A stretch of DNA of 64,000 nt from an uncultured Bacteroidota bacterium (GCA_963735755.1 CAVTME010000009.1:4189-68188), one strand, 5' to 3'. Positions 1 to 64,000 are shown, counted from the first letter of the stretch. The notes: generated by a model from the letters alone, not told the origin. Program-made: numbers and translations.

Positions 1-2274
1 GTAGTCTATCTCGAAGTTGTCCTCATTGGTCGATCCGGCCTCCCAGTTCACACGCATGGAGTTTTCTGTAACAAGGCTGAAGGTCATGTTGACTCGGAGC
101 TGCCGGTAACAGCAATTCAGTAGTCTCGTTGCCAGTGAGGTAATCAGAATAACCGGTCGCATTCTCTGCCCTCACCTGAAAATAGTAGGTGGTGTTCTCT
201 GTCAAGCTGCTCACATCAACATAGGTGTTCGTGGGAGTTCCCAGTGAGGTCCAGGGACCTGTATCCGATGGTCCGTAGTCTATCTCGAAGTTGTCCTCAT
301 TGGTCGATCCGGCCTCCCAGTTCACACGCATGGAGTTTTCCGTAACACTGGCTGAAGGTCATGTTGACCGGATCTGCCGGTAACAGCAATTCAGTAGCCT
401 GGTTGCCAGTGAGGTAATCAGAATAACCGGTTGCATTCTCTGCCCTCACCTGGAAATAGTAGGTGGTGTTCTCTGTCAAGCTGCTCACATCAACATAGGT
501 GTTCGTGGGAGTTCCCAGTGAGGTCCAGGGACCTGTATCTGATGGTCCGTAGTCTATCTCGAAGTTGTCCTCATTGGTGGAACCAGCCTCCCAGTTAACC
601 CGCATGGAGTTTTCTGTAACAAGGCTGAAGGTCATATTAACCGGTGTAGCAGGTTTAGGTAACACAGTGGCCTGGTTGCCAGTGAGGTAATCAGAATAAC
701 CGGTCGCATTCTCTGCCCTCACCTGGAAATAGTAGGTGGTATTCTCTGTCAAGCTGCTCACATCAACATAGGTGTTCGTGGGAGTTCCCAGTGAGGTCCA
801 GGGACCTGTATCCGATGGTCCGTAGTCTATCTCGAAGTTGTCCTCATTGGTCGATCCGGCCTCCCAGTTCACACGCATAGAGTTTGCCATAACACTACTG
901 AAGGTCATGTTGACCGGATCTGCCGGTAACAGCAATTCAGTAGCCTGGTTGCCAGTGAGGTAATCAGAATAACCGGTTGCATTCTCTGCCCTCACCTGGA
1001 AATAGTAGGTGGTGTTCTCTGTCAAGCTGCTCACATCAACATAGGTGTTCGTGGGAGTTCCCAGTGAGGTCCAGGGACCTGTATCTGATGGTCCGTAGTC
1101 TATCTCGAAGTTGTCCTCATTGGTCGATCCGGCCTCCCAGTTCACACGCATGGAGTTTTCTGTAACAAGGCTGAAGGTCATATTAACCGGTGTAGCAGGT
1201 TTAGGTAACACAGTGGCCTGGTTGCCAGTGAGGTAATCAGAATAACCGGTCGCATTCTCTGCCCTCACCTGGAAATAGTAGGTGGTGTTCTCTGTCAAGC
1301 TGCTCACATCAACATAGGTGTTCGTGGGAGTTCCCAGTGAGGTCCAGGGACCTGTATCCGATGGTCCGTAGTCTATCTCGAAGTTGTCCTCATTGGTCGA
1401 TCCGGCCTCCCAGTTCACACGCATGGAGTTTGCCATAACACTGCTGAAGGTCATATTAACCGGTGTAGCAGGTTTAGGTAACACAGTGGCCTGGTTGCCA
1501 GTAAGGTAGTCCGAAAAACCGGTCGCATTCTCTGCCCTCACCTGAAAATAGTAGGTGGTGTTCTCTGTCAAGCTGCTCACATCAACATAGGTGTTCGTGG
1601 GAGTTCCCAGTGGGGTCCAGGGACCTGTATCCGATGGTCCGTAGTCTATCTCGAAGTTGTCCTCATTGGTCGATCCGGCCTCCCAGTTCACACGCATGGA
1701 GTTTGCCATAACACTACTGAAGGTCATGTTGACCGGATCTGCCGGTAACAGCAATTCAGTAGCCTGGTTGCCAGTAAGGTAATCAGAATAACCGGTTGCA
1801 TTCTCTGCCCTCACCTGGAAATAGTAGGTGGTGTTCTCTGTCAAACTGCTCACATCAACATAGGTGTTCGTGGGAGTTCCCAGTGAGGTCCAGGGACCTG
1901 TATCCGATGGTCCGTAGTCTATCTCGAAGTTGTCCTCATTGGTCGATCCGGCCTCCCAGTTCACACGCATGGAGTTTTCTGTAACAAGGCTGAAGGTCAT
2001 ATTAACCGGTGTAGCAGGTTTAGGTAACACAGTGGCCTGGTTGCCAGTGAGGTAATCAGAATAACCGGTCGCATTCTCTGCCCTCACCTGAAAATAGTAG
2101 GTGGTGTTCTCTGTCAAGCTGCTCACATCAACATAGGTGTTCGTGGGAGTTCCCAGTGAGGTCCAGGGACCTGTATCCGATGGTCCGTAGTCTATCTCGA
2201 AGTTGTCCTCATTGGTCGATCCGGCCTCCCAGTTCACACGCATGGAGTTTGCCATAACACTGCTGAAGGTCATA
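1..2274. repeat. Coding tandem repeat, 273-bp unit, at least 9 copies
   Basis: GTAGTCTATCTCGAAGTTGTCC recurs at 1, 275, 549, 822, 1095, 1368, 1641, 1914 and 2187. Confidence 0.97.
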
Positions 2275-3320
2275 TTTATTGGGGCGAGTGGAGCAGCGGG
2301 TAAAGTTGTACTATTCTTCACCAAGGTATAAGCGGATGGACCCGTGGCGTTTACTGCACGGACACGATAATAGTATGTGGTACTGGCATCCAGTCCTGTA
2401 CTCGTATAGGTTCCAGTTGTTGAAGTTCCGTCAAAGACAAAATCTCCGCTGTTGGGTGAAAGCGAGCGTTCAATTTCAAATTCATCTTCATTGTCTGAGT
2501 TGTCATCCCAGTTCAGAATGACGGAGGTGCTGGTAATTGTTCCGAATGTGAGGTTGTCAGGTGCAGCAGGAATTCCATTTAAGTATGCATTTACCGCAGT
2601 ATGCCAGGTATTCCCCATGATGTCATATCCGGATTGCTTCAGGTGAATTCCATCCAATTCATAATCCCCAGGCCCAATTCCTGTTCCAGTTTCCATATTC
2701 ACCAATACAACACCCGGATCAGCTCGTGAGCCTACCATATCGGCTATAAGAACATTCAGGCCTGAAATTCTGGAATCAGCCGGATTCGTGTTAACAATCC
2801 TGGCCACAAATACCTGGACGTGGGTCCCGTTCGTCAGTTCCCACTCTTCAATTTCATTAAGGATCTGCTCAATGGTGGCTGCACTGACCGTTTCATTGTT
2901 TAACATGTCATTGGTTCCGATATGAAGCAGGATGATATCAGCAGGATATTCATCCAGATAGGGTGCATTGTCCACGGTGGTCTGGAGACCATTCATGATA
3001 TCCCAGCCATTATCCAGTAGTTGGAGAACATACTGATCACGGGTATTGGGAATCCCGCAATGTTGTGGGTTCAATGGCATGAGCGTATTGCCAGAACTCT
3101 GATGACCGATATACTCTATTGAATGTCCGCTTGCAGATAAGCTGCTCTTCAATTGTAGCCGGTAAGATACCCGCATATCAGTAGTTAAAGATCCCCATCC
3201 CTGGGTAAGAGAATTTCCAAGAGGCAGAACCTTGTAGCTTTGGCCTTCAACCATGGTGAAGGAAAAGCCAAGTATTGATATCAGGAGTGCAACAATGGTC
3301 CGGTGGAATATTGTGGTCAT
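1..3320 (-). CDS. Secreted SGNH/GDSL esterase (CE3-like) followed by a long FN3 tandem array; 3' end lies outside the window
   Basis: Signal peptide; SGNH blocks LPLGNSLTQG, LLHIGTND and DGIH; one divergent FN3 then at least 9 near-identical 91-aa FN3 units. ORF 297..3320 continues through two +1 indels (repeat spacing 274 instead of 273) into ORF 23..331 and beyond. Confidence 0.88.
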
Positions 3321-3643
3321 ATGAAGATTCTTTTGAAACAGAATAGCTTACTAATTATAAGACTGTAAAATAAACAAAGTCGAACTGTATTATGCATAAT
3401 ATATGCGAGTATTTGATCAAAATATACAATCGAATCACCAAAACTCTTATATTTCAGTAATCCAATTCAATTTCTGCATAGCTTCATCTAAATAACTGAT
3501 TTACTGGGAATTTAAATAAAAAAACGCATTGATTTGCTATACACTGGTCTACCTTCTGAAAAGGCATGAATTCCGTTTGTCATTGATATGACCCAATTCG
3601 TCCTTGAAGAGTTGTCTTTAAAGTAAAAAAAATGATTATAAAA

Positions 3644-4783
3644 TCATTGTTCCTTAAGAAGACCTACAACAATGTTTCTCAACCTGGGAGTATTTGAGCA
3701 AGCTGAATACTTCTTCATGAATACATTGTATGCTTTGTTTTGAAGATCAACATCCTCGTTTAGAATTTGGAGGAGTCCCTTTTTAAAATCCAATGCGTTG
3801 TTTGCAATAGAAATAGAATTCTCATGGTCTATCCCCTCCACTCCCTGGGAAGTTCCAACAATGCTGGTCTTTAGGGCCATGGCTTCTATACATTTCAGTC
3901 TCGTTCCGCTTCCATGTAGCAAAGGAATTACAGCAGCTTTTGACTCTGCTATATATCTCTTCATGTTCTCAACAGAGCCAAGAGCTTCAATGTTCGAGGT
4001 GAAGGGAAGGGATTCTTTTATCTGATCATACTGGTTTTGAGAACCATGGCCAACAATAATGAACTTTGTAAGTGAAGCCAGCTCCGCATCCCAAACAGAT
4101 TCAAGAAACCATTTTAATCCATACGCATTCTGAAATGCATTGAAATTACCGGACATAATTACCCGGTTTTGCTTAGTAGTTCCTTTGTCTATCTCGTATT
4201 CCTTCTCGTCAATATAATTTGGGATCATGTGGTTCTTGCTTGCTCTGAACCTACGGGAATAGAACTCCAGATCTTCGTTGGAAACCGCAATAATTGAATC
4301 AGCCATCCTCAGATAACGCAACTCATGGAAACGTTCTAGCGTAAAGCGTATATACTTGTATATCAATCCCTTAAGGTTTATTGCCGGAGCCTGGAAATTC
4401 AAATTTGACTGGATGTTGTGTGTCCCGTATATTACTTTTACATTTCGGGCTTTAAAAAGAGGTATGTAGTTTCCCAGAAAGTTGTAGTCGAGAAAAACCA
4501 GATCTATTTGCTGATTATCCGTAAACTCTTCTATTATTCCGGTCAAATCCCTCATCCTTTGAAATAGGCGAAGAAGGTTTTTCCACCGGTTCTTGGTTGT
4601 TATTTCAGGGCAATGACGGTATCTGACGTTCTTGTATTTTTCCTCCTCAGGAGGCGCATTTCCAGCGATAAGATACAATTGATCAGCAAAATCCAAAAGG
4701 CTGTTTATCAAATGATAGCTTCGGATTCTCTCCCCGGAATTTGGCGGAAAGGGGTCAATTTCTGTAATGAATAGGATGTTCAT
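3644..4783 (-). CDS. Glycosyltransferase family 4
   Basis: N-terminal PFPPNSGERIR; C-terminal PLLHGSGTRLKCIEAMA GT4 signature. Confidence 0.9.
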   Translation of the reverse strand: MNILFITEIDPFPPNSGERIRSYHLINSLLDFADQLYLIAGNAPPEEEKYKNVRYRHCPEITTKNRWKNLLRLFQRMRDLTGIIEEFTDNQQIDLVFLDYNFLGNYIPLFKARNVKVIYGTHNIQSNLNFQAPAINLKGLIYKYIRFTLERFHELRYLRMADSIIAVSNEDLEFYSRRFRASKNHMIPNYIDEKEYEIDKGTTKQNRVIMSGNFNAFQNAYGLKWFLESVWDAELASLTKFIIVGHGSQNQYDQIKESLPFTSNIEALGSVENMKRYIAESKAAVIPLLHGSGTRLKCIEAMALKTSIVGTSQGVEGIDHENSISIANNALDFKKGLLQILNEDVDLQNKAYNVFMKKYSACSNTPRLRNIVVGLLKEQ

Positions 4784-4810
4784 TCTTCACTCACATTGTG
4801 TGGCTTACTA

Positions 4811-5716
4811 CTAAGGCTTCGAAAAAGAAATGCGCTTCCGGTGAAGCCTTACTGCTTTATCAAACACCCTGTATTTTAATAATTTTTTCGCCCTGATGTG
4901 TTTGTCCTCATTTACCAGTTTGGGTATTTCTACAGAATCATAGGTTTTCTCGAAATAATGAATATTGTGGATCCTGGAATGTTCAAGGCAAAGCTTGCTC
5001 AGAAAATTGTTATGTTTGCCTGATTCAATTTCCCGCAAGCGATAACGGTAAACATTGTTGATCATTCCATCAATTAAGTGATTGGTGGATTGGGATGCCG
5101 ATATCCTGTAGTATGACAAGTGCTGATTCACATATACCATTTTCATTCTTTTGGTATACCTGTACCAGAAATCATAGTCAGCAATGGGATGCAAATCACT
5201 GTTAAAGCCTCCAATTTCCAGAGCCACATCTTTCTTCACCAACACACCGGGAAACGGTATCGTGTCGAAATAAAAAAACGCAGGATGCATGATCCTAACA
5301 TCAGACGTTAAAACACCTGCCTTGTCAATCTCATCCCACTCCTGCTCACTTACAAAACTAGTATAGACAATGCCTCCAATTGAGTCGCCTATTCGTTCCA
5401 TGATCTTCTTAGAATATTCCACATACTGGCAATGCAGCATGTCATCATCATGTAAAACTGTCACCCAGGGAGTATCTGCATACCGGAAGCAATTGTTGAA
5501 GTTTTCATCCTGAGGAACAGTTTCCTTTGTTTTAACATATTTGATGTTAACCCCTTTATAGCTATCAACAATTGCTTTGAAATCGTCGTGGGGAGAATTG
5601 TTATCAATGAGCAATATACTACAATCAACTGTTTGATTGACAGCACTATCAAGTGCTTTTCTAATGAAATCAGTTCTGTTATATACTGGAAGCGCAATGG
5701 TAATCTGATCTTTCAT
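4811..5716 (-). CDS. Glycosyltransferase family 2
   Basis: ITIALPVYNR, IDNNS, LHDDD (DxD) and ADYDFW motifs. Confidence 0.92.
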   Translation of the reverse strand: MKDQITIALPVYNRTDFIRKALDSAVNQTVDCSILLIDNNSPHDDFKAIVDSYKGVNIKYVKTKETVPQDENFNNCFRYADTPWVTVLHDDDMLHCQYVEYSKKIMERIGDSIGGIVYTSFVSEQEWDEIDKAGVLTSDVRIMHPAFFYFDTIPFPGVLVKKDVALEIGGFNSDLHPIADYDFWYRYTKRMKMVYVNQHLSYYRISASQSTNHLIDGMINNVYRYRLREIESGKHNNFLSKLCLEHSRIHNIHYFEKTYDSVEIPKLVNEDKHIRAKKLLKYRVFDKAVRLHRKRISFSKP

Positions 5717-5790
5717 TTTCCTTTTTTAGCGAATTTAATATAATAATGAAACCTAAGAAAAGAAATCATGCTATGTTTCATGATAAATGT

Positions 5791-5798
5791 TAGTTTTG
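5791..5798 (+). promoter_or_regulatory. Bacteroidota -7 promoter element (TAnnTTTG) for the wzx block
   Basis: TAGTTTTG about 30 nt upstream of the ATG at 5827. Confidence 0.5.
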
Positions 5799-5826
5799 TT
5801 CTTTAGCAATTATTACAATTATAAAG

Positions 5827-7260
5827 ATGCTTAAAAGGATTTACAACAGTCCGACGATGATGTCATGGGCATCTTATTTCGTTCGCTTTGGAAGTGCCAT
5901 CTTTGTATTGCCTCTGGTTCTGAAGCTTTTTACCCCGGTTGAACAATCCTTTTGGTTCTTTATCAATACAATCATAGGTTTCGCCATGCTGGCTGATTCA
6001 GGATTCGGGGCCACCCTGATCAGGGCTGTAAGCTATTTCAAATCTGGTGCCAATTATTTACCCAGGAATAAGAAAGAATACGATGATATCAAAAAAATCA
6101 CTGAGAGTCAGCCCAATCATGAGAAATTGAAAAACCTTCTTTCCACTGCGAACAGGATATACATCTACCTGGGAATCTTAACAGTGGTTTTAATCTCAAC
6201 AGGAGGTCTCGCAGCTGCCTGGAATATCCTTGAATTGTCTGGCCATCAGAAAGACATATGGGTGGCATTTATCATTGTCATTCCCTATTCTTACTTCATG
6301 ATGCTTTCAGTGAAGTGGAGTTCATTCATGAGAGGTTTGGGTTTTGTAGTAGAGGAAGCCAGGTTTGGTATTTTCCAGGGGGTATTAAGGGTCACCTCAT
6401 TTGTCATTCTCCTGCTATTTCATTTGGGACCTGCCTACCTGGTTGGTTTCATGCTGCTGGAGTCAATTATTAGATATATCTACATCAAGCGGTTTGTAAA
6501 GAGATGGTTCTTGAGGGAAAAAGTTGTTTTGCATACCAAGCACTATTTTGACCGGGAGATTTTTAACTCGCTTTGGTCTGCCACATGGAGGACCGGGCTC
6601 CTCTTCTGGGGCGCTTATGGAATTCAATCCGGCACATCCATCCTCGCTTCTCAAATAGATGATGCTCTTCTGATGGCCAATTTCTTACTGACCATGAGAA
6701 TTATGACTTTTGTGATCAACATTGCCAGGGCTCCGTTTTACACAAATATTCCAAAGATTTATGAACTTGCTGCAAAAAAGGATTTACCTACGCTTCGAAA
6801 AAAATCCTCGGAATACATGTTCCTCGGGCTCATGGTATTGGTAGTGAGCTCTGGCTTCATTATTCTGTTTGGCAATCCGTCACTGAGCTTGCTGGGTATA
6901 GAAACCCGTTTTGTCCCTCTGCTCATGCTGGTAACCATTGCGGTAACAGAAATATTGGATTTGCACGCCTCTTTTCATGCAACTTTATATACGTCCACTA
7001 ATCACGTACCCTTCGTTATACCAGCCACAGTTTCCGGGGCACTCATTATATTGGTTGGATTTGGAGTACTACCTACTTACGGATTGCTTGGAATTGTACT
7101 GGCGAAATTTGCAATACAGTTCTTATTTAACAACTGGTACGCCCCCTATCTTTCGCTGAAATTTATGGAGTGGCGAGTTCTGCGGTACCTTTACCAGTTT
7201 CCTTTATATGGGACCAGGTTTTTAAAAGAGGTAGTAAAAACAAATATTTTGCGCAGGTAA
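5827..7260 (+). CDS. wzx: Polysaccharide flippase (Wzx-like)
   Basis: 477 aa with many hydrophobic segments; LADSGFGATLIR motif of MOP-family flippases; EPS context. Confidence 0.78.
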   Translation: MLKRIYNSPTMMSWASYFVRFGSAIFVLPLVLKLFTPVEQSFWFFINTIIGFAMLADSGFGATLIRAVSYFKSGANYLPRNKKEYDDIKKITESQPNHEKLKNLLSTANRIYIYLGILTVVLISTGGLAAAWNILELSGHQKDIWVAFIIVIPYSYFMMLSVKWSSFMRGLGFVVEEARFGIFQGVLRVTSFVILLLFHLGPAYLVGFMLLESIIRYIYIKRFVKRWFLREKVVLHTKHYFDREIFNSLWSATWRTGLLFWGAYGIQSGTSILASQIDDALLMANFLLTMRIMTFVINIARAPFYTNIPKIYELAAKKDLPTLRKKSSEYMFLGLMVLVVSSGFIILFGNPSLSLLGIETRFVPLLMLVTIAVTEILDLHASFHATLYTSTNHVPFVIPATVSGALIILVGFGVLPTYGLLGIVLAKFAIQFLFNNWYAPYLSLKFMEWRVLRYLYQFPLYGTRFLKEVVKTNILRR

Positions 7261-7298
7261 ACGGAATAGCTTGTTGAATATATAAACCATGCAGAACC

Positions 7299-8504
7299 AT
7301 GCTGAAAAAGGTTATTCTTATACTGGTTATCTTGACTACCCTGAAGTTCTATGAGCTGTCCTTTATCCCGGAAGTTGTTATCAAAGTTTCAGAATGGCTG
7401 AGCCTCGCCATTATGGCTGCTGTCATTGTACTTCATATCGCATACAGCAGAACAGGACTGATGAAAGCACATTTTACCACTCCAATTATCTTGATGACTG
7501 GCTCAGTGGTGATCAGCATGTTTGCAGCCTATGCATTTCAAAATCAACCGTTTCAGGTTACTGCTTATGCCCAACAGGCCATCTACTTTTACATGATTTA
7601 CCTTCTCCTTCATCTGCTTAGACCCACTGGGGACTTCCTGATTAAATGCATCCTTGGCTTTGGCTTGGTTTATGTGGGATTGTACCTGCTACAGTATTTC
7701 GTTTATCCCACACAAATTACAAACGCTAAAATGTTCCTGGATCGAGGTACTCTCAGGATTTTTTTAACAGGTGGCGGTTTCCTCGTTATTGCCTATTATG
7801 CATGGTTATACCTGGTATTCAGGAAGTTTCGAATGAGGTATGTGATATTTATATTGCTTAGTATGGCTATATTTGTTCTTCTTGGCACCCGCCAATTACT
7901 AGCCACGGTGGTACTCCTGACCATCTTATTTGTGCTGCAAAGCAAGATTATTAAATCAAAGATCCTGCTTTTTTTGATGTTTGGCCTGGCAGTCATCCCG
8001 GTATTTTTCATTTTTCAGGATATACTCTATGCCATGTTCGAGCTGACTTTGGAACAAAACCAGGCCTTCGAAAGCAACATCAGATTGGAAGCTGCAAGAT
8101 ACTTCCTGACCGATTTCTTCCCGAACGGATTGGCCTATCTTACCGGAAATGGAGCCAGTGGAACTTCAGCATATGGCATGCGTGTTCTTAAAATTGCAAA
8201 AGAATATGGTTACCATCAATCTGACCTTGGACTGCTGGGTGAGTATACCAGATACGGAGTATTATTTGTTGTAGGAGTATTTATAATTCTCTACAGGGTC
8301 ATCTCCATGAAAATTCCGGAGAAACTGTCGTTTATCAAGTATAATTTCATTGGGATCGCTTTAACAATTGTTACCGGAGCTGGAGCCTTTGGAAGTTCGG
8401 GTACAAATATCATTATTAATTCAATGATGCTTTACATGATAGACCTGCATCTGAATGATCCGAATGCTTTTAAAATGTACCCTGCATATGCATCGCCTGA
8501 GTAA
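7299..8504 (+). CDS. wzy: Polysaccharide polymerase (Wzy/O-antigen-ligase-like)
   Basis: 401-aa polytopic membrane protein with GTRQ, a periplasmic loop containing IRLEA, and SDLGLLG; follows wzx. Confidence 0.7.
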   Translation: MLKKVILILVILTTLKFYELSFIPEVVIKVSEWLSLAIMAAVIVLHIAYSRTGLMKAHFTTPIILMTGSVVISMFAAYAFQNQPFQVTAYAQQAIYFYMIYLLLHLLRPTGDFLIKCILGFGLVYVGLYLLQYFVYPTQITNAKMFLDRGTLRIFLTGGGFLVIAYYAWLYLVFRKFRMRYVIFILLSMAIFVLLGTRQLLATVVLLTILFVLQSKIIKSKILLFLMFGLAVIPVFFIFQDILYAMFELTLEQNQAFESNIRLEAARYFLTDFFPNGLAYLTGNGASGTSAYGMRVLKIAKEYGYHQSDLGLLGEYTRYGVLFVVGVFIILYRVISMKIPEKLSFIKYNFIGIALTIVTGAGAFGSSGTNIIINSMMLYMIDLHLNDPNAFKMYPAYASPE

Positions 8505-8515
8505 TCTTATGAAGC

Positions 8516-9613
8516 ATGAAGAAACCCGTAAAAATCCTGCTGATCCTTCACCTTCCGCCTCCTATTCATGGGGCATCGGTTGTGGGAGAAATGATTCTGG
8601 AGAGTAATCTGATCAACAAAGCTTTTCACTGTACATACATCAACCTTTCAGCCTCAAAAGATCTGAATCAGATCGGAAAGCTCAGTTTTTCGAAGATGTT
8701 TGTCTTCCTTTCTTTGTACCTTAAAGTATTCCGAGCCCTTGTCTTATCCAGGTACAGTTTTTGTTATGTGACTATAAATTCCAAGGGATCTCCCTTTTAC
8801 AAAGATTTTGGGATAGTTCTCCTTCTGAAGCTTTTCAGACAAAAAATCCTTTATCATTTTCACAACAAAGGGGTTTCGTTGTACAATCATAAATTCATGG
8901 ATAACCTGATGTACCGCATTACTTTCCATCAAACACATCTCATCCTGTTATCCCGATTGCTCTATTTTGACGTTGAGAGGTACTTGCCTCTGGAAAGGGT
9001 GTTTTTTTGTCCCAACGGAATTGCATCCACTACCCTACCACCTTTGGAACCAGCAGCAGGAAAACCCTGCCAACTTCTTTTTCTATCCAACATGATGAAA
9101 GCAAAAGGGGTCTGGGATTTAATCAGTGCCTGTGAAGTACTCAAGAACAGAGGGCTTGATTTTACATGTAATTTTGTGGGAAAATGGTTTGATATTTCTG
9201 AATCCTCATTTTCAGAAATGGTGAAAGAAAAGGAGCTGGAAAACTTCGTCTTCAGTCATGGAGCCCAGTATGGCGAAAGTAAGCAAAGGTACATGGCAGA
9301 AGCTGACATTTTTGTATTTCCTTCTCACGATGAAGCTTTCCCCCTTGTTTTGCTGGAAGCCATGCAATATGGACTTCCTGTGATCTCCACCAAGATAGGT
9401 GCCATACCTGAAATTATTGATGACCGGGTAAATGGAATGCTGGTGGAACCAACTGATGTATCCGATCTTGCCGAAAAAATTGAGCTCCTGATTAATAATC
9501 CGGCACTACGAAAGGAATATGGAGTTATTGCGCAAAACAAATTCAGAGCCAGCTACACTCGAGAAATGTTTGAAGAGAATCTGCATTCGATTTTCAGCCA
9601 AGTATTGGCTTAA
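8516..9613 (+). CDS. Glycosyltransferase family 4
   Basis: LPPPIHGAS and FPSHDEAFPLVLLEAM (E-x7-E) motifs. Confidence 0.93.
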   Translation: MKKPVKILLILHLPPPIHGASVVGEMILESNLINKAFHCTYINLSASKDLNQIGKLSFSKMFVFLSLYLKVFRALVLSRYSFCYVTINSKGSPFYKDFGIVLLLKLFRQKILYHFHNKGVSLYNHKFMDNLMYRITFHQTHLILLSRLLYFDVERYLPLERVFFCPNGIASTTLPPLEPAAGKPCQLLFLSNMMKAKGVWDLISACEVLKNRGLDFTCNFVGKWFDISESSFSEMVKEKELENFVFSHGAQYGESKQRYMAEADIFVFPSHDEAFPLVLLEAMQYGLPVISTKIGAIPEIIDDRVNGMLVEPTDVSDLAEKIELLINNPALRKEYGVIAQNKFRASYTREMFEENLHSIFSQVLA

Positions 9614-9633
9614 AACCAGGAGGAAATACGCTT

Positions 9634-10659
9634 ATGCCTAAGGTCTATATTTACCCCATAACCAGTAGAAATAATACAGGAATCAACAATCCCTATATTG
9701 ACAACCTTGCAGAAGCACTGGGTAAACATTTTAGCGTCCTTAACAGGGACCTTCCTTCTAACAAAGGGGTATTTGATTTGTTTAAATACATCAGAGAAAC
9801 AGATTATTTCCTTTTGAACTGGATTGAAGACCTGCCGGACAAACACATGGGATTCATTCAGTGTCTCGTATTCTTTATCCTCTTCCCGTATATAAAAATC
9901 CGAGGGAAGAAAATCGTATGGACACTTCATAATAAGAAATCCCATACCGAAAAAAACACCATCATTAAGTCTCTTTTGTTCAAGATGTTGCTGAACGGGA
10001 GTGATGCAATCCTAACCCATGCTCAAGAGGGCTTAAATTCCATTCCAGAAGGGACATCTAAAGTATACTTTCCACATCCTGTTAAATCCGACAAAAGACC
10101 ACTCCCTTCATCGCAGGCCGTTGTATTTGACATCATTATCTGGGGGTCCATTGCTGCATATAAAGGAATCGATTCATTTCTTGAATTCATCCGCAAGAAC
10201 CACGACCTGAACAAATATAATATTCTCATCGCGGGAAAGATTATTGATGACACCCTTCAGAAGTATCTGGAACAACTTTCTGAACAATATAATAATATCA
10301 CCGTATTGAACAGGTTTATTGAGAATGCAGAATTGGATCAATTAATCCTCAAATCGAAAATAATCCTCTTCAGTTATCACACAAAATCGGTATTGAGTTC
10401 AGGGGCCCTCATGGATTCTCTGTTCTATGGAAAAGTTATCATAGGCCCAGACGCAGGAGCATTTAAAGATCTGGCTGAGGAAAAAATCGTTTTGACTTAC
10501 GGTGACTATCCGGAACTCATGCAAATTATTGACCAAGTGATCGGTTCAGAAATTGATATGCAAAGCCTGGTGCGAAGGACCGGGGAGTTCCTCGAAAATA
10601 ATACATGGGAGTCCTTTGCTCGCAAATTCCAGGATTTTCTTCGAAACCAAAATCCCTAA
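9634..10659 (+). CDS. GT-B fold glycosyltransferase (GT4-like)
   Basis: NPYI, IVWTLHN, WGSIAAYKG and LSSGALMDSL motifs. Confidence 0.82.
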   Translation: MPKVYIYPITSRNNTGINNPYIDNLAEALGKHFSVLNRDLPSNKGVFDLFKYIRETDYFLLNWIEDLPDKHMGFIQCLVFFILFPYIKIRGKKIVWTLHNKKSHTEKNTIIKSLLFKMLLNGSDAILTHAQEGLNSIPEGTSKVYFPHPVKSDKRPLPSSQAVVFDIIIWGSIAAYKGIDSFLEFIRKNHDLNKYNILIAGKIIDDTLQKYLEQLSEQYNNITVLNRFIENAELDQLILKSKIILFSYHTKSVLSSGALMDSLFYGKVIIGPDAGAFKDLAEEKIVLTYGDYPELMQIIDQVIGSEIDMQSLVRRTGEFLENNTWESFARKFQDFLRNQNP

Positions 10660-10703
10660 ACCTGCGTTATTAAAAGATATTCTCTTAAAATAAATAATGC
10701 TAT

Positions 10704-11852
10704 ATGCTAAAAATTGCGCTTGTTACAGTTACACTCCAGCACTACAGGCTTAGTTTCTATGAGAAACTGACCCGATCCGATCCGAACATGCAATGGACCA
10801 TATATCATGGGATCCCGGCAAAAGACAGGGGAAGGCCTGCCTTCAAAGGCACCCCAGATTTTCCAAATAAGAGCTTTAAGGAATCCAATGTGAGAATAGG
10901 TCCGTTTTCATTGGTCTTTAATTCCGGACTACGGTCAATGATCAAAAAGAGTGATCCTGATGTGATCATTTTACCTGGTATTGCAGGCAACATCACGAAC
11001 CGAAGAATCAGTTCCTGGGCAAAAAAAAGAAATAAAAAATTACTGATCTGGTCCTGTGGATGGGAGCCGGGGATGGCGAAAGGATTCCTGCTTTCATTCA
11101 AAAACCATTTTGTTTCAAGTTTCATTCGTCGGGCTGACTTTCAATTGACCTACAGCAACAAGGCGAATGCCTACATTGAATCCATGGGAGTTCCAGCGGA
11201 TCAAATCAGGACATGTTACAATGGGATCGAAATAGATGAACTTGTTGATGTTGAAAAAGAGATTTTTGAAGCTTCGAAATTGCGAAGGAAAGAATTCGGA
11301 CTGGAAGGCCATGTGACTTTTTTATATGTAGGTGGCCTTATTCCTGAAAAACGCATTGATCTTTTGCTTGAAGCGTTTACAAGGATTAGACAAGAACATC
11401 AAAATATCAAACTGTTGATTATTGGAGATGGGCCTGAAAAGGAAAACTTGCTCAAAAAAATGGAGCAATTGAACGATGATCACATTGTTTATCTTGGTCG
11501 GATTGTTGAGGGTGTGGATGAGTTCTTTGCTGCAACCAATGCTCTTGTGCTACCTGGTGTCGGAGGTTTGGCTCTGAATCAGGCTATGTTCTGGGGCAAA
11601 TTATGTATTGTCAGTGAGGCTGATGGAACTGAAGATGACCTTGTGATTGATGGGGAAACCGGTTTCAGATTCATCAAAGGAGACGTTGTAAGTCTATCTG
11701 AGGCACTAAAAAAAATGATATTGGTGCAACCAACCAGACATGAAGTGATGTCAAGGAAAGCGAAAGGAATTATAATGGAGAAAAGCAATACCAATCACAT
11801 GGTAGAAATATTTATGGATTCTCTTCATGGAATCATTCATCCGAACAAATAA
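10704..11852 (+). CDS. Glycosyltransferase family 4
   Basis: QHYR, YVGGLIPEKRID, IIGDGP and GGLALNQAM motifs. Confidence 0.9.
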   Translation: MLKIALVTVTLQHYRLSFYEKLTRSDPNMQWTIYHGIPAKDRGRPAFKGTPDFPNKSFKESNVRIGPFSLVFNSGLRSMIKKSDPDVIILPGIAGNITNRRISSWAKKRNKKLLIWSCGWEPGMAKGFLLSFKNHFVSSFIRRADFQLTYSNKANAYIESMGVPADQIRTCYNGIEIDELVDVEKEIFEASKLRRKEFGLEGHVTFLYVGGLIPEKRIDLLLEAFTRIRQEHQNIKLLIIGDGPEKENLLKKMEQLNDDHIVYLGRIVEGVDEFFAATNALVLPGVGGLALNQAMFWGKLCIVSEADGTEDDLVIDGETGFRFIKGDVVSLSEALKKMILVQPTRHEVMSRKAKGIIMEKSNTNHMVEIFMDSLHGIIHPNK

Positions 11853-12107
11853 TCACTAGGTATGTTACAGTTCGGAGTCTGTGTAGTTCGCTTGAAGCAA
11901 GTTTTATTAAATTGAATTTATTAAATTGGCTCTAATAATCAGTATGATAATATATTGTTAAAGGTATCTTTCGTTGTAGTTCAATAGATGATATTTGCGT
12001 AATATTGCGTTTGCAACGGCTCTACCCATCTATTGTTCAGGTTTGCCCTGGATTTGAAAAACCAGTTTGCAACCATTAAGAAGAAAGATCGTATAAGTGA
12101 AGTAATT

Positions 12108-15100
12108 ATGATTATTGTGAAGGTGAAGATATTGAACATATTGGGGTTACTGTTTGTAACGGTTATGCTATCAGGACAAGCGATAGTCTCTCCTACCTAC
12201 GGTCCAAAAGAGGTACTTGAAGGTGACGATGATGTATTGTCAAAAAAGCTGGAGATTAAGGAATCTACGCCTGAAGAACAGTTTGTATTTGTGTTTAAAC
12301 AGGATTTTGAACATCACAACACCCCCATTGAATACACCACCGATATTTGGAATCCGGATTGGAATTATCCAGGGTGGAGAGACAGCGATAACCGTTGGCC
12401 AGGTTGGTGGTCCGGGAAATTTCAGGACAGCATCATAATTGATCCGCAGACCAAAAGCAAGGTGATGAAATTTAGTTTCAAAGACACCATCGTGCAAGAT
12501 TATGCCGGACAACTGTCTTACAGGGGGGGGGACTACTGGAAAACCCAGGTGGGCTCTGAACCCAAGGAGTTGTATATTTCTTACAATATTAAATTCAGGC
12601 CTGGATGGATTTGGAACCAGGGTGGGAAGCTTCCTGCTTTTAACGGCGGGACCGATTTAAACAAAGCAACGCAGGATAATTGTACGCGCCCCGGATATGG
12701 TGAAGGTTTTTCAACTGCAGTTATGTGGCAGTCCTATGGTGGGTTGGGGTTTTATATGTTTTACCAGGAACAGGATATCGATCAGTGGGGTGATACAGAA
12801 TATTGGAAGGGTTTTCAGCCTGAGGGAGATGGATTAACATATGATTCAGAAGGTCGTTTTATATTTGATGTTACTGAAGAACGGTGGTACAATGTCACTA
12901 TCAGGGCTGTGGTCAATTCCTTCAAAGCTGATGGGCAACCAAACAAAGATGGAATTTTCGAAGGTTTTATCAACGGGCATCTTATAGAACAAATTACTGA
13001 CTTATATCTGTTGACAGCCCCCGATATCAATATGGGTGTTAATGAGATTGCTCTTGGTCATTTTTTTGGAGGCAATCAAAACTACCAAGCACCTAAAAGG
13101 GATGAGTGGTCCTACCTGGATGATTTCATTCTTTTCTACTATGCTGATGGTGTTGATGTTGTAAGGGGGAATACCCCAAGTCCACCCGACAGAATCCTGG
13201 ATCTACCAAACTTCAAGGGAGAAGATATCATTGAGATTGACAAAGATCCTCCCACTGTGCCATCTGAATTGAAAGCCAGTAAGATTACCGGAACATCTAT
13301 TTCCTTGGAATGGAAACCATCACAGGATGCCACCGAGGTAAAAGGGTACCGAATATTTTTGAACGGTGAGGAATACGGTACTTCCGTCTCGAATTCATAC
13401 TCAGTGGACGGCCTGGACCCTCAAACATCTTATACATTCAGCATTTCGGCATATGACGTTTTCGATTTTGAAAGCGCTCCCTCTGCACAATTTATTGCAA
13501 ATACAATTGAATTGGACCTGGAACCACCCACAATCCCCACAAACCTGACCGGGACGGATTCAACCAGCTTTTCCATTTCGATCAGTTGGAGTGGCTCTAC
13601 AGATAATACGGGCGTGGAAGGATATCGAGTATATCTAAATGGTAATGCCATTGGTACCACAGTATCTAACAGTTTTTCAATCATTGATTTGAAAACCACC
13701 ACACAATATTTCATCCAGGTTTCTGCATTCGATGCCTCTAACAATGAAAGTGGTATCACCGATCCGCTTACCGTTTACACCAGGGATCTGGACCTGGAAC
13801 CTCCTTCCATCCCACAGAATCTGACCCCTTCACTGATTTCAAGTTCTTCGATTACGATGGAGTGGAGTGCATCCAGCGATAATGTCGGTGTTGCCGGCTA
13901 TAACATAAGAGTTAACGGAGAAATAAGGGGATCATCTGAGACCAATAATTATATCATTTCAAACCTCTACCCAGGCTTGGAGTATTCTGTTACAGTTTCT
14001 GCCTTTGATAACTCTTTAAATGAGAGCGATTATTCTGTTGAGATTAAGGTTAAAACCAAAAATCCAGATAATATAGTTGGCGCAAGCTTGCCAGAAGTGG
14101 AAATCATAGAAGTCAACAACAGTTCAAACCTGCCAAATATCCTGACTACTGTATCTAGGGTGAGTTCATTAGGCTACACAGAATTGTATCAATACGGGCT
14201 CACCATTTCCCAATCAAAAGGAACCAGTGCCAATGATTTTATCGTTTTTGGATCCCAAGACTTTTCCAAAGTCCTGAATATCAATCGAGTAAAATCCGGA
14301 TTGCAAGCCTATTATCTGTTCGATAATGGATATGGTTCCACGGTTAGCGATCACTCTGAATCGGGCAATGGGGTAGATCTTATTATCAAAAATCCATCCA
14401 AGACCGTCTGGCTGCCGGGTCAGGGGCTGAATGTAAATGGTGAAACCCTCATTACATCGGCATCAAATCCTACCGGTCTTATCAATTCTTTGAAGGCCAC
14501 CAATGAAATTACACTGGAAGCATGGGTAAGACCAGCCAAAATCAACCAGACAGGACCAGCTAGAATCATGTCCATATCCAAAGATAGTGTCACCAGGGCT
14601 GCAACTCTGGGACAAGCCGGTAACGAGGCATATTATAACTTCGTTGCCAGGCTTAATACTTCAAGCACTACTGCGAACGGGGATCCAACTGTTTCAGGAT
14701 CCAATGATTTCATCAACTTGAACCTACATCACATTGTATATACCAGAAATAAAAGTGGTGAAGAGAACATCTATTTGAACGGGGAACCAAGCTATAGCGG
14801 AACGAGGACTGGCAATTTTTCCACCATGACAGATGATTACAGGCTATCGATTTCCAATGAATCTTCAGGGGGCCGGCACTGGGAAGGCACCTTCTATCTT
14901 CTTGCTGTCTATAATAAAGCCCTTTCAAAAGCTGAAGTGGATCAGAATCTTGCAGCAGGCATAGGAGAGATTGAATTTACCAATAACCTGCTGGTAGAAC
15001 CCAATGTGGAGTACCTGGCAGTTCCATTTGCAAGAACCAACCAGGGAACTGTCGTGGGTAAAATTGCACCTCTCAAATTAGAGAATGAATTGTTTATTGG

Positions 15101-15437
15101 AGTTGCTGATACAATCATTATGACCCCCTACCCCAATCCTTCCGACGGGAATTTCCTGTTGGAGATTGGTTGTTTTGGCAGGAACTCTCAACCAGCTACG
15201 ATCAGGATTTCGGATATGATGGGGCAGATTCTATATACTGATGATATTATACTTACAGGTGATTGCAATGCGAGCGGAGATGATGATTCAGATGAACCGG
15301 ATTTTGTGCAGGAGCTTGTAAAAAATAATTACGATCAAGTTTACCTTCCCCTCTCCACATTCCTCCATGCAGGTATTTACTCCGTGATTCTAATATCAGA
15401 AGGCAAAGCAGTAGCCAGCAGAGTGGTGGTGATGTAA
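12108..15437 (+). CDS. T9SS-secreted protein: PL14-like domain, 3 FN3, LamG-like jelly roll, CTD
   Basis: ATG at 12108 gives a signal peptide; GGKLP, FSTAVMW and HFFGG PL14-like motifs; three PPTxP...SDNxGVxGY FN3 units; ITLEAWVRP/AVYNKALS LamG; PYPNP sorting domain. Confidence 0.82.
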   Translation: MIIVKVKILNILGLLFVTVMLSGQAIVSPTYGPKEVLEGDDDVLSKKLEIKESTPEEQFVFVFKQDFEHHNTPIEYTTDIWNPDWNYPGWRDSDNRWPGWWSGKFQDSIIIDPQTKSKVMKFSFKDTIVQDYAGQLSYRGGDYWKTQVGSEPKELYISYNIKFRPGWIWNQGGKLPAFNGGTDLNKATQDNCTRPGYGEGFSTAVMWQSYGGLGFYMFYQEQDIDQWGDTEYWKGFQPEGDGLTYDSEGRFIFDVTEERWYNVTIRAVVNSFKADGQPNKDGIFEGFINGHLIEQITDLYLLTAPDINMGVNEIALGHFFGGNQNYQAPKRDEWSYLDDFILFYYADGVDVVRGNTPSPPDRILDLPNFKGEDIIEIDKDPPTVPSELKASKITGTSISLEWKPSQDATEVKGYRIFLNGEEYGTSVSNSYSVDGLDPQTSYTFSISAYDVFDFESAPSAQFIANTIELDLEPPTIPTNLTGTDSTSFSISISWSGSTDNTGVEGYRVYLNGNAIGTTVSNSFSIIDLKTTTQYFIQVSAFDASNNESGITDPLTVYTRDLDLEPPSIPQNLTPSLISSSSITMEWSASSDNVGVAGYNIRVNGEIRGSSETNNYIISNLYPGLEYSVTVSAFDNSLNESDYSVEIKVKTKNPDNIVGASLPEVEIIEVNNSSNLPNILTTVSRVSSLGYTELYQYGLTISQSKGTSANDFIVFGSQDFSKVLNINRVKSGLQAYYLFDNGYGSTVSDHSESGNGVDLIIKNPSKTVWLPGQGLNVNGETLITSASNPTGLINSLKATNEITLEAWVRPAKINQTGPARIMSISKDSVTRAATLGQAGNEAYYNFVARLNTSSTTANGDPTVSGSNDFINLNLHHIVYTRNKSGEENIYLNGEPSYSGTRTGNFSTMTDDYRLSISNESSGGRHWEGTFYLLAVYNKALSKAEVDQNLAAGIGEIEFTNNLLVEPNVEYLAVPFARTNQGTVVGKIAPLKLENELFIGVADTIIMTPYPNPSDGNFLLEIGCFGRNSQPATIRISDMMGQILYTDDIILTGDCNASGDDDSDEPDFVQELVKNNYDQVYLPLSTFLHAGIYSVILISEGKAVASRVVVM

Positions 15438-15552
15438 TCCTGAGACCGCCCAATTCTGAAACTGTCCAATAGTATACCCTCCGATAATTTGCATTAGTTT
15501 TATTATCTTCAAACAGTTAGATTCAAGTTATATTCTAAAAGCTATTCGAAGA

Positions 15553-16299
15553 ATGAATGAACAAAAGATTAGTAATGAAATCCATGACAACTATACTGAT
15601 TATTACTCAGAAGGGGTAACCGAATGGAGAACAATTGGCGCCATCGGTAAAGTGCAAAATATCCAAACACTTTGCAGTGAGCTCAAAATTTCATCAGTTT
15701 TGGAGATCGGAGCTGGCGATGGATCAGTATTGCAAAGATTATCAGATGTTGATTTTGCTAACGAGTTATACGCTTTGGAGATATCTCAATCGGGAATTAA
15801 TGCTATAAAAAGCAGAAATATCTCGAAACTTAAAGATTGTATTCTCTATGATGGCAATACAATACCTTTTGAGACCAATAAATTTGATCTTGCTGTGCTA
15901 AGTCACGTGGTGGAACATCTGGAGTTCCCTAGGAAACTTCTCTATGAAGCAAGCAGGATAGCAAAATATGTTTTTGTGGAGGTGCCATTGGAAGATAACC
16001 TCCGTCAGCCAAAAGAATTTGTATTCGACTCCGTTGGCCATATTAATCTCTATTCCCCTAGATCCATACGTAAACTGGTACAATCCTGTGGACTCAGAGT
16101 CATCAATCAAAAAGTAACAAATCCTATAAAAGAAACCTATGTTTATGAAAAAGGGGGGAAAGGTTTGTTCTCTTATTTTATAAAAACTCTTTTACTAAAC
16201 ACTTTTCCCGGGCTTGCAACGAGACTATTTACTTATCATTCTGCATTGGTGTGTACCCAGGACACAAACTCATATAACGGATCAGGACCATCCGTTTGA
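15553..16299 (+). CDS. Class I SAM-dependent methyltransferase
   Basis: VLEIGAGDG motif I; FDLAVLSHVVEHL. Confidence 0.9.
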   Translation: MNEQKISNEIHDNYTDYYSEGVTEWRTIGAIGKVQNIQTLCSELKISSVLEIGAGDGSVLQRLSDVDFANELYALEISQSGINAIKSRNISKLKDCILYDGNTIPFETNKFDLAVLSHVVEHLEFPRKLLYEASRIAKYVFVEVPLEDNLRQPKEFVFDSVGHINLYSPRSIRKLVQSCGLRVINQKVTNPIKETYVYEKGGKGLFSYFIKTLLLNTFPGLATRLFTYHSALVCTQDTNSYNGSGPSV

Positions 16300-16306
16300 T
16301 GGGTAA

Positions 16307-17051
16307 TCACAGGTTATTACCTTTTCTTTGAAACTTGTATTTAAGGAGATATAAGAAGAACCTGGGAGAGTAGATAAAATATCGTTTCCAAAGTCTGCGA
16401 GGCTCTTTTATAAATCTAACCAGCCATTCCAGCTTCATCGAAATCCAGAAATCCGACGGACGTTTAACAACTCCTGCATAAAAGTCAAATACAGCCCCAA
16501 TCGAACAGGCAGCACCCACATTCATTTTGTGAACGTTTTTGCTTACCCAAATCTCCTGTTTTGGGGCTGTCATGCCCACAAACAATACATCTGGATTGAA
16601 ACTGTTTATTGAATCCAACATAATTGTATTGTCCTCATCAGAAAAAGTCTCTTTAAAAGGGGGAGAATAATAGGCAGCCCGCACCTGCGGATAATCTTTT
16701 TTCAAATGAGCTGAAATCCTGGATAAGGTATGCGTCAGAAGACCCAAGAAAAAAGCAGGACCCATTGTCCTTATTCAACAACTTAAGAAAATAATGGAAT
16801 ACATCATTGCCGGCTATCTTCCTTATTCTTACACCTTTGATGACTCTTGCAGCAAAAACAACCGGTTCCCCATCAGCCACAAGAACATCAGACTGATGAA
16901 GCGCATGACTGAAATCCGAATTACTTCTTGACATAACGTACGAATAGGCATTTAAGGTATTTATTACCAACTTGCCGTCGTCCAGACATAAAGATTCCAG
17001 TTCTCCACTAAATACCCTGTAGCCCATTATTTTTATGGATGGATAATTCAC
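16307..17051 (-). CDS. WecB/TagA/CpsF glycosyltransferase (GT26), one frameshift
   Basis: ADG, FFLG, FVGMTAPKQE, GAVFDF and LEWLVRFIKEPRRLWKRY spread over two overlapping ORFs. Confidence 0.9.
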
Positions 17052-17062
17052 AAGAATGGGTG

Positions 17063-18052
17063 TTAATTTGAATTATAAATCTCTGTCAATATTCTGTTTG
17101 CAGTCCTTTTTCGAAAATGCCAAACATCATTGGCATAATTATATTTACTATCAGTAATGTCGTTTATTCCGGCATAATCATACACATTTTCTGAACCAAA
17201 AACAGATTGGAGTTTACGCAAGTCCTTTTCATTCATTTTTATCTGATCATACAGCGGCCCAATAACTATTTTGTAGTTTGTTTGATGTTTATCGAAAATC
17301 TTTTTGATCATTTCCAGGCGATTGAGCTCTTCTTCAAAAATTACCTCATCATTATATTGCTGTATGCTTGGTCTTTCATAAAACTCGCGCCCCTTACTAT
17401 AATATGAAACAGAATCAGCAAGTATTTCATTCTCGCTATTGGGTTTCCAGTCATTATTGATGGGATTCAGTTCATCAGCACTCATTCCAAAAAATCCCTT
17501 CATATATTCTCTTTGCTTCCCAAACAATCTGAAATCAATGCACCCTGGTATCATATATCTGGTATGCAATAGTTGCTTGATGTGGTCCGTGTGAAAAGCG
17601 ATCCATGTGCGCTTTGATATCGCAGGGTGTTCAAAATCAAGGGTGCTCACGATACTTTGAAAGGTATTGTCCGTATCAATGATAACCAAGGCATTGTTTA
17701 TTGAATTTCCCTGTGAATCAATGAACAAGACTTTTCGATAGATTCCCTCGATGGATTCATTCCAGGAGCTATAAGAATAGGGTCTGCTTGATTCACCAAG
17801 GTAATTCTTCCACTGACTGCTCGTAAATGCCAATGACCTTGAACTTCCAAGAATAAATGAGTTATAATCCTGCTCTTTGTTGTTCTTAAGAAACACTTTC
17901 GTAGAAACATATCCCCGGTTTAGCAATATCAGATCCGAATGGTAACTATCATAGTTCTGAATTATTTTAAAGGGGTCTGCCCATATATACACAAAGAGCA
18001 ATACTACCCAGGGTAATGAAAATATGGCCAGATATTTAACAAATCTCTTCAT
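17063..18052 (-). CDS. Membrane-anchored SGNH-like partner of the MBOAT O-acyltransferase
   Basis: N-terminal TM helix followed by DPF; ILGSSRS; C-terminal DVWH (DxxH); directly downstream of an MBOAT gene. Confidence 0.6.
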   Translation of the reverse strand: MKRFVKYLAIFSLPWVVLLFVYIWADPFKIIQNYDSYHSDLILLNRGYVSTKVFLKNNKEQDYNSFILGSSRSLAFTSSQWKNYLGESSRPYSYSSWNESIEGIYRKVLFIDSQGNSINNALVIIDTDNTFQSIVSTLDFEHPAISKRTWIAFHTDHIKQLLHTRYMIPGCIDFRLFGKQREYMKGFFGMSADELNPINNDWKPNSENEILADSVSYYSKGREFYERPSIQQYNDEVIFEEELNRLEMIKKIFDKHQTNYKIVIGPLYDQIKMNEKDLRKLQSVFGSENVYDYAGINDITDSKYNYANDVWHFRKRTANRILTEIYNSN

Positions 18053-18064
18053 CCTTCAAATCAT

Positions 18065-19508
18065 CTAAAACTTAAAATAAATAAAAGTTTGCTGTTCAGC
18101 ACCATAAAGCAATATGGCAATGATAATGCAATTGTAGATTAGCCATCTGGCAATTTTGGGTATTCTGAGACCATCTAACTGCAATGCATGCTGCCTTTCT
18201 CTCATTAACCACTCAACGATTACAAATATGGCAATAAGCAACAGGAGGGTTCCCGAATAGACTTCCGGAAGGGAAAAGAGAGATAGAGAAAAGATGGTTC
18301 TAATATATTCAATCCCTATTTGAATGCTATCCGCTCGAAAGAATATCCAAGCAAGTAAAGTAAGAAAGAAAGTCAGTAATATTTGAAAAAACTCCACAAT
18401 GGTAGGTATATCTGACCTTCTGCCACATCGTTTGTATAGGCTCTGTTGCGATTAAAAAGCATCAGAGGCATAGAAGTAGAGTGCATTGATAGCTCCCCAT
18501 GCAATGAAAGTCCAGTTTGCTCCCGTGCCAAGAATCCGCTCACCACGAAAATAATAAACGTGTTTCGTATCTTCATCCAGGTCCCACCCCTACTTCCTCC
18601 CAGTGGTATGTAGAGGTAATCTCTGAACCATGAAGACAATGAAATATGCCAGCGTCTCCAAAATTCTGCAATGTTCCTTGAAAAAGTAAGGAAATGCAAA
18701 ATTCCGCATGATTTTAAATCCAAACAACCTCGATGTTCCGATGGCAATATCGGAATACCCTGAAAAGTCTCCGTAGATCTGAAAGGCGAAAAAGAAAGCT
18801 CCCATTAAAATTGTACTCCCAGAGAAATCCTCGTTTCCATTGAATATCTGATTAACATAAATGGCCGCATTGTCGGCTATAACAATCTTCTTGAATAAGC
18901 CCCAAAGAATTTGCCTCATACCATCGACAGCCTGGGGAAAACTAAAAACCCGTCTCACGTAAAACTGAGGCAACAGATTTGAAGCCCTTTCTATGGGCCC
19001 TGCCACCAGTTGAGGGAAAAAAGAGACAAAAGAGAAAAACGCAATAATATCCCGGGTAGGTTGGGGTTTGCCCCGGAATACATCTATAGAGTAGCTTAAA
19101 GTCTGGAACGTGTAAAAGCTTATGCCCACTGGCAATATGACATTCAGACGGGCCGGCTCAATGTGTTTACCTAACAGGGTAAAAGCATCTGCAAAAAGCT
19201 TTCAGAGAAAAAATTGAAATACTTAAAGAAGCCAAGGAAACCCAGATTTGACCGCCAACTAACCGCCAGAAGTAGTTTCTTATTAATACTATTGGTCTGT
19301 TTTGAAATCCAGATACCAACCAGGTAGTCGACAATAGAACTGAACATAATGAGCGAAAGGAAGCGCCAGTCCCACCATCCCGTAAAAAAAATAGCTGGCC
19401 ACTCAATAGAAGCATATTCTGATACCTCAGTTTGGCTGACCTGAGACTCCAATAAAGGATGAATATGAGGGGCAAGAAGATTGCGAACTCAATCGAATTA
19501 AAGAGCAT
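18065..19508 (-). CDS. MBOAT O-acyltransferase (AlgI/PatA type), frameshifted
   Basis: [38 protein letters not shown] and [17 protein letters not shown] motifs across fragments. Confidence 0.92.
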
Positions 19509-19630
19509 CGAAAATCTGATTAAAGTGTAACATGAAAGTAATAAAAATTGAACTCGCAGGCGCCATGCGTCTGTTAAAAATTATAAAGGTTAAATCTACC
19601 TCTTTCATTGCAAATCAGTTCCTTGTATAA

Positions 19631-20664
19631 TCAGTCTATGATCCAACTATTACCCTGGCTGTACTGTGCACCAATCAAGCGTTTGGCGAGATAAATGAAA
19701 AGCACTCCAAGACTTACATTCAGTACAAAGTAAAGAGAGACCTTGAGGATGTCCGAGATGAAGTTCACATGTGACATATAGAATACCTGGCCTATAAAAA
19801 TATGGACATATATATGGATACAATACAGGGAGAAACTATAGCTGGCTAGTACGGCAAAAATCTTCCCAAGGCTATTCAACCAGCCAAACCTGAAGAGGAT
19901 GATCAGTGCGATTGACAATAGAATTTTTTGCATATACAAAAGCTCAAATTCACCGGTATATAGATAGATAATTGAAGGGGCAAGCAAACCAATCAACAGG
20001 AACAGCAAAGAGGATTTCCACCTGGTTACAAATTGGAAAAGCTCCTCCCTCACCCTCATATATACATGCCCAGGATATAAACAGGAAGGAAGTAAACAAA
20101 AGATTTCAATGGTTCAAAATAGGTGCGCCCGATGAATGCAGCTAAAATAAATAGAAAAGGCAACAGGATATAAAACTTTGGAAACCTATCCAGAAGTCTC
20201 ATCAGTGGTGCAGTAAGATAGATCAGAAATATTACTGGAATAAACCAGAAATGCCATTGATGAGCACCTGTAACAATAAGTATAAACAACCTGAAAATGA
20301 GCGACCTCTTTTCGAACGCGGGGAATACTGCTTCTAGATTGTATTGTGCATAAGGTAATTCAAGCACATACAATATTAGAGCAGGAATGGAAAGAATCAG
20401 GTAAGGCATTAAGACATACAAGAATTTTTTCCTCATATAGACCCTAAATTGGTAAGAATCAAGCAAATGTTTGAATAGGAATCCAGCAATAAAAAAGAAC
20501 AATACTGAACTATTTCCCGTGATCATACCCATGACCCTGAACAGGACAGGATGATCAGATTCAAGTGGATAAACCAGATGATTCGCTATGATCAGAAGTA
20601 TGGTAAATCCTCTGAAATAGTGAATATAATTTAAAAATGACCTGCTATTTGCTTTATTTACCAT
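19631..20664 (-). CDS. Acyltransferase family 3 (OafA-like), split at ~20058
   Basis: YIHYFRG..IIANH, FFFIAGFL, HFWFIPV and YSFSLYCIH motifs; the two ORFs join in frame if one TA is removed. Confidence 0.82.
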
Positions 20665-20747
20665 ACCAGATCATTCCATGTGGTACATGCCATAATAATC
20701 CATTTCTCCAATGGGATCTTGAAAAGAAAGTGATTGTTCTAAGGCTT

Positions 20748-21922
20748 CTATAATCCAAGAAGATGGGGATCAAGTCCGCGTTCATTCAGCATTTTCCTGA
20801 TCTCTTCCATATATACCGAATTCATAACAATAACCACATCGGGTTTGTAATCTGTCAGGAAATCGGGTCCTACATATTGCTTCCCGATCCCAGGAATATA
20901 ATTGCCCTGCATATGCGGATTGATATCCACCACATGTTCGATCACGCCGAGATCATCAAACTGGGTAAGAAAGCCTACTGATTTTGATCCTCCGCCCCAG
21001 ATAACCACCTTCTTGCCTTCTTCCTTGAATCCGTCCAGTTTTTCCGCCATTCTCCAAGCTGAAATTGATCTTCTCAACAAAATCTTGGTAAGTGCCTTAA
21101 GCTCCTCGACTGACTTTCTTCCAGCGGATGAATTTTTCGATGATATCTCTTTCACAGGTTTGGCTTCAATGAACAGATATTGGTCATCATATTCCAGATA
21201 CATATCCAGCACTTCGAAACCATTCAACCGGAACAACCTTGCCAGTGAACCCGGACTCATGTAGGTACAGTGCTCATAAAAGATATCCCAGAATGCCTGA
21301 ATCTTCAAGTATCCTGACAATACTGGGAACTTCCAGAAAATGATCACACTGATCTTCTCCCTTTATGGATTCCTGATGGTCTTCATAAAACCATAGGTAT
21401 CATGAATATGCTCCAGGGTATGCCTGCAGGTAATGCAATCCGCCTGCAAGATCCCATGTTTTTCGGAATAGAATTCTTTAATGAACCTCACATTGGGATT
21501 CTCTTTGGTGCGTCCCTGGAACCCAGGCCGGATCGATTCCAATCCCTCGGTTGTTCCCCAGTTCACTGATCAGGCTAATAAAGTCGCCCTTTCCGCAACC
21601 GATTTCGATAACCTCCTTGTTTTTGATATCATAACGGTCAATAAACTTTGGGTTACCCCGGTAATGAATTTCACAAAGGTGGGAGAAAAGCCCTGCTGGT
21701 CTTCGTATCCCTGGGTATAGTAGTCAATGGAAGTATCGAAGGTAGCTGTTGAAAATAAATCCGCAATGGTTGCAGAAAGCAAGAGTAATGTCTTTCGTGG
21801 GAATGGCCATTGCTTCCTCATAGTCCTTGATGGTGACCAGGCTGTGAACCGGGGCATTCTTAATCGTGAAGAAATCTTCAATATCGGAATGTGTGCAATT
21901 TGGGCATGTGTATGTGTCTCAT
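20748..21922 (-). CDS. NDP-hexose C-methyltransferase-like protein, frameshifted
   Basis: Cys-rich zinc-site N-terminus, CRHTLEHI, IFYEHC, VIWGGGSK and VDINPHMQG motifs of the C-methyltransferase family. Confidence 0.8.
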
Positions 21923-21944
21923 GGAATTTATTGATTCTAAAATG

Positions 21945-22496
21945 ATTTACAAATTGAAAGGTATTTAACATCAAAATCCGCATGACCGCATGTCTTTCTC
22001 AGAAACATGCAATGACTTCAACGGGCCATTCAATATTAAAGGCAGGATCATTGTACCGGATACCCCGTTCGGCCCTGGTGTATAGAACTCGTGTAACAGG
22101 ATAGTATATTTCTGTATTATCTTCAAGGGTCATAAATCCGTGTGCAAAATTTTCAGGAACATATACCATCTGATAATTGTCCGCGCTCAGTTCATGTCCC
22201 ACCCATTGCATAAAAGTGGGTGAATCGGGCCTAAGATCGATAATCACATCAAAAATACTTCCCCTGGTACACCGGATAAATTTGGTTTCCTGATAAGGAT
22301 CAACCTGGTAGTGCATACCCCTTATGGTCCCTTTTTTATGAGTAAAGGAAGTATTGATCTGGCAGATGTTGCCATTGAGCCCGTGCTCCTCAAATTCCTT
22401 CTGGCACCAGGCCCTTCCAAAAAAACCGCTCTCATCTTCGATCTTCTTGATCTCAACCAGATAGGCCCCTTTCAGCTTTGTTTCTGTAAAAATCAT
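21945..22496 (-). CDS. rfbC: NDP-4-keto-6-deoxyhexose 3,5-epimerase (RmlC-like cupin); 3' end approximate
   Basis: GTIRGMHYQ, DVIIDLRPDSPTF and FAHGF motifs. Confidence 0.9.
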
Positions 22497-22516
22497 ATGC
22501 TAATTATTTTAGATTG

Positions 22517-23563
22517 TTAATGATTCCATTCCAGGTTCTCATTAATTATCTTGTTTTCTGCAAGTAGTTCAGCACCTTCAGCCGATCAGTTTGGACTCCC
22601 TGAAATTGGGATCATTGAAATTCATTTCCACCAGGTTTCCTTGATTTCACTTAATGGTGACTCTCCAGATCACGGATGGGCTGATGATCGGGTGCCAGTT
22701 CCTTGAAAAGGTCGAAATTACCCTGTAGGAACGTTTGTCCGGGCAGCATCCGGATTCACTGTTACTTTCACACCCGGAATCTGTGCTGCCACAGCTTCAG
22801 CCAGGGGTTTGATCTGGTTGTTCCATTCATTGGATCCGGTATTGACAGCCAGGAAATTTCCTCCCTTTGACTTCTCCCTGATCACGCCCCACTCAAAGGC
22901 CCGTGCCATGTCTTTGGTATTGATCATGGGGCGCCAGGGTGTTCCATCACTCAAGAATACCGATTTCCTTGTTCACCAGGGCCCCGGCCACAAAATCATT
23001 CAAGACCAGATCGAGTCTCAAGCGGTTGGTAAATCCACAGGCAGTGGCAAAACGCAAGGCAGGTAACTGTAAAATTATCATCGGCCAGTGGTTCCAGTTC
23101 CTTTTCAGCAGCAACTTTGAGCGGGCATAGGCTGTAAGGGGATTCAACTCATCATCTTCCTTCTTGGGATATTCACTGGCTGCACCGTACATGCTGCAGC
23201 TTGAAGCATAAACAAATTTCTTCACTCCATTCTTCTTGGAAAGCTTTGCCAGGTTCACTGCTGCCCTGTAGTTCACATCCATCGTAATCTCTTCATACTT
23301 CATTTCCCATGGGATCATTGGAAATGGCGGCAAGGTCAAGCACAGCATCCACATCCTTCAAGCAATTCTTCGGGAAATTTCCTGATATCACCAAAGACCT
23401 GCTTATCAAGTTTGACTTCAGGAAAATAGTATGGATTGGTCAGACTATGGGCAAAATAACCAATATCAAAGCCAATGAGTTCCGCATCGGGAAAAGTTGA
23501 CCGCAATTGATTGGTGACACTGGGTCCAATGTATCCCAGATTGCCGGCAATAATAATTTTCAT
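22517..23563 (-). CDS. NAD-dependent epimerase/dehydratase (extended SDR), frameshifted
   Basis: GNLGYIG, ASSCSMYG, YARSK and LRFATACG motifs. Confidence 0.88.
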
Positions 23564-23589
23564 ATTTTTATATTTTATGAGTATTATAG

Positions 23590-24380
23590 TTAATCTTTCC
23601 ATACTTTCCAGGGAGCTTTTCCCTCCTTCCACAGTCCTTCCAGCAGGTTTTTGTCCCTGAGGGTATCCATGGGCTGCCAGAAACAGTATGCTTAAAAGCA
23701 CTCAACTGTCCATCATTGCCAGGTTTTCCGAGGGGCTCTTTCTCAAATACGGTATAATCTCCTTCAATATAATCAAATACTTCGGGTTCAAGCACGAAAA
23801 ATCCACCATTGATCCAAGCTGTATCATCTCCGTCCCCTTGAGGTTTTTCCTTAAAATATGAATTCTTGATTCTCCCTGTCTTCAGGTTAAATACCCCGAA
23901 TCGACCATGCTGCCTCACCGAAGTAAGGGTGGCCAGTACATTCCCTGGTTCTTATGGTGCATGATCAGTTCATTGATATTCACATCACTCACCCCATCCC
24001 CATAGGTCAGACAGAAGGTTTCATTCTCCACATATTCCTTGATCCTTTTAATCCGTCCCCCGGTCATGGTTATTTCCCCGGTATCCACCAGGGTAACTTT
24101 CCATGGTTCAGAATGCATGGTATGTACCTGCATCTGATTGTTTTTCATATCAAAGGTCACATCCGAATTGTACAGAAAATAATTGGAAAAATACTCCTTG
24201 ATCATATATCCCTTGTACCCGCAACAAATGATAAAATCGTTCAGATCCGTAGTGGGAATAAATTTTCATGATATGCCAGAGAATGGGTCTGCCCCCGATT
24301 TCTACCATGGGTTTGGGTCTGACTCCGCTCTCTTCACTTATCCTGGTTCCAAATCCACCAGCAAGTAATACAACTTTCAT
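23590..24380 (-). CDS. rfbF: Glucose-1-phosphate cytidylyltransferase, frameshifted
   Basis: [34 protein letters not shown] and WINGGFF motifs. Confidence 0.93.
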
Positions 24381-24396
24381 AATATTATATTTTTAG

Positions 24397-25467
24397 TTAA
24401 TGCTGTTTAATAATATTCAATGGTATTTCTCCAGGGCTATGGTTCAATCCCTTTCCCGTCCAGTGCGTATCTGTTCCATAGTAAAGTACTTCATCTGCAT
24501 TCATAAAGTCTTCATAAAGCCGGATACAGGGATATCCCGCTCCTTCAAGTCCCGCATACAACCTTGGCAGGAAATCGTTGTAGGGATCATCGTTGATAAG
24601 GGTATGATAGATGGTATACTTGGAAGGAATCGCCATGAAAACCATTTTCAGCTTGTATTTCCTATATAGTTTTTCTGCCAGATCAGCAATATTGTCACAA
24701 TAGGTCTCAATCTCCTCTCTGTGCTGGTAATAGAAACTTGAAGGCTCCTCATTGAGCTGATCATGGTAAAAGAGCCAGGGAGTCTCTTCTCCAGGGAATA
24801 TACAGGGGTCATATCGGTAATATAGCCGAACACATCAAATTTCAGTGTGGCACTCAAGGAGATACAGTTCCGTGGTCAGAAAATTCCGTGGACAGAAATG
24901 TCCCATAGAGAATATCTGTATTCTCCTGGAAAAAAATAAAATTCCTGGTATCGGCCGATCTCTTCCTAATTCCGCTTCTGGGATCCGGCGATGGGATATT
25001 CCTGATGCGGTTCGTAAAAGCGGTCAGGGATATACCTTTCGGCTGATTCAAAAAGCAATATCTTTTCTTCTGTTTTCATAACCTGTTCGGCCAGGTATGC
25101 AAGGGCCGGTCCATCCTGGCATAAAATACCCGTCTGATCCAGGCTGTCGCCCAGCCTTTCGGGAAAGTCGTCATCCGGGTAAAATCAAAAAAGCTGTCAC
25201 CGAACAGGCAGCATATCTGCCTCATCCAGGTGGGATGCTTCTCGTGAAACGGTATTTCTCCGAATGGGGGGAAGATTCTCTTCCCGGAAATGCTTGATAA
25301 AATTGAAATAATATAGTTCTCCATACTTGGTATTCTCCCAGTACTCGGGAATGATCTTCTCTTTCAGGACGGCATTAAACATGGGGGGAACCCGTACTGC
25401 AATGAAAGCATACAGGCAAACAATCCCCGGCCACATAAATCAGTATTTTCAATAGTCGCTCATTCAT
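24397..25467 (-). CDS. AlgJ/AlgX-like SGNH O-acetyltransferase partner, frameshifted
   Basis: N-terminal TM anchor, GDSFF, IPSKYTIY and GTDTHWT motifs; directly downstream of an MBOAT gene. Confidence 0.72.
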
Positions 25468-25481
25468 ATGCACTTCCTCTG

Positions 25482-26921
25482 TTAAAACTGAAAATAAAGA
25501 AAATCTGTCCCTGCCATACTCCCAGAATCAGTATCAAGTAAGATAATCATACTCAGCATTGCCCATTTCCAGTCCTGGAAAGATTCACATTTATGGCCGT
25601 ACAGACCGTTGAATTCCTCAAAGTATTCAACAACAAGCAAGAATCCAATGCCCAGAAAGGCGATATAAAAGTCCACCCCGAAATGGAAGAGGTTCAACGA
25701 CTGATGTCCCCGCAAAATTGAAGGTGTTGCCGATGATTAGAAAAGCATCATGGTATTGTTGGCCCTGAAAAAGATCCAGGAAAAATAGACCAGGACAAAG
25801 GTGACAAGGATCTGGGTGAATTTATACAGTCCCGGGAACTTGGAAATCCCAAGCAACTTGTTGGCATTCTCCCTTAACTTGTCGGTCCAGATGGCAAATA
25901 CCAGGTAAAATCCATGCAGGGCACCCCAGATGACAAAGGTCCATTCGGCCCCATGCCAGAGACCACTTACCAGGAAGGTAATAAAAAGGTTGTAATACCA
26001 TCGCCATTTGACCACCCTGTTACCCCCCAGGGAGATATATACATAATCCCTGAACCAGGTGGAGAGGGAAATATGCCAGCTTTGCCAGAATTCTCTGATA
26101 TTCATGTGCAAAATAGGGCCTTCTGAAATTGGTCATCAGGCGATAACCCATGATCAGAGCCGCACCGATGGCTATATCCGAATATCCGGAGAAATCACAG
26201 TAGATCTGGAAGGAGAAGAAAAAGGTGGCAATCACATTCTGGAAGCCTTCGAAATCAGTGGGATTGTTATATACCATATTCACATATTCTGCCAGCCGGT
26301 CTGCAATCACCACCTTCTTAAAGAATCCCCAGACCATAAGGAGGATTCCCTCTTTCACCCGCTCATATTCAAATTTATAGTTCTCCCGAAACTGGGGAAG
26401 CAGATTCACAGAACGTTCGATGGGCCCTGCCACCAGCTGCGGGAAGAAATGAGACAAACAGGGCAAATCTGCCAAAATGGTATTCCGGTTCTGTTTCCTC
26501 CTGTATATATCAATGGTATAGCTTAGGGTCTGGAAGGTATAAAATGAAATACCCACCGGCAATAGAAATCGTAGGCCGGACTTCTGCAAAAATATTGAAC
26601 TTATCAAAAAACAGCATTGACGGATTCTCCGAAGAAATTGAAGTATTTAAAAAAGAAGAGCAATCCAAGATTGGTGGTCAGACTGGCCAGTAGCAGCAGT
26701 TTTCGAAGCCGCTTTTCTCTGTCCTTGTGCATAAGGATACCTGCAAAATAATCCACCACAGTGGAGAACATGATCAGTACAATGTACTTATAGTTCCAGC
26801 ACATATAGAAATAGTAGCTGGCCAGCAGCAGCAGTATCCACCTGTACTTTGGCTTCAGTGCAAAATAGAGTGCAACCACAATGGGGAAGAAGATAATAAA
26901 TTCGAGAGAATTAAAAAGCAT
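25482..26921 (-). CDS. Second MBOAT O-acyltransferase (AlgI type), frameshifted
   Basis: [47 protein letters not shown] and SGLWHGA motifs. Confidence 0.93.
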
Positions 26922-26959
26922 GTGAACGGACCGTTAAAAGTAACTAATAATCTTTTTCA

Positions 26960-29134
26960 TTATAATTTGATAACTATCTTCCCGGATTGCAATGGATCCC
27001 TTATGTTTACGTCTGTTAACCTGTAAAAATACATACCATTCGCCAGACCTATTCCCTCAAGGCTGATTTCGGTATGGTCTTCCACAAGTATGCTTTGAAA
27101 GACTTGTGATCCGGTCAGGTCATATAGCTCAAAAATCAGATCCTGTCCTACCAGTCCAGCCCTGTCCACCATCTCAATGAAAAGATTTTGTGTCACAGGA
27201 TTTGGATATATCCGGCACAGATCCTCAATTTCAAACTGGAACATACCCGAAACAAGTGTTACTTTCAGAACATAGGTTTGGTAAGTAGAATCAAGAAAAT
27301 CAGTCGCTCCCATTTTAACAAGGCTTTCTCCAACGTGATCCTGACCCGGTACTCCTATGAGGACACGACTGTCCGGATAGAATGAGAGCCAATCAGGAAT
27401 ATCCTTTGCAAAATATCCAATCGGATCCCCATCAGGATCAGTTGCATTCAAACCATATGAATAAACCTGAGAAACCAATGCTTGACCATTTGGGACCGAT
27501 GTGATCATCGGTGGCTGATTTGAATAAATTACTTGCAGTGAATAGTTCTGGTCATCCACATATTCTCCATCGGTAACCTGAATGGTAACATCCTGATACC
27601 CCGCATCATCCCGGGATGGTATCCCTGAAACCAACCCTGTGGAGGGATTTACCTCCAACCAAGCAGGTTTCTGTGTAGCTGAATAGATGATAACATCAGC
27701 CGGATCAGGATCATTGACCACCACCTGGTAATTATATGTACTTCCCGAATTCACGGAGGTAACAGGTAAGGAAGTTATTTCAGGAGGATGATTCGCCGAG
27801 GAGACATCTATCTCCACGTTAAAGACATTGGATGCTTTGCCATGGTCCATCACCTTCACCGGTACGGAGAGTGTACCTGAAAAACCCTGGTTTGGTGTGA
27901 CTATGGGTCCGGAAAAAGTATAGTTGGCCCCTGATAAGACTACGACACTGAGATCTGCAGGTGCCTTTTCAGGCTCTACCAGGACCAGGTCTTCTATAGC
28001 TATTTCAATGGGGGTACCTTCAGCTGTGGCAAGGGTTTGCTGCCCGATAATCTCCGGAATCCAGTTTACCGTGATCTGAGTAAGGCTACTCCCCATCTTC
28101 TGCAATTCGGTAATCACCCTGCCCTGATCAGTGGCCACAAATTCAATGGTTTCACTACCACTCCAGTTAGAATCTTTGGGGACAATTGTAGCAACCCTGT
28201 TGACATCGATTGAGATATCAAAATGGACAGGTGATGAAGGATAAAATCCCCAGATCATCTCCTGAGGAAGGTCCTCTGCATCAGATACGTATGAATCCAA
28301 TGAAATGGTCTGAAAATCCGATCCGCGATCAGCTGACTGGGATGGCACATTTACACTGGGTGCTGTGTTGTAGCTATTGATGGCCTCAAACCATTTGTCA
28401 GCCATTTTGTCATAACCGGTCTGGTTGGGATGAGCCTGGTCAATTAAATCACTATAGTAATCCAAGCCCGCACCACATTCCATATCCACCATGACAATGT
28501 GATCCCCTGCTGAAATCCTGCTCTGGGCCATAGAGACAAGACCGTTGTTGTATGCAACCACCCCCGGATCAGTTCCACAGGGTTTGTTCTGAGAGCTGAT
28601 AATCTCTGCCATGAAAACAAGGATAGGCTCCCCGGTAACAGTTTCATATGCATCAATAGCATCCAGGATCCGACTCACATCATTTGGAGTATAATCCGTA
28701 GACATCACGTTGTTGGTCCCAATGTGCAAAAGGATCATATCTGCAGGGTAGTAATTCAAATAGGGCCCCGGGGTAACCTGACCGGTATGACCAGATGAAC
28801 CCGTTTCCAAGATCGACGCCACATCCCAGTCTCTTGCACCACTGAATCCTGCATTATCCGAGTCCGTCATCAGGGAATAACCGTATTTACCGCTTCCAAC
28901 CATATCCACATTGAAACCTGCACCGGTCATTAAATCAAACAATCTCTTGCGATAACCAATGGCTTCTGCATCATCCAGACCGTCACAATTGTTTATATTC
29001 CCGTTCAAACACATGCTCCCACGAGTAACAGAATTTCCCAGGGGCATGATCTTCAACTGACCTTGTACATCAAGCTGCAATACCAAAATCACCAGTAAGA
29101 AAACTAATGTGATTCGACCTCTTCTATGATTCAT
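26960..29134 (-). CDS. T9SS-secreted SGNH esterase with Ig/cadherin-like domains
   Basis: Signal peptide; MPLGNSVTRG, LLHIGTNN and DQAHPN; PAWL..SGIP putative-Ig repeats; IYPNP...GMYFY...KIVIK CTD. Confidence 0.87.
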   Translation of the reverse strand: MNHRRGRITLVFLLVILVLQLDVQGQLKIMPLGNSVTRGSMCLNGNINNCDGLDDAEAIGYRKRLFDLMTGAGFNVDMVGSGKYGYSLMTDSDNAGFSGARDWDVASILETGSSGHTGQVTPGPYLNYYPADMILLHIGTNNVMSTDYTPNDVSRILDAIDAYETVTGEPILVFMAEIISSQNKPCGTDPGVVAYNNGLVSMAQSRISAGDHIVMVDMECGAGLDYYSDLIDQAHPNQTGYDKMADKWFEAINSYNTAPSVNVPSQSADRGSDFQTISLDSYVSDAEDLPQEMIWGFYPSSPVHFDISIDVNRVATIVPKDSNWSGSETIEFVATDQGRVITELQKMGSSLTQITVNWIPEIIGQQTLATAEGTPIEIAIEDLVLVEPEKAPADLSVVVLSGANYTFSGPIVTPNQGFSGTLSVPVKVMDHGKASNVFNVEIDVSSANHPPEITSLPVTSVNSGSTYNYQVVVNDPDPADVIIYSATQKPAWLEVNPSTGLVSGIPSRDDAGYQDVTIQVTDGEYVDDQNYSLQVIYSNQPPMITSVPNGQALVSQVYSYGLNATDPDGDPIGYFAKDIPDWLSFYPDSRVLIGVPGQDHVGESLVKMGATDFLDSTYQTYVLKVTLVSGMFQFEIEDLCRIYPNPVTQNLFIEMVDRAGLVGQDLIFELYDLTGSQVFQSILVEDHTEISLEGIGLANGMYFYRLTDVNIRDPLQSGKIVIKL

Positions 29135-29225
29135 TGTAATCCTGATTTTTTTTCTTCCGCAATTCTACAAAATATTATGAACCTGCATTCAATTGAGACA
29201 CTAATTATATCTGATTTAACGAATT

Positions 29226-29270
29226 ATTGATATGAAAAAGGGTGTAAACTACACCCTTTTTCATATCAAT
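29226..29270. terminator. Perfect 21-bp stem-loop downstream of the LamG/Ig gene
   Basis: ATTGATATGAAAAAGGGTGTA-aac-TACACCCTTTTTCATATCAAT, about 20 nt after the stop at 29289. Confidence 0.85.
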
Positions 29271-29288
29271 TTCAATCAAAATTTAAAA

Positions 29289-31718
29289 TTATTGAATTAC
29301 AATTTTTCCCTTCTGACTCTGGTCACCATTAACGACCTTGAACATATAGAATCCATTGGAAAGATCTGAAACATCCATCCGGATCATCATTTCTCCTTCA
29401 TTCACCTCAGTCATCTTCACCACTTTGCCAGAGAGATCTGCAATCTCAATAACACTTGCGGAATTCTTCAGTTCAAAAACCAGATAATCATTCGCTGGAT
29501 TTGGGTAAACCTTAGAAACCAGACTCTGCTCCTGATCAATCCCTGTGGTATATGCCACCTGAACTGAGAACTGATCAATCACAGTATGCGGTCCGTCTGA
29601 AACAGTAATCAGTACAGTATGCGGTCCCAGTTCAGCCTCCGTTGGAGTTCCTGACAATACCCTTGAAGTCGGATCAAATGTCATCCATACAGGAATAAAT
29701 GTACCGGTCAGTGTGAGCGGATCATTATCATAGTCAACCGCATCAAGGAAGTAAGTATAGAGTTGGCCAACCAGAGCTGTTGGGTTGGCTACCGAGTTGA
29801 TTACCGGGGCAGTATTTACATCCCTTACGTTCAGGATATATTCATCCTTCACAACATCATAGCCATCAGTTACAACAAGGATCACATTGTGGTTGCCTAC
29901 ATGCGACTTCTCGGGAGTACCGCTTAGAATCTGTGTTGCAGGATCAAAGCTCAACCATGCGGGGATAGATTCCGCACTGAATGTTAAAACGTCAGCGGGA
30001 TCTGAATCAAATGCAGTGATGTTATACATATAATCACTGTAGTTATCCACTGTTGTTGGTGCAATGGATGTTATCACCGGCACACTGTTTCCACTCTTCA
30101 CCTTGATGATGAAGCTTTGTTCCTTGGTAAACTCTCCATCGGTCACTGTAAGTTTCACTGGGTTGTCACCAGCATCTGACCGGGTAGGGATTCCAGCCAA
30201 TACTTTTGTTGCTGGATTGAATATCAGCCAGGAAGGAATTATTTCTGCATCAAAAATAAGGTCATCTTCATCGGGATCCGTTGCATCAACGAAATACGTA
30301 TATGCCAACCCCTCTTCGGCAGTTGTATCCGGTACAGAATTAAAGACTGGTTCATCATTCACATCGTCAACCGTAAGTGTGAAACTATCGTAAATGTCAG
30401 TAGTTCCATCCGTAGCAAGAAGACTAATGTCATGATCTCCCACCTGAGTCTGATCGGGAGTTCCAGACAGCAAGCCGGTTTTTGGATCAAAATCCAACCA
30501 GCTCGGAATATCTACAGCTGACAGATATACTGAATCGCCATCAATATCATCAGCAGTGAATAAGTAATCATAGTACTCATCCTGCAGTACAGACTTATCT
30601 GGTGTTGAAGTAATCAGCGGGAAGTAGTTGCCAGGCCTGCAATGTGCCTGCCCTGCCAGTCCGTCGTTAAAAATAGAACTGATCTCAGAATCGGACAGAG
30701 CCTTGTCATACACAAGAATTTCATCCATGGCTCCATTGAACGGATACCTGTTGCCTTCGTACTTATCCCAGTAGCCGATATTCAGCGGGAATTCTCCGTC
30801 TGCAGTAAAATCATATGGTCCGAAACCATGGGTAAAGGAGTTCTTCACATTGTTGATATATACGCGCATGACAGTGGTTTCCCATGCATTGGGAGGACCG
30901 TCATAGACAGCAACAACATGATACCACTGATTGGTGGCAATGGTCACGTTCATAGGAGTTACACTCTTTACAGTTTCTGTTGACCTGGGTCTCAGGCTGA
31001 AAGTGATTTTAGGAGCCGAGGGATTCACATCAACATTAATCATCACCATCATAAACATCTCGTCAAAATCAGATGTGGGTGAACCCCGTGCAATCAGTAC
31101 CTGGTTGTTATTTACCGTTGCATGTTGCCCGGCGTAGTTGACCCACATGGAAACAGAAAATCCTCCTGACCTGGCAAAATCATACTGTCCCTCATCCTGT
31201 ACATAAACTGCCTGATCAATAGTACCAAGAGGAGTAAATTGCTTGGCCCTGCTTACCTGCCCGGCTACATCAGTAAGGGAGGCCAGTGCTGTGGCTGTAT
31301 ATCCACCCTTAAAATCAACGTAAGTGTTACCTGTTGTTTCATCCAACTTCCAGTAAGAAACCAGATCATCCGCACAAACAACTGCATCGGTCAGATATAT
31401 AAGGAAGGATCTGACGGATTCACCTACTGTGTTATACGCCTTGACAGTTACCACTCCTCCCTCATTGGGTTCGGATGGGGTCCACTGTATAAGACCTGTA
31501 GTTTGATTAATGGTCATTCCAGGCCTTGCAACAAGGAGTTCATAGGATTCGACTGGATTGGCATTCACTGCATTCAGATCCAGTATGAACTCTTCATCGA
31601 TGGTAGCTGTCATATCATCAATCGGGGGTAGATATGGTGCTTCAGCAGCAGAAACCCTATTACTGATAAGTAACAACATTACCAGAATAGGCAAGCTAAA
31701 AAGGGTTAACTTTTTCAT
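29289..31718 (-). CDS. T9SS-secreted LamG-like protein with 5 putative Ig (cadherin-like) domains
   Basis: Signal peptide; LVSYWKLDE...MDEILVYDKALS LamG; four tandem PxITS...IPxWLxFDP...LSGTP repeats plus one N-terminal copy; VYPNPA CTD. Confidence 0.88.
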   Translation of the reverse strand: MKKLTLFSLPILVMLLLISNRVSAAEAPYLPPIDDMTATIDEEFILDLNAVNANPVESYELLVARPGMTINQTTGLIQWTPSEPNEGGVVTVKAYNTVGESVRSFLIYLTDAVVCADDLVSYWKLDETTGNTYVDFKGGYTATALASLTDVAGQVSRAKQFTPLGTIDQAVYVQDEGQYDFARSGGFSVSMWVNYAGQHATVNNNQVLIARGSPTSDFDEMFMMVMINVDVNPSAPKITFSLRPRSTETVKSVTPMNVTIATNQWYHVVAVYDGPPNAWETTVMRVYINNVKNSFTHGFGPYDFTADGEFPLNIGYWDKYEGNRYPFNGAMDEILVYDKALSDSEISSIFNDGLAGQAHCRPGNYFPLITSTPDKSVLQDEYYDYLFTADDIDGDSVYLSAVDIPSWLDFDPKTGLLSGTPDQTQVGDHDISLLATDGTTDIYDSFTLTVDDVNDEPVFNSVPDTTAEEGLAYTYFVDATDPDEDDLIFDAEIIPSWLIFNPATKVLAGIPTRSDAGDNPVKLTVTDGEFTKEQSFIIKVKSGNSVPVITSIAPTTVDNYSDYMYNITAFDSDPADVLTFSAESIPAWLSFDPATQILSGTPEKSHVGNHNVILVVTDGYDVVKDEYILNVRDVNTAPVINSVANPTALVGQLYTYFLDAVDYDNDPLTLTGTFIPVWMTFDPTSRVLSGTPTEAELGPHTVLITVSDGPHTVIDQFSVQVAYTTGIDQEQSLVSKVYPNPANDYLVFELKNSASVIEIADLSGKVVKMTEVNEGEMMIRMDVSDLSNGFYMFKVVNGDQSQKGKIVIQ

Positions 31719-31857
31719 AATTTAAAGGATTTAAAATATTGTCAATTTGTGAAACATATTTTCTTATAACGACTCATACGCAGATTTATTCAAAAGGTTT
31801 TAAAGAGTCAAAACAACTTATTAAGAGTCTTCAATAATATCATCAACTATTAATACC

Positions 31858-31865
31858 CAAAACTA
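31858..31865 (-). promoter_or_regulatory. Putative -7 element (TAGTTTTG) for the LamG/Ig gene
   Basis: CAAAACTA on the + strand in a 416-bp AT-rich intergenic region. Confidence 0.4.
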
Positions 31866-32134
31866 GTAAATAAGGTTGCACTTTTTTGCCGAATTTGACA
31901 GGGAATCTGATTTTCGGGGTTTCTGTAGCCAGGCATATATTGAATCAACTAATAATGACAATCCTGGTGCTTAAAACTCTCATCACAATTATCATTGGTT
32001 TGGTCAGGTTAGAACTGGTTTTCATGGAATTTAATTCACTTCTGTTTAGCAAGTATTGTATTGTTATTCTGTAAGTTACAGATAAAACGCGGCATTTAGA
32101 CTTCTTAACCAGTCGTATAATGAACACAATGACA

Positions 32135-33046
32135 TCAATCATGCAGAGGGTTCCTCTTTTTACCGAAAAGCGCTAAAATTTTCCATTTAAAAAAACCCCC
32201 TACAAGCCTGAGGGAATGATTCATTGGATGTCTGTAAGCCAAAATCGAGGTTGCATGCCTTTTGTAAAACAAAAAATTCTTCTTTAGTTGGGAACCAGAC
32301 CTGATGTCGGTGAGAGTCAAATACAATCCCTTCAATGTTCCACCATGAGTGATTCCCGAACTGGATTTATCATTCCAGAGTTTCAATTGTGGATAAGCTA
32401 TAATGTTGTACCCCGAAGACTTAGCCCTGAATGTAAAATCGCTGTCCCCATGATACTGTGGAAATAGTTCGGCATCCCACAAGCCAATCTCCTGGATCGC
32501 AATTGCAGGAACCAGGGTTCCCATGCCAGGCAGCCAGTCCACTTCAATGGATTTAGCATACTCCGGGGAATCTTGCAGACCTGACCCAACCATGTATTTC
32601 ATGCCACTTTTTGGATTGAACACACCCCCAAAAGACCAGATCACCTGCTCTTTGTTGAGCTGGAAAATTTTTGATCCGGCAATTGTTCTTTCAGGCAAAT
32701 TCAAAATCACTTTGTCCAGTTCAACGAAGTAATCTTTTGCCGGTTGAATATCGTTGTTCCAGAGAAGTAAAAAATCAGCCTGAAGTTCCGAGATAGCATA
32801 TTTTGCTGCCTCATTGATGCCTCCGCTCCACCACAAACTCCCGTCTCCTTTCACAACATGTATTGCTGGGATAGTATTGGCAAGCCATTCTCCAGTGCCG
32901 TCTGTGGATCCATCGTCAGTCACCACAATCTGATACCTGTTTCCGTTTCGTCCGGGTCCCATGACCAGGTCTTCGAGGGTTTTGAGACATTTTTTAGTAT
33001 AATCCAGATTATTAAAGACAGCGATTAAAATGGCAATTACTTTCAT
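32135..33046 (-). CDS. Glycosyltransferase family 2 (rhamnosyltransferase-like)
   Basis: Start at MKVIAILIAVFNN; TDDGSTDG, GSLWWSGGIN, WNND and YHGDSDF motifs. Confidence 0.9.
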   Translation of the reverse strand: MKVIAILIAVFNNLDYTKKCLKTLEDLVMGPGRNGNRYQIVVTDDGSTDGTGEWLANTIPAIHVVKGDGSLWWSGGINEAAKYAISELQADFLLLWNNDIQPAKDYFVELDKVILNLPERTIAGSKIFQLNKEQVIWSFGGVFNPKSGMKYMVGSGLQDSPEYAKSIEVDWLPGMGTLVPAIAIQEIGLWDAELFPQYHGDSDFTFRAKSSGYNIIAYPQLKLWNDKSSSGITHGGTLKGLYLTLTDIRSGSQLKKNFLFYKRHATSILAYRHPMNHSLRLVGGFFKWKILALFGKKRNPLHD

Positions 33047-33064
33047 TATATTAAAGTCAAAAAA

Positions 33065-34090
33065 ATGAAAGCAAATATAATCAAGTTGCGCCATTTTCTT
33101 TTCAGGTTTGCGGCAATCTTCGTCATCATCTGTACCAGTGCTGTTATTTTCTTCATGATCTATAAAAAAAGTATTGTTGAGTATCTGAGTCTAAGCAAAC
33201 CTGAAAACGCTACCCTTTTGATTGTGGAAGGGTGGGTGGATGATAGGATTCTGGATTTTGCCGTTAAAGAGTACAATGGCAGGGCGTATACCTCCGTTCT
33301 GGTAACAGGAATGCCCATCGACAGCAGTTTTACGCTGTATACTGAGGGAATCATTGAGTACAGCATCAAAGAACAGGAGTTGGTCCTTCATCCAGGTGAA
33401 CCATTAAGATTATCCATGAAAGGCACATCTGCAGGGGGCATTAAACCGCTCTCTTCCGTACACCTCAATGGACAAATTGTGAAGCAGCTGACTGTAGAAT
33501 CAGATTGGAATAAATTCGAGATTTTTGTTGATTCAGCAGTTCATGTTCACACCATTGGTGTATCATTTGACAACGATGGATATACCCAAACAGAAGACCG
33601 GAATCTTCATATAAAATCAATCCAGGTAAATGAGCAGGTGTTTCCCGCACGTTCCGAAAATGCATTCGTTCTTCAAAAAAAGGGGCATACCTACCAGAAT
33701 CCCCAGTCCACAAATTATCATTCCATGGCTGCCATTGGCGCAAACAAGCTGGTAAACCTGGGGATTTCGAAAGAAGAAGTGATTGCCCTTCCATCACCCT
33801 TATCAAACAGAAATAAAACTTACCTGAGTGCCTATACCATCAATGAGTGGCTTTCATCCAGTCAACATTCCGGCCAAGATATTAATATTATTTCAGAGGG
33901 GATTCATTCAAGGAGGTCCTATATCCTTTATCAGCGTGCTCTGAAAAAGCAGAACATAAACATAGGAATATTGCCTGCAAATGTGGAGGGAGAGCAGTAC
34001 CGGGGAAACACCCTAACAGATAAGGATATCATTCGGGAACTAATTGGTTCCTTTTACTACAGGTTCCTTTTCAGACCTGGTCTTAACTAA
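33065..34090 (+). CDS. YdcF/ElyC (DUF218)-like membrane-anchored protein with an inserted beta-sandwich
   Basis: TM helix; LIVEGW, VTGMP, NKTYLSA and ISEGIHSRRS motifs; ~125-aa insert containing FDNDG...DRNLHIKSI. Confidence 0.68.
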   Translation: MKANIIKLRHFLFRFAAIFVIICTSAVIFFMIYKKSIVEYLSLSKPENATLLIVEGWVDDRILDFAVKEYNGRAYTSVLVTGMPIDSSFTLYTEGIIEYSIKEQELVLHPGEPLRLSMKGTSAGGIKPLSSVHLNGQIVKQLTVESDWNKFEIFVDSAVHVHTIGVSFDNDGYTQTEDRNLHIKSIQVNEQVFPARSENAFVLQKKGHTYQNPQSTNYHSMAAIGANKLVNLGISKEEVIALPSPLSNRNKTYLSAYTINEWLSSSQHSGQDINIISEGIHSRRSYILYQRALKKQNINIGILPANVEGEQYRGNTLTDKDIIRELIGSFYYRFLFRPGLN

Positions 34091-36531
34091 GACCCCATAT
34101 TCCTTGATGATTTTGGCTTAGATTTTCTTGAACGGCTTCGAAACAGTCTTTTCTCTTCCTTATGAACTGTGTAGTACTTACCATGAGCCCCTGCTGACTT
34201 TGCATCCTCACCATTCACCAGAATATGTAGGTCCTTGATGCTTTTTGCCGCGATATCATCCAGGCTCGATTGAAGTAATTTGGTTTTAACATACCCAAGC
34301 CTGGTTACATAGATATTGATATCTGCATATTTCATGAGCACAAATGAGTCGGTCAGCACACCATAAGGAGGTGTATCAATAATGATGTAGTCATATTTGC
34401 TTCGCAATGTCTTCAAACAATTTTGTTGTTTGTTGCTGGAGATCAGTTCGATGGGATTGGGTGGTATCTGTCCGGCCAGGATGATATCAAGATTATCTAC
34501 ATCAGTAGAGATGGTAATTTCTTCCAGGGAGGCCTTGTTGATCAGGTAGGAACTGACCCCCACCAGTCCCCTGATGCCAAGTTATGAATACAGTTCACTG
34601 GGCCGTCGTAAATCAAATTCAAGCAAGAGCCGTTTTGTTATTGGTCACGGCCAGGCTGCTGGCCATATTCAATGCTGAAAAGGATTTTCCTTCGCCCTCC
34701 ATGGTCGAAGTAACCAGGATCACCTGGTTCTGTTTACCCATCAAATAATATATCATGTTACTTCTTAAGGATATGAAATGCTTCGGCAACAATGGAGTTT
34801 GGTTGATCATTAATCACATTGATGGTGGCTCCGGTTACCCTGGGGGATGCTCCCGATCTGGTTCAGTTCGGTGTATTTTCTAAGCTCCTCTTTATTCAGA
34901 ATTTTGTTAGTGAAAATTTTCCTTACTAAGAACAAAAAGTGAAGGGATAAGCATTCCAATGAACAGTGCACCGATCAAAAAAACATCTTCTTCGGTGAAT
35001 GAACTGAATTGAATGAGGGGGGTTCAACCAACTTCACAATCTGGCAGAGTTGATGCCTTGATGATCTGAGCCTGAATACGTTGTTCCAGCAGGGACATAT
35101 AGACATTTTCACTCAAGTTGAATTTTCTCTCAATTCCCAGCAATCTGCGTTGGGTAAAAGGCAGTCTGGAATATTCGCTTTCAAGTCCCCGGATTTTACT
35201 GTTGATTTCTCTTAATTCTGCGTTGGTGGTGTTGATGCTGTATTGAAGATTTTCCATGATCACATCCTCAAATTATTGATGCTAATATCAAGGGTCCTGA
35301 GCCTGGGATTTCTGAGCTGGTTGTTGTTAATAATTTGTTGCCGTTCAGCATTCAGAGTTGTTAGCTCCTCAATCAGACTGCTTAGAAGTGGATCATCAAG
35401 ACCCATGGCAGAAGGAGCCAGGAAACCAGATGAATCCGTGCTTGAACTGAAAATAGTCCTCCATCTGCATCAGGTAATTGCCCCTCCGCTTCAATTTCTT
35501 CTCTTCTGGGTTTCAGAGGTCTGCAACTGATTATAAAATTTCCTGCTTTTTCATCAATATTCATCACACTGGAATTGCGCCTGATATTCTGTAGTTCCTG
35601 TTCTGAGCTGCCCAGTGATTTGGAAATATCAGCCAGCTGAAAATCAAGATGCTCAATGGTCTTTTTGGCCAGATAATTCTTCTCCTCCAGGTTGTTTTCA
35701 ATATACGTACTGATCAGTCCATCAAGAAAATCAATCCCTTTATGTATATTGTCACTGATTAAGGTCATCTCCACCATGGTGGCATCGATGGCTGAGGCTT
35801 CAACTTTCAGTGAATTCTTGAATATCACTGGTAAGCATTGATCGTAGAATTGAATTTGAAAAACAGGTCTTTCCCTGGATAGGTCAGCTGAATTGTAGTT
35901 TGAATTCAGCAGCAAGCGTGAAGGAGGTAAACTCATTGCTGATCTCCTCTCCAAACCTGAAAGTGCCCTCCAATCTGAAAACACCAGAAACCATAGAAAA
36001 TTTATCATCTTCTAGTTTTCTTACTAATCACATCCTTGCTGAATGCCTCAGATAACATAACTCTCTTCATCCATGATCCTGATATAAAAAAAATGATCCA
36101 AAGGTTGAAGATGTCCTTATTCGGAATAACGATAAAAGGAGATCCTTATAAAGGTCTTTCAAGCTGAAATCCATCTCCTTGGGAATTTTATCTTCCTGCA
36201 GATAATAGGATACCAGAAGATCCATATTTCAACCACTGATCTGATCAGAGGTGACGATTTAAAAAATAGATCTCATTCTGCAGATTCTTATCCTGTTCGA
36301 TCAACTCATAGACCCTCATGATATCATCCGATTGTCTCCGAAAGCATTGGATCTTTCAATATTCAGAACAACAGAGGCCGTACTTTATATGTTTTTGCTG
36401 CAAATTTGATATAGAAAATTGCTCCTCCAAAGTGAAATTGCCAGCGAGATGGACTACAACATACCAATACTTAAGAGATCCCTTAAAAACTCAGTAATGT
36501 ATGTCAGAATTGTATCGTTCGATTGATTCAT
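34087..36531 (-). CDS. wzc: Polysaccharide co-polymerase/tyrosine autokinase, heavily frameshifted
   Basis: VTSTMEGEGKS Walker A, PPNPIEL, IIIDTPP, coiled-coil periplasmic region. Confidence 0.88.
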
Positions 36532-36544
36532 GTTATCTGAGTAT

Positions 36545-37318
36545 CTAGTTTAAATATGTTACCATAAATGTCAAAACTACAATGGTCAGGGAAGCCATTG
36601 AGAAAGTAGATCATAAGGGAATGTATCCATTCCCCATTTCTTGCTCTTCAATGGTTCCACATATATAATATCATTGGATTTAACCATATAGAATTCTGAA
36701 GCCAGAAATTCATCACTGGTGAGATCAACCATATGTTTGACCTGTAATCTCCTTCCTCCCTGACAATGAGCAATCTTTCTCCTGTTTCCAAATGTGGCAA
36801 TATCATTGGCATACCCAATGGCCTGAAGAATATTAATGCTTTTATAATTGAAGACATAAACACCGGGCCTGTTCACCTCCCCCAGAATGGTCACTTTGTT
36901 ATTTACAAAGCGGATAAATACCGAGGGATATAGCAGATACTGAGACAAGCTCCTTCTTCAATCATGTCGGAAGCCTCTAGCAAGGTCAACCCGGAAAGCT
37001 TTACTCTGTTGATATAGGGAAGTTTGATATACCCCTCCTCATCACCGTATAACTGATCACGGAAGGATCACGCATCAAGTTCCTGGCTGCTCTGGTTAAA
37101 ATTGGTCTGGTGTTTCATCTGCACTGGTAACCTTAATATAGAGTTCATCACCCTGTCTGATGATATTGTCCAGCAGGTTCATCAATGAAATACATATTAT
37201 CATTGCTGCTGCATCAATCATGCTCTTCTGTCCTGGACATATGACGATTTTCCTGATTGGGAACACAAGAGGCAATTAGTGCAATTCCATCAGAATAACT
37301 AAATACAATTTTTCTCAT
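36545..37318 (-). CDS. wza: Outer-membrane polysaccharide export lipoprotein, frameshifted
   Basis: LIASC lipobox, VTILGEVNRPG SLBB motif, NDIIYVEP; immediately upstream of wzc. Confidence 0.85.
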
Positions 37319-37441
37319 AATCATCATTCAATAACTCAGCTATTAACCAATCATAAATATAGAAACATATGGAATATCCAGATAAAAGTTGAACAATAAG
37401 CAAGGAGAAACCTACTGAATGCATAAATCTGACTGTTGGAC

Positions 37442-38886
37442 TTAATGTCCACCAGCCAGAAAAAGGTTTTTACCGTTTTGAAGAACAGCCCCAGATCCTT
37501 ACAAAGGTTCCAGTTATCGATATAATGAAGATCAAGTTCCATCCACTCTTCGAAAGAAACATCGTGACGGTCAGGAACAATCTGCCAGGTACAGGTAATT
37601 CCTGGTCTTCACAGAAAGCCTTCTTAGCTGCCAGCGTTCATATTGTTTCACCTCATCCTCCAGGGGAGGCCTGGGACCCACAAGTGACATTTCTCCTCTG
37701 ACCACATTAAATAGCTGGGGCAATTCATCAAGACCGGTTTTCGAAGGAACTCCCACCTTGGTAATTCTGGGATCATCCTTGATCTTAAAAACAGGGCCAT
37801 CTGCTTCATTCCTGGCTTTCAGTTTCTTCAGCTGTTCTTCAGCATCCACGACCATGGTCCGGAACTTAAACAGCTTGAATTTCCTGCCCCTTAACCCGAT
37901 CCTCTCCTGCCTGAAAAAAACGGGTCCTTTGGAACCCAACTTTAATAATCAAGGCAATAGCAACAGAAATACTGGAGAGTAAAAGAATAATGGCAAGGAT
38001 GGAGAAATAGATATCTCCCATGGATTTAAGTATGAGTGACAGGCTGTTAGAAGGAACATCAACAATGGAAAGATCTTTTGACTTATTCAGGGTCTTCAAC
38101 TGGAATTCTGTGGGATCCAGTGGAGAAACAGAGGACTGAAGCCTGAAGATCACCCCCACCTCATTGCATATATCTCCACCACTTCTTTAATCAGTTCAAT
38201 ATCCACATCCCTTTTGCAATAAATCACTTCATCGATCACCTGAGTTATCAATCACGTTTTTCAAATCCTCGTTGCTTGGAATGATCTTGATATGAGACCC
38301 GTATTTGGCCTTGATCAATTTGGAATCGGTCATAATGGAGCGATTTTAAATCCCCACTCCTTCTGCTTCAGAAGGTTTTCAATCACTCCATCGGAAAATG
38401 CATCTGCAATGATCAGTACATGATGGGTGCTTTTACCAAAGAACCGATATGTCTTCAGTGCCTTAAAAGCAAGAAGTCGGAAGATCAGTGTCAGCAATGA
38501 ACAGGTCCGGTAATAAATATACCATCAGCACACAGGCAAAGAGGTAAGTCTGAAAATTACTTTTACGGCCAGCAGTCCAATGAAAAATAATAAAAGTATC
38601 CGTGCAAACTGAAAAGCCAGGGTCAGGTATCGCTGGGTCCTGGGAATTTTTGCCATGGCAGTAATCCTGGAAAGAACAAACCAGGACATCAGAATGAATG
38701 CGAAGAAGAAGATGCCTTCCATGGTCTTTACTTCCATCTCGGGAATGAAGTAACGTTCTGGTGATCCAGATGGACATAGGGAAAACTACACTGGCAAGGA
38801 TCAGCTCAACAAGATCAATAAAACCTTTGGCCCTGCCCTTGTTATTCAATCTGATAATCTCTAATCTTGCTATAAATGTGTGTCAT
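37442..38886 (-). CDS. Priming undecaprenyl-phosphate sugar phosphotransferase, frameshifted
   Basis: FRQERIG, KFRTM, DDPRIT and [21 protein letters not shown] motifs. Confidence 0.92.
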
Positions 38887-38897
38887 TGATTTACATA

Positions 38898-38921
38898 TTT
38901 GTCAGATTTCTGACAAAACTA
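38898..38921 (-). promoter_or_regulatory. EPS operon -7 element overlapped by a 9-bp inverted repeat
   Basis: CAAAACTA at 38914-38921 (TAGTTTTG on the minus strand); TTTGTCAGA-tt-TCTGACAAA at 38898-38917. Confidence 0.55.
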
Positions 38922-39185
38922 ATTTCCGAAATTTATACCGTTTAATACGTGAAAAAGATGTTAACGTTATTCACAATTTGACAAAGCAGTTAAATGCAAT
39001 TCCTAAATGAATATATTCAGATGAGACAAATATCCTGAAAGTCCAGAAATACAGGGATTTCCGGAAGATTTTCATAGCTCACACCTATTGGTCAGTTGGT
39101 CATACGAAATATTCCATTCGTCAATTCTTAATAACTTTTTAGCCGTGCTCATAAACAAACTTTGCTAACTTAGCTTATGTAGAAA

Positions 39186-39580
39186 ATGATTGAATTGAAA
39201 CCGATTTCTATGAATGACCTGATCATAAAACCAACCGATAAATCCCTCGCAGTTGATATTTCCTATGGTATTTTGAATTTCACAGGTCGCTCAATCCTGA
39301 CAGATCCCAAAATATTTTTTGATCCGATCAACACCTGGGTAGACAAATATATGAAAAATCCTGCAGAAGAAACCGTCATGAATATCAAACTTGAATATAT
39401 CGATACTGCCTCCACCCAATCACTATACCAGATCCTTCGCCAACTGAATTCATTGAGGAAAACAGGGCTTGGTCTTAATGGTTAACTGGTACATTGAAGA
39501 TGAAGATCCGGAAATGAAGGAGCTTGGGCGAAATGATTGAACAGCGCCTTGGCATTGAGTTTCAGTACATCCCTTATTAG
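39186..39580 (+). CDS. siaC: SiaC family (DUF1987) regulatory phosphoprotein, frameshifted
   Basis: LIIKPT, FTGRS..DP..FF.PI..W, KLEYIDTAS and VNWY...D.EM.ELG motifs. Confidence 0.8.
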
Positions 39581-39621
39581 ATTCCAGAGGAACTCACTGT
39601 TATTTTTTGCTAAAAGTGCTC

Positions 39622-40504
39622 ATGAAACCTGCTTCCATTTAAAAAAAATCCTAAATTCGGTAACTGCATCTGGAATGTAATCCAGAATCTATATGAAGAA
39701 GATAAGAATAAATTACCAGGGCAGAACTTGGAAGAGTTGTGCCTGAAACAAAACATCATCATTGAACGGAAGATCCCTTTACACAATACCAAGATATACC
39801 TTCCTAACATTGAGAAGATCAATAAGATGATCAGGGAATTTGATTTCCTGGTGGATGGTGCATCCAGGGGAAAGGCAGTAAATGAGATCAGCAAGATTGA
39901 ACGATTTCTCTATGACAATGAAAACAATCCGGATATGAAAAGTAAATTCCTGGCGACACTGCTACTCCAGCGCTTCCATGTATATTGAAAACCACCGGAG
40001 CCTGCTGGACGATAAACGTTCTGAAAACTGGAAATACCTTTTTGTCAATTATTTCAAACTGGAAGATATTTATAACTATTTTAACAAGAAACCAGTGCTT
40101 CGGTCTTTTTCAAGGATTACAGCATTTACAATGACATGGTGGATCTCACTTACAATGTGAAGCTGATGGAATACCTCAGAAGCCAGGTTGAGCTGGAGAT
40201 TCCGGTTGATGATGATAAAGATATGCCCGGCAAAATTGAGGAGATTCAACCTTAAACTGGTCATTTTGCATGAACTGGGTATTATGGACATGCTTAAGGA
40301 ACAGATCCCGGAGAAATACCATTCCCAACCTTGCCAAATTCCTGACTGTACTTTGTCGATGAGGATCCTTCGGGCTGGAGGGATGTTTTGAAAAAACTGA
40401 AAAACCTGAACCTCCAGAACGACAAGGACCTGCTCACCGAGCTCAATCTGAACAAGGCACATGAAATAATTTCGGTGTTTGGTATTGAATTGGAAAAGGA
40501 GTAA
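39622..40504 (+). CDS. Hypothetical cytoplasmic protein (~290 aa), frameshifted
   Basis: Four overlapping same-strand fragments join into a continuous charged, helical-looking protein ending FGIELEKE; no family recognised. Confidence 0.65.
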
Positions 40505-40547
40505 TATTATATTTATACATTAAAACACATCTGAAACAAATAGAAGT

Positions 40548-40920
40548 ATGGAAAATATCAGTATCGAACCCACCAAAAAATCCCTTGAAGTTGAATGCTC
40601 TCCTGGCTATTTCAAGTTGTCAGGTAATTCCATACTGTCCGATCCCCGGAAATTCTTTAAACCCATCGTGGAATGGGTTGAAAAGTATATCCAGGAATCC
40701 TGAAGAAAAAACCACAGTTGATCTGAAACTGGAATATGTGGATACTGCCTCCGTGCAGAGTGTATTTGACATCATGAGGATGTTCAAACCCCTGCAGGAA
40801 AAGAACAAAGAGATGGCGGTGAATTTCTATTTTGAATTTGATGATCCGGAACTCCTTGAACTGGGTGAGATCATGGAAGGCCGCCTGGGTATTAAATTCA
40901 ATTTCATTGAATATCAGTAA
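40548..40920 (+). CDS. siaC: Second SiaC family (DUF1987) protein, one frameshift
   Basis: MENISIEPTKKS, LSGNS..DP..FF.PI..W, KLEYVDTAS and DDPELLELGE motifs. Confidence 0.8.
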
Positions 40921-40979
40921 GGTATCCTCATTCAATATTAAACCTACATTTCTTCAAACTTTCCATAATCTAAATTCTT

Positions 40980-42387
40980 ATGACTGAACTCATTAATCGG
41001 AGGGCATTTCTGGGCACTACGGGTGCTTTTATTGCTGGAAGCCTGATGGCCTCTCCCCTTTCCAATTATGCAATCTCCAAAGGTGAAAAAATAAAGGCTG
41101 TGCTTGTGGGTACAGGAATCCGTGGCACATCATTCTGGGGCAAAACCCTTGTGAATGATTTTCCGGATCTCCTCGAATTTGTAGGACTGTGCGATATCAA
41201 TCCAGGAAGACTGGAATATGCGCAACGATATATGGGAGTATCCTGTCCCCGTTTCACCGATTTCGAAGAGATGATCAAGTCAGACATCACCCGACCTGGT
41301 CATTGTAACCACCAAGGATTCCACCCATCATGAATTCATCATCAAGGGACTGGACATGGGCTGTGATGTGCTCACTGAGAAACCACTGACCACCGACGAG
41401 GACAAATGCCAGGCCATCCTGGATGCCGAAAGACGATCCAAACGGAAAGTGATCGTTGGATTTCAATTACCGCTGGGGACCCTACATGACCAAGATCAAG
41501 GAGTTGCTCCAGAACGGGTCCATCGGGAAAGTCACTTCCGTGGATTTTCACTGGTACCTGAATACCTACCACGGAGCCTCCTATTTCAGAAGATGGCATG
41601 GATTGAGGCAGTCGGGGGGCACACTCTGGGTACATAAGGCCACCCATCATTTCGACCTGCTTAACTGGTGGCTTGACAGCGATCCGGAGGAGGTATTTGC
41701 CTATGGTGACCTGGAGCATTATGGCTCCAACGGGCCTTTCCGGGGTGAAAAATGCCGCGAGCTGTGCCCACAAAGGCGAGTGTAGGTTTTACTGGGATAT
41801 TACAGGGGACAAGCGTTCCATGGACCTCTATGTGAAGAACGAGCACCATGACGGTTACATCCGCGACAGTTGCCTGTTCCGCCCTGAGATCAACATTTAT
41901 GACAAGATGTCGGCCCAGATCAAATACCGTGACAACACCGTGGTGAATTATTCACTGACCACCTATTCACCTTACGAAGGATGGAAGATTGCCTTTAACG
42001 GCACCGAAGGGCGCATCGATGCCTGGCTGGATATTCCCTTTATGAAAGGGGAAAACATCAGCCAGTCGGACATGCACGAACTGGAGATGTCGCAGGAGGA
42101 TGAGACCATTCAAACGGACCCGATCATCCTTCATCAACTTGTGGAACGATTTTGAGGTGAAGAAGGTAGAATTCAAAAAGGTGGACACGGAGGAGGTGAC
42201 AGCCTGCTGCATGAACCAGGTATTCAGAAACCCCGGGGAAAAGGATCCCTTTGACCGGCGTGCCGGTGTCAGGGACGGTGCCATGTCCATACTTATTGGT
42301 ATTGCAGCCCGGAAAAGCATCGAATCGGGGCATCCGGTACGCATTGCGGAACTGACCGATCTGGAACCCAGAGCAAGGCGGATATGA
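40980..42387 (+). CDS. Tat-exported Gfo/Idh/MocA oxidoreductase, frameshifted
   Basis: NRRAFL Tat motif; VGTGIRG, TEKP and HKATHHFD motifs. Confidence 0.88.
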
Positions 42388-42912
42388 AGAGGCAGTTCCA
42401 AGTGGGAGCATTAGTCAACGGATTAAAGCCATATGACCGGGCGATCTCATTCATAGTCAGGGAACTGACAAGCATGTCAGCGGGAACCAGACTCCCAACT
42501 CCCACAGTCAACCGTTTCCGGAGAACCGGAACAAGCAGAACCGGACCATCAGGGAAATTGTGGGACACATGGTCGACTCAGCCTCCAACAATACCCACCG
42601 GATCATCCATCTGCAGTACCAGGGGAGTCCCCTCTCCTATCCCGATTATGCCAACCTTGGCAACAACGATCGCTGGATAGCCATCCAGAACTACCAGGAG
42701 GAGGAGTGGGAACTGCTGGTTTCTCTCTGGGCCGCCACCCACAGGCATATTGCCCATGTGATTGCCCAGGTGGATGAAGAGAAACTTCGAGCAGGTACTG
42801 GATCTCTGCGCCTGAATGAAGAGGTAACACTGGAAGCCATGATCATTGATTTCCTAGACATTTCAATTTGCACCTGGGCGAGATAGAGGAACTCATTGAA
42901 ACCAAAAGTTAA
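42384..42912 (+). CDS. DinB family protein, frameshifted
   Basis: GHMVDSASNN and NNDRWIAIQNYQ motifs. Confidence 0.78.
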
Positions 42913-42922
42913 TAAAAATGAA

Positions 42923-43880
42923 ATGATGGACAGAAGAAAATTCTTGCAGGCAGGTGCAGCCACAGCTGCAGGAACAGCACTTGTTGGATGTACATCCCGG
43001 AAACTGCCACCACGAAAGGGGTACAGGCAGATAATATCCGCCACAATCCCATCGGAGTTTCCACCTATTCGTTCTGGCAGTTCAACGGTCCGCCCGAAAG
43101 CATGCCCATCGAAACCTGCATTGACCATGCAGCGGCCATGGGATTTGATGGGATTGAGCTCTTGCTTGTACAGATGACATCCGAAGAGAACAGCTATCTC
43201 CAGAACCTGAAAAGAAGGGCCTTTCACAGCGGACTGGACCTGATGGGCTTCTCTACCCACCAGGGCTATCTGAACCCCGATAAAGATTTCAGGGATGAGA
43301 ACATTGAAATGACGATTCACCAGATCGAACTGGCATATAAACTGGGGATCCCTACCATGCGGCTGAATACAGGCCGCTGGGGCACCAGCGAATCATTTGA
43401 TCACCTGATGGAGAACAGGGGAATTGAACCGGCCCTGGAAGGTTATACGGAAGAAGATGGCTTTAAATGGGTGATCGATTCCATTGCACAGTGCCTTGGG
43501 AAAGCCGAAGAGTGCGGTGTGGTGCTGGGGCTTGAAAACCACTGGGGACTGGGTCGAACTGCTGCAGGAGTACGCCGCATTGTGGACCGATCAACTCCCC
43601 CTGGCTGAGGATCACGCTGGATACGGGAAATTTCCTTGAGGATCCTTACGATCAGCTCGAGGAACTGGCCCCCGATGCCTGCCTGGTACAGGCAAAAACA
43701 TACTATGGAGGAGGTAAATGGTACACCCTTGACCTGGACTACCCGCGCATTGGAGAGATCATGCGGAAAAACAATTACAAAGGATATATCTCCCTTGAAT
43801 TTGAAGGTAAGGAGGATCCCATGGAAGCAATTCCCAAAAGTATGAAAGTCTTACGGAATGCATTCTACTATCAAACATGA
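42923..43880 (+). CDS. Tat-exported sugar phosphate isomerase/epimerase (xylose-isomerase-like TIM barrel), frameshifted
   Basis: DRRKFL Tat motif; [18 protein letters not shown] and SLEFEG motifs. Confidence 0.86.
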
Positions 43881-43906
43881 TTTGCATGCCAGGGGAGCTG
43901 ATCCTT

Positions 43907-43921
43907 TTAGAACAATTTTAA
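43907..43921. promoter_or_regulatory. Possible PerR/Fur-type 7-1-7 box
   Basis: TTAGAACAATTTTAA, 3 mismatches from TTATAATnATTATAA, upstream of peroxide-defence genes. Confidence 0.35.
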
Positions 43922-44011
43922 ATTATTGCGGGGGGCTGCCTATCCTGTCAATTCCTTTGTGAATGGGAATCCTATCATTTACCTTTAATATCCCTCAAAA
44001 CCAGCAATAAA

Positions 44012-44689
44012 ATGATCAACTACGAAGCACTTTTTAATATTTCCTACGGACTCTATATCGTGAGTTCCGGATCGAAATCCAATGGGAATGGATTCATCTC
44101 CAATACCGTATTCCAGGTCACTTCCGAACCTCCCCGTTTTGCAGCCTGCTGCAACAAAGAGAACCATACTGCGGAGTAATCGAAGACTTCCGGAAATTTC
44201 TCCGTTTCCGTGCTTCAGGCCGAAGCAGACGCGGGCCTTATTGGCAGATTCGGATACAAGAGCGGAAAGGATATCAACAAGATGGAGGGAATGGAAGTGA
44301 AATTTGGAGAAACCGGGGTGCCCATCGTCCTGAATGATGCCATTGCCTTCCTGGAGTGCAGGGTGGTGGAGACCTATGATGTGGGAACGCACCTGATGTT
44401 CATCGGTGAACTTGTTCAGGCCGAAGTCCTTGATGACAGCAAAGAGGCTCTTGACTTACCTGCATTACCGAAAGTAAAGAAGGGAGTGGCTCCAAAAAAT
44501 GCCCCCACCTATATGGATAAATCCAAACTGGAAAAGCCTGCAAGGAAAGGATTAGCAACAGGTACGAGTGTGCTGCCTGCGGATATATTTATCGATGAAG
44601 CGCAGGAAGGAAAAAAATTTGAAGAGCTGCCCGATGACTGGGTATGCCCGGTTTGCGGCGCAGAAAAAGATGACTTTTTTAAACTATAA
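44012..44689 (+). CDS. Flavin reductase-rubredoxin fusion (high-molecular-weight rubredoxin), frameshifted
   Basis: [24 protein letters not shown] and [14 protein letters not shown] motifs. Confidence 0.88.
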
Positions 44690-44696
44690 TTATAAC

Positions 44697-45282
44697 ATGA
44701 AAATGGAAAACTCATTGAAAGGAACCAGAACCGAACAAAATTTATTAAAAGCATTTGCCGGTGAATCACAGGCCAAGAACAGGTATGAATTTTTTGCCAA
44801 GCAGGCCAAAAAAGAGGGCTTTGAGCAGATCTCTGCCATATTTATGGAAACTGCCAGAGGAGGAGCAGGCCCATGCCAAGCGCTTTTTCAAATTCCTGGA
44901 GGGTGGCGTGGTGGAGATCACTGCCTCCTATCCTGCCGGAATCATCGGGACCACTGCCGAAAACCTGAAAGCAGCCGCTGAAGGTGAAAATGAAGAGTGG
45001 ACCGACCTCTATCCTGCCTTTGCGGAGATCGCCAAAGAGGAAGGATTCCCCAAAGTGGCCTCTGCATTTAAAATGATCGCCAAGGTGGAAGCCGAACACG
45101 AGAAACGCTACCTGAAACTTCTGCAGAACGTATCAGAAGACAGGGTATTTATGAAAGACGGTAAGGTATGGTGGAAGTGCATGGTATGCGGCTATGTCTA
45201 CGAATCGGAGAAGGCACTTGAGAACTGCCCGGTTTGTCTTCACCCCCAGTCTTACATGAAGATGCGGGAAGAGAACTATTAA
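44697..45282 (+). CDS. rbr: Rubrerythrin, one frameshift
   Basis: NLLKAFAGESQA, EQAHA and EAEHEKRY diiron motifs; CMVCGY...CPVC. Confidence 0.94.
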
Positions 45283-45290
45283 ATACACAT

Positions 45291-45548
45291 ATGATCGATG
45301 TAAAAGAGGCCGCTGCAAAAGCAAAAGAGCACCTGGATAGCTTTTTCCCGGATGCTGAAAAAGTGCAGCTGGAAGAGGTTGAACTGACCGATGATAAGGC
45401 CCACTGGTATATTACCCTGAGTTACGAGGGTGTTTCCAATTCTGTGGCCAGCTCACTCCTGGTGGGAAAATCGGTCCGTTACAAGCTGTTCAAACTCGAT
45501 GCCGAATCGGGGGAGGTGATCTCTATGAAAATCAGGGATATCAAATAA
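45291..45548 (+). CDS. Small hypothetical protein (85 aa, PepSY-like pattern)
   Basis: MIDVKEA, LEEVEL, WYITLSY and YKLFKLDAESGEVISMKIR. Confidence 0.75.
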   Translation: MIDVKEAAAKAKEHLDSFFPDAEKVQLEEVELTDDKAHWYITLSYEGVSNSVASSLLVGKSVRYKLFKLDAESGEVISMKIRDIK

Positions 45549-45560
45549 TCCCCTGCCTGG

Positions 45561-46933
45561 TCACTGCTCAGGGAAGGTGAGATGGACAATGGTTCCCTCA
45601 CCCCTGCCGGATGAGATTCTTACATCTCCTCCATGAAGGCGCATGATCTGTCTGACCAGGCTGAGACCGATCCCTGATCCGAACGACTTTGTGGAGAAAA
45701 AGGGAATGAATACATCCTCCAGGATCTTGGCATCGATCCCATCCCCATTATCGGACACGCTCAGGACCACTCCGTTGGAAGATGATCTGCACCCGAGGAC
45801 GATTTCCGGATGCTTACGCCCTTTGAGTGCATCCATGCTGTTGTTCACAAGGTTGATCAGTATCTGGTCCACCAGTCCGCGGTCCGCCCTGATCCCCGAA
45901 TCGCGGTTTTTGATCTCCACGGATATCCCTATCTTTTTTTGATCCAGCTCCGGTTTGAATAGCGCAGCGGTCTCCTCCAGCAGCTTCCTGCAGCAGATCA
46001 TCTCCGGATCCGGAACCGGAATCCGGGTCAGCTTGTGATACTCCTCCACAAATGCGTGCAGACTCCTGCTTCGCTGCTGAAGTGTCTCCACAGAAGTGAT
46101 AATGTCACTGAGATTCTGGCTGTCCAATGCTTCAGGTGCTTTATAGCCTCCCCCATCTGTTTGCAGGATCAGCAACAGGGTGTCGGCCAGGGAACTGATG
46201 GGTGTCACCGAATTCTTGATCTCATGGTTCAGGGTTTGCAGCAGGCGGATCCATGCACCGGTCTCTTTCTGCTCCACCACTCCCTTGATGTCCTGGATGG
46301 CAACCAGTGAATACGCCTGGTCAAGCATCCTGGTCCTGGAGACCTGAATGGCGAGGCGCTCAGGCACACCATGGACACCGGTTTCGAACAGGAATTTTCC
46401 AGATCGCTCAATGGACTCCACAACGCTACCCAGTCCAGGATTCTTCCTGGTCATCTGTTCCCAGGAACGAAGTTCCGGCACCCCAAGCAGGTTGCCAGCA
46501 GCCGTATTGGAGAGTACGACCTTGCCATCGCTTCCCAAAACAATTATACCGATCTCAATAAGCTCAATAATGTGCTCCATGAACCTGAGCTGAACCTCCT
46601 TCTCAATACGTATGTCCCTGTAAGTCTCCAGCACATCGTTAAAAGTTCTGTAAAGATTTTTCCGAGATCCCCTGGCCTCTTGATCATTAAATCTCAGGCT
46701 GAAATCGCGGTTCTTTATATGATCCAGGAAATGGTTATGATCTCTTTCAGGATTCTGTTCAGAAAATAATAGAGTTCAATGGTAAGTACAATAAGAAGCG
46801 TTGCAAAAACAAGGTAGGTGAATACCAGCTGTCCCGGTTCAAAAAATCTGCCTGAAAGGGAAACGCACATCATCACGGCCAGGATCAGAACCAGGCGGAT
46901 GATAAGCCCGATGGAATGTTGTTTATAACCCAT
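45561..46933 (-). CDS. Sensor histidine kinase, one frameshift
   Basis: Two TM helices; HEIKNS H-box; NLVNN, DNGDG, FFSTK and GSGIGL boxes. Confidence 0.92.
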
Positions 46934-48296
46934 GCTTCTGAAGACGCCTGTAAAGTGCAGCCCTGGCCAGACCCAGGTCAGCCGCTGCTTTGGTAATATT
47001 CCCCCTGTTTTTGCTGATGGCTTTAAGGATGAACCGGCGTTCTATCTCCTGGAGATTTAAAGTAGCATCATCATTGCCGTGAAGCTGTGATGAAAGCTCA
47101 GTGATCAGGTCCCCGAATTCCAGAACCTCGCCTTCACTGAGGATAACAGCACGTTCTATGGCATGCCGCAACTCCCGGATGTTGCCGGGCCAATGATAAT
47201 TCTCAAGCCTGGTTTTGGTTGATTTGGGAATGCGGGCCAGGGGTTTGTTATACTTCCTGGCATACATGCCCAGGAAATAGTCTGCAAGCAGCGGAATATC
47301 ACCGGTCCGTTCACGAAGAGGTGGCACCCTGATCTCTACGGTGTTTATCCTGTAGAGGAGATCTTCCCTGAACTCCCTGGTCCGGGTCATATCATGCAGG
47401 GGCATGTTGGTCGCACTGATCAGCCGGACATCAACAGCTACAGGTTTGTTGGATCCCACCCTGGTGATCATACGGTTTTCAAGAACGGTAAGCAACTTGG
47501 CCTGTAAAGGGGTGGTCAGATTGCCGATCTCATCCAGAAACAGGGTTCCTCCCGAGGCAATCTCAAAACGACCTGCTTTCTCCTGTTTTGCATCAGTGAA
47601 GGCCCCTTTACAGTGCCCGAACAATTCACTTTCAAAAAGATTCTCATGGATGGCCCCCAGATCCACTCCAATAAAGGCATCACTGCTACGCTTTGAACAC
47701 CGGTGTATCTCCCGGGCGATGACCTCTTTCCCGGAACCATTCTCACCCAGCAACAATACATCCGCATCGGTGGCTGCGACTTTGTCAATGGTCTTCAATA
47801 CCTTCTCCATGGCCAGTGAGTTACCAATGACCATTCCCGAACGTTGGTCCATATCTGCCATCAGCTGATCCTGTCTCTGACGCAGTCTCTCCGCAATCTG
47901 AAGCGTATCATTTAGTTTCAGGGCCGTGTGGATCACGCCCAGCAATTTATCGTTCTCCCACGGTTTAACAATGAAATCAAATGCTCCTGACCGCATGGCC
48001 GATACAGCCAGGTCCACTCCACCATAAGCGGTTATAAAAACAACAACAGCCCCCGGATCCTTCTCCAAGATTCTACCCAGCCAGGCCATCCCTTCTGAAC
48101 CGTCATTTTTCCCGGGAGAAAAGTTCATATCCAGCAGGATTACATCAAAGCGCACCTCATTCATGAGTTCCGGAATCCGGGAAGGATCGCCGGAGGTAAC
48201 GACTACAGTGAACAGCTGCTTGAGAAACATCTGGGCTGCAGTCCTGACTGCCCGGTCGTCATCAATGATTAATATGGATGCATCAGTTTTCGGCAT
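46923..48296 (-). CDS. Sigma-54-dependent response regulator (NtrC family)
   Basis: Receiver domain (LLDMNF), GENGSGKE, GAFTDA and a Fis-type HTH; likely start MPKTD at 48296. Confidence 0.95.
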   Translation of the reverse strand: MPKTDASILIIDDDRAVRTAAQMFLKQLFTVVVTSGDPSRIPELMNEVRFDVILLDMNFSPGKNDGSEGMAWLGRILEKDPGAVVVFITAYGGVDLAVSAMRSGAFDFIVKPWENDKLLGVIHTALKLNDTLQIAERLRQRQDQLMADMDQRSGMVIGNSLAMEKVLKTIDKVAATDADVLLLGENGSGKEVIAREIHRCSKRSSDAFIGVDLGAIHENLFESELFGHCKGAFTDAKQEKAGRFEIASGGTLFLDEIGNLTTPLQAKLLTVLENRMITRVGSNKPVAVDVRLISATNMPLHDMTRTREFREDLLYRINTVEIRVPPLRERTGDIPLLADYFLGMYARKYNKPLARIPKSTKTRLENYHWPGNIRELRHAIERAVILSEGEVLEFGDLITELSSQLHGNDDATLNLQEIERRFILKAISKNRGNITKAAADLGLARAALYRRLQKHGL

Positions 48297-48326
48297 GATG
48301 AAGCATTTACTCAAAAGTAAGCAAAT

Positions 48327-48365
48327 TGTCCTGATAACGAACAAAATATGTACTATTATCGGACA
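48327..48365. promoter_or_regulatory. Tandem TGT-N11-ACA enhancer (UAS) sites
   Basis: TGTcctgataacgaACA at 48327-48343 and TGTactattatcggACA at 48349-48365. Confidence 0.7.
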
Positions 48366-48452
48366 GTAACCGAGGTAGCCAGTCCCTCAATCTGCCTACA
48401 TTTCCATGTCGCCATATCTGTAAATAACTGATTATATGTGAAATGAAAGAAA

Positions 48453-48468
48453 TGGCACTCCGATTGCT
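48453..48468 (+). promoter_or_regulatory. Sigma-54 -24/-12 promoter
   Basis: TGGCAC-tccga-TTGCT matches the consensus; 28 nt upstream of the permease ATG. Confidence 0.85.
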
Positions 48469-48496
48469 AGGAATAGAATAAATAATTCGAACCTTT

Positions 48497-50844
48497 ATGA
48501 TGATCATCAACTTCCTGAAATCCCAGTACAGGATCATCCGCACCAGGAAAATTTACTATACCATCAATGTTTTGGGTCTGGCACTTGGAATTGCCAGTGC
48601 CATCCTGATTTTGCTCTGGATCATGGATGAACTCAGTTACGAGAAAATGCACCTGAATGCAGACCAGATTTTGCAGGTACACAAGCAATACAGAATGGGG
48701 GATGAAAGCCAGGTAAATTCATCCCTGCCTATGCCGCTGGCACAGACACTGGAATTGGAATTCCCTGAAATACTTCGTGCAGTCAGGGTGGTTCCCTACC
48801 GCAGTTTTATCAGCTCCGGTGAGGATGTATACAATGAACGCGGAATATGCGGTGCCGATCCAGGCTATTTTGATCTATTCAGTTTTGAGTTCCTGAAAGG
48901 GGATCCGTCCACGGCCCTCTCCAAACCCTATTCGGTGGTGCTTACGAGGGACCAGGCTGAAAAGTACTTTGGGGACCAGGAGGCGTTGGGACAGGTCCTG
49001 GAATTTGATGGAACAGATCATTTCACCGTTACCGGAATTATTGCGAACATCAGCCGGAACACCGAACTGGACTATAACATGGTGGTTCCCCTTGAGACCA
49101 TCTACAGGCCGGGATCGGACGTTGACAGCTGGTATGATCATTTCTTAAATACCTACATCCGTGTGGAACTTCCGATTCAGGCAGACAGCCTGAATGCAAG
49201 GATGACAAGACACATACGCAGTTATATGGACGCTGACAGCCATATTGAACTCCTGGGCTGGCCCATCACGGATATCCACCTTCATGATCCAACAGCGCAG
49301 AATCCAAGGGCCATGTACATCTATATCTTCACGGTTGTCGGAATCCTCATCCTCCTGATCGCATGCATCAATTTCACCAATGTATCGACCATTGTTTCTT
49401 TGCAGCGGTCCAGGGAGATCGGAGTGAAAAAGATAAATGGCGGCAGTCGAAGGAGACTGATTTCCCAGTTTTTCGGGGAGACCCTGCACCAGACCCTGGT
49501 GAGCTTTATGCTGGCCATGATGCTGGTGGAGCTGGTCTGCCCCCTTTTCAACCAGCTCACAGGAAAGTCCATTACCCTACCCTACCTGGAACCCTTTTTC
49601 ATCCTTGCTCTGGCTGGTTTACTGATCTTCACCACCCTTTTGGCCGGCCTTTACCCGGCCATCCTGATCTCCGCATTCAAACCGGTGGATGCTTTCCGGG
49701 GCAGGATCAACTCGGGCAGGGGCCAGGCCAGGTTCCGCACCATCCTCATGGTTTTTCAATTTACCATTTCGGTGGGCTTGATCATCTCCACCCTCACCAT
49801 CTTCAGTCAGCTGAAGTTTATGCAGCAGAAAAACCTGGGATTTGACAAGGAGTACCTTGTCTACCTCTCCATGGAGGATGCCCACGAGACAAACTTCGAT
49901 GTTTTCAGGGAGAAGTTGCTTTCTCATGGCCAGATAGCCATGGTGTGCCAGGAGCTCGTCCCTGCCCAGCTCGGTCTGGAATATGATCAGGGGGCTCACC
50001 TGGGAAGGCAGCGGGGACGAGGGCATATCCTCCTTTTCATTTGTCGACAGGTGACGAAGACCTGGTGGAAACGCTGGGCCTTCAAATGATCAGCGGCAGG
50101 GCTTTCTCCAGGGAGTACTCCCTGGACTCCACCCGGATCCTGGTGAATGAAGAGGCTGCCATCATGATGGGTTATGATCAGCCTGTTGGTAAATCGATTA
50201 TTTCAGATTCCACCAGCTTCGAAATCATCGGACTCTTCAAGGATTTTCATGGATTGCCCCTTACCGACAAAATTGAGCCCATGCTCATTGCCATGTGGCC
50301 TGACTATTATAGCTATATATTGATCCGGCTTTTGCCAGGAAATCCGGAAGCGGCTCTGGCCCATATTGAGTCCGTTTGGAAATCCCTCTACCCTGAGATC
50401 CCATTTGAACTGAATTTTATGGATGAAAGGATCGGTCGCCAGTACCGGAGTGAGGTCCGGATCGCAAAACTTTCCCTGGCCTTTACCATCCTGGCCATCC
50501 TGATCACAAGCATCGGGCTTTTCGCTGTGGCCGGTCATACTGCCCGGAATAAGACCAGGGAGATCGGGATCAGGAAAGCCATGGGGGCCTCAAGTCGGTC
50601 AGTGATCACGGGCTTTATCCTTCAATATATGAAATGGGTGGCTGTGGCCAATGCCATTGCCTGGCCCCTTTGCTGGCTGTTCATGAAAAACTGGCTTGGA
50701 AATTTTGCCTACAGGACCGAACAGGGATGCGGGATCTACATCCTGGCTGCTGTGATCAGCATGCTGATCTCTGTTGGCACCATTGCATGGCACGCCTGGA
50801 GCACAGCCCGTACCAATCCCGTAAAGGCATTACAATGTGAGTAA
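48497..50844 (+). CDS. MacB/FtsX-type ABC transporter permease, frameshifted near 49950-50040
   Basis: INVLGLALG, IACINF, REIGVKK, QFTIS, NLGFDKE and NPVKALQCE motifs. Confidence 0.93.
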
Positions 50845-50934
50845 GATGCGCCTGGGGAATGAAGATTTTTTCACTTTTTTTTCTCGTATGGTTCTCATAC
50901 ATTTAATCTTGTAAAGGAACCTTAAAACAAAATC

Positions 50935-53308
50935 ATGTTCAAAAGCCTTCTGAAGTCAGCCCTCCGGAACATAACCCACAAATTCGGTTACAGTTTCCTG
51001 AACATCCTGGGGATGACACTGGGAATTACCAGTGCCCTTTTCCTTGTACTCTATGTGTCTGATGAACTGAGCTTTGATCGCTACCATGCGCATGGAGACC
51101 GGATCTACAGGGTCCAGTCGCACATTACCGAAACCGATGATGAGTTCACCTGGATCGTAGCCCAGATCCCCTTTGCTCCCCAGGTGAAGGAGGATTATGC
51201 CGAGGTGGAGAATTTCACCCGGCTCTTCAATTTCCAAAGGGCACTGTTCATAAATGGGGATGTGGAATTTACCGAAGAGGACGTCTACTATGCCGATTCC
51301 ACCTTCTTTGACCTCTTTACATACCAAACCATGGAAGGGAGTACCGAAGGAGCACTTGACAAGCCCAATTCCATTGTGCTGACCGAGACCATGGCGGACC
51401 GCTATTTCAGCGGGGAGCAGGCAGTGGGATCTACCCTGAAGGTGGGCGATGAGGTCTATACCATCACCGCTGTCATTGAGGATGTGCCAAAAAATTCCCA
51501 TGTACTCTTCGACGGACTGGTTTCAAGGAACAGCCTGCCGGCAGAGATGGGGAGCTGGGGTAACTTCGGGGTTTTTACCTACCTGCTTCTGAATGAGGGT
51601 GAGGATGCTGTCCAGTTCCAGGAGAAGCTGAAAGAGATGTATGACCTCTACATGGCCACCATTTTCGAAAGCATCGGTATTACCGTAGAATATGAACTGA
51701 TGAAGCTTACGGATATTCACCTTCACTCAGAAGCTGCCGGTGAACCCCAGCCCACAGGAAGCATCCAATATGTGATCATATTCAGCATCGTGGCTTTCTT
51801 CCTGATCCTGATCGCCACACTGAATTACATCAACCTGGCCACAGCCAGATCGGCCAAAAGGGCCAGGGAGATCAGCCTCAGAAAAGTGATCGGTTCAAGC
51901 AGGCGCTTATTGATTACCCAGTTTTTGACTGAATCCACGCTACTTACCCTTTTCTCCCTGCTCCTGAGCATTGGGCTGATCATCCTTCTTTTACCGCAAC
52001 TGAACATGCTGTCAGGGAAGAACTTCTCCCTGGATGTATCTGGGAAGACCCGTCTCCATCCTCAGTCTCATCGGCATCATGATCATTATCGGGATCCTGG
52101 GAGGCACCTACCCTGCACTTTACCTGTCCAGGTTCTCCCCCGTCCTGGTGATGAAGGGGGTCAACCAGTCCGGTACTTCCAGGGGACTCTTCCGCAAAGT
52201 GCTTACAGTGATACAATTTACCATTTCAGGAATTATGATTGCCTGTACCCTGGTGGTGGTCAAGCAGCTGGACTACATGCAGAATAAGGACCAGGGCTGG
52301 GATATGGAGCGGGTGCTTACCCTTCAGCTTCCGGACAACGAACCGGCTTCAAAAATGAAACTTCTGAAGGAGCAGATCCTGGAGAATCCGGAAGTACTGA
52401 ACGCCACCCTGACCAACAGCGGCATTGGGAATGGTTCTCCCAAGGTCATCTTCCAGATGGAAACATCCAACGGGATGGAAGCTAGGGGAATTAATTTTGT
52501 GGTGGTGGATCATGATTTTGTGGAAACCCTGGGGATCGAAATGGCTGAGGGGAGGGATTTCTCCAGAGATTTCATCGGGGATACCCTCTCCGGTGTGGTG
52601 GTCAATCAAACGCTGGCTGCACGCCTCAACTGGGAAGAACCCATTGGCAAACGGGTCCAGCTGGGTGACGGCGGAAGAATCATGGCCCGGGTGATCGGTG
52701 TTATGAAGGATTACCACCAGACAGGCATGTACAATGAAGTGGAGTCCCTGATGCTTCTTTACAGGCTTGAAACCAACATTTTATATGCAAAGCTGGCTGA
52801 GGGCAGTACAGAGTCTGCCCTCCGCTTCATTGGTGAAAAATGGGAAGAGATCTTCCCTGGCCATCCATTCGAGTACACCTTCCTGGAGGATGATTTCCAG
52901 GAGCAATTCTCAGCAGACAGGAACAGAAGGACTGTCTTTGCAGGATTTACCGTACTTACCATCATCATTGCCTGCCTGGGATTGTTCGGACTGGCATCCT
53001 ATACCACCGAACGCCGTACAAGGGAAATTGGTGTCAGAAAGGTATTTGGCGCAAGCATTCCCAGGATTCTGAAAATGATCTCCATGGAATTCCTGGTACT
53101 GGTAGTCATCTCCTTCGCCCTCTCCATTCCTGCGGTCTGGTTCCTCATGTCCGACTGGCTGCAGAACTATGTCTACAGGATAAACCTGGGTCCGCTGGTC
53201 TTCCTCTGGACCATATTGCTTATCATCCTACCCACCGCCCTTACTGTGAGCTACCAGTCATACAAGGCTGCCACAGCCAATCCGGCAGATTCAATCAGGG
53301 CGGAATGA
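50935..53308 (+). CDS. MacB/FtsX-type ABC transporter permease, frameshift near 52040
   Basis: LNILG, NYINLATARS, REIGVRKVFGA and NPADSIRAE motifs. Confidence 0.93.
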
Positions 53309-54003
53309 TGGGGGTCAAAACACTCTTTCTCTGCTTCACACTGGCGCTGTTCATATTCCAGTGCAGCAAGAGCGACTCATCAGAGCTGGTGGAGATCCCC
53401 GACAGCGCTTTCCTTGAAGCTCTTGTGAAGCAGGGGGTGGATACGGACGGAGACGGACAGATCAGTTACGATGAAGCAGGCGGGTTTGCATCCATCCTGC
53501 TGGGGCCCTCCGGGATCAGCGACCTGACCGGTATTGAGGCTTTTGCCAACCTGGAATGCCTCTGCATTACGCTGAATCCGATCACCTCCATTGATGTGTC
53601 CAAAAATTCCCAGATGCACCACCTGAAGTGTGAAAGTTGTGAATTGACCTCTTTGGATATCTCCAGCAACACAAACCTCACAGAGCTGCACATTGGCAGG
53701 AACAGGATCACCACTCTGGATATATCGAACAATACCCGGATGACACGGATGTCATGTAACAACAACCTGCTCACCACCCTGGATCTCTCCAACAATCCCG
53801 GATTGGTTTATATGATCAGTTGCGGAAACCAGCTCACATCGCTCGACCTTTCACATAACCCCATGCTGGTAAAGATCGGATTCGACAACATGCCCATGTT
53901 GCGGGATGTCTGTGTATGGACCCTCCCTTTCCCTCCGCCGGGTGTGGCTGTCCTGATGGATTACAGTCCCAATGTGGTCTTCACAACCGGCTGTAGCCAT
54001 TGA
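53305..54003 (+). CDS. Leucine-rich-repeat lipoprotein
   Basis: FIFQC lipobox; EF-hand-like DTDGDGQISYDE; DLTGIEAF; 21-aa LTxLDxSxN repeats. Confidence 0.85.
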   Translation: MMGVKTLFLCFTLALFIFQCSKSDSSELVEIPDSAFLEALVKQGVDTDGDGQISYDEAGGFASILLGPSGISDLTGIEAFANLECLCITLNPITSIDVSKNSQMHHLKCESCELTSLDISSNTNLTELHIGRNRITTLDISNNTRMTRMSCNNNLLTTLDLSNNPGLVYMISCGNQLTSLDLSHNPMLVKIGFDNMPMLRDVCVWTLPFPPPGVAVLMDYSPNVVFTTGCSH

Positions 54004-54028
54004 ACTCCAGGAAGTCCGCTTCTCTGAC

Positions 54029-54046
54029 ACCCTGATCTGTCAGGGT
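54029..54046. terminator. Short hairpin between convergent genes
   Basis: ACCCTGA-tctg-TCAGGGT; no clear U-tract. Confidence 0.3.
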
Positions 54047-54080
54047 ATTCAAATGGACCAGGGAGCGTAGCACAATGGTC

Positions 54081-55232
54081 TTAGTTTTGAAACAATTCAG
54101 CCACATGTTCCAGCTCTTTCATGATGGGAATATGTTGCGGACACTGCTCCTCGCAAAGGCCGCACTGTACACAGCTTGAGGCTCTTTCGGGCGCACCCAG
54201 CAGCCTGTAATACCTTACTTTGGCACCCTTATCCTGCAACATATGGTGATCATTGCAGAGGGAGAAATTGCGGGGAATGTTCACCCCTTCCGGGCAGGGC
54301 ATGCAATAGCCGCAGGCCGTGCAGCTTACCCGCTGCAGATCCTGTATCACCTGGTTCGCCCCTTTGATGGCATTTTCATCTTTTTCGGTCCAGGGCGCAC
54401 CGGGCACCCGCTGTGCCAGCTCCAGGTTTTCCCTCACATGATCGGGATGGGACATACCGCTCAACACCACATCCACTTCAGACTGGTTCCACAGCCACCC
54501 CAATGCCCATTCCACCTCTGATCTGCCGGGTACTGCCTCCTGAAGGATTTTTTTCGATGGCTCCGGGAGGCCGGTAACCAGCGACCCTCCCCTGAGGGGT
54601 TCCATGACCACGATACCCAGCCCTTTAGCGGCTGCATAGGCCAGGCCCTCCCTCCCGGCCTGAAAATGTTCGTCAAAGTAGTTGTACATGATCTGGCAGA
54701 AAGTCCACGCATAGGCATCCACAATCTCCTTAAACAGATCAAGCTCATCATGAAAAGAGAAACCGGCATACCGGATCTTGCCGGCTTCGATGGCCCTGTC
54801 CAGGAAAACAAACACATCGTAGCTGACCAGCTTATCCCAGGTCGTCCGGTTCAGGGCATGAAGCAAATAAAAATCAATGCAGTCTGTATCGAGCCGGGCC
54901 AGCTGTTCATCCAGGAAGCGATCCATATCTTCACTGGAGCCCACCAGCCAGGAAGGAAGTTTCGTGGCCAGGTAGACTTTCTCCCTGTACCCGTTTTTCA
55001 GTGCCCTGGCCAGAAACGGTTCGCTTTCGCCTGCCGTTGCAAAGCTTTCGGCATGATAAGGGTAGGCTGTATCGAAGTAATTGACTCCGCTATCTATGGC
55101 ATGATGGACCATCTCAGTTGCCAGATCCTCATTGATGCGGGTATTGTCCTTCCCGGTAACCGGGAACCGCATACAGCCAAATCCAAGGGTGGAAATTTGC
55201 AGTCCGGTTTTCCCAAATGTCTTATATTTCAT
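54081..55232 (-). CDS. Aldo/keto reductase with C-terminal 4Fe-4S domain
   Basis: LGFGCMR, FDTAYPY, LATKLP, CTACGYCMPCP and CVQCGLCEEQCP motifs. Confidence 0.93.
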   Translation of the reverse strand: MKYKTFGKTGLQISTLGFGCMRFPVTGKDNTRINEDLATEMVHHAIDSGVNYFDTAYPYHAESFATAGESEPFLARALKNGYREKVYLATKLPSWLVGSSEDMDRFLDEQLARLDTDCIDFYLLHALNRTTWDKLVSYDVFVFLDRAIEAGKIRYAGFSFHDELDLFKEIVDAYAWTFCQIMYNYFDEHFQAGREGLAYAAAKGLGIVVMEPLRGGSLVTGLPEPSKKILQEAVPGRSEVEWALGWLWNQSEVDVVLSGMSHPDHVRENLELAQRVPGAPWTEKDENAIKGANQVIQDLQRVSCTACGYCMPCPEGVNIPRNFSLCNDHHMLQDKGAKVRYYRLLGAPERASSCVQCGLCEEQCPQHIPIMKELEHVAELFQN

Positions 55233-55375
55233 ACATACGATATTACAAATAATTGGAGTAAACTGCGCAAGCGAACCTCCTCTTTGGAAACAGAAAAAAT
55301 AAGCTTAAAAAAAGACAAGTCCCTCGAATTATCATTTACTTTGGAATAGAGCAACAGAAACCAAAGATTCTCTTC

Positions 55376-56533
55376 ATGAAAAACAACTTTCTTAAATCAG
55401 CACCCATCTTCCTGGCCTTCCTGGTCATGGGATTCGGAGACGTTTCCGGTCCCCTTACGAGTCAGCTGCAAAACGACTTCAGTCTGAATAATTTTCAGGC
55501 CGGTCTGGTCACCTTCATGGCCTTCATTATGTTTGGACTGCTCTCCATCCCCATGGGACTTTACCAGGACCGGAAGGGAAGGAAGCATGTACTCCTGCTT
55601 GGTCTCCTGGCGGCCCTGTTCGGAATGATCCTCCCCATGCTGGGACGCTACGAATCGTTTCCCCTGATCCTGGGGGGACTGTTGTTTATGGGAACCGGGG
55701 CCACCCTGTTACAGGTGGCCGGAAACCCCATCATGAGGGATGTATCCCCGGAGGGAAAATACTCTAGGAACCTTTCATACGGACAGTTTGTGAAGGCCAT
55801 CGGATCACTCTCCGGCTCATTGATCCCCATTGTGGCTGCCAGGTACTGGGGGCTGGATTGGAAGCTGTTGTTCCCCATCTACGGGGCAGTCATCATCATT
55901 GTTGTGATCTACCTGTTTATCACCAAAATTGAAGAACAGAACCTTCAAAAGGAGAAACCTGCTTCCTTCAAATCCTGTTTCAGCCTGTTGAAAAATCCCT
56001 TTGTTCTGCTCATGGTCATCGGGATATTCCTCTATGTGGGAGCAGAGGTGAGCATGAGTGCCAAACTTCCCAACTACCTGGCGGAACAGTTCAATTTCGA
56101 TATCAAGGAGAAGGGACTGATTGGAACGCTTTTCTTCTTTATCTCACTCACCACTGGACGCTTCCTGGGTGGTGTTATCCTGAACTGGATCTCCCCCAGG
56201 AAATTCCTGATCATCTCAGCCCTGGTTTCCCTGGTATCTGTGGCAGGCCTGTTTATCGCTCCAAACCACATCACCGCTTTTGTATTCATCTTTATTACCG
56301 GACTCGGATTTGCCAATGTATTTCCCCTGATCTTCTCCATCACGGTGGATACCATGCCCGAGCGAAGCAACGAGATCTCAGGGTTGATGATAACGGCCAT
56401 CCTGGGCGCGGCGCTGGTCCCTGTTCTTTTCGGAGTGGTGGCTGACCTGGCGGGACTCATGGCCGGATTCCTGGTCCCGGTGCTTTGCATGCTCTATATT
56501 TTCCTGATTGCCTTAAAACCGGCCAAAGCATAA
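55376..56533 (+). CDS. MFS sugar transporter (FucP/GluP-like)
   Basis: About 12 TM segments; LQVAGNP and FLYVGAEV motifs. Confidence 0.9.
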   Translation: MKNNFLKSAPIFLAFLVMGFGDVSGPLTSQLQNDFSLNNFQAGLVTFMAFIMFGLLSIPMGLYQDRKGRKHVLLLGLLAALFGMILPMLGRYESFPLILGGLLFMGTGATLLQVAGNPIMRDVSPEGKYSRNLSYGQFVKAIGSLSGSLIPIVAARYWGLDWKLLFPIYGAVIIIVVIYLFITKIEEQNLQKEKPASFKSCFSLLKNPFVLLMVIGIFLYVGAEVSMSAKLPNYLAEQFNFDIKEKGLIGTLFFFISLTTGRFLGGVILNWISPRKFLIISALVSLVSVAGLFIAPNHITAFVFIFITGLGFANVFPLIFSITVDTMPERSNEISGLMITAILGAALVPVLFGVVADLAGLMAGFLVPVLCMLYIFLIALKPAKA

Positions 56534-56536
56534 GCC

Positions 56537-57637
56537 ATGGATTTATATACTGACGAAAGAATTGTAATGACGCTCGATGCCGGGGGTACCAACTTTGTTT
56601 TTACGGCCATTCAGAAAGGCCAGCCCATTACCGGGGAGGTAAGAAAAGACGCCAATGCCCACGATCTGGGAAAATGCATAAACACCATCAAGGAGGGTTT
56701 TTTTGAAGTGATGCGGAAGATCCCCCGGGAGCCGGTGGCCATCAGTTTCGCATTCCCGGGTCCGGCCGATTACCCCAACGGCATCATCGGCGACCTGAAC
56801 AACCTGCCCGCATTCCGGGGAGGGGTTCCCCTGAAAGCCGTCCTGGAGGAGGAGTTCCGGATTCCGGTTTTCATTAACAATGACGGGGACCTGTATGCTT
56901 ATGGTGAAGCACTGGGGGGGATTCTCCCTGAAATCAACTCCAGGCTGGAAGAAGCCGGAAGTCCCAAAAGATACCGCAACCTGGTGGGGCTTACCCTGGG
57001 GACCGGATTCGGAGGGGGCTTTGTGAGGGATGGCCAGCTGCTTGTTGGTGACAACTCCATCGCTGCCGAAGTGTGGCTCTTCAGCAACCCATATGGTCCG
57101 GGTGTGAACGCAGAGGATGTGGTCAGTACCCGATCGGTGCAACGGGTCTATGCCGAGACAGCAGGGATTGACTATCCCAATGACCTGATGCCGAAAGATA
57201 TTTATGACATGGCTACGGGGGCCAGAGCAGGGAACCGGGAAGCTGCACTCAAAGCGTATGAAGAGACAGGCAGGGCACTGGGAGACACGGTTGCCAACCT
57301 CTTCACCTTCACCGATGGTATTGTTGTCATCGGGGGTGGTATTACCGGGGCCCGTGACCTGTATATGCCTGCAGTCATGAAGGAAGTGAACGCTCACTTC
57401 CACCCTTCGGACTCGGAACAGCTTCACCGGCTGGTTCAGAAAATATTTAACCTGGACAGCGCTGAGGAGAGCCAGGCATTTTATAAGGACTATTCTAAAG
57501 AGATCCCCGTACCCGGCTCAGATAAAACCGTTTTGTATGATCCCCTGCCCAGACTGGCCATTGCCACCAGCCGCATTGGAGCCAGCAAAGCCATTGCCCT
57601 GGGGGCCTGTGCTTTTGCCCTGAGCCAGATCAATTGA
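56537..57637 (+). CDS. ROK family sugar kinase
   Basis: LDAGGTN, INNDG and TLGTGFGGG motifs; no N-terminal HTH. Confidence 0.9.
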   Translation: MDLYTDERIVMTLDAGGTNFVFTAIQKGQPITGEVRKDANAHDLGKCINTIKEGFFEVMRKIPREPVAISFAFPGPADYPNGIIGDLNNLPAFRGGVPLKAVLEEEFRIPVFINNDGDLYAYGEALGGILPEINSRLEEAGSPKRYRNLVGLTLGTGFGGGFVRDGQLLVGDNSIAAEVWLFSNPYGPGVNAEDVVSTRSVQRVYAETAGIDYPNDLMPKDIYDMATGARAGNREAALKAYEETGRALGDTVANLFTFTDGIVVIGGGITGARDLYMPAVMKEVNAHFHPSDSEQLHRLVQKIFNLDSAEESQAFYKDYSKEIPVPGSDKTVLYDPLPRLAIATSRIGASKAIALGACAFALSQIN

Positions 57638-57685
57638 TCAGGAAAGCAGGTAGAAAGGATCTTGTAGTTTAAAACATAAAGAGAT

Positions 57686-59257
57686 ATGATCAGAATCACA
57701 CCCTTGTCACTGTTGCTTGCTGTTTTGGGAATGCTGTTTTCAGTTTCCTGTAAGCAGGCCCAAAAAAACACCCCGCCAAACATCATCTTCATCATGTCGG
57801 ATGACCATGCCTCGCATGCCATCAGTGCCTATGGGGGGATCTATGCAGATGTGGCTCCTACCCCCAATATTGACAGGCTGGCGGCAGAAGGAGCGCTTTT
57901 CACCTCTACCTTCTGCACAAACAGCATCTGTGGCCCCAGCCGTGCCAGCATACTGACTGGCAAGTACAGTCACCAGAACGGATTCTATAAAAATGAAGGA
58001 GGGGATCCTTTTGACGGCAGCCAGGTCACCTTCCCCAAACTTTTGAAGGAGGCCGGGTATACAACCGCGGTGGTGGGTAAGTGGCATTTATGGAGTGAGC
58101 CCACAGGGTTCGACTACTACAAATACCATGTACTGAATGGTGAACAGGGATCTTACTGGAACCCTGTCTACAACGAGAATGGTACCGAGGTACAGGAAAC
58201 CGGGTATGCTACGAATTTTGCAGGTGACTTTGCCCTTGATTGGCTGGAGAACAAGCGGGATACATCCAAACCCTTCTGTCTGCTCTTCCAGTTCAAAGCA
58301 CCACACCGTCCATGGTTTCCAGACAGCATCTACATGGATCTCTTTGAGGGTGTGGAGATGCCCTACCCTGAAACCTTCAACGATGATTATTCCGGAAGGG
58401 AACTTACTGCCGGAAAAACCATGATGACCATCGAAAACCACCTGACCCGGAAGGACCTGAAAATGACCCCTCCCCGGGGCTTTCCGGCAGCGATCTTTTC
58501 AGATGGGAACGAACGGGCGACAAGGGCGAACATGTTTCCCCGTCCGATACCCTCACCGGTATGGAACTGAAGAAATGGAAATACCAGAAGTACATCAAAG
58601 ATTACCTGGCCTGTGTCCGTTCGGTGGACGACAACATCGGGCGTTTGCTTGACTACCTGGATGAAACGGGACTGGCCGAAAACACCATTGTGGTGTATAC
58701 GGCTGACCAGGGATTTTACCTGGGCGACCATGGCTGGTACGACAAACGATTCATGTACGAAGAATCCCTGCGCATGCCTCTGATCATCAGGCATCCCGGC
58801 AGCATTGAACCCGGGCAAAAACTTGATCAGATGACACTCAATGTGGACTTTGCCCCCACCCTGCTTGACATGGCAGGTTTGGGGGTTCCTGATGAAATGC
58901 AGGGTGAAAGTTTTGCTCCGCTGCTGCAGGGAGAAGATATACGGGAACTGGCGGGATGCCGTCTATTATCACTATTACGAATATCCCAAATGGCATAATG
59001 TGCAGCCTCATTACGGAATCCGAACCGACCGATATAAACTAATCCATTTCTACTATCAACATTGATGTATGGGAGCTATACAACCTTCAGGAGGATCCCA
59101 ATGAACTTCACAACCTCTACAACGATCCGGCGCAGGAGGCATTGATCCGCACCCTGAAGGAGGAATTAAAGTCATCTGCAACAGACAGTATGGAGATGAC
59201 ATTACCCTGGAGGAGATGAGAGAGGTAACCCGAAAAGGCATGGTGGAATATGAGTAG
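57686..59257 (+). CDS. Cys-type sulfatase lipoprotein (GlcNAc-6-sulfatase-like), frameshifted
   Basis: SVSC lipobox; [27 protein letters not shown] and DKRFMYEES motifs. Confidence 0.9.
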
Positions 59258-59296
59258 CATTTCTGACAATATCACCGATTCAAATATCCGAATGCG

Positions 59297-61048
59297 ATGA
59301 AACCAAAAATTCAATTCCTGACAGTTCTTGTATTTATGCTCATCTCAGCCACATGGGCCATGGCACAACCCAATGTGGTGGTGATCCTCGCCGATGACCA
59401 GGGCTGGGGTGACCTGAGTATTCAGGGAAATACCAACCTTTCCACCCCCCATGTGGATCAGCTGGCAGCCGATGGGGCCAGGCTGCAACACTTTTTTGTG
59501 GCACCCGTATGCTCGCCCACCCGGGCCGAGTTTCTTACAGGGCGTTACTCCCAAAGGCCGGGTGTTTCCTACATTGACCACGGTCAGGAACGAATGAACC
59601 TGGGTGAAGCTGACCATCGCCAACCTTTTTAAAGATGCCGGATATGCCACCGGGGTATTCGGAAAGTGGCACAATGGTGCCAGTTACCCCTACCACCCCA
59701 CCGGAAGAGGCTTCGACCAGTCTTACGGGATGATCGAAGGATCCTGGGCCAACTACTTCAGTCCCCTGCTGGACAGCTGTGGCAAAGTGGTAAAGGGAGA
59801 TGGTTTCACTGCCGACGATTTCACCAACAGGGCCATGGCTTTTATTGAAAACAACAAAAACCAGCCCTTCTTCTGCTATATTCCATACAACACACCCCAT
59901 ACACCTCTCCAGGTTCCCGATGAGTACTGGAACAGGTTTAAGGACAAGGAAATCTTATGCGCCATCACTATAAGGAAGAAAGGGATGATTATACCCGGGC
60001 AGTACTGGCCATGTGCGAGAACATCGACTGGAATGTGGGACGCCTGCTGCAACAACTGGATGACCTGGGTCTCACAGAGAATACCATTGTGGTGTATTTC
60101 AGCGACAACGGCCCTAACTTTTACCGGTGGATTGATGGATTGCGCGACCGCAAGGCCTCCACCAACGAGGGGGGGACAAGGGTTCCCATGTTTATGCGAT
60201 GGCCGGGCCACATCCCTGCAGGCAAATCCATCCCGAAATTTCCTCGGTCATCGACCTTCTGCCCACACTGGCTGATCTGGCAGGGATCTCTGCCAGTGTC
60301 CCCGATTCCGTGGACGGGATCAGTATTGCTCCGCTTTTACAGGAGATCCGGACAATTGGGAAGAACGAACCATCATCAATGCATGGAGGGATAAGATAAG
60401 CGTCCGCAACCAGCGCTTCGCCTGGACTTATCTGGGAAACCTGTATGACATGGAAAATGATCCGGGACAGAACATCATCGTCAATGAAACCTATCCTGAA
60501 GTTTTGTCAGAACTGACTGCTGCGGCAAACAGATTCAGGTCGGAACTGATGTCCCTTAAGTCCCCTCCCCGACCCCATACCATCGGCCATCCCGATTCGA
60601 ATTACAATAACCTGCCCGTAGGCCTTGCACAATTTCGAGGAGGCATTGAACGGTCCAACAGGTGGACCAATTGTTCATTCCTGACAAATGGAGTTCCACA
60701 GACGATCGCATTAGCTATGATGTGGAAGTCCAGGGAGAAGGCACCTTTCAAGCCGCCCTTTATTATACCTGCCCTCCCGCGGATGTGGGTTCCCTTATCA
60801 GGCTGAGTGTGAACGGAAACACCGTTGAAGCCCGTGTAGCGAAAGGCCATGACCCGCCCCTGACTGGAATGGAAAATGACCGGGTTCCACGGACCGAATC
60901 CTACGAGAAAGACTGGGCTGTCCTGGATATGGGCCCCATTAAACTGGAGCCTGGAAAAGGTACACTTACCCTGGAGGCACTTGAGATCCCGGGTAAAACG
61001 GTCCTGGACCTTCATTGGCTTACCCTTACCAGATCAAACACGAATTAA
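59297..61048 (+). CDS. Cys-type arylsulfatase, frameshifted
   Basis: [24 protein letters not shown] and SDNG motifs. Confidence 0.9.
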
Positions 61049-64000
61049 ATGAGACATACACTCCTTATTGGAATTACGCTGCTGGCATGCAATATCGTCA
61101 CCGCACAAAACACCAAAAGCCTTGAGTTGACACGACCGGCAGATGGTGCTGCAATTACTAACAACATGCCCTCGCTTACCTGGACGCCCATGGAAGGTTT
61201 TACTTTTGATGTATGGATCGATGGAATTCAAATGGGATCGGCCATCAATGAAAACTGGTTTATTCCCTTCCCTTTGTCCTATGGGAAACACCATTGGAAG
61301 GTAGTAGCCATCAAGGGAAACGCGGAGGTTTCAAGTCAAACGGGTGCGTTTACCATCCAGGGAGAACCCCTCTCCCCGATCCCTGCAAATGCGGTGCTGC
61401 TTCGCAAAAACTGGAAGGTGATATCATCCCTCCTTGCCGGCAATGATGGCGCTGCCCTTTCAGGGAAAAAGGTGAAGCTTAAAAACTGGAAAAGCACCAG
61501 TATTCCGGCCACAGCACTGTCGGTGATGGTGCGCAATGGACTGTATCCCAATCCTTACCTGGGTACCAACAACATGGAAATACCAGATTTAAGTGATGCA
61601 TTCAATGAAAAGTACGACCTCATCCAATACAGTCATATTGAAGGCAAAAATCCCTGGCAGTCTCCCTACTGGTACCGCAAGACGTTTGAAATACCGGCTG
61701 ACTATTCCGGGAAGACAATCTGGCTGAACCTGGGCGAAATAAATTACCGGGCGGAGGTCTGGCTCAACGGCAAACAGTTGGCCGATACATCCCAGGTGGT
61801 TGGCATGGAGCGTATGTTCAGGTTTGATATTACTGATCTTGCCAACAAAAAGGAGACAATGCCCTGGCCATTGCCATCTATCCCCCCGATCACCCGGGCG
61901 TACCTGCCGATGCAGCCATCACTCCACTGGCTCCCCCGGGACTGAACATGGCCGACGGGATGATCAGCAAGGATTACACCCGTTGGGATGTGATTGGCTG
62001 GGACTGGATCCCTGCCGTTCGTGACCGTGACATGGGGATCACGGAGGATGTATATCTATGCGCCACCGATGAGATTGAACTGGACAATCTCTATGTGACT
62101 TCTGACCTTCCCCTTCCTAGCACTGCCTTTGCAGATGTAACCCTGTCCGCCGATCTGGTCAACCACTCCTCACGAACCATGGAGGGGATCATAACGGCGA
62201 CCATCTCAGGTGATGGTGGAGCAATCGTTTTAGAACAACCGTTTCATGTGGAAGCCAATGATACCCTGGAACTCTTCTGGGATAAGAAAAACATGCCCCA
62301 GTTGCACATCAAGAATCCTGAACTCTGGTGGCCCCTGGGTTATGGGGATCCGGCACTGTACACCCTATCCATTGAAGCAAAAAGTCAAAACGACCGGGTC
62401 GAAGAAGAGATCAAATTTGGAATCCGCGAGGTGGAAACCTATATGGGAGCCAATGAAAGGGTGTACAAGATCAACGGAAAGGAGATCTATATTAAAGGGG
62501 GAAACTGGGTCCTGGATATGATGCTCAACTGGACCAAAAGCAGGTATGAGGAGGAGATCCTGCTGACCAAACATGCCAACCTGAACATGCTCAGGGTCTG
62601 GGGACCCACCGGAGCTCCTCCTGAATCTTTCTATGATTTTGCTGATGAACACGGGATCCTGATATGGCAGGATTTTCTGAATGATTTCTGGGGGACCTTC
62701 AGAAATACCCCGGGTATGAGCCCGGAAGAGTCGCTTTTTGAAAAAGCCACTGTGGAGATTGTGAAACGATACCGGAATCATCCCTCACTGATTATCTGGT
62801 GTGGCGGCAATGAAGGTCCCAATCCCAAAGAAGAACTGATCATGAATAGAATCCTCCCCAGGAATGACGGAAGAGACTCCAAACACTACCTGAAAATATC
62901 AAACGGAGATGGCCTGCACGGTGGCGGGCCCTATCATACAATTCTTCCTGAGGAATACTTCAGCGAACCGAAACTATCAGGTTTCAGCAGTGAGATCGGA
63001 CCCAGCGGTGTTCCGGAGTATGAATCGGTCAAAAAATTTATGCCTGAACGGGGTGAAACATGGAAACCGGGACGATTTCCCCTGGATGGCGTTTGGGCCT
63101 ATCACGATGCCATCAACTTTTCTGGCAGTGACAAACGCAAGTTTACCCACTACGACGATATTGTACGAAACCTTTACGGCGCTCCCGATTCCACCCATGC
63201 AGGGATCAAGAACTACCTGGACAAATGTCAGTTTGTGAATCATGATGTTTACAGGGCCTGCATGGAGGCCGTCAATTCACAGTTGTGGGCCAATTCCAGC
63301 GGAATCCTGCTGTGGAAATCAAATTCTGCCTGGCCCAGTGTGGTCTGGCAGGTGTACGACTGGTACCTCCAGGCCCATGCCGGCTTTTATGCCATCAGGA
63401 AATCTGCAGCACCACAATATGTCCAGTTCAACCGGAGGAGCCATCAGATCGAGGTGTTAAATGCCTCCCTGGATGCTCTCAGTCAGACCAGGGTAAAGGC
63501 CGCACTCTACAATGAGAATCTTTCAAAAATCTGGGATGCATCATGTTCAATGGACCTGGGTCCCAATTCGGTGTATGAACTGGATGGAACAGTTCCTTTG
63601 ACGGAGGAGGTCTGCTACCTGAAGCTTGAGATGAAGGATCCTTCGGGAGAATTGATTTCGGATAATTTCTACTGGCTAAGCACAACGAATGATTTCAATT
63701 CATTCAACAAAATGCAGAAACCTGTCCTTGAGGTAGTTGCGAAAGACGTCGAATCTGAGAGCGGTCGCACAGCTTATTCGGTTTCCATTTCAAATGATGG
63801 TGAGGAACTGGCACTGATGACCCGGCTGAAACTTATTGATCCCGTTTCAGGCCTGGAGCTACTCCCCTCCTACTGGTCAGACAATTATCTCTCCATCCTT
63901 CCCGGGGAGCAGAAATCCATACAGGTGGAAGTGGCTTCCAACAACCTGCCCGACCACGTGGTGCTTGACTACAAAGCATTCAATATGAAAGAATCCCAGA
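61049..64000 (+). CDS. GH2 glycoside hydrolase (exo-beta-glucosaminidase/beta-mannosidase type); frameshift near 61855; runs off the window
   Basis: YWYRK and INYRAEVWLNG; read directly from the DNA beyond the shift: GWDWIP, KGGNW, NMLRVWG, RNHPSL..WCGGNE and SEIG. Confidence 0.88.

Follow-up and report, generated by a model that had tools for sequence, protein, structure and literature searches.

The first 38.9 kb of the window, by which we mean the whole 64,000-nucleotide stretch of DNA analysed here, read from their gene content as a single Wzx/Wzy/Wza/Wzc capsule or exopolysaccharide (EPS) locus from an uncultured Bacteroidales bacterium. Our preferred explanation, which we hold at a probability of about 0.58, is that this locus embeds T9SS cargo that edits and binds the locus's own polymer outside the outer membrane, i.e. 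that the sugar coat of the cell itself is probably trimmed by esterases and a lyase and bound by a lectin-like protein, all of them exported. The proposal starts from what is observed, namely domains, conserved catalytic residues, conserved gene order and T9SS parts; from these we infer the substrate of the cargo, its surface anchoring and its physiological role, be it remodelling, release or dispersal. The initial annotation had described a self-contained polymer-editing system, a description partly supported here by the linkage of the genes, the CE3-like heads and the lectin-like LamG domain.

Synthesis, acylation and export genes

The genes assigned to synthesis, modification and export of the polymer are:

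3644-4783, minus: GT4 glycosyltransferase (Pfam)
4811-5716, minus: GT2 glycosyltransferase (Pfam; orthologue in the related genome G010 71% identical)
5827-7260, plus: Wzx-type repeat-unit flippase (NF041503, E 3.1e-65, 220.9 bits)
7299-8504, plus: candidate Wzy polymerase (weak Wzy_C match, E 0.0082)
8516-9613, 9634-10659 and 10704-11852, plus: three GT4-type glycosyltransferases (Pfam)
15553-16299, plus: SAM-dependent methyltransferase (Pfam)
16307-17051, minus: GT26 (WecG/TagA/CpsF family) glycosyltransferase (Pfam; split by one frame break)
17063-18052, minus: membrane-anchored protein without known family, adjoining MBOAT 1
18065-19508, minus: MBOAT 1, AlgI-type membrane O-acyltransferase (4 frame pieces)
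19631-20664, minus: Acyltransferase-3 (AT3) family protein (two ORFs; PF01757, 1.9e-14)
20751-21931, minus: methyltransferase with C-terminal C-methyltransferase domain (frame-broken)
21999-22496, minus: dTDP-4-dehydrorhamnose 3,5-epimerase-like enzyme (tblastn, 77% to a G010 gene that hits PF00908 at 2e-63)
22520-23641, minus: NAD-dependent sugar epimerase/dehydratase (frame-broken)
23593-24392, minus: sugar-1-phosphate nucleotidyltransferase (PF00483; frame-broken)
24395-25440, minus: AlgX/AlgJ-like SGNH-fold protein (frameshift-aware alignment; heavily frame-broken)
25485-26945, minus: MBOAT 2 (frame-broken; G010 MBOAT match 1.1e-28)
32135-33094, minus: GT2 glycosyltransferase (Pfam)
33065-34090, plus: membrane protein with CBM60-like and DUF218 domains (Pfam)
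34079-36558, minus: Wzc-type chain-length and tyrosine-kinase co-polymerase (frame-broken)
36560-37607, minus: Wza-type outer-membrane polysaccharide exporter (frame-broken)
37445-38920, minus: initiating polyprenyl-phosphate sugar transferase (Bac_transf), first gene of the locus (frame-broken)

The right-hand end of the locus lies near 38.9 kb. The assembly contains many short frames that the initial annotation overlooked, with wza, wzc, the initiating transferase, both MBOATs and the CDP-sugar genes all split, and frameshift-aware alignment gave an indel rate of about 1 per 117 bases in 16.3-26.9 kb and 34-45.5 kb; we read these two stretches as assembly errors. Intact orthologues in G010 were used alongside the broken copies. 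The Bac_transf match improves from 1.4e-34 on the window fragment to 3.2e-66 on the G010 orthologue, the Wza (Poly_export and SLBB) and Wzc (Wzz, GNVR and P-loop kinase) domains are found in the G010 proteins, and the window copies of Wza and Wzc are 66-72% identical to these once frames are corrected. G+C content is about 0.40 in the locus and about 0.50 in the remainder of the window.

Of the Wzx/Wzy synthesis genes named in the initial annotation, Wzx is probable, from a match under the curated cut-off of 300 bits, and Wzy only a candidate with a weak match; the Wzy candidate directly follows Wzx in relatives too, and this conserved adjacency, together with the Wzy_C match, suggests its identity. 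The polymer would be assembled by the Wzx/Wzy-dependent route and exported by Wza/Wzc. It would include a CDP-derived 6-deoxy-sugar residue, the nucleotidyltransferase being in our reading a cytidylyltransferase, and would receive O-acyl groups in the periplasm, from the AT3 enzyme and from pairs made up of an MBOAT and an AlgX/J-like protein. An MBOAT adjoins an AlgX/AlgJ-type SGNH-like gene, as in AlgI/AlgJ-type pairs, and PF16822 (ALGX) is matched by the orthologues of the latter in G010 (30.9 bits, cut-off 26.5) and Pontibacter (77.9 bits); the protein at 24395-25440 is a putative periplasmic O-acetyltransferase partner of MBOAT 2. The protein at 17063-18052, a possible acyl-transfer partner of MBOAT 1, gave zero Pfam or NCBIfam matches, falls in atlas clusters holding only unnamed Bacteroidota proteins, and is present in 2 of 49 genus genomes. 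The CBM60-like/DUF218 protein gave no tblastn hit in the relatives compared (loci L103-L117).

Predicted secreted proteins embedded in the locus

Four large signal-peptide proteins had been placed among these genes by the initial annotation, and all four stand, at the coordinates it gave and with their domains (Pfam; signal peptides judged by eye from the translations):

1-3320 (ORF 297-3320), minus: giant secreted SGNH protein, N-terminal part (GDSL 40.5 bits, 8 FN3; Pfam)
12108-15437, plus: secreted PL14-like lyase protein (PL14 head, 3 FN3, Laminin_G_3, divergent T9SS tail)
26960-29134, minus: secreted SGNH-Ig protein (CE3-like SGNH head, He_PIG Ig stalk, Por_Secre_tail; Pfam)
29289-31718, minus: secreted LamG-Ig protein (Laminin_G_3 head, 4-5 He_PIG Ig, Por_Secre_tail; Pfam)

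All share one layout, in which an N-terminal head is followed by a stalk of Ig or FN3 domains and then by a C-terminal sorting tail, so that the head would point outwards if the tail end were tethered to the cell. The first protein, correctly described as running off the edge, comprises a likely signal peptide, a CE3-like SGNH head and an array of near-identical FN3 repeats (a 273-bp tandem repeat, 8.3 copies in the window, 92% matches). Its frame is broken twice, near 171 and within 300-360. It exceeds 2,400 aa, continuing through these breaks for at least 1429 further residues up to the contig end, with HYR and PKD domains left of the window; its G010 orthologue is 2480 aa long and ends in a Por_Secre_tail.

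The best solved relative of the SGNH head is PDB 2vpt (E 2.2e-22 over about 190 residues), which we take to be a CE3 enzyme, followed by the acetyl esterases 5b5s and 5b5l (E about 1e-6); AlgX, AlgJ or PatB-type chains are absent from its 10 PDB hits. All four blocks (I, II, III and V) are common to the head and the solved CE3-type esterases, and the catalytic residues are retained, Ser, block II Gly, Asn and His each in 86/86 heads and Asp in 83/86. The SGNH heads resemble CE3 esterases and are putative esterases, two of which would take acyl groups off the polymer. The solved enzymes presumably deacetylate plant xylan for nutrition; the head here differs from them in being joined to a stalk and a T9SS tail, within a biosynthesis locus.

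The PL14 head scores 66.3 bits against PF21294 (cut-off 27) and matches, by PDB profile, solved alginate and glucuronan lyases (5gmt, 5.6e-19; 6kcw, 4.1e-16; 3a0n, 2.9e-11), with which it has a GGKLPG motif in common. It is predicted to be a lyase and would cut the polymer chain, although its AF2 model is poor (pLDDT 55.7). The solved members are of molluscan, bacterial and Chlorella virus origin; here, unlike in those lyases, FN3, LamG and a T9SS tail follow the head in one polypeptide. Counted against the proposal is that the lyase requires uronic acid while the locus contains no uronate-forming gene; NDP-sugar dehydrogenases are encoded elsewhere in the source genome, outside the locus. The LamG-Ig protein is modelled with a pLDDT of 91.7 (AF2), and searches that included a fold search match its head to non-catalytic modules only (an S-layer domain, arabinanase domain 4, sialidase lectin domains and pentraxin). 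This resemblance to lectin or CBM modules makes it a putative glycan binder, which would bind the polymer.

Gene order in relatives

By the criterion of the initial annotation, its reading would fall if the orthologues in relatives were usually unlinked to EPS genes; instead, linkage proved usual. The same-strand order LamG-Ig-CTD, SGNH-Ig-CTD, MBOAT, AlgX/J-like recurs in 27/75 related loci; when only the 52 loci flanked on each side by at least 3.5 kb are counted, it recurs in 25. These counts are not independent since the loci come from related species. The SGNH head has an MBOAT no more than 6 kb away in 35/75 loci and lacks one within that distance in 24/52 evaluable ones. The cassette is seen in Bacteroidales and Cytophagales records, including cultured Pontibacter vulgaris NBU2972. 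In G010 every gene from the PGT to the giant SGNH protein is on one strand over about 40 kb, with gaps of 117 and 78 bases from LamG to SGNH to MBOAT. The SGNH-Ig and LamG-Ig orthologues usually stand directly upstream of MBOAT and AlgX/J-like genes within PGT-Wza-Wzc loci, and the PL14 and giant SGNH proteins are likewise found within such loci or on their margins. The PL14 head occurs in 19/49 genus genomes; among 15 PL14 loci picked fresh, independently of the SGNH sampling, the protein sits among Wzx/Wzy/GT matches within 10 kb in 11, has an SGNH head within 10 kb in 7 and is directly followed by one in 5.

The linkage claim needs narrowing for some SGNH paralogues, which are found outside EPS loci (L046, L050, L069, L056 and L029), one of them adjoining GH3, GH130 and arabinofuranosidase genes (L050) and another an AXE1 esterase (L046); on the SGNH-head tree the MBOAT-linked label requires at least 10 changes. 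We asked whether the cargo might instead act on foreign material (other cells' capsules, acetylated plant or algal glycans, or surfaces), with its placement in the locus reflecting co-regulation or joint exchange. Such paralogues, beside GH3, GH130 and AXE1 or among unrelated genes, favour this, as does the degradative nature of the nearest solved relatives of the heads, a carbohydrate esterase and alginate/glucuronan lyases. However, a tight, ordered same-strand cassette with MBOAT and AlgX/J-like genes in two orders would be difficult to account for if the proteins had no substrate in common, and the ORFs annotated with Pfam in 1-39 kb include no nutrient-harvest genes: no SusC/SusD pair or glycoside hydrolase, the combination expected of a PUL, and no transporter. 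Action on foreign material is, in our view, unlikely.

T9SS tails, acylation and related systems

Three visible T9SS CTDs had been claimed. The type-A tail (Por_Secre_tail/TIGR04183) passes thresholds in two, at 26960-29134 and 29289-31718, but that of the PL14 protein falls below (23.4 bits versus 27, model positions 2-34 of 75 aligned); the orthologues of this protein have full-length T9SS tails. The source genome encodes SprA, GldM/PorM, PorV (414.6 bits) and a PorU-like sortase, the latter in pieces spanning model positions 1-1094, each under cut-off. In other Bacteroidota, many proteins with a type-A CTD are set free instead of staying attached to the cell, which counts against the preferred explanation.

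The same tails, together with the PorU-like sortase and PorV, would also fit a locus whose glycan is attached to or glycosylates T9SS cargo (cf. Porphyromonas A-LPS), the four proteins being its main clients, which would form a protein coat instead of editing the polymer; PMC7468200 describes T9SS cargo joined to polysaccharide through a linking sugar. We consider this quite improbable: export through Wza/Wzc is typical of capsule or EPS pathways and not of the O-antigen ligase route, a ligase or Wbp/Vim-type gene was not recognised in the locus, and the full conservation of catalytic Ser, Gly, Asn and His argues for working enzymes.

The acylation genes invite another reading, in which SGNH-Ig-CTD would be the terminal O-acyltransferase of an AlgI/AlgJ/AlgF/AlgX-like relay and the LamG protein would hold the polymer. 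Its T9SS tail, however, would carry such a transferase past the periplasm, where the MBOAT donor is, the locus already has another gene for an AlgX/J-like protein, and the sequence is closest to CE3 esterases, without an AlgX or PatB-type match; a relay of this kind is doubtful at best, even though four adjacent genes parallel alginate AlgI, AlgJ, AlgF and AlgX, only some 15-40 bases separate the SGNH gene from the MBOAT gene directly downstream of it in the window, and AlgX likewise combines an SGNH fold with a carbohydrate-binding module (PMC4148444).

Counting CTD matches in the source genome (131 in 4.73 Mb) gives 1.08 expected per 38.9 kb and a probability of chance co-location of 0.095 for at least three CTD proteins and 0.024 for at least four, so that co-location within this genome is by itself weak evidence; the association of cargo and locus is more than chance because gene order is conserved in other genomes. 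That cargo genes merely landed, by chance or hitch-hiking, in a recombination-prone surface-polysaccharide region of a cargo-rich lineage is very improbable, the expected number of CTD matches and the low G+C of the locus notwithstanding, as 27 loci, spread over many species and two orders, show the same gene order and strand.

The architecture is less unprecedented than suggested by the initial annotation, which knew of no described Bacteroidota capsule locus like it: EPS loci that carry genes for a secreted lyase and polymer binders of their own are known from Vibrio vps/rbm and from alginate, and by analogy with them the present architecture appears to follow an already known logic. Vibrio RbmA has FN3-type and RbmC/Bap1 lectin-type domains, all polymer-binding, and the Vibrio matrix proteins use type II secretion; no esterase is known in that island. 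The Vibrio cholerae vps-1/rbm/vps-2 island is alike in that a synthesis cluster carries secreted polymer-binding proteins and a lyase, and unlike in belonging to another phylum, in that the route here is T9SS, in that RbmB is not a PL14 enzyme, and in that the enzymes here sit on long Ig/FN3 stalks with a sorting tail. The lyase of that island, RbmB, trims polymer from the cell surface and helps dispersal (PMC11637428, PMC11695861). The Pseudomonas alginate operon resembles the present locus in that MBOAT and SGNH-fold partners O-acetylate the polymer during export and that the AlgL lyase is in the operon (AlgI/AlgJ/AlgF/AlgX acetylation and AlgL in one operon; PMC4148444, PMC10641220). It is synthase-dependent and its modifying enzymes are all periplasmic, whereas the present locus is probably Wzx/Wzy-dependent and its additional SGNH and lyase proteins bear T9SS tails. 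The peptidoglycan O-acetylation cluster PatA/PatB/Ape1 places an MBOAT next to two SGNH proteins, a transferase and, as a distinct protein, an esterase that has a binding module; the layout, in which one acyl mark has both its writer and its eraser, may be comparable, although there the substrate is peptidoglycan and every part is periplasmic.

Layout of the polysaccharide locus and its predicted secreted proteins

Open reading frames and Pfam/NCBIfam annotation, together with intact orthologues in the related genome G010, delineate a single polysaccharide locus that fills 1-38.9 kb of the window. Read from its right end, the locus and its flank comprise:

34.1-38.9 kb, minus strand: initiating sugar transferase (Bac_transf), Wza and Wzc, forming the right end of the locus
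between the Wzc side and the LamG-Ig-CTD gene: GT2 gene
29289-31718, minus strand: LamG-Ig-CTD gene, following the GT2 gene
26960-29134, minus strand: SGNH-Ig-CTD gene, next after LamG-Ig-CTD
after SGNH-Ig-CTD, in this order: MBOAT, AlgX/J-like, nucleotidyltransferase, NAD-dependent epimerase/dehydratase, 3,5-epimerase, C-methyltransferase-like
after the C-methyltransferase-like gene: AT3 acyltransferase, a second MBOAT with a membrane protein of no family, GT26
12108-15437, plus strand: PL14-FN3-LamG protein, with a methyltransferase, preceded by Wzx, a Wzy candidate and three GT4 genes
3320 down to 1 and beyond, divergent from the Wzx/Wzy/GT4 block: giant SGNH-FN3 protein, with GT2 and GT4
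right of 38.9 kb, unrelated to the locus: SiaC-like proteins, oxidoreductases, rubrerythrin, a sigma-54 two-component pair, MacB/FtsX permeases, sulfatases, GH2

G+C content is about 0.40 in the locus and about 0.50 right of 38.9 kb. A scan of 24000-39500 returned 13 terminator-like sites versus 11.6 expected from shuffles, i.e. it did no better than on shuffled sequence; none of these sites falls inside the LamG/SGNH/MBOAT gaps, which, with counts at shuffle level, carries little weight for operon structure. A promoter scan of the same region was also at shuffle level; its model is ill-suited to Bacteroidota. In two genomes, the giant SGNH gene closes the locus beside the same housekeeping pair, an RsmD-like methyltransferase and DUF3822 (G010, L016:3144-4501; L092:16931-18297, both stretches fetched from relatives). 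These shared neighbours suggest a conserved chromosomal site for this locus type.

The initial annotation had described an EPS locus carrying its own secreted, stalked polymer-editing and polymer-binding proteins, four in number, and Pfam returned the same four proteins with the same domain orders. Its reading of visible type IX secretion system (T9SS) C-terminal sorting tails (CTD) held in part: two score above threshold, but that of the PL14 protein reaches 23.4 bits against a cut-off of 27, the match being confined to the first half of the CTD model. By eye, this tail appears to be interrupted by an acidic insert; the orthologues of the PL14 protein have a complete T9SS tail. The giant SGNH protein continues, after two frame breaks, for at least 1429 more residues (FN3, HYR, PKD) to the contig end, and its 2480-aa G010 orthologue has a T9SS tail at its end. 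At the DNA level, the FN3 stalk of the giant protein (1-2276 in the window) consists of 273-bp units repeated in tandem with 92% matches. Stalk domains differ between proteins, with FN3 in the giant protein of the window, Flg_new_2 in its G010 orthologue and Big_7/He_PIG/PA14 in proteins of Pontibacter; thus, the stalk type is interchangeable while the head is kept ("head" denoting here and below the N-terminal SGNH, PL14 or LamG domain of a protein).

Origin of the frame breaks

Two stretches, at about 16.3-26.9 kb and 34-45.5 kb, are made up of short overlapping frames, with nearly every gene broken and the neighbouring stretches clean. When eight intact G010 orthologues were aligned to the window with tolerance for frameshifts, about 10.9 kb yielded 99 events, of which 48 insert and 45 delete a single base and 6 are in-frame stops. 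A homopolymer run of at least 4 occurs in the 20-base context of only 24 of these events. Similar damage affects unrelated genes of the second stretch (rubrerythrin, a Gfo/Idh-type oxidoreductase) and genes elsewhere in the genome (SprA, GldM, PorU, PorV and an NDP-sugar dehydrogenase); genome-wide, 23 of 954 5-kb bins lack any frame of at least 250 codons. Because the breaks shift the frame instead of recurring at a single stop codon, an alternative genetic code was rejected. Real pseudogenisation was rejected in view of an indel density of about 1 per 117 bases with insertions about as frequent as deletions, of a corrected amino-acid identity to G010 (66-84%) no lower than that of intact neighbours (56-75%), and of damage of the same kind in unrelated housekeeping genes. 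The frame-broken patches are thus very probably unpolished assembly error rather than gene decay, and the same error may lie behind the 78.9% completeness of the assembly (23 contigs). In what follows, the frame-broken genes count as intact.

Recurrence of the cassette in relatives

Within its own genome, the co-location of CTD proteins barely exceeds chance: TIGR04183 matches number 131 in 4.73 Mb, so that 1.08 are expected per 38.9 kb and the probability of three or more is 0.095. The case rests on other genomes. The SGNH head of 26960-29134 occurs in 15 of 41 genomes searched, its own included, and in 12 of 24 genus genomes without it. Eight contig stretches from seven head-bearing genomes were set against the window by tblastn. 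Five of the eight, one of them from another family of the order, keep the gene order LamG-Ig-CTD, SGNH-Ig-CTD, MBOAT, AlgX/J-like, CDP-sugar genes; in a sixth, the contig stops directly after the SGNH gene. G010 runs co-directionally from PGT through the giant SGNH protein over about 40 kb, every frame being intact.

For a wider scan, an alignment of the eight heads was searched against one genome per species, yielding 390 relatives, of which 75 loci were kept and queried by tblastn with window and G010 proteins.

Linkage in the wider sample of SGNH-head loci; the sample overlaps the genus/order set, hence is not independent of it, and kin inflate the counts

MBOAT within 6 kb of the SGNH head: 35/75 loci
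LamG head match anywhere in the fetched locus: 37/75
AlgX/J-like match anywhere in the fetched locus: 32/75
strict same-strand order LamG, SGNH, MBOAT, AlgX/J-like: 27/75
loci with 3.5 kb or more to each side (evaluable): 52/75
strict order among evaluable loci: 25/52
MBOAT within 6 kb among evaluable loci: 28/52

Linkage of the cargo to MBOAT thus recurs, as the proposal of a self-equipped EPS locus implied, while MBOAT is missing within 6 kb in 24 of the 52 evaluable loci. Titles of the linked loci name Bacteroidales, unclassified Bacteroidota and Cytophagales. Pontibacter vulgaris NBU2972 (L075, 9563-19735), a cultured strain of another order, encodes by Pfam Big_7-SGNH-CTD, Big_7-SGNH-He_PIG-PA14-CTD, ALGX, MBOAT and LamG-He_PIG-CTD between a PGT/GT26/CDP-sugar block and a GT4 gene, with ALGX and MBOAT on the opposite strand. 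SGNH heads from outside Bacteroidota (Acidobacteriota, Ignavibacteriota, Chloroflexota and a deltaproteobacterial record) are unlinked in 8 of 8 cases. Also, a clade of shorter SGNH-Flg_new_2-CTD or SGNH-FN3-CTD proteins, at five loci (L046, L050, L069, L056 and L029), is flanked by unrelated genes or by GH3, GH130, arabinofuranosidase and AXE1. In a quick maximum-likelihood tree built from 86 heads, MBOAT linkage as a label requires 15 changes, at least 10 of these being forced by starred branches; the mean over shuffled labels is 29.1 changes, and none of 500 shuffles was as low as 15. Together with the unlinked loci, these label changes indicate that MBOAT linkage of SGNH heads is clustered, probably old and repeatedly lost.

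PL14 loci were sampled independently of SGNH. Genomes drawn evenly across the order seldom carry the PL14 head (3 of 201); in the genus it is common (19 of 49). Among 15 newly fetched PL14 loci, the queries used matched Wzx, Wzy or GT within 10 kb in 11 and nowhere in that range in four; in seven of the 15 an SGNH head is found no more than 10 kb from the PL14 gene, and in five it comes directly after that gene. In 13 of 22 PL14-bearing stretches, window included, a GT26 gene is found about 6 kb or less from PL14, a tally taken from tables which is a lead and not a test. Between Wzc and the GT2 gene of the window lies a plus-strand gene (33065-34090) for a membrane protein that combines DUF218 with a CBM60-like calcium-dependent carbohydrate-binding module, for which tblastn gave no match in the relatives' PL14 loci.

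Predicted activities and a model for editing after export

The SGNH head profile, built from eight heads, matches PDB entry 2vpt over about 190 residues (E 2.2e-22), which we take to be a family-3 carbohydrate esterase (CE3), the database name being only "lipolytic enzyme", and also the acetyl esterases 5b5s and 5b5l; no AlgX, AlgJ or PatB-type transferase is among its 10 PDB matches. All 86 heads have the catalytic Ser, block II Gly, block III Asn and His, and 83 have the Asp. The PL14 head scores 66.3 bits (Pfam cut-off 27), and its six-sequence profile matches the alginate lyases 5gmt (5.6e-19) and 6kcw and VAL-1 (3a0n); an invariant GGKLPG motif lines up with GGKLPG in 5gmt. Its AF2 model from 6 sequences (pLDDT 55.7) was left out of the fold search. 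The LamG head, modelled from a 35-sequence alignment (pLDDT 91.7), retrieved only non-catalytic jelly-roll modules in sequence and fold searches: an S-layer domain (4qvs, 2.9e-15), arabinanase domain 4, sialidase lectin domains, pentraxin and neurexin. It also resembles the lectin-like sub-domain of clostridial toxin binding regions (13-17% identity, TM about 0.6), which are heavily over-represented in the PDB; we read this as a shared fold and nothing more, and the modelled fold fits a putative binding role.

On the acylation side, the AlgX/J-like orthologues score above the ALGX cut-off, and the MBOAT beside SGNH-Ig-CTD therefore has its own predicted periplasmic transferase partner. A second acylation block (17063-20664: the other MBOAT, a 329-aa membrane protein and AT3) looks strain-specific. 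The gene for the 329-aa protein (17063-18052) was treated as a strain-specific accessory because 2 of 49 genus genomes have it; its product has no Pfam or NCBIfam family and no similarity to the AlgX/J-like protein, and in the atlas it has only look-alike clusters without a name, one with DUF1574 on 12% of members.

SprA, GldM, a PorU-like sortase and PorV are all encoded in the genome, the sortase in pieces jointly covering the whole model, which makes export of the cargo by T9SS plausible and surface anchoring possible. We propose a mechanism in four steps, to which, taken as a whole, we assign a probability of about 0.58. Firstly, Wzx would flip repeat units built up on a lipid carrier, Wzy would polymerise them, and Wza/Wzc would export the product. 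Secondly, the MBOAT and its AlgX/J-like partner would O-acylate the polymer en route, joined in this strain by the second MBOAT and the AT3 enzyme. These two steps draw on established knowledge of the families. Thirdly, beyond the outer membrane, T9SS-delivered proteins would act on the finished polymer, the CE3-like heads stripping acyl groups, the PL14 head cutting the chain and the LamG head holding it. Fourthly, should the tail end be tethered, a protein built in head-stalk-tail order would point its head away from the cell. For the third and fourth steps, gene order, fold and conserved residues are the basis.

Because the cassette travels with CDP-sugar genes even into Cytophagales, we infer that the putative esterase and lectin recognise a decoration made by the CDP-sugar block rather than the backbone. 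A tentative extension, which we consider rather unlikely as it stands, is that the LamG-CTD, SGNH-CTD, MBOAT, AlgX/J-like and CDP-sugar genes form a portable module that writes, reads and erases a single acylated deoxy-sugar decoration on Bacteroidota capsules, with the periplasmic MBOAT pair as writer and a T9SS-tethered outer esterase and lectin as eraser and reader. If true, the module and the stalked PL14 lyase would make the stickiness and length of the coat, and its visibility to phage and neighbours, tunable after export.

This logic is familiar from three arrangements. The vps/rbm island of Vibrio cholerae encodes secreted matrix proteins that bind polymer, and its secreted lyase RbmB trims surface VPS and aids dispersal; the alginate operon combines MBOAT and SGNH acetylation with a lyase; the PatA/PatB/Ape1 cluster is a writer and eraser pair, the logic also proposed here. 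Unlike these systems, the present locus belongs to Bacteroidota, encodes stalked enzymes with predicted T9SS export, and pairs a putative extracellular esterase with a predicted periplasmic acyltransferase. The suggestion that this architecture is undescribed in the phylum thus stands as regards T9SS cargo within a Bacteroidota capsule locus, of which we found no description in the open-access literature, but not as regards the underlying logic. If correct, the model would extend T9SS beyond adhesins, motility proteins and feeding enzymes to a dedicated kit editing the cell's own capsule after export, with a conserved acylation/de-acylation pair spanning the outer membrane in environmental Bacteroidota. 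It would offer a testable handle on aggregation and matrix release in uncultured sediment, soil and digester Bacteroidales, for which P. vulgaris NBU2972 is a usable cultured experimental model. For annotation, it warns that SGNH, PL14 and LamG cargo near Wzx/Wzy are not automatically nutrient-harvesting CAZymes.

Two further features lie right of the locus. Adjoining its first gene are two SiaC-family (PF09345) matches (39186-39485 and 40585-40920), which may derive from a single frame-broken gene or from two; Pseudomonas SiaC belongs to a partner switch governing aggregation through c-di-GMP. At 57686-63999, GH2-type glycosidases, a sulfatase in two parts (57686-58570 and 58561-58998) and a second sulfatase fragment make up a partly frame-broken degradative cluster, unrelated to the capsule locus.
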